64,000 bases of DNA from assembly GCF_004010195.1 (NCBI RefSeq), contig NC_057718.1, positions 4,595,021 to 4,659,020 of the forward strand. Reading direction: 5' to 3'. The DNA is from Chiloscyllium plagiosum. Lineage: Eukaryota. The position numbers and the translations under genes were made by a program. The notes below the pieces were generated by a model. It searched no databases. It saw only the letters and a program-made list of their open reading frames with translations, and was not told where the DNA came from. This document shows positions 1 through 64,000 of the stretch, in pieces (position 1 is the stretch's first letter; every line of letters starts with the position of its first letter).

Positions 1-556
1 CCACCATTTTTCCCCCCCTCCCTAATCTTACTGAAACATCTGTAACCAGGAACCTCCGACAACCATTCCTGTCCCTCTTCTATCCACGTTTCCATGATGG
101 TCACAACATCGTAGTTCCAAGTACCGATCCACGCCTTAAGTTCACCTATCTTATTTCTGATACTTCTTGCGTTGAAGTATAAACACTTGAGCCCATCTCT
201 GCATCCGCAAGTATTCCCTGTCAGTGCTACCTTCCCCACAGCCTCCCTACATTCTTGGGCATCCTGAAAAACAGCTAACCTACTTGCTGGACGACAAGTC
301 CGGATCCCATACCCCTGCCAAATTAGTTTAAACCCCCCCGAAGAGTGCTAGCAAACCTACCTCCCAGGATATTGGTGCCCTTCTGGTTCAGGTGCAACCC
401 GTCCTGCTTGTACAAGTCCCACCTTCCCCCGAATGCAGTCCAATTGTCTAAATACCTGAAGCCCTCACTCCTACACCATCCTTGCAGCCACGTGTTCACT
501 GCACTCTCTCCCTATTCCTTGCCTCACTGTCACGTGGCACCAGCAACAACCCAGGT
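1..556 (-). mobile_element. CR1 LINE fragment (end of ORF1 and start of ORF2 endonuclease)
   Basis: Minus strand encodes the CLYFNARSIRNK motif (~150-187); collinear with the CR1 copy at 11160-11680. Confidence 0.85.
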
Positions 557-1204
557 GTTGGGAATCATTAGTCCAGTGATGTCACCACCACACCATTACC
601 TCCCCTCAAAAACAATAGGACAGGACCTTTATTTAAGGTGGTGAAAATAAAGTGAGATTGGTGTGTCCAGATACTTAGGTTTGAACAATCACAAAAAGGC
701 ACAGAAGCTCAAGAGTGCCACTCAGCTCATGTTGCCTCTGGGTTGTGCAGCCACAGGGAAGCTCTGGACATGTTGAACGGTGTGTGGGTGAACAACTTCC
801 ACTTCAGAAGCCATTGGCACACACCTTGAAGGTCCATGAAGCAGAAAGAAAATTACAGGGAATTTTGCAGTTGGTCCCACGGGCCAATATAACCATGGCT
901 GATGTTTATGGGCACAACACCAACTCCAGACTCTGTCTGTCACCCATAACCCTTGATTCCATGAGGGATCAAGTGTAATGAAAATATTCTACAACCCAGC
1001 CTCCATTGCTCTCTGGACTCAAGAATTACCAAAAATTAACAATCCCCCAGACAGGAAACTCCTCTTCATTTTTAAAATTCGAAGATACCATATTCTCAAA
1101 TATTCAAAATAGCTAATGAAATGTTGGTTTTTACAATCTAGAGCACCAGAATACAAGGAAGTACATGTCATACTTCAGCTGTACAAAGTCTTGGTTAGTT
1201 GGAT

Positions 1205-1470
1205 AGCACAATGGCTCAGTGGCTAGCCTTGCTGCCTCACAGTACCAGGGACCTAGGCTTGAGCCCAGCCACTAAAGTTTGTACATTCTCCCAATGTCTG
1301 CATAGATTTCCTCTGTGCGCTCCCGTTTCCTCCCACAGTCCAACAATGTGCAAGTTAGGTGGATTGGCCATGCTAATTTGTCTCAATGTCCAGGGAAATG
1401 TACCTGCTTTGGGGCTAGATCAGGGGTTTGGCTGAATAGCCTCTTCCTGCACTGTACAGATTCTATGATG
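1205..1470 (+). mobile_element. HE1-type tRNA-derived SINE
   Basis: TGGCTCAGTGG A-box head, core TTTCCTCCCACAGTCCAA..ATGTGCAAGTTAGGTGGATTGGCCATGCTAA, CR1-like tail. Confidence 0.85.
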
Positions 1471-1499
1471 TGGTGAAATTCAGTTGTAGATTAGTTGCA

Positions 1500-1935
1500 A
1501 TCACATTGAATGATGGGCTACAACAGCAGGTCAGAGGCTAGGAATTCTTCAGTGAGTAATTCACCTCCGACTCCCCAAAGGTACAAGTCAGGAGTGTAAT
1601 GGAATAATCTCCACTTGTCTGGATTAGTGCAACTTCAACAACAATCAAGAATCTCCACATCATCCAGGAGAAAGTAGCCTACTTGACTGGCACATCTATT
1701 GTCGCCAACACTTCCTCCACCCCATGAGTGTAGAGTGACAGCAATGTGTACCATCTTCAAGATGACCATAGCAACATGCCAGGGCTCCTTTGACAGTACC
1801 TTCCAAAACTATGACTTCTACCACCAAGGAAGACAAGATCAACAAACACAAAGGAACACTGTTCCCCTACTCAACATCCTTGGATTATATTGCCTTTCCT
1901 TCATTGTCACTGGGTGAAAAAGCCTGGAACACTCA
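1500..1935 (+). mobile_element. 3' fragment of CR1/L2-group LINE (same family as 30735-33965)
   Basis: Shares CAAGTCAGGAGTGTAATGGAATA..CCACTTGTCTGGAT and CCTTCATTGTCACTGGGT with 33075-33870. Confidence 0.7.
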
Positions 1936-2565
1936 GACTGCATTGTTGAATTATCAATCCCATACACAACACACTCTCTCATTCACACACAGACACACTC
2001 AGATAGAGGGGCTGAACAGCCTACCCCTGTTCCAGTGTCCTTGGCCTCCCTTCTCACCTTCAATGACCTTGTGGACAGCTGATACTATTCCCTTACTGTG
2101 GAGGCTAAGCCACAGCTGAAACCTTCCCAAAAGGTCTCAAATGTTTTGTCATTTTGAAGGAGAGGTTTGAGGAAATACAGAAATTAGTATATTTAAGACA
2201 GAGATAGGTAGGTTCTTGATTGTCAAGGGGATCAAGAGTTACAGGGAGAATAGGGTTGAGAAACCCATCAGCCATGACTGAACAGCAGAGCAAACTCAAT
2301 AGGCTGAACAGCCTAATTTCTGCTCCGATGTCTTATGGGCCTCTTGACCAGCAATCAGAAGGGAACACAGAACCTAGCACTTGGTGCAAACCAGCACTCT
2401 GAGCCCAATACCTGACCCTCCAAAGGCAGGTCAACTCCTTTTAAAAGACATAGGCGGGGGGGGGGGGGGCGAGGGGATCGTGTTCCAAGCCAGGGTCTCT
2501 ATCACACTGCGAACCTAATTGATGCAAAATGAGATGTGAATGTTGCCTTCCATCTTCACAAACAA

Positions 2566-2591
2566 ATACATACATACATACATACATACAT
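2566..2591. repeat. (TACA)n microsatellite
   Basis: About 6 perfect units seen directly. Confidence 0.95.
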
Positions 2592-2929
2592 CTTAAATGG
2601 GGTTCCCTCTGACAAAAGCCTGACCTCAGCCCAATAACACCCTGTCCTTGAAGCGTTTACTATTATGTTTTGTTGCACAGAAACAATTTCACGGATACAG
2701 AGCTTGTAAACGATGCTGGTCATGGACCCACATTGACACTGAGCGTAACTGCAGCGGAAGACAGTCCCCAGTGCCTAGGCAGCGCCCTGCGAGTAGCTGG
2801 TGAGGAGGTGGATGAACCCCGTCGATATACAAACGCAATGCGCCGCTAGCGGGCATTTACCCGCCACGATCCTCCCCACCCCCGCCACCAGCAGCAGGTG
2901 AGGAGGCTCCAGCACGCGCCTCCACTCAC

Positions 2930-3040
2930 CTGGAAGCCGATCTCTTGCGCTCGCGCTGCCGCTGGGCTGGGAACGCGCATCCCGCGGGAACGACTTCTCC
3001 CTCTCTCTCCCACTTTCTGCGAGCCGCCCCCTTTTTTTTT
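2930..3040 (-). other. Probable first (non-coding) exon of an unidentified gene transcribed leftward out of the window
   Basis: CpG-dense island ~2750-3110; consensus donor CAG|GTGAGT on minus strand (exon ends 2930); TSS approximate. Confidence 0.6.
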
Positions 3041-3190
3041 CTTGTGGCGCGTCATCCTTCGGTTCCCCAAATCCCATTGGTCGGGGTTGACGTCAGTCGG
3101 AATGGGATGAACCAATAGCAGGGCAGGTCCCCCTTCCCCATGTCGATTCATCTCTCCTGATGGTTGTCTCTCTGTGCCCCAAGGATTGGT
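3041..3190. promoter_or_regulatory. CpG-island promoter with palindromic CRE and CCAAT boxes
   Basis: TGACGTCA 3088-3095, half-CRE GCGTCA ~3048-3054, ATTGG 3076-3080, CCAAT 3112-3116, ATTGG 3185-3189. Confidence 0.65.
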
Positions 3191-5089
3191 TTCTCCATCC
3201 CGCTGTCTCTGTGTTCTTTAGCTGCTTTGGTCCTTCCACCATCAGGTAAATGATCTGCATCTTCCCTGGGGTTTGCGGAGGAGGAAGGCTGGGTGCTGCT
3301 TTTGTGGGGGGGAATTGTAGAGTTTTACAGAGGAAGACTGTTGGGAGGACTCGAACCTGCCTCTAACTGGTTCTAGCCTGTTCACTCTGGTTGCTGTGTG
3401 TCAGCAAAACCCAGGGAACCCAGATCCGAAAATCCACCGACTTTAATCCCCACACCCAGTAGCAAACAATCTCTGAGCGAGGCATTTGCTTCTTTTAAAA
3501 AGAAATCGGAAAGAGCTTGCCTTTTCTCTTGTATTATTTTAAAAAAAAAACAACAACACCCTTTTCTGACCACAGAATGACCCAAAGAGCTCTGCAGCCT
3601 CTTTGAACTGGAATGCAGAAAAAAAAAACACAAGCGGGATTCGTACAGACGCAATAAGCGTTTTATTATCTTTGCTGTTGTTTTGTGATGTTGCTAGCGG
3701 AAAGAGTGTTGTGTTTGGTTTTCCGTGATGCTGCTTCGAAATGGTCGGGAGGGAAAGATGGTGCCGTGTTTAAAGCCGTCTAATGTGAACGGTGCCACCT
3801 CCAACTCCGCCGCATTCGCTCAGTGTTTCCACCAGAGCTGAAAAGTGTCGTGATGTTTCAGGGCTTTAGTTAATTACATGGACGGGGTGCGGGGTGGGAG
3901 TGGGAGTGGGAGTGGGAGAAGTCTGGGTTACTGTGGAAAGCAGAATAAATGCCAAAGGATTAATAGTACAAATTAAAATAGGATAGGAATGTATAAACTG
4001 AGATCAGTGGGATTGGTGGATGCAGTAGCTGGCACTTATTTCGTAAATATAACCCAAAGTGTTTCACAGGAGTGTCATGAAATCTAACACGATAGGGAAG
4101 ATGAGTAAAAATTATCAAAGAGGGAGGTTTTAAGGAAAGCCTTAAATGAGGTGATAGAGAGAATGTTAATATTTCTGTTCTGCGACTGCTGCAATTTTAC
4201 AGAGAAGCACAACACACGCTCAAGAAACCAACACCTTAAATTTTCTGCTTAGGCACTTCACGGGTACAATGTTGAACTCAGTGGCATTTGAAACTGACTA
4301 CCTTATGCCTGTTCCCCATTTTCTTAGCTTCTCTTCCTGATCCCCACCCACCCACTTTATCTTGTTTGTCTTGTTTACTCTTCGTAGAGAGGATCCACTC
4401 TAACCCATCACACATTAATTTACACCCATTTTACATCTCTCTTTCTTTGTCATCACCATTGACGATCCCTTTATCTTTCTCACTGGGTGTGCCTCAAGTT
4501 TTCTTTACAAATGCCAACACTTTTCCATGCAGGAGAAATCATTCCTGGTTTGAAACATTAACTCTGTTTCTCTTTCCACAGATGCTGCCAGACCTGCTGG
4601 GTTTGTCCAGCATTCTCTGTTGGTAGAGTGACTGAGCAGGTCAGGAAAGGTAGAGCTTAGGCAATTTAACGTAATGCATGCTCTACATTGGAGAGACAAA
4701 ATAGGTGAATGCATTATAGACCACCTCTGTGTGATCCTGACCTCCTGGTCTCCTGTCAGTTTAATTCACTACCTCGTTCCACTCTCATCTTCATGACCTG
4801 CACTTTTTCCAATGTGATCAACACAAGCTTGAGGAAGAATAATTCATCTATCTCAGATTTTTTTAGACAAACATTGAGTTCAACAATTTCAAAACATAAC
4901 CCTCTTTTTTTTTCTTGCATAAAAACTGCAGATGATAATTCTGTGATTTGTATTTCCTTTTATGACTAACACCAATGGTTAAAATTGGAGGAGGCTGTTC
5001 TGCTGCTCAAACCTATCCCACCATTCAATGCAATTAGTGCTAATCTTCTACCTCAAATACATCTTTTTGAACAATCCCCATATTCCTTT

Positions 5090-6050
5090 CTTCCTTGTAT
5101 CAGCCCATCATACCACCAAAACTGCTCTCATCAAATTTATAACTGCCATTCTCCAGGACTGTGACACGAATAAATTATCCCATCTTATTTTTTTTCTTGC
5201 AATGTCTTTTTTAAATATGGTTTGCCACATCATCTTTGCATGCCTCTCTACTGTCTTCCAGCTGGTGGGATTGCCCTCATCTGTTTCCACTCATATGTGA
5301 ATTACCTGAAACAGTTTCCTCTGGTATCATCCCATGTATAGACTATCTTTGTCTCTCCTACTTCTCATGTATGTGTTGCCTCTTGGTGATGTCATTGAAA
5401 GCAACAGTGTTGATTTATACATAGATGTTGATGATACCACCCCTACCAGCACCACTTTTGACATCCCACATCCAACCCCTTATAATCTGTTAAAACTATT
5501 TTATTCAATATCCAGAACAAAGGGACAGACATTTCCTCAATTTTAGGTATTGGGATGAGTGGAACTATTGTCTTTGGTCCCTATCATGAACCCAGTTCCC
5601 ATCATTGTTTCTCATCCCCTCCCAGGTAAATTTCTGAGGCTGAACTAAACTGTTTGCAAGTCTGATCAAAGATGTAATGATGCTTCAACTACGTACCCAT
5701 TTCATTGACAATCTCCAGCTCAATAAGAGCATCTAATTTGGTCCTTTCCAAAAGTCATCCTCTGCTGCAACCTAAATCCATACGTCCATATTTAAACATT
5801 GCAATGCCTGTCTGGATTGCCTCTCACATTCGATACTCCATATAGTTGAGGACATCCGAAATTCTGTTGCGTGCCATCTGATATGCACCAAATCCTGTTG
5901 ACCCCGGAGTCCTAGCTTGCTAACTTGTACTGGATACCAGTCCAAGCATTATCTCTATTTTAAACATCTCGTCCTTGCTTTCAATTTCCTCCATCACCTG
6001 TTCCCTCATTATCTCCGTAACCGCCTTCAGCGTGGCGTGAGCTTCTGAGA
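5090..6050 (+). mobile_element. Old L2-type LINE RT remnant
   Basis: HHTTKTALIKFITAILQDCDTNKLSHLIF resembles the L2 RT motif HSTETALxKVxNDIL..D..xLSxLxLLD. Confidence 0.7.
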
Positions 6051-6162
6051 TCTCTTCATCCCTTTCTGACTTAGTGCTCCCCTGCCATTGGCAACCATGT
6101 TTTCAACTAACTTGACCCAAAGCACTGGTAAGCCATCTCTGAACCCTCGCTGCCTCTCAAAC

Positions 6163-6730
6163 TACAGGACATTGGTTAGGCCACTGTTGGAATATTGCGT
6201 GCAATTCTTGTCTCCTTCCTATCGGAAAGATGTGGTGAAACTTGAAAGGGTTCAGAAAGGATTTACAAGGATGTTGCCAGGGTTGGACAATTTGAACTAT
6301 AGGGAGAGGTTGACTAGGCTGGGGCTGTTTTCTCTAGAGCGTCAGAGGCTGAGAGGTGGCCTTATAGAGGTTTATTAAATCATGAGGGGTATGGATAGGT
6401 TAAATAGACAAAGTCTCTTCCCTGGGGTGGGGGAGTCCAGAACTAGAGAGCATAGGTTTAGGGTGAAAAGGGAAAGATATGAAAGAGACCTAAGGGGCAA
6501 CTGTTTCACGCAAGGGTGGTACGTGTATGGATTGAGGTGCCAGAGGAAATGGTGGAGGCTGGTACAATTGCAACATTTCAAAGACATTTGAATGGGTATA
6601 TGAATAGGAAGGGTTTGGAGGGATATGGGCTGGGTGCTGGCAGGTGTGACTAGATTGGGTTGGGTTATCTGGTCGGCATGGACAGGTTGGACGGAAGGGT
6701 ATGTTTCCATGCTATACATCACTATGACTA
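6163..6730 (+). mobile_element. CR1 LINE 3' end (5'-truncated)
   Basis: YRTLVRPLLEYCVQFLSPSYRKDVVKLERVQKGFTRMLPGL...SRTREHRFRV; ends in a CTATGACTA-type tail. Confidence 0.92.
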
Positions 6731-7154
6731 AGTCACTAATTTAAAACTATAGCTTAAACTAACACTAGAATTTAGCTATCTGTGGTAAAAATCACTTTTT
6801 TTTTAAGCACCGTGTTAATATTTGCCTCCTGACATTCTGGGATATTTTGCCTTAAAGGCATTTCCTAATTCCTCTACATTTATGTTGCTGTGTAATGGGG
6901 AACTTTGTATACGATAATATAATCCAGTGGAGTCCTGTTTATCTGGAAAGTCGAGGTGGTAAAACAAAATTTAACATCTTTACACAAACTCAGCACAGAC
7001 CGCATGTGAGCTCAGTGAATACTTTACACCTATTTTGAGTTATTTTAGTCACATATACCTAAGTATAGTGAAAAGTTTTATTTTGAGATCAGTACAGGCA
7101 GATCATAGCATAAATGACATACAGATCATAGGATGCTTGGACACAGAAAGGCAT

Positions 7155-8182
7155 AGAACAAAGAACATTGCAGCTCAGTACAGGCCCTTCGGCCCTTGAT
7201 GTTGCGCCAACATGTGAAACCAGTCTGAAGCCCATCTAACATCCACTATTCCATTCACGTCCATATGCCTATCCAGTGACCATTTAAATGCCCTTAAATG
7301 GCAAGTCTACAACTGTTGCAGGCAGTGTGTTCCACACCCCTTTACTCTCTAAGTAAAGAAACTACCTCTGACATCTGTCCTATATCTTTCACTCCTCAAT
7401 TTAAAGCTAGTGTTAGGTAAGGGGTGAATGTGGGGGTATGGGTGGGTTGCGCTTCGGCGGGACTTGTTGGGCCGAAGGGCCTGTTTCCACACTGTAATGT
7501 AATCTAATCTAATCTAATCTATGTCCTCTCGTGCTAGCCATCACCATCGAAGGAAAAAGACTCTCACCGTCCAACCTATCTAACCCTCTGATTATCTAAT
7601 ATGTCTCAATTAAGTCACCTCTGAACCTTCTCTCTGATGAAAACAGTCTCAAGTCAGTCCCTCAGCCTTTCCTTGCAAGACCTTCTCTCCCTACCAAGCA
7701 ACACCCTCGTAAATCTCCTCTGAACCCTTTCCAAAGCTTCCACATCTTTTCTATAATGCGGTGATCAGAATGTATGCAGTACTCCAAATGTGACAATGTG
7801 ACCACACCAGAGTTTTGTATAGCTGCAACATGATCTGATCTAAACCGCGAAATCAAACTCATGCCTCTGTATTTCCTGCAATATCCTACTGTGAGGAACC
7901 TTTATCTAATGCCTTACTGAAATCCATATACACCACATCAACTGCTTTACTCTCATCCACCTGTTTGGTCACCTTCTCAAAGAACTCAATAAGGTTTGTA
8001 AAGCATGACCTACCCTTCACAAATCCGTGTTGACCATCCCTAATCAAGTTATTCCTTTCCAGATGATTATAATTCCTATCTCTTATAACCTTTTCTAACA
8101 CTTTACCCACAACCAAAGTAAGGCTCACAGGTTTATAATTTCCAGGGTTGTCTCTACTCCCCTTCTTGAACAAAGGAACAAC
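7155..8182 (-). mobile_element. CR1 LINE 3' part (internally deleted) with HE1 3' fragment inserted at ~7410-7520
   Basis: VVPLFKKGSRDNPGNYKPVSLT...QHGFVKGRSCFTNLIEFFE; the insert ends in (TCTAA)n. Confidence 0.88.
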
Positions 8183-8199
8183 TGCACGGGAGGTGCACA

Positions 8200-8433
8200 A
8201 AGCAAGATCAACATTATTTGAAGTTTTAAAGGTCCATTCAGCAGTCTAATACTGGCATGGAAGAAGCTGTTCTTGAACTTGTTGGTGCATGTATTCAAGC
8301 TACTGTATCTCCTGCCTGATGGAAGAGATTAGAAGAGAACATTACCAGGGTGGGAGAGGTCTTTGATGATGTTGGCAGTCTTTCCATGGCCGTGTAAATG
8401 GAGTTCATGGATAGGAAGCTGGCTTCTGTGATA
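8200..8433 (-). mobile_element. Rex1/Babar-type LINE 3' end (continues at 12696-13117 and 13996-14160)
   Basis: Minus strand reads NSFFHASIRLLNGP, like the Rex/Babar SFFP.AIRLLN C-terminus; rejoins 12696 via GATAG. Confidence 0.65.
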
Positions 8434-11400
8434 GAACACGAACATTACAGTGCAGTACAGGCCCTTCAGCCCTCAGTGTTGTACTGATCTGTGAAACTAA
8501 TCTGAAGCCATGTCCCCTCATGTTTGCCATAACCATCTGAGCGAAAAGGCTCTCACTGTCTCAGTGGTTAGCACTGCTGCCTCACAGCACTAGGGTCCCA
8601 GGATCAATTCCAGCCTCGGGCAACTGTCTGTGTGGAGTTTGTACATTCTCCCTGTGTTGGTGTGGGTTTCCTCCGGGTGCTCCAGTTTCCTCCCACAATC
8701 CAAAGATGTGCAGGTCAGGTGAATTGGCCATGCTAAATTGTCCCATAGTGTTAGGTGCATTAGAGAGGGGGGGTGGGTTACTCTTCAGAGGGACGGTGTG
8801 GACTTGTTGGGCTGAAGGGCCTGTTTCCACACTGTAGGGAATCTTATCTAATCATCTTGCATGTCTCTATTAAGTCACATCTCAACTTTCTCCTCTCTAA
8901 CAAAAACAGCCTCAAGTTCCTCAGCCTTTCCTCATTAGATCTTCCCTCCATAGCAGGCAACATCCTCGTAAATCTCCTCTGCACCCTTTCCAATTCCTCC
9001 ACATCCTTCCTATAATGCAGCGACCAGAACTGTATGCAGTACTCTAAAGTGCGGCTGCACCAGAGTTTTGTACAGCTGCAAGATGACCTCATGGCTCCGA
9101 AACATGATCCCTTTGCCAATAAAAGCTAACACCGTATGCCTTCTTGCAACCTTATCAACCTGGCTGGCAACTTTCAGGGATCTATGTTCATGAACACTGA
9201 GATCTCTCTGCTCATCCACATGACCAAAAATCTTACCATTAGCCCAGTATTTTATATTCCTGTTTCTCCTTCCAAAGTGAATCACCTTGCACTTTTCCAC
9301 AATAAACTCCATTTGGCACCTCTCAGTCCAGCTCTGTAGCTTATCCATGTCCCTCTGCACCCTGTAACATCTTTCCACACTGTCCACAACTCTACCAACC
9401 TTTAGTGTCATCCTGAAATTTACAAATCCATCCTCTCTGTCCTCATCCAAATCATTTATAAAAATGACAAACAGCAGTGGATCCAAAACAGATCCTTGCG
9501 GTGCCCCACTAGTAACTGAACTCCAGGTTGAACATTTTCCCATCAACCACCACCCTCTGTCTTCTTTAGCTAGCCAATTTCTGATCCAAACAGCTAAATC
9601 ACCCTCTGTATTTTCTGCAATAGCCTACCACAGGGAACTTATCAAACGCCTTACCGAAATCCATATACACCACATCAACCGCTTTACCCTCATCTACATG
9701 TTTGTTGCCAAATCAAAGAAGTCATTCAGGTTTGTGAGGCACAACCTACCCTTCACAAAACCGTGTTGACTATCCCTAATCAAGTTATTCCTTTCCAGAT
9801 GATTATAAATCCTATCTCTTATAACCCTTTCCGACACTTTACCCACAACTGAAGTAAGGCTGACAGGTCTATAATTTCCAGGGTCATCTCTACTTCCCTC
9901 CTTGAACAAGGGGAGAACATTTGCTATCCTCCAGTCTACAGCAAGAATGCCAGAAGACAAGGATGACATAAAGATCAAAGCCAAAGGTTCTTCAATCTCC
10001 TCTCTAGCTTCACAGAGGATTCTAGGATAAATTCCATCCAGCCCAGGGGACTTGTCTATTTTCACACTTTCCATAATTGCTGACACCTCCTCCTTATGAA
10101 CCTCAATCCCATCTAGTCTAATAGCCTGTATCTCAGTATTCTCCTTGACAATGTTGTCTTTTTCCTGTGTAAATTCTGATGAAAAATATTCATTTAGTGC
10201 TTCCCCTATCTCCTTGGACTCCACGAAGAACTTTCCACTACTGTCCTTGACTGGCCCTAATCTTACTCTCCTCATTCCTTTATTCCTGACATAGCTATAG
10301 AAAGTTTTAGAGTTTTCCTTGATCCTACCTGTCAAAGACTTCTCATGACCCCTCCTGGCTCTTTTTAGCTCTCTCTTTAGGTCTTTCCAGGCTAACTTGT
10401 AACTCTCAAGCCCCTAAGTGAGCCTACACGTCTCTGCTTTATATAAGCCTCCTTCTTCCTCTTGACAAAAGATTCAACTTCTTTAGTAAACCACGGCTCC
10501 CTCACTCAACCACTTCTTCCCTGCCTGATGAAGGACATGCAGTAGCTGTTCCTTGAACAAGCTCCACATTTTAATTGTGCCCATCCCCTGCAGTTGCCTT
10601 CCCCAGCCTATGCATCTTAAATCTTGCCTAATCACATCATAATTGCCTTTCCCTCCAGCTATAACTTGCCTTGTGGTATATATTTATCCCTTTCCATCGC
10701 TAAAGTAAACATAACCAAATTGTGGACACTATCACCAAAGTGCTCATCTATCTCCAAGCCTAACACCAGGTTCATTACCCAGTACCAAATCCAATGTGGC
10801 TTCACCTGTTTTTGGCCTAACTTCATACTGTGTCTGGAAACTCTTCTATGCACATTGGACAAACATTGACATATCTATAGTACTCAAATTATAGCATTTC
10901 TAGTCAACATTTGGAAAGTTAAAGTCCCACATAACAACTACCCTCTTACTTTCACTCCTATCCAGAATCATTTTGGCAATCCTTTCCTCTACATCTCTGG
11001 AACTTTTCAGAGGCCTATAGAAAACTTCCAACTGGGCGACCTCTCCTTTCCTGTTTCTAACCTCAGCCCATGCTATCTCAGTGGATGAGCTCTCATCAAA
11101 TGTCCTTGCCGTTGCCCTAATACCGTCCTTGATTAACAATGCCACACCTTCCCCTCTTTTACCACCTTCTCTGTTCTTACTGAAACATCTAAATCCTGGA
11201 ACCTGCAACAACTATTCCTGACCCTGCTCTACCCATGTCTCTGAAATGGCCACTACATTGAAGTCCCAGGTACCAACCCATGCTGCAGGTTCACCCACCT
11301 TATTTCGGATGCTCCTGGCGTTGAAGTAGACACACTTCAAACCACCTTCCTGCCTGCTCTTGCACTCTTGCGACCTTGAAACCTTATTTCTGACCTCACT

Positions 11401-12695
11401 ACTCTCAACCTCCTGTATGCTAGAGCTACAATTCAGTTTCCCATCCCCCTGCTGAATTAGTTTAAACCCTCCGAAGCGCATTAGCAAATGTCCCCTCCAG
11501 GATATTGGTACCCCTCTGGTTCAGGTGAAGACCATCCTGTTTGTAGAGGTCCCACCTACCCCAGAGAGAGCCCCAATTATCCAGAAATCCAAAACTCTCC
11601 CTCCTGCACCATCCCTGTAGACACATGTTCAACTCCTCTCTCCATTATTCCTTGCCTTGCTAGCACGTGGCACAAGTAACAAACCAAAGATGATAACTCT
11701 TTATTCTAGCTCTAAGCTTCTACCCTAGCTCCTTGAATTTCTGCCTTACATCCCTGTCCCTTTTTTCCTATCAATGTTATTTGTGCCTATGTGGACCACG
11801 ACTTGGAGCTGCTTCCCCCCACCAAGGATCCCAAAAACACGATACAAGAGATCATGAACCCTGGCACCTGGGAGGCAACATACCAACTGAGAGTCTCTCT
11901 CATTCCCACAGAGTCTCCTATGTGTTCCCCCTAACTATGGAGTCCCCAGTGACTAATGTTCCTCTCCCCACTTCCCTTCTGAGCAACATGGACAGACCCT
12001 GTAACTCCATGGCTTACCCCTCGTAAGTGCAATCTCTCCCCCACCCTCCCCACCCACACTCCTCCTCACCCCCACCCCCCCAACAGTATCCAAAATGGTA
12101 TACCTGTTATTGTGGTGAATGGCCACAGGGGATCCCTGCACCGTCTGCTGGTTTCCTTTCCATCCCCTGATGGTAACCCATCTGCCCTTTTCCCTCTACC
12201 TGAGGTGTGACTACCTCCCTGTAACTCCTCTCAATTACCCTGTCAACCTCCCATATGATCCGAAGTTCAACCAGCTCCAATTCCCTATTGTGATTTCGGA
12301 GGAGCTGGAATTGGATGCACTTTCCGCAGATGAAGTCAGTGGGGACACTAGTGGTGACCTTTACTTCCCACATTCTACGGGAGGAGCATGCAACTGCCCT
12401 ACTGTCCATTCCACTGTTCTGAATTCCCAAACAGATTTTATTTTTAAAATAGCCTAGTAAGCTTACCAATCGGGCACATAGAACCTTTTTTTTTTGGTTC
12501 GAGGAGGAGGATGGGTGGGAGACACTACCAAAGTAGTGTTTTGGGTAAAACAACCTCCCACAATATTACCTCACTGACTCAGCCGTCCATATCTGCTCCT
12601 GCTCAGTGTGCGCTCCACCTATTCATGAAGTATGTTTTTAAAGGATTAATTTACCTTCCCAGTAGCCCCCTAGTCCTCCCTCTTGCTGCTCCCAA
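8434..12695 (-). mobile_element. Near full-length degenerate CR1 LINE (ORF1 Zn-finger/zipper + esterase; ORF2 APE endonuclease + RT)
   Basis: ORF1 CSS..MWEV...FICGKCIQFQLL; EN CVYFNARSIRNK and WDFNFPNVD; RT PGNYRPVSLTS, QHGFVKGRLCLTNL, GAPQGSVLDPLLFVIFINDL; many frameshifts. Confidence 0.93.
8560..8845 (+). mobile_element. HE1-type SINE nested in the CR1
   Basis: CTCAGTGGTTAGCACTGCTGCCTCACAGC head, B-box-like GGATCAATTCC, core and CR1-like tail. Confidence 0.92.
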
Positions 12696-14160
12696 AGATA
12701 GTCTGGGCTATACACACAACTTCCTAAAATTTCTTATGGTTCTGGGCAGAGCAGTTGCTGTACTAGGGGCGTTATTCACCTGGATAGGATGCTTTTTGTG
12801 GTGCACCTGTAAATGTTGTTGAGGGTCCTTATGGACATGCTGACTTTCCTGACCTGCCTGAAGAAGAGGAGTTGTTGTGTCTTCTTAACTGTAGCATCTA
12901 AGTGGGAGGTTCAGGACAGGTCGGTTATCATCACTTCTAGGAATTTGACATTCTCAACCTCCGCTCCATTGATGTAGATAGGAGCGCGTCCTCCTTTTTT
13001 CTACCTGAAGTCAATGATCAGTTCTTCCATTTTGTTGACATTGAGAGAGAGCTTGTTATCATTGCACCACGACACCAAGCCCTCTATTTCCTTCCTGTAT
13101 TCTGACTCATCATTGTTTGTTATGAAGCAGAGGTTGACACCCCCACCCCCCCAAACTAAAACCGAAACACCCAAAGAGGAGCACCTCTGTAAAAGGAGGA
13201 TGGAAAGTGGGATAACCTGCTTTTTAGCAACCTTCTAGTGGTGAAATGAATTAAATCCCTGACACTCACTTTAAAATCAACCAATAATAATTTATTTATC
13301 TATTTCTAACAGTGAACAAATTAACTAAACTGTTAACAAACCAAATAAATCCCTTCTAACTACTAACTATTCCCAAATAAATTAAGATTCTAATGGTATG
13401 TTGTTCCAATAAATATAAGTCCCACTCATTTTGAAAAAAAAAATAGAATTAAGTCTCTCAAAATTACAGCCAGGTTATGTGTCTTCCAGAACGTTCTGTG
13501 CCTTCTCTGTCGATTTCTTCTGTCTTGAATATTAACTTGTGCTGTTAGTCCCATTGTTACTTAGATGGTGCTTTCTCTCAGACATAGATGAGGCTGTGAG
13601 AGCCAGCGATTCTCTCTCTCGAGGGCTCAGGGCTGTTAATTCTAGCAGATGGCAGCTCGCTCTGGGGTTACTTTCAAACTGCCTCCTCCTTTTATACCTG
13701 TGATGACACAGCCTGTTGCCTTGGTAAAAGCTGCTGCTTGGTCTGCTCACTGTACGGTCTTTTGAAACAAATGTTTCAATTCGGGTGCTCTGTGTGCATT
13801 TGCAAACTTCCAAGCAGATGTTCACAGACATCCATTTTAAAGCTCTTAACACAGAAAAAGCACATGATTTTTTTAAAAGGACCATGCAACATTCCTCCTG
13901 CCCCACCCCTCCCCCAACACCACCAGGATTTTACAAACACCAAATTATAATCACTTGCCTCCCAATCCAAAAGTTCTTTACCCAACTTCACAACATTTGA
14001 TTGCCGTTCTCCTACAGTGGTGATGTCAGCAAACCTCTAAGTGACTTTGATTCGGAATTTGGCTACACAGTTGTGGGTGTACAGGAGGAGGCTAAGAATG
14101 CATCCACGTGGGGCGTCATTGTTGAGGGTTATTGTGCAGGAGGTGCTGTTGTCTGTCTTT
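12696..14160 (-). mobile_element. Rex1/Babar-type LINE RT remnant split by an LTR-like insertion
   Basis: TITLNNDAPRGCILSLLLYTHNCVAKF (~14055-14135) resembles GAPQGCVLSPLLY..YTHDCVA. Confidence 0.7.
13118..13995 (-). mobile_element. Solo LTR-like element (~880 bp)
   Basis: Termini TGTTATGAA...TTCACAACA (9-bp inverted, 1 mismatch); TATA-like (~13691) and AATAAA (~13295) on minus strand; interrupts the Rex/Babar LINE. Confidence 0.7.
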
Positions 14161-15255
14161 AATGAAGATGATTGGCATTTCAAATAAAGAGCTGAAGACA
14201 CCAAGGCTCTGAAATTAAAATAGATGTACCATGCATGTGAGTCAATGTTGGTAGCAAATTGTAAGTAATATAGTTTTTGAGTGTTAAACTCTCTCATTAG
14301 GACTGCAAGTTGAAAATCTAGACTTGGCATTTTAAAACAAGACAGCTAAAATTGCAATTTTTTCAAAAAATGTATAGAAAGCGAGGTGGAGACCAGTGGA
14401 TGTATGGATCTATCAAATCAGAACAAAATAACAGATCAACATGAATGACCTTAAGTGAACCAAACTTGTTGTCATTGTCCAATCTATGTACTTCAACCCA
14501 TTTGTGAAAATGGGAATTGGGTTAGGAGCAGGCCATTCCGAACCTCGAGCCTGCTAAGTGTTGACTCTTGTCTCCCTGTAGTGTGTGCCAGAAAAGCATT
14601 CAATTGTAATAAAATCCAGCACTATAAGAGTAAGGCCACTGACTACCTTCCTGGATATAACAGCAGAAAGTCTTGGAGAAATTCTGCTTGGCTGGCAACG
14701 TATGTAGAGAGAGAGAAACAGAGTTGACATTTTGTTCAAATATGATTCCTGTTCAGAACTACCTTCTCAGGTAATAATGGATGAATAATATTATGCTGGC
14801 ATTGCCGATATGCTCTCGTTCCCCTGAATAAATGTTTAAATAAAAGCTGTAATTGCTGGCAATGTACAGCAGGTCTGGCAACATCTGTGAAGAGAGAACC
14901 CATGTGTTTGGAGTGGGATTGAACCCAAAACCTTTTGACTTGGAGAGGTGGGAATTAACCATTTATCTATAGCTGACACCTTGCCTGCCAAAAGTCTTGT
15001 AGTTTTTTTTTGTCCTCCAATTTCTACATTAGGATTTGAATCCACAATTTTTTCATTCAAAGGTAAGAGTGCTGCCAGTTGAAACTTGGATCTAAAATTC
15101 ATTTATTGTCCGTTATCCAACAAATATTGTCTTTCTATATCCATTTTGTCCTATCCATTTTGTCTGCTACGTCCTTTACTGATACATTGGCTGCAGTCTT
15201 GTTTTTCGATAATCAGTTACCTGATAAATTCAAATCTGGAATTCAAAGCTAGTTT

Positions 15256-15818
15256 GAAGTTCTTGTGAAGCTTTGTAGCTCAGGTTGTGGATGAAGTTGT
15301 TGACTTGCTCACTGAGCTGGTCAGTTTGTTTGCAAATGTTTTGTGACCATACTCTGTGACATCAACAGTGCGCTTCCAGTGAAGCATTGGTGATCTGCCC
15401 TGCTTGCTCTTTGTGTGCCCCAGTTTGGTGTCCTTCATTGTCTGCATGTGTGTGTAGTCTGTACCAACTAGCCACCAAGAGACATGACCAACTATCACTT
15501 GTATCCATACACCTGGACAAAGAAAGACACCAATTCAACTAGGACAAGTCAAACAAAGACATGCATGGGTGTTTCTGGAGGCCTGGCACTCAACCTGGAA
15601 CTCCACTAACAAACATGTAGAGTTGGACCCCAGATACCAACCACTAAGAAACCAAACTGGAAATGATACCACTCACCTGTGCAAACTGGGATACACAAAT
15701 AGCAGGCAGGACAGAACACCAATGCTTCACTGGAGGCACACTGATGTTGTTACCTAGCGTGGTGACAAAACAGTAATAAACAAATTTACCAACTCCGGCG
15801 AGCAAGTCAGCAACCTTA
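15256..15818 (+). mobile_element. Penelope-like element 3' end (GIY-YIG C-terminus + pLTR) with inverted pLTR copy at the 5' end
   Basis: QLATKRHDQLSLVSIH...FLEAWHSTWNSTNKHVELDPRYQPLR; 15283-15430 is inverted to 15680-15815; AAAGCTAG duplicated at the flanks. Confidence 0.8.
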
Positions 15819-16493
15819 AAAGCTAGGTTCAGTAATTGTGACCATGAAACTTCCAGATTGTCATTTAAAAATACACATTTTGGTACACTAACGTCCTTTC
15901 AGGAAGGAAATCATGCCTTGTTGGCTCTGACCTAGATACGACTTCAGACCCACAGCAATATTTGAACTGTCTTCTCTCACCAAGGTTCTTCCTGTCCTAA
16001 CCTCCTGTTTTTCCAAACTTGCTAGCAGAAATGTTCATCTTTAATTTTCAGTTCTGGTAAAGCACTGCACACCCTGAATATTAGTAATAGGCCACATCTC
16101 TTCGTAGACACTGAGTCACCTGCTATATATTGCCAATTTTTTTTTTAATTATATACACCTACAGAGGGGTATAAAGGTTTATTTGTTCAGTCTAAAAGTG
16201 ACTCTGAAAGGAGGGGGTTCAGATAATAGTTTCTCGTTGCAAGGGATAAAGAGTTTCTCCTTATTTTTTCAGGTTTAATGGATGTTATTGTTCCTGCAGA
16301 TGTATGTGCATGTACACACATGTACATGTCTGGGTGTGAGTTTGGCTTCTTGCTTTTGAATAAACGTAATGGCAGATGGCAGGATTGAGTTAGGAAAATA
16401 CAAGGCAAGATGAAACAGAGAAAAGTGTAAAGTAATGTATTTTGTTGCAAGAATGGGGGAGAAACGGTGCAAGATTGAAATGAAAACAAAGTA

Positions 16494-17069
16494 CAGTGGT
16501 GCCTCGGAATCCGAATTTAATTCATTCTAGGTGGCTGTTCAGATTGCGAAAAGTTCAGATTCCGAAACTATTTTCCCCATAAGAAATAATGGAAAGTGAA
16601 TTAATCTGTTTCTGGACCCCAAAAAAACATTTTCAAGACACTTTCAACTGCAAATACACATGGTTAAGGTAAAATAAGACGAGTAAATGACCTAAATATC
16701 AAGTAATAATAATAAAAGCAAGAAATAAATGTACTAACATGAAAATAACTTCATTTACCTTAGTGAGGAGTGCTAATGGTGAATGAACTTATTTGCTTCA
16801 CTGCTCTTCTTGGGTGCCATGGTGAATGCACAAGGGTGCCAATTTAAAAAAAACCCAGCACAAATCAAGGTGAAAACACAAGGTAAACTAATGATGGACA
16901 CACGAGAGATGCTTTCACAACGAACAGAACAAACAATGCAACCTGAACGGTACGTGGTGTTCGGATTCTAAAACTGTGTTTGGATTTTAGGGCAAAATTT
17001 TCTTGAAATAATTGTTCGAATTCCAAGTTGTTCGAACAATAGGGCGTTCGGATTCCGGGGTCACCACTG
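16494..17069. mobile_element. Non-autonomous Tc1/mariner (Tigger/pogo-like) DNA transposon, 576 bp
   Basis: TA|CAGTGGTGCCTCGGAATCCGAA ... TTCGGATTCCGGGGTCACCACTG|TA: TIRs with TA target duplication, subterminal TTCGGATT/TTCGAA repeats. Confidence 0.9.
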
Positions 17070-17454
17070 TACTGTTGATACTGGAGATCTGAAATAACAA
17101 GAAATGCTGAAGAAGTACAGCAGATGTGGGAACATCTGGAGGGAAGAGGAGAAACAGAACTAACTCTTTAAGTCCAATAATTCTTCTTTGGAACACCTGG
17201 GAGCCGGAAAATGCAAACGTGTTTTAATGCTAACATTACACCAATACACCATTTGCTATAATGTGCGTCCTAGATTTGCTAGAACATTCCAGCGAAACCT
17301 AATGGAATCCAGAGGAACAGCACCTCATTTTCAGCTCCGGCTCTTTGCAGTCTCCTGGACTCAACAACTTCAGAGCATGAACACTATTCTCCATTCTGAG
17401 TTTTCCCCATCACACACACAGATATGCACTGTGTTTTTTAGATTAGATTACTCA

Positions 17455-17567
17455 CGGGGAGAATGTGCAAACTCCACACAGTCAGTCGCCTGAGTCGGGA
17501 ATTGAACCCGGGTCTCAGGCGCTGTGAGGCAGCAGTGCTAACCACTGTGCCACTGTGCCGCCCACGG
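17455..17567 (-). mobile_element. HE1-type SINE 5' fragment
   Basis: Reverse complement GGGCGGCACAGTGGCACAGTGGTTAGCACTGCTGCCTCACAGCGCC...GGGTTCAATTCCC. Confidence 0.88.
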
Positions 17568-19739
17568 CATTTCATGTTAGTACATTTATTTCATGTTGTT
17601 TACATGAAATTGCTCTCAGCAAAGCCAGTTTTTACGATTCACCCCTATCGCACCAACTGAAGAAATTCAGAAAGTCTGGCAGCATCTGTGAAGAGAAAAC
17701 AGCATTAACGTTTTGGGTCCAGTGACCCTTCACTGTCCACAAGTTCTGAACAAGAGTCATTGGACTTGAATTTTTAAACCTACTTTTTTCTCCACTGATT
17801 GTGCCAGAACCTGCTGGTTTTCTCCAACAATGTTTGTCTTTGTTTCAGATCACCAACATCTGCAGGTCTTTATTTTATTTAACCATTAATATCTATTTTG
17901 TTTTTCTGTTACCATTAACACTCCCTTTGTATGTGCTGTGGGCATGCTCACCATCTGTTCCACTAACTCCTCCTTCCTCTGTCAACTGCATAAAAGCCAT
18001 CATTCACAAACTGTGGATGGGTGGTGGATTTTGACTACTGTTCACTGGTCTGCTGTATCCAGCAAGTGGGAGAGAAACCAAATGGAAGAGAAAAGATTAA
18101 TCACAGTTGTAAGTTAGACCATAATCTGAACTGAGAACGTGAAGCCACTTTTTGTATACACTGATTAATACCTGAAGTAGGGACAGGGTCTGCATGAATG
18201 AGGGATGGGAAAATTGCAAAAAGCAATTGGGTGCAATAATGGGAGACATTAAGAGTCTGTAAAAGGATATGTTTTATTTCCGTTTTATATCCTTGAATTG
18301 TAAACAACCTGATCTCATGAGGCTTTTCAACAATAACACATTACAACTTTATGATGCCTCTGATGTGGTAACAGGTCCTTCATAGGAGCATTATCAGGCA
18401 ATATGTTACACCATGTCATATCAGTTAATCTTAAAGTAGGTGATCTAAGCTTGAGATAAGTTTCAACGGAGTTTTCCTTTCGAGAGGAGAGGACAAACTG
18501 CTTGGAGACAATTGAAGAAATGTTTCGGCTAATATGAATGGCCACCAGTAGTGAGAATAAAGAGATTGAGAAAGTGCAAAAGGTCAGAATTGGAAGAGTG
18601 CAGAGATCTGGAAGTAGTTACAGAGGAGGGAGGGGTTAGGCAAAGGATCTGAAGGCAATGCTGAGAGTTTTAACTTTGAGTAATTGCTGCACTAGGATAA
18701 ACATGAGCTCTCTCAGAATCTGAAAATCTGTTCACATCAACATTGAAGAGAGGCTGAATTATTAAATCCACTGTCTGCACGAGAATACATTTGCATGATC
18801 ATCAAACTTTCAGATAATGGAAGAATAACACCTTTATCAAACTGTGTTTTAGAGTTTAAATCAAGCAACAAATTTATTAAAAGTAACAGATAAGCTGCAG
18901 TCAAGGAACAGTCAAGCAATATACAGAAGGTCACACTATTGTATCAAACTTTTATCTCTCTCTCTCTCCGGTTGTTTGTAAATGGGACTATATTCACAAT
19001 GCACTGAGGGGATCGCAAAAGACAGTAACAAACAGTACATACTCAGCAAATCTTCTTAGAACAGAGTTAATGTTTCAGGTTGATGACCTATTGTTAGGAT
19101 AGTTCTAGGAAGTGTTGCCAGTCTGAACGTTAAATCTGGTACTTTGTGCAGCATTTATTGTTTGTTTCAGATTTCCAGCAGCTGCAATATTTTGCTTTCA
19201 TTAAGGTAGCTAGGCTGTCTGTTTAACTTCTCTTCACAAAAATGGCAGCTCTGAAAATACTGCACTCCCTCAGTAATGCAGTGCAGTGGGATTTGGAACA
19301 TTGAGTCTTCCCATACCAGATTTACATTTTTGGGATAAACAAAGTCCCATCTTGAGGAAATATGTGTGTTGGTTCTCTGAAAGCCAGAACTATCTGAGTA
19401 CCTTACTGTTAGAGAATTTAAATACTTGGTCTGACCCCCTGTATGGAATCATTTCTTTGAAGAAATGAGTCTGGTTTGACCCCTTCATTATATCCAGGAA
19501 ATCTACCATATCTAACAACTGTGGCTTGGGTTGTCAGCCATGGTTTACTAAGTAGCACTCACATCTCTGAGTTAGAAGGTTGTAGCTTAAAGCCTTATTT
19601 CAGACTGGAGCACATAATCCAAATTGTCTGTCCCAGTGCAGTACTGAAGGAGTGCAGCACTGCCAGACATGCCCTCCTACACATAAGTTAAATGAGCCCC
19701 TCTCTGCCATTGCAGGTACACAAAAAAGATTTATAGATG

Positions 19740-19955
19740 AAAGTGAGTACTGCAAATACTGGAGATCAGAGTCATGATTAGAGTGGTGCTGAAAAAGCAC
19801 AGCAGGTCAGGCAGCATCCAAGGAGCAGGAAAATCTGTTTCAGGCAAAAGCCCTTCATCAGAAAGCCATTCCTGATGAAGGACTTTTGCCCAAAACGTCA
19901 ATTTTCCTGCTCTCGGATGTTGCCTGACCTGCTGTGCTTTTCCAGCACCACTCGA
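19740..19955. mobile_element. Head-to-head inverted pair of Penelope-type termini
   Basis: GAAAAAGCACAGCAGGTCAGGCAGCATCC...CCCTTCATCAG faces CCTGATGAAGG...TGCCTGACCTGCTGTGCTTTTCCAGCACCAC. Confidence 0.8.
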
Positions 19956-20496
19956 TTTCTATGCTCTTTCAGACAAGAGTAGGGTAATTCCTCTGAACAT
20001 TTATCTCTCAGTTGATATCACAAGACTAATTAGAAAACAAATTAACAGCAATTTCATAACTTTATCAACTCCACAGGTTTCCAAATGTACTGGTAATACT
20101 GATTCAGTGAGATGATGTTAAATTAACCAAACATTCAAAATGTGACCATTGTGGAGATGTGGATTTGAACTCCCATGCTCCAGGATTATTAGCATATAAT
20201 CAGCTATCACATCCGTCAAAAGGGAGAGAAACCAAATGGAATGGAAAAGGTTACTCACCGTTATAAGTTCTGCCTTATCAGTAAGACAAGTTTTGATCTA
20301 AGATCAGGAAGCTCCCTTTCAGACACACTGGGATGGTAAAAACAATGGAATCAACCATGAAATAATTTGGTGTAGTAATGGGTGATTGTAAGGGTCTGAG
20401 ACTGACCTCCTGTGTTCAGCCCTATAATACCTATCAAGTTGCTGTTTGTGGGAGCTTACTGTGTGTAAATTGGCTGCCACATTTCTGATAAAGTTA

Positions 20497-20680
20497 AAAA
20501 TTCCACAACACCGGGTTATAGCCCAACAGGTTTATTTGGAAATACAAGCTTTTGGAACACTGCTCCTTTGTCAGATAATGCTCTGAAAGCTAGTGCTTCC
20601 AAATAAACCTGTTAGACTATAACCTAGGGTGTGATCTTCAGTTTTGACCACCCCAGTCCAACACTGGCACTTCCACATCA
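20497..20680. mobile_element. Inverted pair of termini of a second Penelope-type family
   Basis: GGTTATAGCCCAACAGGTTTATTTGGAA is inverted to TTCCAAATAAACCTGTTAGACTATAACC; ends CCCCAGTCCAACACTGGCACTTCCACATCA. Confidence 0.7.
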
Positions 20681-21934
20681 TGTTTCTGATGTTAATATTT
20701 CTAAATTTGGTATTTTCCGTGGTGCAAAGTGCCTTGTGTACCAAAAGGTTTTGTAAAACTCTACTTCTTTCAGTCAGTGAACAAGTATTAGGGAGTCAGC
20801 TTCCCCATCAGTTTGATAGATTAGAGAGCCCTCAGTACCTTACCCTTGATGTGAGGTGTGGTATTTTTTAAATGCACTTAGTGGGTAATATTCCTAACTT
20901 TTTGTTTTGCTTTATTTACTTATGGGATGTTCATTGTCCATTCCTAGTTGCTGTTTGGGGAAAGTAGTTTTGGTACGTCGTTTTAAACTGCTGCTGCCTA
21001 AGCCACAGTTGTTGACCAGGTAGATTTCTTGGATACATTAAAGGGTTCAAACCAGCCTTATTTCTTCATAGGGAGCTTGGGCTAAATATTTCAGTCCAGT
21101 TTGACCTACAGTGCCCCATAAGATTTCTAGGATTTCTACCCAGTGACAGTGAAGGAACAGCAATAGATTTCCAAGTCAGAATGGTGAATAGCTTGGAGGG
21201 GAACTTCCAGGTGGTGATGTTCCCCATGTAGGTTGATAAGTCTCCAGAGCCTGATGGTCTGCATCCCAGGGTACTGAAGGAGGTGGCTCGGGAAATCGTG
21301 GATGTGTTGGTTATTAATTAACATAAATTTGTGTTAATTCATAAGATAGCTCATTGATTGCACTCTTGGAATGCATCAACAGCACAACATCTGGAGTAGC
21401 TTAGAATCTTTGACAGTAACTTTTGAATTTCTGAGTTATTCCTTGCATGCGCAGACATCCAGAGTTAATCAGTTTCAGTTGGAAAAGGATGGAAAACGTC
21501 CACACTTTATCCATTATTACAACTGCAAGAATCCTAGCCATTAGATTTGCAAACCAAATTAGGACTTGTGTTTTATGAAATATTTACTGTGCCTGAAAAC
21601 AGGAGTACTCAAAAGTGGAATTTACTGAAGTTGTGTTGAATAGAGTAACCTGACTGAATCTTAAAACAATTGTACAGCAAATGGTCTGCTCAGAGATCAG
21701 ATACAATTTCAGTTGCAGTGATTTATTGAGAAATGAGTGAAGACACACACTTTGTCCCTTGAGTCTGAACAGCATAATTTATGGAGGCTAGCACAGTCAT
21801 TTGCTTTTGCTAAATCATTAAACCTGTGAAGTGTGTCATCTATTCATTATTCTAATGGGTATAATTTACTCCTGGCTTCATTGCTTGTGATTTAAGTAGC
21901 TAGCAGCATTTGGAAAATACCTGCCTCAATGTGA

Positions 21935-22575
21935 GGCATGCTGGCCTTCATAACAAGAGGTATTGAGTATAGAAGCAAAGAGGTTCTTCTGCAGCTGTAC
22001 AGGGCCCTGGTGAGTCCACACCTGGAGTACTGTGTGCAGTTCTGGTCTCCAAATTTGAGAAAAGACATTCTGGCTATTGCGGGAGTGCAGCGTAGGTTCA
22101 CGAGGTCAATTCCTGGAATGGCAGGATTACCTTACACTGAAAGACTGGAGCGACTGGGCTTGTATACCCTTGAGTTTTGAAGATTGAGAGGGGATCTGAT
22201 TGAGACGTATAAGATTATGAAAGGATTGGACACTCTGGCAGTAGGAAACATATTTCCACTGATGGGTGAGTGCCGAACCAGAGGACACAGCTTAAAAATA
22301 CGGGGTAGACCATTTAGGACAGAGCTCATGAGAAACTTCTTCACCCAGAGAGTGGTGGCTGTGTGGAATGCTCTGCCCCAGAGGGCAGTGGAGACCCACT
22401 TTCTGGATTCATTTAAGAAATAGTTGGATAGAGCTTTTAAAGATAGTGGAGTCAAGGGTTATGGAGATAAGGCAGGAACAGGATACTGATTAGGAATGAT
22501 CAGCCATGATTATATTGAATGACGGAGCAGGCTCGAAGGGCTGAATGGCCTACTCCTGCACCTATTGTCTATTGT
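21935..22575 (+). mobile_element. Young CR1 LINE 3' end
   Basis: MLAFITRGIEYRSKEVLLQLYRALVSPHLEYCVQFWSP...; one internal stop; tail CCTATTGTCTATTG. Confidence 0.93.
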
Positions 22576-23349
22576 ATTTGCTGCCCTTGCCCTTCTCGCT
22601 TTTCTCAAAGTATTGCTAATTGAAAATTGAATCTGTTGCACAATCAAATGCACTTTTATGAAAATTGCTTTTGGGGTGCAATTTGATTTTCCGTTTTGTT
22701 ACTGCTAAATATTTTGTAATGTGTACACCAGCAGAGTCTGGAGTAATGTGAATTTGGGTCTGTCTGAAGTCGGCTCATACCAACAGGCGCCGGCATTATC
22801 TGCTTGTTACCAAAAACAACCTTTCCGTAAACTGCTCTTTGAGACAAGCGGCGTGTGAAAGTTTAACTGGGGGAATAACAGCAAGTGGGGACTAGAGAGT
22901 GTGAGCCGGCAATTTCACTGACACATTTTAACCATTCACTCCAGCTTGTTTCGCAACAATGAATCACTGAGGGTACCAGCACAACCACTCGGTTGGCTTT
23001 TCAGTTAGCAGCGAGAATGTTTCCGTCATCTCCACAGCCCGTTTCTTTTCAATAACTGCAGCGTTAGGCACGGCGCCCATTCAAGGATATTTTACCGGAT
23101 CCCTCCCGGATTCTCGTTGCTGTGGGGGCCTTGCCTGTGACCAGAAATAAGGAAAATATCATAAAGTATTGGAGAACTCAACGTGTGTGGACAGAGAACA
23201 GAGTTAATGTTTCGAGTCCAAAGACTCTTCTACAGGACGGAGTTCCTCTCCCTACAGTGCCACAGTACCTGTGATTTTTCTGGGTTTTTTTAATTTCCGA
23301 TTTGCACAGTCCGCGGTATTTTATCTTAGGGAGCGGTCTGCGTTGCTGG

Positions 23350-23472
23350 CGCCTGATTGACATCCATGTTCACCAGTTATGATTAAGTTGCCTGTGATTG
23401 ACAGTATAGTTGGCTTAATGGCGAAATTGGATACACCCCGCGATATAAATGTAGCTGAGCCAGCGGCAGATA
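23350..23472 (+). promoter_or_regulatory. Core promoter of the B7/butyrophilin-like gene
   Basis: TGATTGACA 23354-23362 and TGATTGACAG 23395-23404, ATTGG 23426-23430, TATAAAT 23444-23450, local CpG enrichment. Confidence 0.7.
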
Positions 23473-23548
23473 CAGTGTATCCGAAAGTCCGGAGATAGTG
23501 TGTTCATCGGCGGCTACAGTGTATCCGAGAGCCCGGCCACCGCAGCGG
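23473..23548 (+). other. Exon 1 (5' UTR, non-coding) of the B7/butyrophilin-like gene
   Basis: Starts ~29 nt after the start of the TATA box at an Inr-like CAGT; ends at donor CGG|GTGAGT (23549); no ATG. Confidence 0.65.
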
Positions 23549-24698
23549 GTGAGTTAGTGAGAGGCCCCAGTTTCCGTGTATTTGTCCTGTTCCCTCTCCC
23601 AAGCCCATCTCTGTCCTGGCCTCTCTTGTTTGAACCCGTTGTACTCCAGGCTCGTTGGCAACAGGGTGTGCCTGTGCTGACTCACTTCATTGGGATTGTA
23701 TGGATTGATTGTTTTCCCATCTTTCCTAAACAAAAACTCTCCGGCGTTTTCCACTGTTTTTCTTCGCGTTCTGTCTCCGTTTTACTCTGCACAGACCCCG
23801 AGTCCTCTTTCTCTGTCTGTTTGTCCCAGGAAATTCAGGCTCATCTCACCTTGTCCAGGTCTTTAGAAAGATAAAAGAGTTTAACTTCAGGAATCCGGCG
23901 CAGTCTTTCAAATTTTTTTTCTGTTCAACGGAAATCGGGAAATACTTCTTGAACAAGCAAGGTAGTTGAGATCTGAGTTCTCTCTCTGTCCATAAAGTCA
24001 GTGGATATTTAGGTAAGGATGTAGATGACAAACATGTTAAATCAAGCTAGCTCTGAAGAGCCAAAATGTTGACTCTGTTTCTCTCTCTATAAATGCTGCC
24101 TTACCTGCTGAGTTTCTCTAGCAATTTGTTTTAAAACAAGCTGGAATCTATTAGGGGGTGATTGCGTAGTCTGACTCTGTACTTACATAAAAGCTTATTA
24201 ATGTGGAAAGGTTAGGCTGAGTCCTTGAATGAAGATATGGGTGAAAATTCCTTTCTCACCCTCTGGTGTGATTAAAACCAGTCGAGGAGATCAGGTAGAC
24301 CATGCTCCTCTCTTGGAATCTGGGGTGTTGTACAGAGGTAGTTGTGAGCATGCCTTCACCATCTCATATATCCTTTGTGTACTCACGTCTGCAGATATGT
24401 GGGTTAGCTGAAGGGTAGAGATAATGAGTCAAGGATTTGGAGCATGGAGTAAATGCCCAGAGATATTGGCTCCCTGTTTCTGTCACTACCCCCTTACCCT
24501 CCCCTGACTGGAGAAGGGGGAATTGTTCATGGTCTGGGATATGTCAGGTGAGGCATGCAAATTTAGATATATTAAAATAATGTGTGCCGTATTTGAGACT
24601 TTGCTGTCATGAAAAGTGAGGAATTACCTGCTGGTGGACAGTTTAATTTCATTTCCTTAAAGTTCATGTTTTAACTTTTATATGTATCTTCCTTTAGG

Positions 24699-24756
24699 AT
24701 GAATTATCTCGTCCATACACTCATTCTACTGGCTGCTGCTGAACTGACCCGAGCAG
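24699..24756 (+). CDS. Signal-peptide exon of B7/butyrophilin-family receptor (MNYLVHTLILLAAAELTRA-G)
   Basis: Acceptor cttcctttag|G ATG, hydrophobic core, small residues near the cleavage site, donor CAG|GTAAGG, phase 1 matching the IgV exon. Confidence 0.82.
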
Positions 24757-24869
24757 GTAAGGGGATTTGTGTTTTTGTTTGCAAGGCTTTCCCATGTGCC
24801 ACTTCTCCCAGTGTGCCCAATGGTTAATTGGGAACTCTGGTGCACAGTGGAAGACATATGTCAGAAGGG

Positions 24870-25310
24870 GAGATGATGGTGAAGTAGTAATGTAATCCAG
24901 AGACCCTGCCTATTACTTTGGGAACAGAAATTCAAGGAGAAAGTGAGGACTGCAGGTGCTGGAGATCAGAGCTGAAAATGTCTTGTTGGAAAAGCGCAGC
25001 AGGTCAGGCAGCATCCAAGGAGCAGGAGAATGAGCCCTTCTTCAGAAATTCGAACCTAATCACGACAGCTCCAATTTATGAAATCTGGATTTGAAAGCTA
25101 ATCTCTGTTGGAGACCATGAAACATAAACAGCCCTTTAGGGGAGGAAATTTGTCATCCTTACCCAGTTTAATTTACATGTGACTCCAATAGTGTGATTGA
25201 CTCTTGGCTGCCTTCTGAAATGGATGAGGAAGCCACTCAATTCAAGGACAATCAAGGATGGCCAACAAATGCTAGTCTTGGCAGCAATGCCCATATTAAG
25301 TGAAAGAGGT
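24870..25310 (+). mobile_element. tRNA-derived SINE (family of 27730-28082) interrupted by a Penelope-type terminus (24934-25042)
   Basis: Matches the reverse complement of 27730-28082; insert flanked by CAGAAATTC at 24925 and 25043. Confidence 0.7.
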
Positions 25311-25859
25311 AATGAAAAAACATAGGTACGGTTTGTGATGTTGTGTACATGTGGATATGACAGCTCCTTACAGACAATGGCACCCAATAACATGGTTAGA
25401 AATACATTAAAAATACTGGAATGCTGGTAAGGGCTCAGAGAAAGAGGGGAACTAATTGAACAGCAGAAGCAGAATGAGACAAATGGCTGCTGCTGCGCTG
25501 CACAATTTGACAGAAAACCTTTTCAGCACAGAAACGGGCCAGATGACCCATCTTGTCTATTCCACTGTTCACACTTGACACTAGTTTTACTCCATCTTAC
25601 CCTACCAACATAGCTTTAATCCTTTCTCCTTTTTGTCTATCCGGATTGCTCTTCAATCTACCATTCTATTCACCATAAACACTTTTGGTGGGAGGGATGT
25701 TTTTTTCCCCCCTGTTCTCTTGTGGGACATTGGTATTGCTGGATAATTTATTAATTGAATGAATTGCTCATTGTTTGCTTCCCTTGCAACTATAATTGAA
25801 GGCTGACCTTGTGTTTTTTTGTTTACCCTCCTTCACTTGATCTTTACTCTGAGCAGTGT

Positions 25860-26060
25860 TAGTTGCCACAGTCCACAGACTGTTCTCTCAGAGAGAGATG
25901 ATTGTGGTAGTTTATCCTGAGGATCACATGCCCAAGGCAAGAGGAGAGTTTGAGAAGGAGAGTCCTTCATGGTGACTTCAGATAGTGCAGGAATTGAACC
26001 CACGGTGTTGGCACACACTGCATCTTAAACCAGCCATTCGGTCGACTGAGCTAAATTGGA
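25860..26060 (-). mobile_element. Third tRNA-derived SINE family (also ~42440-42980 and ~63795-63960)
   Basis: GGAATTGAACCCACGGTGTTGGC..ACTGAGCTAA (reverse B/A boxes); body recurs three times in the window. Confidence 0.65.
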
Positions 26061-26118
26061 TTAACTTTGTGTCACATGTTTTCCTGTCCTGGTCTGTACC
26101 AGGTTCTCTTATCTAAAT

Positions 26119-26244
26119 CCTGAAGAAGGGCTCATGCCCGAAACGTCGATTCTCCTGCTCCTTGGATGCTGCGTGACCTGCTGCGCTTTTCCAGCAACAC
26201 ATTTTCAGCTCTGATCTCCAGCATCTGCAGACCTCACTTTCTCC
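26119..26244 (+). mobile_element. 126-bp Penelope-type terminus beginning with a hammerhead-like core
   Basis: CTGAAGA-A-GGGC(TCAT)GCCC-GAAACGTC; perfect 14-bp TSD TCTCTTATCTAAAT (26105-26118 / 26245-26258). Confidence 0.85.
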
Positions 26245-27729
26245 TCTCTTATCTAAATGCCAGTGAGTTTCAGAGAGAGAGAGGTAGGCAGCCCTGATCA
26301 AATAAATGTGCCTTTGCGCCAACCCCCCCCCCCCGCCAAAGTAAATATATGTAACTCATGCATCTGTCACTTGATTAGTCTGTGAGTGAAAAAGCAAAGA
26401 CAATTAAGGTTGTAGTTGTGGTCACAGTACAAGTTCACTTTGTGTTGCACACAATATAAAGGAACGTCTCGGTAACCAGAGGCAAATGTACCAATCCTGA
26501 AACACCTGGATATTATACCTGATCTGCATTGGGTTAGCAGAAATCTGGCAGGCGTTCAAGTTGTAAAACCACCACCACACCCCCCCTCCCAAAAAAAAAC
26601 AACTTGACAACACTCAATCCATTTCTCCACAGATTTATTTCTGCTGTGTTTCTGACTTTCTGGTTTGTCCTCTTTATTGTTTCTAGGTGTTTGAAGTTTA
26701 GGAACAGTTATTAATGTTGTTTCATCTGTGAAAAAAGTCCTGATTTAAAACCTCGAGAGCATTTTTGGAGTTAATTATGCATGCAAAGGGACTGAGAGTG
26801 TAAACGTTTTACATGACATTGGCAGCTGACCCGGAAAGTGTTATTGCTTTCCTTTCTATCCCAGGCGAGAAAGGGAAGATAACCAGTTCAGTACCTGACC
26901 CTGAACTATTGATCTAGCTCCAGCCAACTGGAAGGAGCCACTTTGCAATAACCAGGATCTCCTTTTGGTCAGACATACATTGAATGCTAAGGAGACACTC
27001 CAAAGTGCTGAGAAAGTCACACACTGGGATTGAAGGGGGATGTTTTCTGATTCAAATGCAATACTCCACAGACTACCAAAACCTGAACAAAAAGGAGGGA
27101 AGGCTGTGTAGCATCTGTGGAGACAGAAGAACAGAGTTAATGTTTCAGCCAATAACTAGTTAGTTTTTTTTGTGTGTTCAAACTATACCTGAGCTCAAAG
27201 TGCTTTGGAATTCGGGAGGACAAAAAGACAGTGTGAGATACCAGAGAGAAACCGATGTCTTTGGACCTTAGTCACTTAGATCCAACCATGCAGTGGAGAG
27301 CTTTGTTCTGGGCTCCTTGTTGGTTAGTCATGACACTACCCAGATAGTAGAACCTGTAACAGATGGCCTTTAGACTTCCATAAAATTCAGAGCAGGGGTA
27401 GCACATTCAGCCCTTCGAACCTGCTCTGTGATTCAACATAATCATCGCTGATCATCCAACTTAGTCCCTTGTTCCTGCTTTCTCCCCATATCCTGTGAAC
27501 TATTTAGCCCAAAGAACTTTATCAATCTCCTTGTTGAAAACATTCAGTGTTTCGGCTTCAACCACTTTCTGTGGCAGAGAGTTGCACATGCTCCTTTTTC
27601 TCTGGATGAAGAAATCTCTCCTCATCCCAATCCTGAGTGGCCCTCTGCATGTCCCTGGACTGTAACCCCAGGTTCTGAACTCACTGGCAGCACTTCAGGA
27701 ACTGGAAGTCAGTGCTGTTTTTTTTTGTC

Positions 27730-28082
27730 TTTATTTATTCATGGGATGAGGGAGTCGCTGGCTAAGGCAGCATTTATTGGCCCATCCTGAATTGCCCAGA
27801 GGGCAGTTAGGGGTCAGCCACTTTGTGGGTCTGGAATCACATGTAGGCCATACCAGGTAAGGATGGCAGTTTCCTTCTTGAAAGGACACTAGTGACCCAG
27901 ATGGGCTTTATGACAATTGACAATGGATTTGTGGTCATCATTAGATTCTTAATTCCAGATAGTTATTGAATTCAAATTCCACTGTTTACTGTGGCAGGAT
28001 TTGAACCTGAGTCCCCAGAACATTATCTGGGTCTCTGGATTAACAGTCCAGTGATAATATCGCTAGGCTATGGCCTTCCCCC
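27730..28082 (-). mobile_element. Full-length tRNA-derived SINE with CR1/L2-group LINE-derived tail
   Basis: Reverse B-box GGATTTGAACCTG; tail CAGCATTTATTGGCCCATCC shared with LINE 3' ends (29880-29930, 43410-43450). Confidence 0.8.
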
Positions 28083-31000
28083 TAATTGACATTTCAGCAC
28101 CAATTGCCATGCAAAGAACCTACTTTGAGGAAACCTTGTTCACCTGTCATTGAGAATATCCTTCATGCATTTACCCTGTGTAGTCCTGTTTGAATTTTGT
28201 AGGGGTTTCTCTGGAATTCCCATCTCCTTCTTCTAAACTCCGGTGAATATAGCCCTAACTGAATCCGATTCTCTTCATATGAACTGGTTTCCAGCTAATT
28301 TCTATATTGTGATGAAAATAAATCAGCGAATGTGTTGGCGAGAATAATGCTATTCCCACTCAATACTGCCCTTGCTGGCCTGCAGAACATGTTTGGGTGG
28401 TTGGGAATAAATACCTTCAGAGTCTGTAATTGGACAGGCTGTGTGACCAGTCATTGCTGTACTGGAACATTAGCAACCTGTATGTGCCAGATTTGTGAGG
28501 ACTGATGGTCCAGTCCTCTACTGTCAGCCAGACCTCCTGAAGGACAAGGTATGACTCACAATTAAAACACATGGAATAACAGCATGATCACATCCCACAC
28601 ATGGGAACAGGAAGAGGTCATTCATCTGCTGTAGCTTGTTCACTACTGAGTCTGTTCTGATTGAAATGGAAACAGAAATTACTGCAGAAACTCAATGGGA
28701 CTGGTAGCATTGGTCATCTCTATAGTTCTGAGGAAGTGTTGTTGAAGTCAACATTCATTCTTGACAGATGCTGCTGACTTTCTCCAGCAGTAATTTCTGT
28801 TTCTGTTTTTGTTTCAAATTTCCAGCATCTGCATTTATTTATTTTGTTTCTGTGTTTTGACCACAGTTAGGTGCTTTGGCTGCATATCCCTCAATATTGT
28901 CAGCCAAGAAGCATCTATCAATCTCTGTTCTGAAACTTTCACTTGACCCCTAACCTTGATGCCTTTGTTTTGGAGTTCCAGATTTTTCACTCCCTTTTGT
29001 GTGAAGAAGTGCTTCCCTAATCTAAGTCTTGAATGGCCTGGCTGTAATCTTAATGTTCTGTTCTGTCACCGCCCCCCGCCCCAGCAACTCAATTCTGCAC
29101 ACCACTCACCAGAGGAAACGGATTCTCTTTATTGACCCTGGATGCCTCCTCTAATCATTTGAACTGCCTCAAAAGCCTCTACCAACTTGTCATTATGATT
29201 AAGTGGTAACAAATGTCAGGAGCCACCAAGGCAAAACATTGCAGGTTCTGAGTTTGTGAACTAGACCATTGTATGTGGATTAACAGATTGATCATCTGTA
29301 AAGGACACGTCTGTTGACTGTGGGATCGCATGTTATGTAGTTAACTCTCCTCACTGTGTACCATCATTCCACATTTGACATAGTCATTGTCTGTGAGTGC
29401 GGAGAAAGCATTTTGTACCACACCCTCAAATAGATATTTTCCTCTCTGCTCACACAAGTTGTGCCTATTCATTAAACTGGTAGCCACCTGTAGTGGTGAG
29501 GGATCAGTGCAGTGAAACATACCAATTGCAATGACATAATTTGCATTAATCACTAAAATTAATTGAGTTGTTTCAACTTCGTGTGCCAATGTTGCATTAG
29601 GTGTCGTAATGAGTGAAAAATATGCCTCAGCCTGTTCTGAGTTGATTAATTGATGAGTTACATAATTCTAATAAAACTTATTTGGAGAATATCAGCTACA
29701 AGTTCCCCTCCAAGCTGCTCATCATTCCGACTTGCAAATATGACGCTTTTCTCTGTGTCACTGAGTCAAAATCCTAGAATTCCCTCCATAGAAGCCCCAT
29801 AACAGCTTTGTGGGTCTGTCAACACATATGGACTGCAGCTGTTCAAGAAGCCAGTTCATTACAACCTTGTCAGGCAACTAGGGCTGCACAGTAAATGCTG
29901 GCCAAGCCAGCAATGGCCACTTCCGTGAGTTAACCTAAAATAATTCTGCAGAAATACCCCTAAGAATTTGTGAAAACCTCCTTGTAATAGTTTACCTGCA
30001 ATTCCAATGGGAAGCCTAGAATTGTTTCATCCGGGTGGAGATGGTGTGAAATCTTTTTAGGAAAAACTTCAAATAAGTTTGCACCTTTTTTATTTCTTTG
30101 TTACTTGCCTCATCCCTTTCTTGAGTTGACCTTGTCATCACAGCCACATATTGAAGAGTAATTGTGGGCCATGCAACTGATGGGAAATAGCTTTAACACA
30201 AACTGAAATGGTTCACTGGATAGGACCAGATTAGGTGTAGTGGAAAGTACAAAGAAAGATGTCCACAGATAGTTTATTTATTTGGCAAGACTTATCATGC
30301 TGAATAGCAGAGCAGCCATGAGGGCCTGAATAGCCTGCTCCAAATGTGTATGTTAGAGTAAAACCCAGCTGTGAGAATATGGGAGGGATAGGCTATCTCT
30401 GTGTCTCACAGAATGTGTACAGCAAGATGCTCTGAAATTGGATGGATCACCTGATACTGACTTAAAAGGGACGTGAGGGCAACATTTTCACACAGAGGGT
30501 GGTGCATGCGTGGAACGAGCTGCCAGAGGTGGGTACAAATACAACATTCAAAGAATATTTGGACAGGTACATGAATAGGAAAGATTTGGAAAGATGTGGA
30601 CCAAATGTAGGTAGGTGGGATTAGATAAGTTTGGGAAACCTGGTCAGCATGGACAAGTTGGACTGAAGGATCTGCTTCTGTGCTATGTGACTCTGGCTTT
30701 TTTAAAGCACTGGAAATGACAGACTGATAATAGCTCTACTGACCCTGCAAAGTTCTCCCTGCCATCTGGGGAGTAGTGCCAGAATTGGGAGAAGTTTCTC
30801 ACCGATTAGTCAAACAACAGCCTAAGACAGTTATACTCTTGGAATTATGCCTTTATAGATAATGTCCCAGACACCACAATCACCATTCCTGGATATGTCC
30901 TGTCTCATCAGTAGTGCAGACCCAGCTGAGGGGACAGAACAGTGGCATAGAGTCAGGAAGGAGTTGCTTTAAGAGTCTGCAACATTTGTGCTGGACCCCA

Positions 31001-33120
31001 TGAAATCTCCATGCTTCAGGACAAACATGGGCAAGGAAACCTGCTCAATACCACTTAGTCCTCCTTCAGGTGATGAAACGGGACTCCTCAATGCAAGAGT
31101 ACAAAATGCCCTCTGGATGGAGGATTTCAATGCCTTGGTGGCAGAACTGTTGATCAAGCTGGTTGGGTCCTAAAGGACACAGTTGCAAGACTAGGTTTGT
31201 GGCAGGTGTTGAGGGACCTGAGGGGAAAAACGTACATGACCTCATCCTTCCCAACCTGCCGGCTGCAAATGTATCTGTCCATGACAGTATCGGTAAGAGT
31301 GACCACCACGCAGTCCTTGTGTAGACAAAGTTCTCCCTTCACATTTAAGAAACACCTCTATTGTGTTATGTGGCACTATCACCATGCTAAATGGGACAGA
31401 TTTCACACAAACTAACAACTCAAGACTAGGCATCTTTGAGGCGTTGTGGGCCATCAACAACAGCAGAACTGTACTCCAGCACAATCTGTAACCTCATGAA
31501 TCTGCATATCCTCCACTCAACCATTACCATCAAGTCAGGGGATCAACCCTGGTTCATTGGGGAGTGCAGGAAGACATGCCATGAGCAGCAGCAGACACCT
31601 GAAGGTGAGGAGTCAACCTGTGCCAAGCTACAATGCAGGACTACTTGCACACCAAACGGCATAAGTAGCAAGTAATAGACAGAGCAAAATGATCCCACAG
31701 CCACTGGGTCACATCTAAGCTCGGCAGTTCTACCACATCCAGTCAGGAATTGTGGTGGACAATTAAACAATTCACTTGAGGAGGAGCCTCCACAAATATC
31801 CTCATCCTCAATGATGGAAGAGTCCAGCACGTCAGGGCAAAAGACAATACCTGAAGCATTCACAACAATCTCAAGCCAGAAGTGCCATATGGATGATCCA
31901 TCTCTGCCTACTCCAGTGGTCCGCTGCATTGCAGATATAAGTTTTTAGCTAATTCAATTCATGCCACATGATATCAAGAAATGGTTGGGGCCACTGGATA
32001 CTGTAAAGGCTATGGTCCCTGACAATACTCCAGCAAATGTACAGAAGAATTGTGCTCCAGAACTTGCCACTCCCCTCGCCAAGCTGTTCCATTACAGTTA
32101 CAACACTGGCATCTACCCAACAATGTGGAAAATTACCCAGTTATTTTCTGCACACACAAAGTGGGACAAATCCAAACCAGCCAATTACTGTCCATCATTT
32201 ACTCTCCGTCATCAGTAAAGTGATGGAAAGTGTCATCAGATGCTGCTTGATAGCACTGTTGCTCAGCAACAACCTGTTCAGTGACGCCCAGTTTGGGTTC
32301 CACTAGGGCCACTCGGTTTTTGACCTCATTACGGCCTTGGTTCAGAGACGGACAAAAAAGCTGAATTCCTGAGGTGAGGTGAGAGTGACAGCCCTTGTCA
32401 TCAAGATTACATTTCACTGCGTGTGGCTTCAGGTAGCCCGAGAAAAACTGGAATGAATAGGAATCTGGCAGTGACTGGAGTTGTATCTGACACGTCACTC
32501 CTCCAGGACATCTCTACAGGAGTTCCTAAGGGGAGTGTCCAAGGCCCAACCTTCTTCATCAACAACCTTCCCTCCATCATTAGGTCAGAAGTGGAGAAGT
32601 TGAGCACCATTCATGATTCTTCAGTAACTGTAGCAGTCCATGTCTAAATGCAGCAAGACTTGGACAATATCCAAGCATGGCTTGACAAGTGTCATGTAAC
32701 ATTGCTCCAGTTGTGTGGTGTGAAACACTATCTCCAAAAAGAGAGAATCCAACCATCGCCCCTTGACATTCAGTAGAATTACCATCACTCTAACCCCCAC
32801 AATCAGTGTCCTGGAAGTTACCATTGACCAGAAGCTGAACTAGATTTGCCAAACAAAATCCTGAAGAAGGGCTATACCCGAAATGTCGACTTCTCCATCT
32901 CCTGATGCTGCCTGGCTTGCTGTTTTCCTCCAGTCTCTTGGTTGTCTATCTTGGATTCCAACATTTGCAGCTTTTTTGTCTCTATATAAATACTGTGGTT
33001 ACAATGGCATGTCAGAGCCAAGTAGTCCTGCAGCAATTATTTCACATCCTGACTCCTCAGAAGCTACAAGGGAAAAGTCAGGAGTATGATGGAATACTCC
33101 CCATTTGTCTAAATAAGCGT

Positions 33121-33248
33121 GATTCCTGAAGAAGGGCTTATGCCCGAAACGTCGATTCTCCTGTTCCCTGGATGCTGCCTGACCTGCGCTTTTCCAACAA
33201 CACATTTTCAGCTCTGATCTCCAGCATCTGCAGACCTCACTTTCTCCT
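33121..33248 (+). mobile_element. Penelope-type terminus with hammerhead-like core
   Basis: GATTC-CTGAAGA-A-GGGC(TTAT)GCCC-GAAACGTC-GATTC; near-identical to 26119-26244. Confidence 0.85.
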
Positions 33249-33273
33249 AACTCCTACAGTACTCAAACTTGAC

Positions 33274-33632
33274 ACTTGATCCTAGGACAAGCCAAACAAA
33301 GATACGCATGAGAATTTCTAGAAGCATGACATTCCAACCGGAACTTGTATCAACAAACACATCGAGTTAGACCCCATCTATCACCCCCTGAGAAAAGGAA
33401 CAGGAAGTGACTTCACCACAGGAAATAACATCACAGGAAATGACATCACCAACCCAAGGAAACCCAAACATATAAATAGAAAGCAGGAATTTTCAGCAAT
33501 GCTCCACCTGAGGCCCACTGAAGATGTTACCTAGTAGGGTGACAAAACATCTGGAAATGAACCTTCCAGCTCAGCGAGCAAACCTACATCCAAAACCTCA
33601 ACCTGAGGAACAAATCTTCTCAAAACTCAGTA
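33274..33632 (+). mobile_element. Penelope-like element 3' end (GIY-YIG C-terminus + pLTR)
   Basis: INKHIELDPIYHPLRK, homologous to 15600-15660; CTGAAGATGTTACC..GGTGACAAAAC; TSD AAACTTGAC 33265/33633; fragment repeated at ~37945-38016. Confidence 0.8.
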
Positions 33633-35964
33633 AAACTTGACGCTATCCAACAACCTGCTTGACTGGCATCACATCCACAAGCATTCACTCCCTTTACCAC
33701 CGACACTCAGGAGCAGTGCTGTACTGTCTACGAGATGCACTGTCGAAGTTCACCAAAGATCCTTCTAAACCTGTGGCCACTTTCATCTAGAGGAACAAGG
33801 AACTTCACCATCTGCAAATTCCCCATCCTGACTTAGAAATATATCACCGTTCCTTCAGTGCGACTGGGTCAAATCTGAAATTCTGTCCCGAATGGTATTG
33901 TGGTTCTTCCTAGATTAAATGGACTGCTGCCTATCAAGAGGTCAGCTCACTACCACCTTCTCAAGGGGGAACTTCTCAAGTGATTTTCTTCAGTGATATT
34001 GGGTACATCAAGTGCCTATCCGAAAATATGGTTCTGAGCTTACTTTTGAACTTGTTGCCCTGGCAGAACCTGAGCATTTGCTCTGATTTCCTGACCTTAC
34101 TCCTTCAGTTTTACTGTGTGTCTTTGTTAAATCTGCACATTTTTCAAGTTTGATGCATGTTATCCTTGTTCATTGTTCCTCCAACTTCCAGGGAGTGGCC
34201 TGATTACAGTGCCACTGTTCTCTCCAGATCTACGTGTGCAACTTTCCAATCCCAGACACGATTCCTAAATTGAATGAGCTTTGGCAGTTTTTCAAGACTA
34301 TTGCATCTAGAATTTCATTGCCAATTTTGAAAATGCCCTGGGGTGTGGGAACGTTGATTATGGAAATTCAGGTGGAATGATAGAATGGTTGAAGCTTTCC
34401 AGGAAGCCATTCAGCCTGTGATGCCAACACTGTCTCTGTGTAGGAGTAAATTCACGAGTCCCACTTCTCCCTACTGAACACGCAACAAGATCTGATGGTT
34501 CCTGTATTATACTTTGTATTATTTAAACAAATTTATTTAAGGTTCCCTAGATGTAAATAAGACTGCCATTTCTTTATGTCCACTATTGGAGATCATTCTG
34601 ATTTTGCTTACATCTCTCTGTTGAGTACTCTATTTACACTTTCTCCTACTCTTGCATGTCTTTATTCAGCTATTTGTATCCCTTTTATTATGATTTTTAT
34701 TATGTTCTGTTGTTTTCTTTGTAGCTGTAGAACTGTAACTCTAGCTCTCCCAGTTCACAGGATTTCCATGTCCTTAGATTTGTGTTAGCTGTTTATTTTC
34801 TCTCAATGCTGACTCTGACCTTGTTCGTTGACCGGAGTTATTTAAAGGCACAAGTGGAGCCTTTGGTGGCTGGTACCAAGCCAAGTAAAGCAGATTTCCT
34901 TCCCTAAAGGACATCAGTGAACCAGATACGGTTCATGGCAATTGACAATGGTTACACGATCACTATTTGACCAGCTTTTAATTGCGAATCTTTCTATTAC
35001 ATTCAAATTTAATAATCTGCCATGGTAGGATTTGAACCTGTGACCCTAAAATGTTGGCCTGGAGCTCTCGGTTACTCAGCCACCAGCTTTAATGTGGACA
35101 ATTTATTTCTCACCACCCACCTTTTTACAAGTTTTCAAATGTTGGTTTGCGAATCTTGCTTCTCTTTAACGGCGACGTCAATTATTTTATGGTTTCTGTT
35201 TGCAGTACTTCCCCTTGCAGTCATGGTTGGGAAGTGCATGTTGAGTAACTGTAATAGTAGATTGTGAGCTGTTCAGAAATAGTCACAAAGATTAGATCCA
35301 TGTACTTAAGAGAGAGATTGCTGACTGCAACTTATTCAGCAGTGTAAATAGAGGTTTATTCTGAGCACTGCATTCAAATTTTGTTCAGATGCAAATAACA
35401 TCATTAAGATGCAGAGTAATTGTGACCTGTAAAGCACAGATGTAACGTACTATCTCCCAGATAACCAAGTATAATCTGTAAAGAGCAATATTTAAAGTAA
35501 ATTGCATTACCATCAGTGACTTTCATTTGAGTATGGGTTGTCGTGCACTGGAGGATAGATTTTCCACATTGGAAGTGAGTGATCATGTGTCTGCTAGCAT
35601 CTCTCACTATGCTATCAGGAACAGAGTAGTTCCTGGCTAAAACAGAAATGTAAAAATAGGATGGAGTTTATCTTTGCCTATTTATGAAAAGTGTGACAAT
35701 GTACTGTTAAGACCATAAGAATTGGGGACAGGAGTAGGCCATTCAGCCCCTCGAGCAAGCTCTGTCATTCAGTAGCATCATGGCTGATCTGCTTCTCAGA
35801 ACCACGTTCCTGCATTGTTCACTTTAATCTTTTGATTCCCGGACTGTTTAACAATCCATCCATTTCAGCCTTAAATATATACACAGGCTTAGGGAAGGGA
35901 ATCTACTGGCAGGCCTACACGTGGCTTCAGAGCCTCAGCAGTGAGGTTAACTCTTAGCTGCTCA

Positions 35965-36195
35965 ATAGGTCAATTACTGCGAATCCTCTTGCAAGGATGC
36001 CTGCCTTGAAGAAGTTTTCCTCCTCTCTCTACAAGAATCCACGCTTCAGGCTCTCTGCCTTTATTCCTGATGAAGGGCTTTTGCCCGAAACCTCGATTTT
36101 GCTGAAGCTCCTCGGATGCTGCCTGAACTGCTGTGCTCTTCCAGCACCATTGATCCAGAATCTGGTTTCCAGCATCTGCAGTCATTGTTTTTACC
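35965..36195 (+). mobile_element. Penelope-type terminus with hammerhead-like core
   Basis: CCTGATGAAGGGCTTTTGCCCGAAAC at ~36066-36091 followed by GGATGCTGCCTGAACTGCTGTGCTCTTCCAGC. Confidence 0.75.
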
Positions 36196-36204
36196 CAATT
36201 AAAC

Positions 36205-39200
36205 ATGAAGTCATGGAAACAGACCCTTCAGCCCAACTCATCCATGCCTGCCAGGTTTCCTAAACTGAACTAATCTGATTTGCCTGCATTTGGTCCATAT
36301 CTCTCTGAAACTTTCCTATCCATGTACCTGTCCAAATGTCTTTTAAATATTGTATTTGTGCCAGCCTCTGGCAACTCATTCCATACACTCACCACCATCT
36401 GTGTGAAAGAGTTGCTTATCAGGTCCTTTTTAAATAATTCCCCTCTCACATTAAACCTATGCCCTCGAGTTTTAGATTTCTCTATCCTTGGAGAAAGACC
36501 TTGGCTATTCACCCTAGCCATGCCCCTTATGATTTTATAAACTTTTATATAAGGTCACCCCTCAGCCTCTAAGACTTAAGGGGGAAAATATGTCTCTCCA
36601 GCCTCTTCTTATAACTCACACCCTCCAGTCTCACTAACTTCCTTGTAAATCTTTTTTGCGTCCTTTTCATTTTAATAGCATTCTTTGCAGTGCAACCAGA
36701 ACTATTTGGAGTATTCCAAATCTGACCTTGCCAATGTCTTATACACCCATAACATATACACCCAATTCCTGTACTTATTGCTCTGACAGCAAGTGTACCA
36801 AATGCCGCCTTCGCCACCTTGTTTCCCAGTGACGCCAATGTTAAGGAACGTATTCCTGCGTACCTAAACCCCTCTGTTCGATAGCATTACCTAGGGCCTG
36901 ACCATTAACTGTGTGAGTCCAGCCCTGGTTTGTCTTGCCAAAATGCAACAGCTTGCATTTATCTAAATTAAACTCCCATCTACCGCTCTTCAGCCCATTG
37001 GCTCAGTGGATCAGGATCCCATTGTACTGTTAGCCACCTTCACTAACCATTGTACTACCAAGTTTGGTGTCATTCACAACTTGCAAACCACACCTCCTAT
37101 ATTCTCATCCTATCGTTTATATAAATGATGAACAACAGTGGACCCAGCACCAATCTTTGCAGCACACCACTAGTCACAGGACTGCAGGCCAAACAACAAC
37201 CCTCTATCACCTCTGTCTTCTTGAATTAGGCCAACCTTGTGTCCAAGTAGCTTGCTCTCCCTGGATTCCATGTGGTCTAATCTTACTAACTAGTGTACCA
37301 CGTGGAACCTTGTCAAAGCCCTTGCTAAAGTCCATGTAGTCAACGTCTACTGTTCTGCCTTAATCTATTTTCTTGGTCACGTCCTCAAAAAAAATCAATC
37401 AAGTTTGTGAGACACCATTTCCCATGCACAAAGCCACGCTTACGATCCCTAATCAGTCCTAGCCTTACCAAATGTATATGCATCCTGACTCTCAGAATCC
37501 CTCCAATAATTTACCGCCACTGACTTCAGACTCGCTGGTCTGTAGTTCCCCAGCTTTTCCAAGTAGCTTTTCATAAAACACTAACCACCCTCCAGTCTCT
37601 AGCATCTCACCCATGGCTGTTGATGATACAAATATTTCTGCTAGGGGCCCTACAATTTTTTCTCTAACTTTCCACAGTGTCTTGGGATACATTTGATCAG
37701 ATCCTGTGACTTTATCTATCTTCTTGTTCTAAGACTTCTAACACCACCTCTTCTGTAATGAGGACTCTTTTCAAGACATCACTATCTCCCTATGATACCG
37801 AGCTGCCATATCTTTCTCCACAGTAAAGACTGACACAAAATATTTACTTACGATCTCACCCATCTGCTGTGGTTCCACGTATAAATGACCTAATCGATCT
37901 TTAAGGGGCCCTATTCTTTCCCTAGTTTTGCCCTTAATATACATGAACCTTCCAACTCACCGAGCAAACCTACATCCAGAACCTCAACCTGAGCTACAAA
38001 TCTTCTGAAAACTCACTAATACTTGTAGAATTTCTTTGGATTCTCCTTAACCTTCTGTGCCAAAGCTATCATGTGTCCCCTTTTTGCCCTCTTGATAATC
38101 CTCTTAAATGTACTCTTTCACCCCTTATACTCTTCAAGCGATTCATCTGATCCCAACTGTCTGGACTTGACATATGCCTCCTTTTTCTTGTCTGGAGCCT
38201 CAATTTCTGTAGTCATCCAGTGTTTCTTACTCCTACCAGCCTTGCCTTGCCTCCTACCACACTAACGGAAACATGCTGTCCCTGAATTCTCAATACTTTG
38301 CTTTGGAATGCCTCCCCCAATTAACTTTTGAAAGGTCTGAAGAAGTGTCACTTGGCCCACAACATTAATTCTGATTTCTCTCCACAGATGCTCGTTTTTG
38401 TTTTAGTTTCAATTTTTGAAAATTCCTGTCTAATACCATCAAAATTGGCCTTGCCCCAATTTATAACTTTAACTTGTGGACAAAGCCTATCCTTTTCCAT
38501 AGCTATTTTAAATCTAATAGATTTATGATCATTAGTCTCAAGGTGCTATCCCACTAATACCTCAGATACTTGCCTTGCCTTATTTCCCAAGAGGAGATTG
38601 AGTTCTGTCCCTTCGCTAGTAGGGCCAGCTTAACAAATTCATCCCCATCCAGGCCCTTAACATTATGGCAGTCCCAGTCTATGTTTGGAACATTAAAATC
38701 CCCTACTATTGCAACCCTATTATTCTTACAGATGAGATCTCCTTTCATATTTGATCTTCAATTTCCTGCTGACTACTGGGGGTCCTGTACAATTCCATCA
38801 AAGTGACCACTCCCTTCTTATTTCTCTGTTTCACCCATATTGCTTCACTGGGTGATCCTCCAGGAATATCCCTAAGTACAGCAGTGATATTTTATGCCAC
38901 TCCCCCTCGTCTCTTACGTTCCCTTCTATCCTTCGTTTAGTATCTGCCCCCTGGAACTTTGAGCTGCCAGTCCTATCCCTCCCTGAGCCATGTTTCTGCA
39001 ATTTCTATGATGTTCCAGTCCCATTTTCCCATCCATGCCCTGAGGTCATCTGCCTTACCTGTCAGGTCTCTTGCATTGAAATAGAAGCAGTTTAATTCTT
39101 CAGTCTTCATTCAATCTCTGTTGTGCTCTTGTCTGCCCTGTCTATTTAACTTACTGTCTTTAATTTCTGTACAAGTCTAAACGTTCTCTCTTATCTCAGT

Positions 39201-40340
39201 ACTGTTTAGGATCCCACCCCTGCCAGACTCATTTAAACCCTCACGGGTGGCTCGAGCAAATCTCCCTGGTATAATATTGGTCCTCCTCCAGTTTGGGTGC
39301 AACCTGTCTCTCTCTCTATAGGTCACTTATGCCCTAGAAGAGATTCTAAAGATCTGAATCCCTGCCCCTGCAACAGCCACGCATTCATCTGCCCTATCCT
39401 CCTATTCCCACTTCCACTAGTACGTGGCACTGGGAGTCATCCAGAGATTACTACCCTTCCGGTTCTGCTTTTAAACCTCCTGCCTAACTTCCCCCATATT
39501 CACTCTGCAGGATGTCAACCCTTTTTCGACCTGTGTCATTTGATACCAATGTGTACAATGACCTCCGGCTGCTCACTGTCCCCTTTGAGAATCTGCTGTA
39601 GCCACTCCAAGATGTCCTTGAAACTGGCACATGGGAACCAAGACACCATCTTGGAGTCTCACTTGTCACCTCTGAAAAGCCGGTCTCTGCCCCTGACTGG
39701 AGAGGCCCCGGTCACAATGTACTCGCTTGGACTTTGCCATGCCCTGCTTTACAACAGAGCCAGTTGCAGTGCCAAAAACCTGGCTGTTGCTGCTATTTTC
39801 CCTGAGAGGTCAACCCCCTCCCTTGACAACAGTATCCAAAATGGTTTACTGTTTGAGAGAGAGATAGGCACAGGAGACTTCTGAACTACTGCCTACCTCT
39901 CCTGAGAGTGACTCATCTACCTGCAGTATGACCACCTCCCTGCAGCTACAGACTATCACACTCTGCGTTCTGTATGCTCCTCAGTGTGTCCTGACTGCTG
40001 CTCCAATCGATCCAAGCCAATCACACTTCCTGCAGACAGAGTCACCAGGAACACATGACTGCTCCCTGAACTCCTACATCTGACAAGAGGAGCAAACAGC
40101 CACTGACTGCCATCTCTGTCCCTTTAACAACAGATGGATATGTTTTGGCTCGACCTCCTCAACAAAACCTGATTTTCACCCAGGCCCACTCTTCGGTCTA
40201 ATCAGTAGCACCTCAACCACAAAGCAGCCCCTTGCAAAAAAATCCTGGAATAAGACACATCAATGCCTCCCTCCCCCACATGCCTGAACTCCCACACTTT
40301 AATTCAATTCCCAGGGATTGCACACTCTTGCTGGTCAGAC
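36205..40340 (-). mobile_element. Second near full-length degenerate CR1 LINE
   Basis: KSKTRGHRFNVRG...WNELP (3'), VAIVGDFNVPNIDWD (EN), esterase region 39300-39700, Zn-finger remnant ~40020-40100. Confidence 0.88.
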
Positions 40341-40649
40341 TGTGTGGTCTAGGCCTTGCTTTTATAGTATAAGGCCCGCAAAACCCAGATCTAACCAGTT
40401 TACTTATCTAGATTAATTAGCTACCACACTAGGAGAGGTTGTTTAAGCTTTCCTTAGGCCTGAAAGAAATAAAATACAATCTGTAAGTGTCTGTCCGTCC
40501 CTTATCCACAGGTTTAGATTTTAAGAATGCAGAAGATTAAGATTATACTCTTAACCCACCCCCCACCTCCCCCCCACTTGAGCTTAGCTCCCAACAATAT
40601 CCTCCTATTGCTGGTCACACTCTAGGAGTAATTGCTGCCCTAACCAGCA

Positions 40650-41060
40650 ACATTCACATGCCCATAAATTTTTTTAAAAATCTCTGCATATCCCAGTGTT
40701 TCACAGCCAATGAAATACTTTTGAAATGAGGTTGCTTTTCTAATCAAAGGAAGTGCAGGTAGTTAACTTTCTCACAAGAGTAACATACAGTGGTCATGCT
40801 ATTGTGTCAGATGGTCTGATTTGGGTGATGTCAGATAAGGGTAGATATTGGTCCAGTCACTCTGGAGCGAGAGATGCTCCTCTCCTTTTCCTGCGCAAAC
40901 ATGTGAAGCTGGGTTTAACTTCCTGACCTTAAGTTGGCATCTCTGACTGTGTGCTGTACTCTCTCTCTAACACCATGGGAGTATCAGCCTGGACTTTGCT
41001 CCAGCCTCTACAGTTATGCCTGAGCCCCTGAACCTGTGACTCAGCTGCAAGTCCTGCCTA
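40650..41060 (-). mobile_element. SacSINE1/DeuSINE-like SINE
   Basis: TTTCACAGCCAATGAAATACTTTTGAA (reverse Deu/tail) and GGGAGTATCAGCCTGGA head region. Confidence 0.55.
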
Positions 41061-41685
41061 CAGCTTGATGGCTGGTACCTGCTCAGTCCTGTCTCAAATG
41101 GACAGCTTGCTACCCTGCTTCATATGGAAATCGTGCAGCTAGACAACTTGCTGGTCTGGGCACCATCATAGCACCAATAGTGCATAGATAAGGATATCGT
41201 CATGGTATGAAGAGATATCAACCACTGTTGTTTATGGTACCAAGAATGAGCACTGTCTGTTAGGAAAGCACATGATGTTGGATAATGGATAAGATTGTAA
41301 TTTTATTTTATATCATGTATATAATACACATGAAAAATAACTAGTACTGGCTGCCTGGCATGTTTTATTTCTCTTTCCCCTTTGTCTTTTCCTGTCTATT
41401 GGTCTCGGCATCCGCTTGTCTCTTTCTTTCTCGCTGGTTGGAGGTTGGGCTTTTTGAGCAGCCTGGTGGACCTGGGATTCTTATAGAGTGCATCTGTCTG
41501 TTAGTGCTGAGAAATCAACACTTCCATTTTCCATTCTTCGTTCACTCTCTCCACCACAATACATCTGCCAATAGCTGAGGAGTGGGCTGCATCAAATAAT
41601 CCGGAGAATAATGTGAATGCTTTTTTTTCCAGAAAAGAAACTTGTATCATGGTTTATTGATTTCATTTCTGAACAGTTTCTATAT

Positions 41686-41748
41686 GTACACACTCACTCT
41701 CACACTCTCTCTCACTCTCTCACTCTCACGCTCACACTCACACTCACT
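41686..41748. repeat. Compound (CA)/(CT) microsatellite
   Basis: Seen directly. Confidence 0.9.
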
Positions 41749-42554
41749 TTTTTGACTTACAGCTGATGGGAGGAAAACAGAAGCAACCAGAAATTCAGAA
41801 CTAACGTGTAAAAAGTGATACTTTTGAGTAGAAGTTATGAAGGCTGTGAGCTGGAAGGGCAGCTGAAGTACGTGGCTGTTTGGGAGTTGGCACTGACACA
41901 ATGAGTAGAATGACCTTGTGTGTGTAAAATGCTATATTTTGCAAACAAGATAACAAGTGATTTCCTAATCAGCTGCTTTGCTGTGATACCATGATTTTTG
42001 GCTCTAACTCTGAATGCTCTTAGCATTCCCCTTTTAACCAGTCAGTGCTGGATGAGTCAGACTTTTTTTTTGTTTCAAACTTTGGCTTGAAAGACGTGTC
42101 ATGCAACAATAATAACTTGCATTTATGTAGCACAAAACTTTGTGGGACATTCCATAGGAGGATAATCAAAAAATTGACATTAAGCCATGTAAGGCCTTAT
42201 TGGGGAAGGTGACAAAAGTCTTAGTTGGTTTAAATATCACAATCTGTCCTGAGGCCCCCCCTGACCTGCTCCGATTTCCAGTTTGGGAATTTGGGTGGAT
42301 GTTTGGGAGAATCATCTTGTGAATCAAATTGGAAAACAGGATTTTGTCTTTGAACGCCTTCTAGAGGTGGTTACACTTTAATGTTCATTGGACAGTCTGT
42401 CTCAGCACCTTGTGCTGCCTGATGGTGGAGTATGTAAGGGTAAAATCACCACAGTCCTACAGGACTGTTTGAGGGGGATGACTGATGGTGAGTTTAAGCT
42501 GAGGGTCACCATGCTTTGGACAAGGTTGGGAAGGTAGGATCTTCATCATAGACT

Positions 42555-42895
42555 CATAGAATCCCTACAGTTTGGAAACAGGTCCTTCGGCCCAACAAGC
42601 CCATACCGACCTTCCAAAGAGTAACCCACCCAGACTCATTCTCCTACTACTCGACATTTCCCCTGACTAATGCACCTAACCTATGCATTCCTGAACACTA
42701 TGGCAATTTAGCATGGCCAGTCCACCTAACCTGCACATCTTTGGGTTGTGTGAGGAAACCAGAGCACCCAGAGGAAACCCACACAGACACTGGGAGAATG
42801 TATAAACTCCACACAGATAGTCGCCCGAGGTAGGAATCGAACCTGGGTCCCTGGCGCTGTGTGGCAACAGTGCTAACCACTGAGCCACTGCCAAC
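42555..42895 (-). mobile_element. Full-length HE1-type SINE
   Basis: Reverse GGCAGTGGCTCAGTGGTTAGCACTGTTGCCACACAGCGCCAGGGACCCAGGTTCGATTCC...TAGGGATTCTATGA. Confidence 0.92.
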
Positions 42896-44422
42896 CCAAA
42901 TGTTAACCTCTGGTGCTGCAGGAATTCAACCCACCCTGTTGGGCTTCACTCTGCATCATAAAGCATCCATAGCAAACTGACATTCGGCAAAACGTGTACT
43001 GGAGTGACACAGCTACCTGGATCATTGCTGATTGAATCACTCAGAACATGACAGCTCACCCTCTTCTGATAATCTGAACCACTCGAAGTGAGAGATAGCC
43101 AAAGTTCCTTGTACTGACTGTGAAGTACAGTTGATTTTCAGTTTTTAAGTATGGAGTCAAAAAATGTGGTGTTGGAAAAGCACAGCTGGTCAGGCAGCAT
43201 CCGAGGAGCAGGAGAGTCGACATTTTGAGTGTAAGCTCTTCAGCGGGGTATTAAGTGTGGAGATTTTGGGGTGAGGTCAGGTGTAAAGGTTAAGGGCTGA
43301 TGGTCAGTGTTGGGGGAAGTGAAGATGGTTACTGATGGTCTGCCACTCTGCGCAAGAGGAGGCTCCAAGGTTATTTATGCAAGTTTTTATTTACTCTTCG
43401 GACGTGGGACTGGCTGGGCCCAGCGTTTATTGCCCGTCCCTAGTTGTCCCCTTGAGAAGGTGGGGATGAGCTGCCTTCTTGAACAGCTGCAGTCCATGTG
43501 CTGTACATAGACCCACAATGCCCTTAGGGAGGGAATTCTAGGATTTTGACCCAGTGACACTGAAGGAGTGGCAATATATTTCCAAGGTAAGTGTCTTGAA
43601 GGGGAACATGTATCTGTTGCCTATGTCCTTCTCGGTTGAGGTGGTTGTGCTGTGTGAGGATCTTTGGTGAATTTCTGCAGCCCATCTTGTAGATGGTACA
43701 CACTGCTGTGACTGAGTGTTGGTATTGGAGAGTGTCAGTGTTTGTGAATGTGATGCTAACTAAAATTCTTCCCTCACCTTCAGAGCCTCAGTGAATCAAT
43801 TTTCCTACATTTCGATACAAAGTAAAGTCGCTTGAACCCAATGTTGAGAACGAAACACATCCATTGGTGTGTGTTTTTCTTTGAGATGCTAATTAGCTTT
43901 CTTTACTTGGGGCTCACACTGGCCAGATTGGATCCTTTCACCTGCAGTGACGTTTCAGCTGTAAATCCAGGTTTGTGTACCAGGGGCTTGAAAGGGCACT
44001 GTGCAATCCACTGTCATCCTGCTCTCTGAAAGAGGCTTTTCTCAATTGGGTAGGAAGCAGAGGTATGTCAATGGAGTTCGTTTTGAATATTTTTACATCA
44101 GAGAAGGGTAGATCTTTGGTTAGGCTATTGCGGGAGGGTAAGTGGGAATGTGGATTTGTGATTGCCATCAGGTTAACCGTGATTTCATTGAATGGTGGAG
44201 CGAGGTCGAGAGGCCGAATGGCCTCCTCAGACTCCTTGTTTGTATGAATCGAGGTGCAAATCCGCTATGATTGGAGAGAATGGTGGGCCAGTCCCAAGGG
44301 GCCGAATGGCCTCTTGTTGAGGTTCCTGAGCACATTGTAAGGTATTTGGTGTTGGTGTTCACGGTTGGTATATTGTCTACAGTGATGAACTAATCATCCC
44401 TCTTTAATATCTCACTCTCCAG

Positions 44423-44770
44423 GTCATGTTAAAGTGAGATGTAAAGAGGAGCAAATCACAGCCAAGGCTGGTGAAGATGACATCATCCAGTGCCGATTTT
44501 ATTCCAGAAACAAGGCTGGCAGTGTGGCTTTCGTTTGGAAGAAGGAGGATGCTGCAGGGATTATCTACAATTACACGATGAGCCACAGCAGCCTGGAGGA
44601 ACAGGAACCCAGCTACCGAGACAGAGTCGAGGTCTTTGACAATGAAATTCCGAAAGGGAATGTGTCCCTTAGATTGAAGAACGTGACTCTCTCTGACTCT
44701 GGTATCTACAAACTCTCCGTTGCCACCCGATCCCAAACCACTGAGACACAGGTCTTGCTCAGTATAAGAG
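44423..44770 (+). CDS. IgV exon of B7/butyrophilin-family receptor (VTCN1/B7-H4-like by eye)
   Basis: Acceptor ctctccag|, donor AG|GTAAGA, 348 nt, phase 1-1; GEDDIIQCRF, VW, EQEPSYRDRVEVF, GNVSLRLKNVTLSDSGIY are B7/BTN V-set motifs. Confidence 0.92.
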
Positions 44771-46140
44771 GTAAGAATAGGCAACTTTCGTCTTGTTGAC
44801 TAAAACAAAAATGGATTCATTGCTTCTTTCAGAAACTCTTGTACAGGTGTCAGTCTGATCATGATTGGAGAAAAGCAGTATTTAAACTTGGATACTAAAA
44901 GCATTTATTATACAGATATATATATTTTTTAAAAATCAAAATTAAATCCTGTCCTGGGCTTTGTTTGTGTTCCTTCCCTCAATCTGCGCCCAGCATCTTT
45001 CCACAGCAGCTCAAGCGAGTCCAGGAAATCATCGTGTGTGGGATTGGGATCATGGCTTGAGACATTTGCTATTACTTGTGGTCGTATGTCAGAGCTCTAA
45101 CACAATGTGCCACATTGCTGCCTCCTTATTCATCAGTGCTTTTTAAAAGCAGAAGGGATCTGGAGAGGAGTACTTTCAACTGGAAGTACTGCTGCTCCCA
45201 TCTGGACAAGGTAATTTAAAACGTGTATGATGCCTCTGCCTTGGAATGCATTGTCTGTCATCTCGTTGGGCTGATAAAAGTAACGTATATACCGTAATCG
45301 TCTCATTCGTTGTTATAAGGTGCACTTTAATCTGCTGAATGTTAATGGGTGATGACCCCTCTCTGACTAGAGTCTTTAATAATAATAATTATCATCCTCT
45401 TTCTTGCAATGGAGGAGTTTCTGGCAAGGTGGACTTCTGTTTTCCATCCCCGTAGTTGTCCTACGACTGGGCGATAAATACCATCTGAAGTGAGTCCGTT
45501 GAGGATCAGTCATGTTGAAGTCTCTCAGACACCCAGATTTAATTCCTGGAAGGCTAATCAAAGAATGGGAATTTTGATTTGGGGTGAGTTAGGATTTGGG
45601 CAGTCCAGTTTTCCACCTGCTCAGATAGATAACACAACCATGGGCAAGTTTCCCCAACAAATGGGCTGAGTTGTGTGGTGACTGCATAGTTCACAAGAAA
45701 TCCCACAGGCGTCTGCCCCTGTTTGAGGGAGAGAGAAAGAGAGAGTGAGTTGGTTACATACCACTGCACATTAAGCTGTGGACAAAGCAAGGAGGTGTTG
45801 TGGACTCTAATTTCCACATTAAAAGCCATGCTGCATCGAGCTCTGGCCGTGTAGCCAAATGAACTGAAGTGTGGAGATGGTTTATATTATGGAGGAGCAG
45901 AAGTAGGCATCTTGGGTCTTCATGAGGGATTTGGGGTGAGCAGCTCAGGTTGGGGTCGGATCTGTGCTGTGCAGCTTACGTATCCTGCCTTTCTCATTCT
46001 AGTAATGGTATTAGTTCCTTCTCTCCAATGGAGTAAAGTTTCAAGTCTTTGCCAGTTACTGAAAATATAAAACAGTAGCTCCACTGAATCTGCCTCTTTT
46101 ATGGCCTGGGATACTGATCAGAGGCACCAAGCCAGAGTAC

Positions 46141-46760
46141 TGTTATGGACCAGAACAAACCCCCTTAAAATATATTAAGGTAGCCTTGACCCAACTTGTT
46201 CTTATTTTAAAGGTAAACGTCAAGTTCCATGTTTCAGATGCAGTTTGATTGATCAAAGTACTCGATGCTAAACAAAACACAATTTATTCAAACACCATAG
46301 TTAAAATACAACAAAAGAAACAGGAATTTGGAATAGCTTAACTCTATTGGAAAACCTAACAGAATAAATACAGTAACTATTACTCATTAACTGTTCCAGC
46401 ATAGTAACATTGATTAACACATCCTTTAGCAAAGAGGTAAATTTAGACAAACTGATTTGTCTCCCATGCCTAGGAAGAGAATACCCAGCTTTTAGCTGTA
46501 ATTTGAGAGAGGAACAAATGGCTTTCACTTCTTCAAGACCTCAACAACAACTGCTACTGAAAACAAAAAATCTTGGTTCGGTGGGTGGGAGCTTGACTAC
46601 ACCCATTCAGGCTGCTTCTATTGTACCAACTTCTTAAGAAAAAAACACCCAAGGCTTCACTGGTTGTTTATCTTCTCACAGACTGCTCGGTACTTGTCCC
46701 CCAATCTCTCTCAAAGAAACCAGGACAAAACACACCTCTTAAAGCCACAGCATCCTCATT
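46141..46760 (-). mobile_element. Solo LTR-like element (~620 bp)
   Basis: Starts TGTTATGG; minus-strand AATAAA at ~46283-46288; layout similar to 13118-13995; right end degenerate. Confidence 0.5.
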
Positions 46761-47439
46761 GTAAACATACTGGCTGAGGACCACATAATTACTTGGAAGT
46801 ACTGAGCTTCTCCAATGAATTTTCAGTGCTGGGTCGGGTGCAGGGTTGAGACAAGCACCGTGGTCTTAGTGAGATAACTGAATAACGCCATCAGGAGGGA
46901 ATTCAATTTCCAAATCCCTTTGGAACAGAGAGAGAGAATTTATACAGCATCTTCTTTATATCCAGAACAATTTACAGAATAATATATTTTTGATTTGTAG
47001 TTGCTTTTGTATCATGGAAAGTGCAGCAGCAAATTGACATTCAGCAAGCTTTCACAAGTAGTAATTGATAACAGCAAGTGTCATGTCCTGGCCAAGTCTC
47101 CAAATAGAGCACGCGCGCGCACACACACACACACCCACACCTTTTACTGCAACTTTTTGACATGTTCCACCTTTGCCCTGGATAGGACAATGTTAGAGAG
47201 ATTATCTGGGGAAGGGGGGGGTTAGGTACACGCTTGTGTAGAACTCGAGAGAAAGTGTTGGGGGGGGGGGGGGGGGGGCCGGGGTGGGTTGGCGAAAGAC
47301 GTCAATCATTTGGAGACGGTGCCTGGGCTCTCATCCATCCAGGACTGTTCTTGGTAGCATTTCAGTCAGCCGAGTTCACTTTTAATCACTGTAAACGAAA
47401 GATGTGATCAGTATTGGAAATGTGTCTTTGATGTAATGC

Positions 47440-47520
47440 ATCTTGGGATCTTGAGATCTCCTTTGGATAATCCGATTATTTGGATAATTGATATTCAGAT
47501 AATCGAGGTTCCTCTCTATG
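47440..47520. mobile_element. Tigger-like TIR remnant
   Basis: Repeated GGATAAT/GATAATC ending ATAATCGAGGTTCCTCT; partner TIR not found. Confidence 0.45.
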
Positions 47521-48029
47521 CCCTCTGCAATGAGAACTTCTTTAAGACCTCTCATGTTTCTTAACAAATTCAATTACTCAGGTGACAAGGGATGGTGAAG
47601 TCTTGTGGAGAGGTCGAGCACTGAGTGAAGTTGTGCCATCTCCCAAGCAGCATAAGTGAAGTTCTAAGGCAACTGTGGAGAGGTTGTTTCCCCTAGGACT
47701 CTGGTCTTAGACCAGAGGGTCTAATTTCAGAACAAGGAACAACCATTTTCAGACAGCAATGAGGAGGGATTCCTTCTTAGAGGCTAGTGAATCTGTGCAG
47801 TTCTTTACTGCAGAGGCTGGGTCAATAAAAATCTATCACAGCCTTGAATACACTTAATTAGTCAGGGAATCAAGGGTATAGGGAAAAGGCAGGAAAATGG
47901 AAGGATTATTGGGTCAACCATGATCTCATTGAATGATAGAACAGATTTGATGGGCTAAATGCTTTACTTCTGCTCCTACAGCTTGTGCTCCAACACTTAT
48001 AGTTTTAATGGTGACCTTATGGTTTTGGG

Positions 48030-48365
48030 CTGGCATGATGGCTCAGTGGTTAGCACTACTGCCTCACAGCACCATGGATCCAGGTTCGATTCCAGCCTTT
48101 GGTGACTGTCTGTGTGGAGTTTTCACATTGTCTCTGTGTCTGTTTGGGTTTCTTCTGGGTGCTCCTGTTTCCTCCCACAGTCCAAAGATGTGTAAGTTAG
48201 ATGGATCGGCCACTTTAAATTGCCCGTAGTGTTCAGGGATGTATAGGTTAGGTGGATTATTGGGATATGCAGGGTTAGAGTGATACAGTAGGGGAGTGTT
48301 TCTGGGTGGGTTGGGGTGGACTTGATGATCCAAATGACCAGCTTCCACGCTGTAGGGATTCTGTG
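48030..48365 (+). mobile_element. HE1-type SINE
   Basis: TGGCTCAGTGGTTAGCACTACTGCCTCACAGC...GGTTCGATTCC...CTGTAGGGATTCTGTGA. Confidence 0.9.
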
Positions 48366-50084
48366 ACTTTTGGGGACTATTGTAGTGACTGGGATTGTTA
48401 AAGGTGCAGATGGATGGTGGGAAATTGCCTGCTTTCTGTCTGTTCTGCAGTGCAATCAATCTGGTGAATCATGTAAAAATAACCAGAATTTATAGAAATT
48501 TATTTCCCTTTAGATTTTTAACTCTGCGAGGTCAATGATTTATACTGGAGCACAGATAGCTTTCTGCTCCAGGTCACCTTCCACACTGACCCCTGGTTTT
48601 CTTACTTGGGAGCTGAGAGAGTCATCCCTGAACCATGACTGAAAGATTCAAAAGGCCAAGTTTTCAGGGCACAGTGAAGAGGGTGGGGCCTGGGAAAAAA
48701 ATCTGTGATTGAACAACATGCAAAAATTTTAATATCAAGTATCTTTTTAGCTGGACATCCCTGGAAAATACAACAACCTGGTTCCTACTTTTGAACTTTT
48801 CATTTTCTGCCTCAGACTACCTGATGTTATAAACCTCTTGGAATTTAATTTGACCATGAGATCAGCCAAATAAATGATGTCATGTATTAGGAACATTGAG
48901 TGAATAAAGATATGGTTTACTGAAGAATGTTCAATTTGATGTAACCCACCCACCAGTGTCTCACTGTCTTTTGTATGCACATGAATTACGTTGAATTGTA
49001 CAGCACGGGAGGATGCTATTTGTCCCATTAGAACCAGTTCCAACTCTTTGAAAAACAACCCTCTAATTGGTCCCACTGTCCTGCCTAGTCACCCCTATCT
49101 CTTCATATGTTCCCTTTGTGTGTTTATCCAATTCCTTTCTGAAAGTCATCATGGAATTTGATTTCATTGCCTTTTCCAGCTGCGTATTCCAAATCATAAT
49201 GATATGCTGCAATTAAGAAAACAATTCTCCTTTTCCAGTTTGTTTCCAAATGTGCTAACTCTGATAAATGAAGTCTCTGATCCTCCTGCCTCCAGAACAG
49301 TAACTCCTTCACGACAAACTCTTAATTATTAAAATCTGTGTCAATTTTTCCCCCCACCCTTTAATCTTCTCTATGCAAAGGAAAACACCCCCAACCCCTC
49401 CACCTACCAAACTGAAGAGTGTCATCTGTGGAATATCAACAGAAGATGCTTGAAACCCTCAGCAGGCCTGGCAGCATCTTTGGAGAGAGAAACAGAGTTT
49501 ACTTCAGAACCCACACTGACCTCCAAAACATTAACTGGGTGCCACTCTTCACAGATGCTGATAGACCTGCTGTGTTTCTCCAGCTCTTTCTATTTTTATT
49601 CCAGATTTTCAGCATCTGCAGAATTTAGCATTTATTTATGTCAACCGTGATCTTGCTTAAGTAAATCTCCTCTGCACCTCGTACACGGTCGTCTTACGCT
49701 TCCTTGAGATTAATTGCCTGAATTGGACACATGATCCTAGTCGAGGCCTAACTGTTATTTTTTGAAGGTTAACCATCATTTCCTTTCTTTTGTCCCTGTT
49801 CGTGAAGCCCCAGGATCACATGGCACGTCAACTTGTTGTTAAAGGCAATTACTGAAGCCGGTTCAACTTCAACAAGACTCTGCTTCCATCCCCTTCTCTT
49901 CTGGTCTTCCCTGCCCTATTCCCACCTCATAACTGTAGCCATAAAGAGGGTCATCGATTCTCAAGCAGTTGTCCTGTGAGAGCCCCAGTGGACAGCAGTG
50001 CTGGTGTTTTAAAGAAGACTCAATGAGGTAAGGTTTCATCTGCCTTGCTGACTCAGTTCAGATTGTTTGCTTTTTGCTTTGCAG

Positions 50085-50366
50085 CTCTTGGCACGCAGCC
50101 TGTCATTCATTCACCTTCCGATGAGCTGGGCCTGTTGGTGCTGGTCTGCGAGTCCTCAGGGTGGTACCCGGCTCCTCGCGTGACCTGGGAAAATGGACTA
50201 GGCGAGAATCTAACCAGCTACTCGCACACACAGCTAACTAACTGCAAGGGTGGCAGTGTCTGTGTGAAGAGCACGCTAGAAATGGATAACTGGCCCACCG
50301 GCAACTACACGTGCACGATGTGGGACCAGGAATTGGATGAGGGAGTGTCGTCTACTTTCACTCTGA
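50085..50366 (+). CDS. IgC exon of B7/butyrophilin-family receptor
   Basis: Acceptor ttttgctttgcag|, donor A|GTGAGT, 282 nt, phase 1-1; (A)LGTQPVI..LVCESSGWYPAPRVTW..G.NL..NYTC matches BTN/B7 C domains. Confidence 0.92.
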
Positions 50367-51769
50367 GTGAGTATGGCCTGCAATATTGCAGTAAAGTTGT
50401 GTGAAATGGATAATGTCAGTGAAACTGTCTAACGTGGCCTGAAAAATTAAATCCAACTTCAGTTCGGCAGATTGTTCTGTTTTGATTTTTCTTTCGTTTT
50501 CTGGGGGGGGGGGGGGTCTGTGCTCAAAGCTTGCAAGACAGTTGGTAATAAGGATGGGGCGAGATCAGAGGTTTAATTTACACTGAGTTATGATGATCGA
50601 GGGTGCACTGCCTGCCCCAGTGGTGGGGGTGCAGTGAGTTGGATAAGTACTTGAAAAGGAGGCATTCACAAGTCTAGAAGGAGAGGACAGAGGAGTGGAA
50701 CCAATTGGACAGCACTTTCCAAGAGCTAGCACCGGTGCAATGGGCAGAGTGGCCTCTTTTGTTCTGAATTTCTGCCCAATGAAATGTTTTCTATTGAAAG
50801 TCATCCATAAAACCATAAGATATAGGAGCAGGATTAGGCCTTTCAGCCCATTGAGTCTGCTTTGTCATTTGATTGTATCTGATATGTTTCTTAAACCAAT
50901 TCACCAGCCTTCTCTCTGTAACCCTTGACCCACTTACTAATCAAGAGCCTACTTATCACTCTGTTAAAGACATTTAATGACTTGGTCTCCACAGCCCTCA
51001 ATGGCAATGAGTTACACAGATTAAGAATCATCTTGATGAAAACATTCCTCCTCATATCAGTTCTAAAGGGTCATCCCTTCACTCTGAGGTTGTCCCCCTG
51101 GGTGTTAGTCTCCTGGTCTCATTGTTCATTTGGCAGTCTTGGATATCAACACGCCTCTTTAGGGAGGTGTCTGGAGTAGGCCTAGCTTCCAGCAGTAACT
51201 GTAATCCTATTCCTTGAGAATGGAAGTTGAACTAAACCATCGTTGATTTGAGCAACTCTTATCATTTGGAACTGCCTGTGATGGTTGTGAGAGTTGGAAG
51301 CCAGAGACTTGATGAAAGAAATTAACCCTGAACCTACCTCAACTTTCCGTGGAGTGACCTCTTCACAATTCCTGCCCTGATTCGCTTCAGCCTTTTGGGG
51401 AGCCTCTGAGCCGGTTTGCTCTGGGAGGAGTGGAGGATGGCAGCAACCATTATTTAATGCTGTTTCTGGGATATAGGCTCCATTTAACACTAGACCCCCT
51501 CCCTGAAGTGTATTGAACTTGTAGTTTTACAGTGCTGTCAGCAACAGTTTAAAAGGACCTGTGGTATTTCCAGTTCCTTCTGACAACTAACTTGGACTGG
51601 TGACCAGCTCTAAGGCAGATTAAGGAATGCTGTCCTCTAGTGAACTGTGATTTCCACTTGAGAGCTTGCACCTTGTAGCCAGGTCACAGACTTCAGTGGC
51701 CCACTTTAGTGGCAGTGAGGAAGTCTGAAAGACTGACAAAGCCCCAGCCTTGAACTCGAGGAGACAGAC

Positions 51770-52060
51770 TCCGGTGGCACAATGGTTAGCACTGCTGTCT
51801 CACAGCACCAAGGATCTTGATTTGATTCCAGCCTCAGGTGACTGTGCAAACTCTACCAGACATTCTCCCCGTTTCCTCGCACAGTTCAAAGATGTGCAGA
51901 CTAGACAAATTGCCCAAAGTATCCAGGGATTTGCAGACTAAATAGGTTATCCTTGGGAAATGCTGGGTTACAGGGATGAAGAGGGTCTGGATGGGATGGT
52001 CTTTAGTGAGTTGATATTTCTCAATGGGCCAAATGACCTGCTCTGCACAGTAGGAATTCT
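51770..52060 (+). mobile_element. Degenerate HE1-type SINE
   Basis: GTGGCACAATGGTTAGCACTGCTGTCTCACAGC head; AAAGATGTGCAG core. Confidence 0.75.
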
Positions 52061-52531
52061 ATGGTAGTTCACCTGCAGCCTGCATCTCTGTAGCACCTTT
52101 AACATCCCAGGGACTTCACAGGAGAGTCATCCAGCAAAGGATGACATTGACCAAGTTTCCATACATGGCTCTAAGGGACAAGGAAGTACTTCAGGGAAGT
52201 GGGAGGCAGAGCCAGGAGGGAATTTCTGGAGGTTAAACCCTAAGCAGTTTGAAAGCTTTGCCAACAACACAGGAGCAGTGAAACTCGGGTGCACATGATG
52301 CCAGAGAACTTTGTTCTAGATCTGGAGGAGATCACAAGAAGGAGCAAGGATCTTGGAGGCGTTTCATAACAAGGTTAAGAATCCTTGTTACTGAGATTCC
52401 ACAGAATAGATGGTGGCTGATTTAAGAGGTAAATGTTTTAAATGCAGTGGTCAGAAAGCAGCTCTTAGGTTCTTGCATTGTGGGACTAAGACTAGAAGTG
52501 AATATCATAGCAATGTCTGAATGTTTTACAG

Positions 52532-52626
52532 TTCACAGGGTACCACTGGGTACAGTCATCGGTGCGACTGGTGCAAGCGTTTGTGCTTTCATTCTGATTG
52601 TCGCTGTCTGTTGGAGCTGGTGGTAA
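52532..52626 (+). CDS. Transmembrane exon (coding part) of B7/butyrophilin-family receptor; exon extends to donor at 52655
   Basis: Acceptor ttttacag|, phase 1 gives (I)HRVPLGTVIGATGASVCAFILIVAVCWSWW* (TAA 52624-52626); donor TG|GTGAGT at 52656; spliced ORF 783 nt = 260 aa. Confidence 0.8.
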
Positions 52627-53479
52627 CAAGCAAGTGATACGATTGGGATTTTGTGGTGAGTATCTGACACACACCCACTCCCCTTCCCTTCAGTGCAGTG
52701 CAAACTGAAAAGCTGAAGCAACAGATAGGATCTTTCCAATCTGTGTCTATTTGGTTGATCTCTTTTCTGTGATATTTCATGGGAGTGTAATTGTCCAGAA
52801 AAAAAGAATCTGTGAGCAATGATTTTAATGATCAGCGTCAAACTTCCATGTTTAAAATTTAATCGGAGCCTGGCAGTTTACTGTCAATCCTTATTATCCA
52901 AGGTAGCAATTTTACCAATCAGAATCCACTTGTCAATCAATCGGCACTCTCATCTCATACAGTGTAAATGTTGTTCCCTTTTTACTGTCAGTATTCTTAT
53001 GAGTTGTCCTGATGAATGCAACGTGAAAACCTATGTCACATGCTCTTTGTCCAGCAATACTAACTTGTATTTATTAATTGATTGATTGGAATTTAAATTC
53101 CAAGCAGCTCTTGTGGTAGGATTTGGCGTCCATGTCACCAGGGCATTCAGCTGAGCCTCTGAATTACTCCTTCAGTGAGATTACTGCTGTAATATTGCCC
53201 ATACATTGGAAAGTGAACCACAAGATATAGGAGCAGAATTAGGCCACTGCTCTGCCATTTGATCATGTCTGATATGTTTCTCAGCCCATTCTGCTTGTAA
53301 TTCTCTGTGTAATTCTTGATCCCCTTACGAATCAAGATCTATTTATCTCTGTCTTAAATAGACTCTACAGCCCTCTGCAGCAATCACTTCCACAGATTTA
53401 CCATCCCTCTGGCTGAAGCAATCCCTCCTCATCTCAGTTCTAAAGGGTTGTCCCTTCACTCTGTGACTGTGCCCTCCTA

Positions 53480-55000
53480 AAACATAGAACAGTACATGCA
53501 GGGACAAGCCCATCATGCCGACTATGATGTTCTAGTCTAATCCGATCTGCCTGCCCATGGTCTATATCCCTCTATTCCCTGTCTGCTCATGTCTCTGTCT
53601 GTTCAACGCTGCTATCTGCTTCTACCATCTCCCCTGGCAGCTTCTGTGTTTACCACACATTTTGTTTACACTCCCCCTCCCCCCACCCTAAACTTCCTAG
53701 TATTTGACACGATTCCCACACGATCCAACCGCTTCATAATTTTATTTACTTCAATCAGGTCACCCATTCAGCCTCTGACTCTCCGAGTTTGTCCATCCTC
53801 TCCTGTATAGCTAATACTCTCCAAGGCAGACAATATCCTGGTAAACCTCTTCGCACCCTCATCAAAACCTCTACATCCTTCCTATAGTGTAACGACCCGA
53901 ACTGCACGCAATACTCCAAGCATGGCCTGACCAAAGCCTTATACAGTTGCAACATGACATGCCAACTTTTATACTCAGTGCCCCAGTGATGAAGACAAGC
54001 ATGCAATATGCCTTCTTCACCACCTTATCCCCTTGTGTTGCCACTTTCAGGCAGGTAAGAATCTGCACCCAAAGATCCCTCTGCATATCAATGCTCCAAA
54101 GGGTCTGGATATTTACTGTTTGCTTTCCTCTTGCATTTGACCTTAGCAAATGCATCACCTCACACTTGTCTGGATTAAATTCCATCTGCCATTTCTCCAC
54201 CCAACTTCCCAGTTGATCTATATTCTGCTGTATCTTTCAATATCCTTCCTCTCTATCCACACCTCCATCTATTTCCTGCTAGTGGAAACATCTTCTCCAT
54301 GTCTACTGCATCCAGGCCGCTCAGTGTTCTGTAAGTTTCAGTCAAATCCTCCCTCATATTTCTAAATTCCATTGAGCATAGACCCAGAGTCCTTACCCAC
54401 TTGCCATATCCTTGGGATTGTTGTTGGAGGCAGTCCAGAGGATATTTACAAGGCCAGAGGTATCATCCTTAGACATGGGCCCAAAACTGCTCACACTATG
54501 CCTGATGCAATCTGACCAGAGCCTCATACAGCCTCAGCTGTCCATCTCTGCTCTTGTATTCTAGCCTTCTTTAAATAAATGCTAACATTGCATTTGCTTT
54601 TCTAACTGCCACCTGAACCTCGATGTTAACCTTAAAAGAATCCTGAACTAGGACTCCTAAGTGCCTCTGTACTTAAGATTTCCACAGACTTTCCCTGTTT
54701 AGAAAGTAGTCTATGCTTATATTCTTTCTACCAAAGTGCATAACGTCACACTTTCCCACACTGTATTCCATCTGCTACTTTTTTACCCACCCTCCGAGCT
54801 TGTCCAAGTCCTTTTGCATCCTGCCCACTTCTTAAACACTATCTGCTCCTCCACCTATCTCTGTATCCTCTACAAACTTAGCAACAATGCCCTCGGTTCC
54901 TGCATCCAAAACATTAACATATAGCGTGAATAGTTGTTATCCCAACACTGATTCTTGCGGAACTGCCCTCGTCGTCGGTTGCCACTTTACCCCACTCTCT
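53480..55000 (-). mobile_element. Two CR1 LINE 3' fragments
   Basis: MLQLYKALVRPCLEYCVQF; KWQMEFNPDKCEVMH. Confidence 0.85.
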
Positions 55001-55157
55001 GCCTCAGCCAATCAATTCCATGGTTCAGGCTGTTTGTTCCCTGTGTGATAGTTTCCCAATTTCTGTGCAACCTAAAAAGAACATTGATGCCAGTTAACCC
55101 CCAGGTGTTGTCCGTGCATGAAATGGAGTGACTATTAAATTGTGTTTTCTTTGCCAG

Positions 55158-55207
55158 GTTCCTCCTGTGTAACTATCACTGAAGACTCTGTTGGTTTAAA
55201 GGTGTGA
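55158..55207 (+). other. Probable downstream exon of the B7-like gene (3' UTR or cytoplasmic tail)
   Basis: Strong acceptor tgtgttttctttgccag| in non-repetitive DNA; phase-1 reading (G)SSCVTITEDSVGLKV*. Confidence 0.5.
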
Positions 55208-57919
55208 ACACAAGACAAGCTGGACTGGGTGAAAAGGACTTTGTTTCCACCCTGTACCAAATGAGGACTCCTCTTCTTTCCTATTAGAAGATACCAGAAC
55301 CAACTGAGTTCCAGTGTTAAACCTTCCTGAGTGCAGGTGTTACAGCGTTCTGCTCCACACAGGCTGTCATGCAGTCAGAAAGGAACAAAAAGACTGGTGC
55401 TATTTTAATGGGTTTGTTTTTTTGCACTTTACAGTGTGGTCCTTGCGCTGTGTGTCAAGAGTTCAATGATGTATTGCTGCAAAAGAAAAAAAACTGACTT
55501 TTACAATCAGGGATTTTGCAGGTCGAGAGTATAATTTAACCGGTCAATTCTCACTTTCTATCTAGCATGTTGTATAGCAATGGCTTTACTTTTTTTCCTT
55601 TTAAGCAACAGTTGTTAAGTACACTGATGAAAGTCTGTTTTATAGCATTGAGTAACCCACTTCCAAGGAGCCATGAACCGATTTCACTGGATTCTGGTCA
55701 GATTACTTCATGCCCTGAGGAAGGTTAAACTGGTACGATGATAAATCTTTAGAACTAATCCAAGCAAATCCATTAAGACGTTGCTGTTTTGTCCAAGTCT
55801 ATATTGTGGAGATGGGCCGGTCCCATGATGCCAGCAAGAAAGCAGTTGTGGGGTGATCACTTCTCCTTGCAATTGTTACACTTTCCATCAATCTCACTTC
55901 AATCCCATCTGCAGAGTGTTTGTGTTTTTGGAGTTTAATTGTCAGGCAGCCTGTAGTTTTTCCTGGTTGATCTGCCTCACCTTTTATTTTGCAACCATTT
56001 GGGAGTGAGAATTCTTGTGAACTTTCTTCATACGGGTATAATCTGACTCCGCATTCACAGATTATGTCACACAAGCTGCAAGCACCACGACATTAGTCCC
56101 TCTCATGTTGTGATGAGCTAAATTGCTTGGAGATTTCTAGACAGGAGGAGGCCATTTATCCCATGCTATTTAGAGTCAGTTTTGTAGCCCATTGTAAAAC
56201 TAAATCCAACTGCCCTCCTCTCTATCCACATACCCCTGTACCTAACCTTGCTTCTAATATTTATCCAGATCTCCTTTTTATTTAAAAAAAAAAGTTATTT
56301 CCTATAACACTGTACCAACTCCTGAAACAACTAACCTTTTCCACCATCTATGATTAATATAATTAATCACTGGCGCTCCAGCCAGCGGAAACTATCTTTC
56401 CCCTGTTGCCTTATTAAAATAATTTTTAAAACACTTATATTAGATAATCTGTTGACACTTCATTGAAAGCAGTGTGTGTATAGGAACAGGAGTAGGTCAT
56501 TGATCCCCCTTGAGCTGTTCCATCAATCGAGACGGTCCTGGTTGATCAATAATGATAAAAACAAGTTAGATTTGGTGTTCCTTGAGTTTAAAAGATTAAA
56601 TTGTGATCTAATTGGCTGCTCAAGATTATTAAAAGTTATAGGGCATAGACAGAGAAATCCTATTTCCTCATAGAGGTCCAGAGCAAAATACCAGCAGGTT
56701 GTTCAAGGCTGATTGTAGGAAGCACGTCTTCACACATAGGTTGTTGGAAACCTGGAGCATCTTCTCAAAACGCTCTGAGGCTTAGAGTCAGTTCAAAATT
56801 TCAGGTTTGTTGTTATGGTTTCCAGAAACAAGGTGGTCAGCTGACATTAAGATACAGCTCAGTGAGAATTGCATTAGGAATAAAGGATCAGGAATATGCC
56901 ATTGAGGTCTCTGGTGTCTGTTTGCCTGGATGATTTGGTGATGGTCAGTCTGTGCCCTAACTACATTTACTTGCCATTGTCCACATCCCTTAATGTATCT
57001 GATGAACAAGAATGAGAAAATTATGTAGTCTTTTTTAAACTGAGTGAAAAATGTGTACCTGAAGTCTCTCCCTCCAACAATGATTGCCTGTGGTTTCTGG
57101 GAATAACACTCCCCACCACTTTAATAATCTGTAATGACATCCCCCAAGACCAAAGACTGAGTTTGTGCTGTGACCTATCAAATTTCTCACCAGGTTAAGA
57201 AAATTCAGTATTAATTCTTGAGATGTGGGTGTGACTGACAGGGCAGCTAGTTACTGCCATCCCCTATTAGCCTAAGGTAGTGGTGATGGTATTAGAGTAC
57301 TTGGACAGTTCAGAACATCGGAACAGTTTGCCAACCTATTTCAGAGGGCAGTTTGAGTCAACTGCGGATGGGCAGATTGTGAAAGGATGCCAGGTTTCCT
57401 TCTCTAAAGCGCACAAATAGATTGGTCAGCTTTTCTGATTATCTAAAGTTTCAGCATCACTTTTACTGATATATCTCCTTTTTATTTATTGATTTAGTTT
57501 GAAAATAAAATCATCTTTCCGTGTTGGGATTTCAGCTTTTGTTTTCTGCGTTGGCAGTCGAATACCTAACCACACTGCTAATTTTATAGTCCCAGATTTT
57601 GTTGCCTCCTGTTCTGCCTTATCCATCAGCCCTAACTCTTTCAGCACCTTAAGCATTTCTGCATCTGTATCTCTTTGTGCCACTCCTACTGCTGTTATCT
57701 TGTGTTCCCTCTCACTCAATACTTAGACACAATGGTATATTCCCTCATGCCTCTGCACTTCTGTATATGTCTTCCCATTCCATGTCTTCCTGAAATCTTC
57801 TATAGCCTACCTCACTGTTTTTAACAAGCCTCTTACTTTTGTGCCATCACTGAATTTTGAGGTGAGGTTCCATACTCTCATCCAAATAATCACCTGCATA
57901 AAGAATGATCTTACATTTA

Positions 57920-58220
57920 CAGCTGTTGGCCATGGCTCAGTGGGTAGCCTGTTCCCTGTGTGTGTGAGAGAGAGAGAGAGAAAGATTTTAGCTTCAAATC
58001 CAATGATGAGGACATCTCTGAAGCTAATGCTGGAGTGCAGTACTGAGGGAGCACTGTATGGTCAAAGGTGCTAATTCTTAAGATATTTATTAAACTGAAG
58101 CCCTAAATTCCCTCTGGAGGTATAAGATTGATAATATTGATTACACGTTGAAAGAATGTAATTGGCTATGAAGTAATTTGCGATGTTATGGGCCCTTAAT
58201 AGCACTATACAAATGCAGTT
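57920..58220 (+). mobile_element. SacSINE1-like SINE remnant
   Basis: GCCATGGCTCAGTGGGTAGC head; GTGCAGTACTGAGGGAGCACTG; AATTGGCTATGAAG tail. Confidence 0.6.
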
Positions 58221-59634
58221 TTTTGAGGAAAACAGGTAAACTCAGCACTGACTGGTTGGTGTACCACTTTCAATCCAACATCTACTGAAGGTCAATGCAA
58301 TAACATGGATCTTTCTTCATTGCTTAAAGGTTGAGTTCACGAATCATGTTTACAATTTAAATTTAACCACTCAATTCCACTTGATGTTATTTTTATCGGG
58401 AGTGAGTGGCTGATAACTCTTATTGCTGTGTTATGTGGGGGTATGTCTTACAGCTGGGAACGGCAGCAGAACATTGGGAGTGTAACAAACAGGATGCACT
58501 GAGCTTCAGACAGGGAGTTGCTCCTTGCAGAATTTACCCAATGGAAGACTGCACACATTTCAGCAGCAGCTTCCAGTTGAATGCAAACTTGCCCCTCAAT
58601 CCCTTTTTAAAAAGAAACGCACCCTGGCCAAAATATCTATGACTGACTCATTGTGTTAAATGCACAGTTTTTACACTTGATAGTTTACTAATTGCTTCGG
58701 CTCAGTTCCAGCTTCAAACTTAACGCTTTTTAGTTTAGTCACCAAAGTCCAGATATTGTCAGTTTCCCAGGTCAAGTGGTTCAAGCTGCAAACAAAAGTT
58801 ATCAGTTAGGAGACCTCGGGCGCCTGGTCATTTGGTTGTTTGCTCAGGTGAAGCTATCAGAAAAATGTCTGATATTGACCTTCATTATTGTACATACTTG
58901 TTTTAATGTCCGTTGTTAATGCTCATTATAACGTCTATAAAAATGAAAAATTCTGCAAAAGCCTGGAGTGACTGGAATATTCTCACTGTGATTGACCCTG
59001 TGTTCCTGATTGGGTTGTTAACTGGAAAGGCACATTCTGGAAGGTTCCATTCTGATGCCTCCCTCCTCCAGCCACCCTGTGCCCTACTGTTCACTGTTCC
59101 ATCATTGAGACATGTTTTGTTGATCCTCAGTTTGGCTTATCTTTCACCCATTCAATTGGAAAATGATCAAACTCTCAAAGTTGAATGACAGTCAAAAATC
59201 ATTCAAACAACTTTTTAAGCCATCTCTCTTTTTAACTATTCATGAGCATTCCAAACAAACAATATTTTTTTTTGGAAAAAATGCCTGTGATTTTCCTGGG
59301 TTTTGCTTGTGGTGTTCTGCTGGAAATCTTTAATCCCCAAAAAAGAAAATTTGCTGTGGTCACCTTACCCTGGTCCCTGTGTTTGACAAGTGCTGTCATT
59401 GCCTCTGCAGCTCCTGCTGAGGTCCCATTAACACAGATGGCAATTGTCAGCCAGTTCACTCAATGTGATGATAAGGCAGAGGTCTCTGACATTGTCATTT
59501 GTACTATTCAGAGCGTGCTCCAGGACCGGCTGAGCTCTACCCAAGCACAACAGCATTGACTAAGTGAAAATTGCTCAGGTGTGTCCTCAGCAAAGCAGGA
59601 GAATATCCAGTTCAGCCAATCTTGATCATCAGGC

Positions 59635-59930
59635 AGTATGGTGGCTCAATGGTTAGCACTGCTGCCTCACAATACCAGGGACCTGGTTCAATTCCACTAT
59701 CAGTCTGTGTAGACTTTGCACATTTTCCCTGTATCTGCATGGGTTTCCTCTGGATGCTCTGGTTTCCCCCCCACAATGATGTCCATAGTGTCCAGGAATA
59801 CGTAAATTAGGTGGGTTAGCCATGGGAAATACATGGTTACAGGGATAGCACAGCAGTATATGTATGGGTGGGAGGGTCAATGTGGACATGATGGGCCAAA
59901 TGGCCTGCTTCCACACTGTAGAGATTCTAG
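59635..59930 (+). mobile_element. HE1-type SINE
   Basis: GTGGCTCAATGGTTAGCACTGCTGCCTCAC...CACACTGTAGAGATTCTA. Confidence 0.85.
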
Positions 59931-60129
59931 AAATGTTCCCAATGATGGGGTTCACTGACAGTGCTACAAAGCAACATTAAATCATCAGTAAGCTGTAGGT
60001 CACAGTCAGTTTGGTTTCCATCTGAATCACTTGATATCAGATCTCACGACAGCCTTTTTCAAAACACAAATAAGCTGAACTTGAGACATACCTTAGAGTG
60101 ATTATCAAGGGAATATTTCAGCCAGTGTG

Positions 60130-60900
60130 GCATCAAGGAACCATAGAAAAACTGGACTCAATGGAAATCAGAGGGCAAACTCTGTGGTTGGCATCATACC
60201 TGGTACCTAAGAAGGTGGATGGGGTTGCTGGAGGTCAGTTATCTTAGTTCCAGGATGCCTCTGCAGGAGTTCCTCAGGTTAGTGATGTAGGCCCAACCAT
60301 CTTCACACTTCCCTACATTGGTATGGTAGAATTGGCATCATGCAACTATTAGGGCACAATGTTCAGGACAATTTGCAGCTCTTAAGATGCTGGAGCAATT
60401 AAGATTGGCTGTGTAACAGGATATGGATAATAGCCAGGCTTCAGCTGTTAGATGACATGTAACCTTCCTGTCATAGCTGGCAATGACCAGATCTGCAACT
60501 GATCCAGCCTCATAAACACAATGGTTCCAAGATCTGGAATTGGAAATTCTGCTGCAGGTAACTCACCACCTGACTCCCCAAAGCCTGTCCAAAACCAACA
60601 AGACACTAGAGAGAATAGTGATGGAATACCCCTCGTTGCCTGGATGGATGCAGCTCCAAAACTATTCATGAAGCTTAATTTGACACCTTTTAGGATCAAG
60701 CATCACAGTTTCTTGAACACCTTGCACACTCAGTCCATCCACACCAAACAGATGCACAATGACAGCAGTGTGTGTGATTTATAAGACACACTGCAACAGC
60801 TCGTCAAGCTGCCTTCAACAATGGTCCAGACCCACAACCCCAGCCAGCCAGAAGGGCATGGGCAGTGAATGTGTCGGAATACAAAAAGTTCCAAATGCCT
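60130..60900 (+). mobile_element. CR1/L2-group LINE RT fragment
   Basis: GCAGGAGTTCCTCAGGTTAGTGATGTAGGCCCAACCATCTTC, homologous to 32515-32560. Confidence 0.7.
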
Positions 60901-60929
60901 CCAAATCTGACACTAAGCTGATATCAAGT

Positions 60930-61350
60930 CATAGAGAGATACAGCATGGAAACAGACCATTTGGTCCAACTTATGCACACTGACCAGATATCCTAACCTA
61001 ATCTAGTCCCATTTGCCAGCATTTGGCCCCTATCCCTCTAAAATCTTTCTATTCATATACCCATCCAGATGCTTTTTAAATGCTGTTATTGTACCAGCTT
61101 CCACCACTTCATCTGGCAGCTTATTCCACACACACACACACCACCCTCTGCATGAAAAAGTTGCCCCTAAGGTCCCTTTTATATCATTACCCTCTCACCC
61201 TGAACCTATACCCTCTAGTTCTGGAGTCCCCCACCCCAGGAAAAAAAACGTCTTTATCCTATCCATGCCCCTCATGATTTTATAAACCTCTATAAGGTCA
61301 CCCCTCCACTTCCAATGCTCCAGGAATAATAGCCCCAATCTATTCAGTCT
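60930..61350 (-). mobile_element. CR1 LINE 3' end
   Basis: Near reverse complement of 6320-6730. Confidence 0.88.
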
Positions 61351-63144
61351 CTCTCACAACCTTGTAACTGCAATCCTGGTGTGCTCCTTATATATATAAA
61401 TAAATTACCTCGACTCCAGTATAAGGGGCAGCTAAATAAAGTTTAAAGACAATACAGAAGTGAATAGTTGATAAGGCTAGTCACAGACATCAGTCTAGCT
61501 GAGACCAATTGGTAAATTGGGCAAATTAAGGTTAATTAGAAATACAGGACACTAAAAGTGACTTGACTTTGAAAAGTGTTGAACAGAAACATCTTGACAT
61601 CCATTTACACAAAGCCTTAAAATAGTGGCACTTTAAGTTGATTGGGCGGTTATATGATTAAAAACACTTGAATCATTTGTGTTTGGGAAGTGAGTAATGG
61701 AATCTTCTAAAACACTGGTTAAGTGTTAACCAGAGCATTGTGGACAGTTGCGGGCACTACTTTGGGAAAGAAGTAGAAATAGTACAGGTTGAGGAGAATT
61801 TGGAAACATTAGTCCTGTTCTTGGAATGGAGAAGATTAAAAGTTGACTGAGTTGAGGTCTTTGACATGATGAAAGGTTATGATGGAGAATAATTACTATC
61901 TCTGGTAAGTGGGTCAAGAACCAAGATCATTGAGGAAAGCACGGAGATGGAATTGAAATGTTTTCACTCAGTGTTCCATTCCCAATAACTATCTGAAAAT
62001 ATGTTGGGAGCTGACTCCATAAATAAGTTTTGAAAATGAATTGTACAGACATTTGAAGATGAGGGTCTCACAGGAAATAACAATGAGGGTGTGAGTCTAA
62101 ACACCATGGTTCTTTCAAAGACCTGGCATAGGAAAATGGGTTGAATGGCCTCTTGTTGTACTGAGTTTCTATAGTTCTAATTTTAATTAAGCTCTTCAAA
62201 TGAGTGAACTATCCAAAGATGATTCACAGGAGTATTATCAGATAAAAGATGACTTGCAAGTGCACTTGATTAAAAGAGGAACATTTAGTATGCATCATTT
62301 TTGACACTATTAAAACAATCATGTTAGTAATGTAAAATATAGTTTATTTTTCATTGTAACTTAAAGAGATGGTGTTTAAATTTATTCTAATAACTGTTTG
62401 GTGATCTGCAGTGGTTAATTTGTTTCCTGATATAATAGGACAGTCAAACAGAGGAGGTCAGGCTTTAGGCGACATTAATATGAGTCTCAAGTAAAGGTGA
62501 AATACTGTGGATGTTGGAAATTTTGAAATAAAGATAGAAAGTTTGCACAAAACTACTAGTTAAATCTCTAATCCCATTATAAATAACCACTTACACGTGC
62601 ACACACACAAAATAAAACATGGATTTCATGGGAGGGAAAACTGAGAAAGCATTTCAATGATTTCTGTTCACATGATCTGCTGAGATGGTTCTTGCGCTGA
62701 TCATAATGCTGCATATCCGTGTTTATTCTGCAGATGTTTTCACTGGTTTGTAGGATATGCAGTGGCTGGTTCACCCTTAAAATGACTATGACTTATTAAA
62801 AATCACAGCTTACAGCAAATGCTGGAGGAAAAATAATTTTGCAGTAAAAGCTCATTTAAGCCTGAAGAAAGCAGGGAACACAGAGCGCCTGAGCTACTTG
62901 AAATCTAAAACCTTCTCTCCGTCTAGTTCACAGTCCCAAGCTGTTCAGCGATCTGAAAACCAATCATAAAAGTTGTTGGCAGGCAGAAGGCTTTTGCCAT
63001 CATTATCTGGTCCCTAGTTCACAGACCTCTAAGGTATTGTTACTGACCAAAGCTCCATTTGTACACAAACCTTTGGCTCCACCTCATCTGCAAACTACAC
63101 TTCTGCTGGAACCAGCAGCAATGTAAACATTGTTGACAATGAGT

Positions 63145-63302
63145 TGAGAGTATGGTGCTGGAAAAGCTAGGCAGGTCAGGCAGCATCCGAGGAGCAGGAG
63201 AATCAACGTTTTGGGCAAAAGCCCTTCAGCCTGACTGGCTGTGCTTTTCCAGCACCACACTCAACTCTGATCGCCAGCAGCTGCAATCCTCACTTGCTCC
63301 TA
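63145..63302. mobile_element. Inverted pair of Penelope-type termini with 16-bp TSD
   Basis: ATTGTTGACAATGAGT (63129-63144) / ATTGTTCACAATGAGT (63303-63318) flank the insert. Confidence 0.8.
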
Positions 63303-64000
63303 ATTGTTCACAATGAGTGTCAGCTTGCTTGCTGTCCAGCCATGCAGCAGTCCTTGGTTAAAAAACAGCTCTTTTGTTATTTAAATCCGTAATTTAAATA
63401 GACTAAAAGGAAACCTTAGAATTTTCTCAGTGTATTAGAAATGTGCAGATTTCGAACTAAGCATGTGTAATTACACAGAGGTGCACTTTCTCATGTACTC
63501 CTTTCCAGGGGAGTACTGTATTTGCTCCTGATTTCAAGTCCACTTTCTTCAAAAAATGCTCCAAAAGTTTTCAACCTCCATGTTTTATAAGCAAAATCAA
63601 TCCTAGATTAGTCTAATCCAAAAGCAAGCCAATGCTTTCAATGCCTCTGTTCCAGACCCCACCGTATAAAGAGTCTTCCAATAAATCCAATGGGTTTGCA
63701 CTCACCTGCTCTCTCATACAAACCAGATTATATCACTCTTCCAGAAAGTGCTCTCTAATCATTTCTCATTTGTTACAATACTAACTGATACCAAAGTAAA
63801 GTCATCCAAAGAGGTCCACGGAGCTGCTTTCTCGTGAGAGAAAGATGACCGATGGTGGTTTGACCAAGCATTGCTCCACCTCACTCAAGGGGAAAAGTTG
63901 AGAAGGTGAGACTTTTGTGTTAGCCTCAGCTGGATCAGGAACTGAACCTACTGTGTTGGCATTACATTTAAAATTGAAAAGTGTGGCACTCGAAAAGCAC

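Follow-up and report, generated by a model that had tools for sequence, protein, structure and literature searches.

The 64-kb window of Chiloscyllium plagiosum DNA analysed here (the whole stretch, at its full length) contains an expressed, spliced gene. Its product, a type I glycoprotein of 260 aa, belongs to the B7 superfamily and has a signal peptide, an IgV and an IgC domain, a short stalk and one hydrophobic segment without a cytoplasmic tail. The gene is a previously uncharacterised, B7-H4-related elasmobranch member of the family that is already present in public gene models, and it represents clade A, which evolves most slowly among three paralogues lying close together (clades A, B and C). 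Taken as a whole, the evidence is probably best explained by an expressed, B7-H4-related clade A gene encoding a surface co-signalling ligand.

Gene structure and transcripts

A first-pass annotation of this DNA had proposed a multi-exon B7-family gene with signal, IgV, IgC and TM exons. Joining the four coding exons by script at the same positions (Table 1) reproduced its canonical AG/GT splice sites and phase-1 junctions and yielded 260 aa with a single stop and five N-x-S/T sequons (residues 69, 99, 106, 177 and 209). Pfam matches to V-set (6.5e-12) and C2-set_3 (1.1e-15) agree with the proposed family. The exon reading was thus accurate, yet the gene is not "hidden" as had been thought: the product is identical over its whole length to residues 30-289 of P0192 (RefSeq XP_043551214.1, 289 aa, "butyrophilin-like protein 2"), and orthologues are annotated in at least 12 elasmobranch species.

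The four plus-strand coding exons stand, and the models differ at the 5' end, where the 289-aa RefSeq form uses a far-upstream exon. A tblastn search with residues 1-29 of P0001 gave 100% identity at 3160-3246, and the same 29 residues occur in P0192. The leader start codon is kept in orthologues of 260-261 aa. CpG-rich sequence was scored in sliding 400-nt windows, and base composition suggests a candidate promoter before the far-upstream exon; CpG o/e also reaches 0.76-0.87 over 23000-23800, around the putative non-coding exon 1. Within the window the gene covers a minimum of 24.7-59.5 kb, and its start is probably at 3.2 kb.

Splice joints were read from assembled contigs of public runs, presumed to be RNA, over positions 44300-64000. 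The IgV-IgC joint 44770>50085 (GT..AG), which the first-pass annotation had singled out, was found in two of the three contig runs, and the IgC-TM joint 50366>52532 (GT..AG) in all three. A further GT..AG joint, 52654/5>55157/8, also present in 3/3 runs, reveals an intron within the 3'UTR (between 52655 and 55158) that had been missed. Record 4 of run X1 (4732 nt) matches 50083-50366, 52532-52654 and 55157-59480, and contigs of X5 and X18 agree. The gene end previously placed at 55497 therefore falls inside the 3'UTR, whose last exon extends to at least 59480, a minimum since a high-copy repeat ends the contig there. The stop codon lies three residues past the hydrophobic core, after which the spliced contig is 3'UTR.

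Immediately before the IgV acceptor, record 7 of X18 carries 256 letters that do not match the stretch there; some upstream sequence is thus spliced onto the IgV exon. The predicted leader-IgV joint, 24756>44423, rests on this contig together with 11 orthologous models, which read ...A-G-H/R-V/F-K across it.

Table 1. Features of the clade A locus, in window positions
Feature	Position	Strand	Details
CpG-rich stretch, candidate promoter	2600..3200	.	GC 0.58-0.60, CpG o/e 0.83-0.84; directly precedes far-upstream exon (3160..3245)
Alternative upstream 5' exon, in-frame ATG	3160..3245	+	Residues 1-29 of the 289-aa RefSeq form; donor GT at 3246
Putative non-coding exon 1 of the first-pass annotation	23473..23548	+	Donor GTGAGT at 23549
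Leader exon	24698..24756	+	ATG 24699, 19 codons + 1 base (MNYLVHTLILLAAAELTRA), phase 1, donor gtaagg
IgV exon	44423..44770	+	116 codons, phase 1-1; F-strand Cys replaced by Leu, extra A-strand Cys
Conserved intronic element	44994..45213	+	Exonic in batoid IgV-only transcripts
IgC exon	50085..50366	+	94 codons, phase 1-1; clade-specific extra Cys pair (NC..SVC)
Stalk + TM exon	52532..52655	+	Stop TAA 52624-52626, then 29 nt of 3'UTR; donor GTGAGT at 52656
Last exon, entirely 3'UTR	55158..59480 (minimum)	+	Contigs of public runs X1, X5, X18

The IgV-IgC intron holds a conserved element. Searching with the tails of P0022 and P0007 by tblastn gave three HSPs, each in its own frame, the best of them with 74.6% over 63 aa and E 6.8e-28, and the shark phase-1 reading encodes a 35-residue tail that begins with A (from G44770+CA), continues SFHS...GRMSEL and ends at a stop. 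Contigs of three runs span the element contiguously with the IgV exon. A second transcript class, arising by read-through or from an alternative exon in this intron, would probably encode a soluble IgV-only product.

A cluster of three elasmobranch paralogues

The gene lies on contig C9 with its two paralogues. Clade B (P0011, "VTCN1-like") is positioned head-to-head about 30 kb upstream (C9:4564022-4567877, minus strand) and clade C (P0210, "CD276 antigen homolog") about 80 kb upstream (C9:4514483-4519875). Both share with clade A the cluster, the IgV cysteine pattern and the exon plan, and clade B shares also the tail-less ...WSW end. Clade B is 57% identical to clade A and compact, at 3.9 kb versus at least 35 kb, whereas clade C, at 34% identity, has a V-C-C architecture with a second IgC domain, and a cytoplasmic tail of 30 residues. 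An ALO-domain (GULO-like) gene and a GBP-domain gene are also neighbours on C9.

Identity between sharks and skates is 72% for clade A, 53-59% for clade B and 64% for clade C; VTCN1-type proteins reach just 54-57% among sharks, and the Chiloscyllium-Heterodontus comparison gives 54% for these versus 84% for clade A. Clades A and B were both found for Heterodontus, Pristiophorus, Carcharodon, Rhincodon, Chiloscyllium and Hemiscyllium, and both occur in skates and rays, here in different species. Above about 40% identity, every nameable relative comes from a shark, skate or ray, in line with the earlier suggestion of a lineage-specific gene. Its public names are inconsistent across species (BTNL1, BTNL2, BTN1A1-like, CD276 homolog, VTCN1-like and MOG-like), and for this gene automatic names are unreliable.

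Placement relative to VTCN1, CD276 and butyrophilins

The IgV domain is nearest to VTCN1/B7-H4, as first proposed: human VTCN1 (4gos) clearly leads the solved structures, with 61.6 bits and about 37% identity over 89 residues, followed among single-domain matches by MOG (38.7), and the two share the motif ...GN-SLRLKNV-L-D-G-Y-K. In a tree of 60 rows and 215 columns, clades A and B group at 99/96, all three clades at 100/98, and the trio with positional shark VTCN1 as its sister at 97/84. CD276 falls outside, as do 26 BTN/BTNL/Skint-like rows, among them turtle BTN1A1 and a shark BTN3A2-like protein. Because the tree was built without bony-vertebrate VTCN1, HHLA2, PD-L1, ICOSLG and CD80/86, and the node that unites the VTCN1 clade with the trio brings long branches together, "VTCN1-related" is the best-supported placement by sequence, not a proven one.

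A check of gene order, proposed with the first-pass annotation, did find a conserved VTCN1 neighbourhood, but around another gene. Another V-C gene, located at C12:44.80 Mb, matches human VTCN1 (4gos) with 64.8 bits, near-equal to the 61.6 bits of the C9 gene, and adjoins a GH47 gene (C12:45.11-45.20 Mb) and a TENT5 gene (C12:45.52 Mb). Since this order matches the human order VTCN1-MAN1A2-TENT5C, the C12 gene is the positional VTCN1. None of the 41 GH47 matches lies on C9, nor does any TENT5 match, so clade A lacks the MAN1A2-like (GH47) and TENT5 neighbours. All seven named shark orthologues of the C12 gene are called VTCN1 or VTCN1-like (without "-like" in two species). We thus rejected the clade A gene as the VTCN1 orthologue on the basis of neighbourhood.

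A related reading, in which clade A is a one-to-one or lineage-specific co-orthologue that carries the VTCN1/B7-H4 role in sharks and the soluble C12 gene is a derived copy, strikes us as distinctly unlikely. The structure match and the sister grouping argue for it, as does the C-terminus: human VTCN1 has a hydrophobic end without a cytoplasmic tail, which the tail-less end of clade A matches, whereas the shark VTCN1-type models (P0220, P0180, P0182-P0187), which share the IgV-IgC ectodomain, lack a TM segment (241-244 aa, ending ...DDGEPSPDL). Against it are the gene order on C12, with ALO-domain and GBP-domain genes instead on C9, the RefSeq naming of the C12-type gene as VTCN1, and the lack in the clade A IgV of a canonical Cys that VTCN1-type sequences keep.

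Several RefSeq orthologues of clade A are named "CD276 antigen homolog" or "-like", and CD276/B7-H3 shares with it the B7 family, IgV-IgC and C2-set_3. True shark CD276 (C40:3.71 Mb, L033) nevertheless scores 110 bits to CD276 over its V exon, versus 25-29 bits per domain for clade A, which also falls outside the CD276 branch; CD276 orthology was therefore rejected.

Butyrophilin or BTNL membership was rejected as well, on the lack of a B30.2 (PRY-SPRY) domain and of a tail and on the 97/84 separation from the 26 BTN-like rows. The ectodomain folds are alike: Foldseek places the AlphaFold model (mean pLDDT 77.5; 81-97 across most of both Ig domains) closest to the IgV-IgC ectodomains of PD-L1, BTN3A1, BTN1A1, BTN2A1, ICOS-L and B7-H3, with TM-score on target up to 0.86 and E of 2.5e-18 and weaker, and butyrophilins and BTNL proteins (BTN1A1, BTN2A1, BTN3A1-3, BTNL3/8) reach 0.81-0.86. 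They share C2-set_3 too, but this domain also matches in 7/7 shark VTCN1-type proteins and is therefore not a butyrophilin marker. Together with the missing B30.2 exon and tail and the split in the tree, this leaves the B7/BTN intermediate status once suggested without support.

We likewise regard it as improbable that clade A is a BTNL/Skint-type protein which, as a heteromer with clade B, selects or regulates gamma-delta T cells in the manner of BTNL3/BTNL8 or Btnl1/Btnl6. Adjacent BTNL paralogues form heteromers, and clades A and B are adjacent, co-occur in six shark genera and share a TM pattern; C2-set_3 is modelled on the BTN3A2 IgC, and the structural search ranks BTN ectodomains near its top. 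Yet the contig passes from the stop directly into 3'UTR, leaving no place for the B30.2 domain, juxtamembrane coiled coil and tail of butyrophilins, and the tree sets the trio apart.

Cysteines and the membrane segment

The disulfide between IgV B- and F-strands is typical of B7 proteins, though not strictly defining. It is absent here: the F-strand position reads Y-K-L, with L or V, in 23 of 23 clade A/B/C rows, whereas Y-x-C is kept in 6/6 VTCN1-type rows of the alignment. All 23 clade A/B/C rows carry instead an A-strand Cys. An extra IgC Cys pair is confined, among the three clades, to clade A.

No part of the protein is better conserved than the stalk and TM segment, at 87-100% identity across 10 orthologues, and clades A and B share the pattern G-x-x-G...IL-x-V-x-V-x-WSW. 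A protein conserved as strongly as clade A is atypical among immune ligands, and its function could lie outside immunity.

The C-terminus consists of about 25 hydrophobic residues without cytoplasmic residues, following the small residues VSS and a spacer, FTLIHRVPL. This layout, with VSS as candidate cleavage site, would suit a GPI-attachment signal that is removed to leave a lipid-anchored IgV-IgC ligand, and human B7-H4 was once proposed as GPI-linked. We hold this to be a minority possibility: GPI signals are usually poorly conserved, unlike this segment, and the pattern shared with clade B fits a working membrane helix, as does the helix that AlphaFold places, with low confidence, at residues 274-288.

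Proposed function and significance

We favour clade A as a membrane-anchored co-signalling ligand. From family and anatomy, the protein would act in trans from the cell surface, its IgV face binding a putative lymphocyte receptor; having no tail, it would by itself give no inward signal. Lateral association probably runs through the near-invariant membrane segment, which is rich in small residues (GTVIGATGAS...CWSWW).

A more elaborate scheme, which we offer as a long shot, would make the trio an elasmobranch-only VTCN1 offshoot with an A-to-B-strand IgV disulfide, in which clade A pairs with clade B through the glycine-rich, tail-less helix. The resulting heteromer would be a ligand of an orphan CD28-family receptor (CD28X or CD28HL1/2, described from cartilaginous fish in PMC11599192) or of a gamma-delta TCR, with the intronic element supplying a soluble IgV-only decoy.

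All sharks, skates and rays examined have kept the B7-H4-related trio. Of the living lineages with B7/CD28-type co-signalling, cartilaginous fish are the oldest. A recent survey describes several of their CD28-family receptors as having no known ligand (PMC11599192). For these orphan receptors the trio is a sensible candidate ligand set, with clade A at 72% shark-skate identity.

Exon structure, transcripts and annotation

The window is vertebrate DNA of ~43% GC, rich in repeats, in which stop-to-stop ORFs expose an IgV-like frame (44389-44799) and an IgC-like frame (50027-50404). Sequence reading gives the gene studied here, clade A, four exons with every coding junction in phase 1 (Table). 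Scripted joining of these exons returned 260 residues with one stop and five sequons (NYT69, NVS99, NVT106, NLT177 and NYT209), the same protein that the first-pass annotation had proposed. Pfam recognizes a V-set domain (6.5e-12) and a C2-set_3 domain (1.1e-15) in this product.

Exons of the clade A gene (window coordinates) and related genes elsewhere in the Chiloscyllium plagiosum genome
Feature	Position	Strand	Details	Source
Leader exon	24698-24756		acceptor ...tcctttag, ATG 24699, donor gtaagg	sequence reading
IgV exon	44423-44770			sequence reading
IgC exon	50085-50366			sequence reading
Fourth (stalk/TM) exon	52532-52655		stalk and hydrophobic segment; TAA 52624-52626	
Clade B paralogue	C9:4564022-4567877	minus	locus L011; exons 97-100% identical to P0011, RefSeq 'VTCN1-like'	
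Clade C paralogue	C9:4514483-4519875	minus	locus L012; V-C-C; P0210, 'CD276 antigen homolog', 396 aa	
C12 VTCN1-type gene	C12:44.80 Mb		locus L010, 298-609 and 2157-2543	genome search

We aligned assembled contigs of three public sequencing runs (X1, X18 and X5), whose RNA nature is a guess, to positions 44300-64000; a raw single-cell run (X20) contributed no reads there. The IgV-IgC junction 44770>50085, one of two on which the first-pass annotation had staked its gene model, is spliced in contigs of X1 and X5 (GT..AG, shorter side 28 letters), and the joints 50366>52532 and 52654/5>55157/8, also GT..AG, occur in contigs of all three runs. These joints extend the TM exon to 52655, 29 nt beyond the stop codon, and place a 2.5-kb intron in the 3'UTR. 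A 4732-nt contig (X1 record 4) covers the IgC exon, the TM exon and 55157-59480, giving a last exon of at least 4.3 kb, and stops at a high-copy repeat; the gene end proposed earlier, 55497, falls inside this exon. At the IgV acceptor, 256 letters of X18 record 7 do not align directly upstream of 44420-44423, indicating that some upstream exon is spliced there, with a 3-letter overlap because the leader ends in CAG. Contigs of introns in the same three runs mean that unspliced RNA or some DNA is present. We rejected a retrocopy as the source of the joints because the genome search matched the gene exon by exon only, on C9. Four segments of very high summed contig depth (47585-48241, 59411-60067, 60725-61381 and 62696-63352) are high-copy repeats, at about 2,700-22,800 in X1 and X5 and 490-4,000 in X18 versus tens elsewhere, and such repeats break the transcript contigs. 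By eye, long ORFs on both strands at 31000-33300 and 53750-54240 look like intronic retroelement remnants of reverse transcriptase.

Searching with the IgV exon yielded 13 proteins at E <= 1e-5, every one from an elasmobranch, and the Cetorhinus orthologue as query yielded 23, of which 20 carry elasmobranch names and three are unnamed and transcript-derived. The best hit shares a 90% cluster with the 289-aa C. plagiosum 'butyrophilin-like protein 2' (XP_043551214.1), whose residues 30-289 are identical to the 260-aa product. The first-pass annotation, which called the gene hidden, was correct in substance, yet the gene is annotated and of known family. Database names for it range over BTNL1, BTNL2, BTN1A1-like, CD276 antigen homolog/-like, VTCN1-like and MOG-like. 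In the open full-text literature covered, including PMC12151841, PMC13262535, PMC10751288, PMC11599192 and PMC6795676, we found no description of the shark clade A, B or C genes.

Residues 1-29 of the RefSeq model are encoded at 3160-3245, in an exon that precedes the leader by 21 kb and has a CpG-rich stretch (2600-3200) directly in front of it. For the putative exon 1 of the first-pass annotation (23473-23548), the donor is good but the CpG signal is weaker than that at 2600-3200. The Stegostoma model P0193 has an N-terminal extension that matches positions 3577-3627 (59% over 17 residues); this stretch contains a stop in the window and looks like another species-variable 5' exon region. Orthologues of 260-261 aa starting at the MNY/MNC methionine are present in Cetorhinus, Heterodontus, Heptranchias, Pristiophorus, Hemiscyllium, Rhincodon and C. 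punctatum, and this shared start argues that the 260-aa form is the conserved product.

A paralogue cluster on C9

We searched the 3.56-Gb genome, in which the window is C9:4595021-4659020, with the clade B protein P0011 and found two paralogues near the clade A gene. Clade B is compact (3.9 kb), lies ~27 kb before the first base of the window, head-to-head with clade A, and encodes a protein 57% identical to clade A with the same tail-less ...WSW end. Clade C is more distant than B and has a conserved cytoplasmic tail; its two IgC exons appear to stem from a tandem duplication. Weaker matches to P0011 were found at many loci elsewhere in the genome.

The cluster is flanked by exons of an ALO-domain gene (a GULO-like vitamin-C synthesis gene; C9:4457400-4459550, L027), ~55 kb beyond clade C, and by exons for a GBP N-terminal GTPase domain (C9:4702700-4743430, L017 and L021), ~44 kb beyond the end of the window. 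The 200 kb of flanks contain 366 single-copy ORFs of at least 70 aa. A Pfam scan of 300 of these, a design that misses short exons, gave only a GBP-domain gene, an ALO-domain gene and one DDE transposase fragment; the other 66 comprised 64 under 78 aa and two longer ones. We know of no human B7 gene that neighbours either an ALO-domain or a GBP-domain gene.

Relationship to VTCN1, CD276 and butyrophilins

Among solved structures, human VTCN1 is nearest to the clade A IgV domain (61.6 bits), whereas other matches to clade A score lower: MOG 38.7, BTNL3 36.9, PD-L1 33.8 and CD276 25-29 bits per domain. For the IgC domain the nearest are CD276 and BTN1A1, and no VTCN1 chain was among its solved-structure matches.

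The C12 gene, found among the weaker loci of the genome search, scores 64.8 bits to human VTCN1. A GH47 gene lies 0.3 Mb from it (C12:45.11-45.20 Mb) and a TENT5 gene 0.7 Mb from it (C12:45.52 Mb); the human gene order is VTCN1-MAN1A2-TENT5C. Its named shark orthologues are called VTCN1 or VTCN1-like in 7/7 cases, and it is the positional VTCN1 orthologue. Positional VTCN1 models from seven shark species are 241-244 aa long and end in ...DDGEPSPDL without a hydrophobic segment. Judging from these models, shark VTCN1 proper may be secreted, unless a TM exon was missed. A highly conserved locus at C40:3710300-3713100 (L033), with a V exon scoring 110 bits to CD276, is the real CD276/B7-H3 orthologue, which makes 'CD276 homolog' a misnomer where RefSeq applies it to clades A and C.

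For phylogeny we cut one V-C unit per protein using HMMs from clades A and B. The rows comprised 11 of clade A, 10 of clade B, four of clade C, eight of the positional VTCN1 type, the C40 CD276 unit and 26 others. These 26 were the proteins among the best 150 matches of an exhaustive search whose adjacent V-C unit scored at least 88 in sum, after removal of isoforms and near-copies; where named, they are BTN/BTNL/Skint-like or 'hemicentin-like' models of teleosts, gar, bichir, turtle, bat and shark. From these 60 rows and 215 columns, the careful tree united A with B (99/96), these with C (100/98), and all three with the VTCN1 type (97/84), with CD276 outside that group and a branch at 82/84 setting the 26 others to one side. 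The same groups were recovered without CD276. Removing the VTCN1 clade left the attachment point of A/B/C unchanged, between CD276 and the 26 others. Clade A is shown to be distinct from positional VTCN1, CD276 and the BTN-like group. No tetrapod B7 proteins were among the word-index homology matches, one search of which added three teleost multi-V proteins, so curated B7 references are absent from the tree. Only within this sample does the placement of clades A/B/C as VTCN1-related rather than BTN have good support: the tree is one without bony-vertebrate VTCN1, HHLA2, PD-L1, ICOSLG and CD80/86, and in it the program flags long branches meeting.

Cysteines, constraint and the membrane segment

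In all 23 clade A/B/C rows the F-strand cysteine of the IgV domain (Y-x-C) is replaced by Leu or Val, and all 23 carry an A-strand cysteine (VRC, VKC or VGC); Y-x-C is retained in 6/6 VTCN1-type rows. We infer an A-B disulfide in place of the canonical IgV disulfide in A/B/C. Two additional IgC cysteines (NC..SVC) are found in clade A alone.

Between Chiloscyllium and Heterodontus, identity is 84% for clade A, 71% for B and 54% for the VTCN1 type, and between Chiloscyllium and skate it is 72% for A, 59% for B and 64% for C; by these identities clade A is the most constrained clade. Its stalk and membrane segment, IHRVPLGTVIGATGASVCAFILIVAVCWSWW, is 87-100% identical within the clade, versus 81-99% for IgC and 63-98% for IgV, and the clade B membrane segment keeps the pattern G-x-x-G...IL-x-V-x-V-x-WSW. 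AlphaFold, run on a 29-row alignment, predicted two confident Ig domains and a terminal helix at low confidence, and Foldseek matched the clade A prediction to PD-L1, BTN and ICOS-L ectodomains.

IgV-only transcripts and implications

Several batoid models and transcript-derived proteins (P0007, P0022 and a cluster of six around P0023) end after IgV with a short extra tail. These tails match 44994-45213, within the IgV-IgC intron, three times and in three frames (best 74.6% over 63 residues, E 6.8e-28, where the shark frame has a stop). We therefore rejected a conserved post-IgV peptide: the element is conserved as nucleotides. The element is exonic in the batoid IgV-only transcripts and could act as an alternative terminal exon, or else control splicing or polyadenylation. 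Use of a phase-1 acceptor at 44993 would add a 35-residue tail and a stop in the shark, where read-through of the IgV donor gives GKNRQLSSC and then a stop. The joints listed for contigs on 44300-64000 do not include 44770>44994. Contigs of all three runs span 44741-45472 or further, continuous with the IgV exon, and this coverage past the donor makes an IgV-only, presumably secreted product likely in the shark.

The gene, with its splicing, product, family and paralogous cluster, is shown by these data; the protein would be a cell-surface co-signalling ligand that acts in trans and does not signal inward. Its conserved membrane segment may serve lateral association, and a soluble isoform would exist alongside it.

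Follow-up and report, generated by a model that had tools for sequence, protein, structure and literature searches.

A V-type immunoglobulin domain of the shark Chiloscyllium plagiosum, encoded in the window (the whole 64,000-nucleotide stretch of DNA analysed here), has lost the strand F cysteine of its canonical core disulfide, retains the strand B cysteine (Cys23) and carries an additional cysteine (Cys6) at the end of strand A. We put at about 60% the probability that an intra-sheet, cross-strand A–B disulfide between Cys6 and Cys23 has taken the place of the B–F bond, a pairing deduced from the conservation and predicted position of the two residues. The product is small, expressed and located at the cell surface; it belongs to the B7 family and consists of a leader, an IgV domain, an IgC domain and a hydrophobic C-terminus, and its family and layout suggest that it serves as a surface ligand similar to B7-H4.

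No covalent feature of the Ig fold is more conserved than the B–F disulfide, and here an entire B7 clade has been without it since before the split between sharks and rays, an age that follows from the presence of both sharks and batoids in each of its three paralogue groups. The clade represents a natural experiment on relocating the core bond of an Ig domain, offers a candidate A–B intra-sheet disulfide for the V-set, and indicates that the B7 family has a branch specific to elasmobranchs. Ig annotation that relies on motifs (C…W…YxC) would overlook or misjudge such genes. A full-text search, reaching mostly literature other than subscription papers (to which, for example, older work on B7 evolution belongs), found no published description of the A–B cysteine arrangement or of this elasmobranch clade. 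The words 'cysteine' and 'disulfide' do not occur in the accessible part of PMC12841164, and the disulfide described in the excerpt of PMC11926128, located in the CDR3 loop of a sponge Ig domain, is not relevant. Ig domains that lack a disulfide and Ig domains bonded within one sheet are already known; what is new is the occurrence of an A–B pair in a B7 V-set domain, conserved in three paralogue groups, each with members from both sharks and rays.

The V exon and its gene

The domain is encoded by the IgV exon (44423-44770, plus strand) of a leader–V–C–TM gene, which is in phase 1 at both ends, with the acceptor ctccag/GT at 44423 and the donor GAG/gtaag after 44770. The plus-strand frame 44425-44769 contains no stop and translates into 115 amino acids, HVKVRCKEEQITAKAGEDDIIQCRFYS...LSDSGIYKLSVATRSQTTETQVLLSIR (P0001). 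Four of its codons are central to the argument, the counts referring to the distinct V domains of the family described below:

44440-44442, plus strand: TGT, Cys6, the extra cysteine at the end of strand A (reading frame; 26/26 distinct family V domains)
44491-44493, plus strand: TGC, Cys23, the canonical B-strand cysteine, kept (reading frame; 26/26 family domains)
44536-44538, plus strand: TGG, Trp38, the core tryptophan of strand C (reading frame; 26/26 family domains)
44713-44715, plus strand: CTC, Leu97 at the site of the canonical F-strand cysteine, in DSGIYKL (frame and structure alignment), within the segment …LSDSGIYKLSVA…

An earlier note on this DNA had remarked on the replacement of the F-strand cysteine, the further cysteine near the N-terminus (44440) and the retention of the B-strand cysteine (44491) and the C-strand tryptophan, and had added that CTC lies at least two substitutions from a cysteine codon, making a single base error unlikely. 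All of this holds beyond the single exon: Cys6, Cys23 and Trp38 are invariant, the F site is leucine or valine in every one of the 26 domains, and the CTC codon, two substitutions apart from both TGC and TGT, is shared by the linked paralogues. The assignment to the B7/BTN type of V domain proved equally sound. The exon matches the Pfam V-set family (PF07686) over residues 8-108 with 46.1 bits against a cut-off of 26 (E 6.5e-12), and the C-strand tryptophan and the D-x-G-x-Y tyrosine corner are in place (W38, D91, G93 and Y95, invariant in the family); the B/F cysteine pair of the V-set is incomplete, with Cys23 present and Leu97 at the F site. Among solved structures, phmmer ranked the IgV domain of human B7-H4/VTCN1 first (4GOS, E 6.9e-16), followed by CD276, MOG, BTNs and PD-L1. 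These alignments pair Leu97 with the F-strand cysteine of B7-H4 (…DAGTYKCYI…), and Cys6 with an A-strand valine of CD276. The best structural match, taken up below, is likewise the B7-H4 IgV domain.

The remainder of the gene was delineated by a tblastn search with P0002, the closest of the named homologues (98% identity in the V domain), which identified five coding pieces on the plus strand:

3160..3246, plus strand: possible alternative 5' coding exon, 29 codons (tblastn with P0002 residues 1-29, 100% identity)
24699..24756, plus strand: leader (signal peptide) exon, MNYLVHTLILLAAAELTRA(G), phase 1 donor G/gtaagg (tblastn, translation)
44423..44770, plus strand: IgV exon (frame, Pfam; joint 44770/50085 in 4/4 runs)
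50085..50366, plus strand: IgC exon, Pfam C2-set_3 (BTN3A2-like Ig-C), E 2.9e-15 (Pfam, tblastn, joints in 4/4 runs)
52532..52626, plus strand: last coding exon, with the stalk and the hydrophobic C-terminus …GATGASVCAFILIVAVCWSWW, stop at 52624-26 (tblastn; joint 50366/52532)

This is the layout of a B7 gene, an N-terminal IgV domain followed by IgC and a membrane anchor, with one domain per exon in phase 1. The canonical IgC cysteines are encoded at 50147-49 and 50312-14. The stop lies directly after …CWSWW, leaving no cytoplasmic tail and no B30.2 domain, and homologues of 260-289 amino acids terminate at the same site. Human B7-H4 has the same arrangement of leader, V, C and hydrophobic C-terminus without a cytoplasmic tail.

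The GT..AG joints 44770/50085 and 50366/52532 (side 126) are both found in contigs of 4/4 public runs, so a spliced form of exactly this gene model exists. The runs come from four studies under three organism codes and are of the kind 'RNA?' by guess, none being RNA on record; their contigs include intron contigs, which makes depth uninformative on the level of expression. One contig (X9, record 22) has 0 differing letters over 44420-44770, and another (X20, record 8) has 3 in the V exon, the two listed being 44517 T>A and 44568 C>T, both synonymous at third positions. Among the differences listed between run contigs and the window, none changes the codons of Cys6, Cys23 or Leu97.

Two features outside the V exon deserve mention. 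The piece at 3160-3246, about 21 kb upstream of the leader exon, corresponds to the N-terminal extension of the 'X1' isoform of P0002 and, judging from this match, may serve as an alternative first exon, which would add residues ahead of the signal peptide. The IgC exon encodes an additional pair of cysteines (50243-50245 and 50261-50263, …TNCKGGSVCVKS…), which is kept within the paralogue group of the window's gene and absent from the other two groups, and which probably gives the IgC domain a second, local disulfide.

A branch of the B7 family in sharks and rays

Relatives were collected by word-based searches and by a HMMER profile search, of which the best 150 of 6073 hits (E ≤ 0.001) were considered; the sequences searched by profile were one representative per 50% cluster, and names were taken from cluster look-ups. 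Named members of the family come from 15 species of sharks and batoids, plus this genome: the sharks Chiloscyllium punctatum, C. plagiosum, Rhincodon, Cetorhinus, Carcharodon, Heterodontus, Heptranchias, Pristiophorus, Scyliorhinus canicula, S. torazame and Mustelus, and the batoids Hemitrygon, Rhinoraja, Narcine and Mobula. No member from outside the elasmobranchs occurs among those best 150 of 6073 hits to 50%-cluster representatives. The names that members bear in the databases are automatic and inconsistent (CD276 homolog, VTCN1-like, BTNL2/8, BTN1A1-like, MOG-like).

The family falls into three paralogue groups: g1, which contains the window's gene, and g2 are both V–C–TM, and g3 is V–C–C–TM with a short tail. 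V exons of the latter two groups lie on the same contig of this assembly:

G000:C9:4566068-4566409, minus strand: V exon of g2 (L002)
G000:C9:4519567-4519869, minus strand: V exon of g3 (L003)

L002 lies about 29 kb before the start of the window, on the opposite strand and some 73 kb from the window's V exon, to which it is 66% identical; L003 lies a further 46 kb away and is 40% identical. Both have the C-x16-C spacing, and the codons at the A, B and F positions are TGT/TGC/CTC in the window and in L002 and TGT/TGT/CTC in L003. The g3 proteins (L003; P0022, P0166, P0173, P0176), with their second C domain and short tail, are more divergent and carry the same A and B cysteines, with leucine or valine at the F site.

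The family profile alignment comprises 27 rows, which represent 26 distinct V domains, and 13 of its 115 columns are invariant among the 26 (C6, D18, C23, W38, R67, G78, N79, L82, L84, N86, D91, G93 and Y95). The F position is leucine in 23 domains and valine in the other 3; with cysteine there in 0/26, the loss reported for the single window sequence extends to the other sharks and rays examined. Other cysteines are sporadic in the 27 rows (column 24 in two, columns 25 and 71 in one each), and no further ectodomain cysteine is conserved across g1, g2 and g3.

A maximum-likelihood tree was computed from 48 V domains, leaving aside near-duplicates, isoforms and fragments (P0002, P0008, P0034, P0178, P0163, P0164, L001), the CD276-like exon L014, which the motif filter had missed, and all multi-V proteins. 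The three groups form one clade (UFboot/SH-aLRT 97/87), each with both sharks and batoids; support is 99/99 for g3, 90/90 for g1 and only 67/54 for g2. Their sister, weakly (85/79), is a group of shark VTCN1-like proteins, and the BTN-like exons fall outside.

B7-H4/VTCN1 provides the best match to the window's domain in sequence and in structure, shares the motif GN(A/V)SLRLKNV…D.G.Y and ends in the same tailless way, but it has the canonical B–F pair, and this genome holds a separate VTCN1-like gene. The V exon of the latter (L011, at C12:44.80 Mb, G000:C12:44796336-44796614), whose relatives bear the names VTCN1 or VTCN1-like, keeps its F-strand cysteine and lies about 0.3 Mb from exons of the Glyco_hydro_47 family (C12:45.11-45.20 Mb), to which MAN1A2 belongs, the gene that adjoins VTCN1 in human; no Glyco_hydro_47 match was found on the window's contig, C9. 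This synteny, together with the grouping in the tree, rules out the window's gene as the VTCN1 orthologue. CD276/B7-H3 and the BTN/BTNL proteins are the next-best sequence matches, the IgC domain matches C2-set_3 'BTN3A2-like Ig-C', and the automatic names use these labels, but all of these proteins have the B–F pair. A separate CD276-like V exon (L014, …DEGSFTC…) with its F-strand cysteine kept is found on C40, which excludes the window's gene as the CD276 orthologue, and a butyrophilin is excluded by the absence of B30.2 (PRY/SPRY), the frame stopping after the hydrophobic segment. Since VTCN1-like and CD276-like genes are thus found elsewhere, the window's gene is orthologous to neither, and it belongs to a separate B7 lineage, known only from elasmobranchs among the searches made.

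An A-strand cysteine is present in the VTCN1-like proteins of Chiloscyllium and Stegostoma only (2/6), one residue closer to the B-strand cysteine, and the site is serine or threonine in the other 4/6 (Carcharodon, Heterodontus, Mustelus and Scyliorhinus). Inheritance of the A-strand cysteine from a VTCN1-like ancestor is ruled out by this distribution, and the A-strand cysteine of the VTCN1-like genes is a separate gain. The Chiloscyllium and Stegostoma proteins (L011, P0179, P0182) have a cysteine triad in which the A-strand cysteine accompanies the canonical B–F pair; proteins of this type (241-244 amino acids) end in …DDG..S.DL, with no evident hydrophobic anchor.

Position and probable pairing of Cys6 and Cys23

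With an alignment of 77 rows, AlphaFold2 produced a model of the V domain with a pLDDT of 91.8 and a pTM of 0.85 (an alignment of 13 rows gave a pLDDT of 42.3 and was unusable). In this model DSSP assigns strands A (2-6), A' (10-13), B (19-21 and 23-27), C (35-40), C' (46-51), C'' (54-56), E (82-84), F (93-100) and G (105-114), a predicted set that includes the A', C' and C'' strands of the V type. The closest structure found by Foldseek is the B7-H4 IgV domain (4GOS; TM 0.89, rmsd 1.7 Å, 30% identity), followed by that of PD-L1. As the alignment behind the model is dominated by canonical B–F domains, the model says nothing on the Cys6–Cys23 bond, and the neighbourhood of the two residues is derived from spacing, DSSP segments and analogy.

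Cys6 lies inside model strand A, in a block with a pLDDT of 93, about 7 residues from the predicted mature N-terminus. Residues 2, 4 and 6 of the family are hydrophobic or cysteine, and residues 3, 5 and 7 are polar or mixed (Lys, Ser, Ala, Val, Leu), an alternation that directs Cys6 towards the core. The spacing between Cys6 and Cys23 is 17 residues; in kappa VL domains, Gln6 lies 17 residues before Cys23 (Kabat numbering). According to the excerpted IgStrand paper, the anchor of strand A, often E or Q, is the backbone neighbour of the B-strand cysteine (PMC12051499). By analogy, Cys6 would occupy this anchor position, opposite Cys23 on the adjacent antiparallel strand, with both residues facing the core.

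The case for a Cys6–Cys23 bond is that both cysteines are invariant, that no other ectodomain cysteine is shared within the family, and that the secretory pathway is oxidising; two invariant cysteines that have no other conserved partner argue for pairing with each other. The earlier note had left two outcomes side by side, a rewired intradomain disulfide and free thiols available for covalent dimers. The same conservation, and the inward orientation of Cys6, favour the rewired bond as the probable one and make free thiols or dimers less likely. In the proposed mechanism, the inter-sheet B–F disulfide would have been lost at the base of the clade, the F-strand cysteine giving way to leucine or valine, and a cysteine would have become fixed at the A-strand position that neighbours the B-strand cysteine. 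The Cys6–Cys23 bond would staple edge strand A to strand B, Leu97 would fill the core at the site of the old bond, and the two sheets would be held only by packing. The domain would still fold as a normal V-set sandwich, presumably still presenting its receptor-binding face.

Departures from the B–F bond are known from several other Ig domains: the intra-sheet disulfide of Siglecs joins strands B and E, that of CD4 domain 2 joins strands C and F, and V domains of the CD2/CD58/SLAM type lack both canonical cysteines. Siglec V-set domains resemble the arrangement proposed here in that a single core disulfide lies within one sheet and not between the sheets (PMC9875244, in excerpt). They differ in the partner strand, which would here be strand A; the E strand of the window's protein has Val80 and no cysteine, a B–E pair is absent from a family whose cysteine columns are 6 and 23 with sporadic 24, 25 and 71, and kinship is limited to the fold. 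Disulfides between adjacent strands of one antiparallel sheet exist, with a mean Cα–Cα distance of 4.3 Å, and are typical of allosteric bonds, for which CD4 is a cited example (PMC1949407, in excerpt). The proposed bond would share this geometry with CD4 domain 2 (-RHStaple), but the latter is another type of Ig domain and is bonded between other strands. Non-canonical core disulfides that use the B-strand cysteine are also described for titin Ig domains, where cysteine triads allow isomerisation (PMC5766482, in excerpt). The triads of these I-band domains match the A+B+F triads found in fish V domains, but titin domains are intracellular and of the I-set, and their third cysteine is on strand G, not A.

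How unusual each of the two changes is was gauged from the V domains retrieved by the profile search, 503 rows in 162 proteins, of which 486 rows from 143 proteins are not family members. Of these 486, 453 have cysteine in the F column, 11 have a gap there and the remaining 22 have another residue (S 8, F 8, L 4, Y 1, I 1). The A column is aligned in only 123 of them, with Gly 48, Cys 30, Val 29, Ala 9 and others 7. By these counts, loss of the F-strand cysteine is rare, and a cysteine at the A-strand site is not. Domains outside the family that combine an A-strand cysteine with loss of the F-strand cysteine are, within the best 150 hits, only the Sparus aurata protein P0030 and the degenerate repeat P0047; P0030 is a tandem-repeat protein with serine at the F site and an extra E-strand cysteine.

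A counterpoint to the proposed bond is that the A-strand cysteine occurs together with an intact B–F pair in 21/109 non-family domains (those with both columns aligned and cysteine in the F column), among them a BTN-like exon of this genome (L008), the Pristis protein P0151 and several teleost BTN-like proteins. With the B–F bond intact in these domains, their A-strand cysteine cannot bond the B-strand cysteine and must be in another state, either free or, in the 5 of the 21 that also have a G-strand cysteine, bonded to that residue. An unbonded or otherwise bonded state, as in these A+B+F domains, could apply to Cys6 here too.

Such tolerance of an unpaired cysteine at the A site in the 21 domains bears on the most serious alternative, namely that the V domain has no disulfide and retains both Cys6 and Cys23 as buried, unbonded thiols for reasons of packing, in the manner of CD2 and CD58. 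The plain hydrophobic residue at the F site (Leu or Val), which fills the core, would suit this reading, as would the ability of Ig domains to fold without any disulfide, CD2 being the exception named in the excerpt of PMC12051499. CD2-type domains do share with the window's the loss of the B–F bond from a cell-surface V domain, but the family described here keeps its B-strand cysteine strictly and adds a second one. Both cysteines are retained in 26/26 domains down to 37-40% identity while the F site drifts between leucine and valine, which exceeds the usual constraint of packing, and in the oxidising secretory pathway a bond would be expected between thiols that sit on neighbouring strands and point in the same direction. 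We regard a disulfide-less domain as unlikely.

An elaboration of the Cys6–Cys23 bond would make of it a strained cross-strand disulfide that serves as a redox switch: reduction at the cell surface would free strand A and let the V domain reshape, or swap strands into dimers, tuning receptor engagement. This seems to us quite improbable, redox lability of the window's protein being pure conjecture. If it were true, the A+B+F triads of related fish B7/BTN V domains would be a stepping stone from which the bond moved by disulfide isomerisation; as a conjecture, the triads offer a plausible path for moving it.

Very improbable is an intermolecular disulfide through Cys6, linking the protein covalently to a second copy of itself or to the adjacent paralogue's product (a homodimer or a heterodimer) and leaving Cys23 free in the core. 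Cys6 is about the seventh residue of the mature chain, many BTN-like V domains of fish have an A-strand cysteine without a partner inside the domain, and the two paralogues, about 73 kb apart from V exon to V exon on opposite strands, have a converted segment in common. Against this, the alternation of hydrophobic and polar residues turns Cys6 inward, the model places it within strand A in the block of pLDDT 93, and the invariant Cys23 would be left without a role.

Selection, probable gene conversion and elements in the introns

The window's V exon was compared with L002 by the Nei-Gojobori method with Jukes-Cantor correction:

whole V exon: dN 0.238, dS 0.821, dN/dS 0.29
codons 1-45: dN 0.50, dS 2.55, dN/dS about 0.2
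codons 46-107: dN 0.057, dS 0.42, dN/dS 0.135

Both genes are under purifying selection. The earlier note had taken the intact frame to speak against simple decay, and the spliced transcripts, the conservation over three paralogue lineages and a dN/dS of 0.29 between the paralogues (0.135 over codons 46-107), well away from 1, take that argument further; at 44713 the listed contig differences introduce no cysteine codon and the relatives have leucine or valine. A sequencing or assembly error or a decaying pseudogene, which has next to no probability, is refuted by the same codon in contigs of independent runs, leucine in 23 and valine in the other 3 of the 26 family domains, open frames with canonical splice sites and spliced transcripts, a dN/dS far under 1 and the two changes that separate CTC from a cysteine codon, and the oddity is conserved in the family.

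The synonymous distance drops six-fold in the middle of the V exon (from 2.55 to 0.42). Over 44560-44745 the similarity to L002 is mosaic, with species-specific residues common to both paralogues of one species, and a run contig maps a piece of the paralogue to 44560-44747 only. The drop in dS, the shared species-specific residues and the mapped paralogue piece together suggest that gene conversion between the window's gene and L002 has affected the C'–F half of the exon.

The intron that follows the V exon contains a stretch of about 190 bases (45025-45213) that, at protein level, is 75% identical to the tail at the C-terminus of P0008, an isoform from a stingray (Hemitrygon 'MOG-like X4'). 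In this genome its frame is interrupted by a stop, and its ordinary read depth excludes a high-copy repeat. The stretch is either an intronic element that has been conserved or an alternative last exon from which rays make a V-only product. A short interspersed repeat is present in seven copies across the window (1220-1240, 8565-8585, 17524-17544 on the minus strand, 42859-42879 on the minus strand, 48047-48067, 51783-51803 and 59650-59670), with the translation …AQWLALLPHS(T/A)RD.G…. At the two copies that lie in the stretch covered by the runs, contig depth reaches 10^4-10^5 in each of the four, and the repeat is a very abundant, transcribed SINE-like element. Long open frames on the minus strand, at about 7889-11520 and at 53758-54236, contain reverse-transcriptase-like and endonuclease-like motifs (for example …YMDFSKALD…, which we take to be reverse-transcriptase-like) and look like remnants of LINE-type retroelements, located in the first intron and downstream of the gene.
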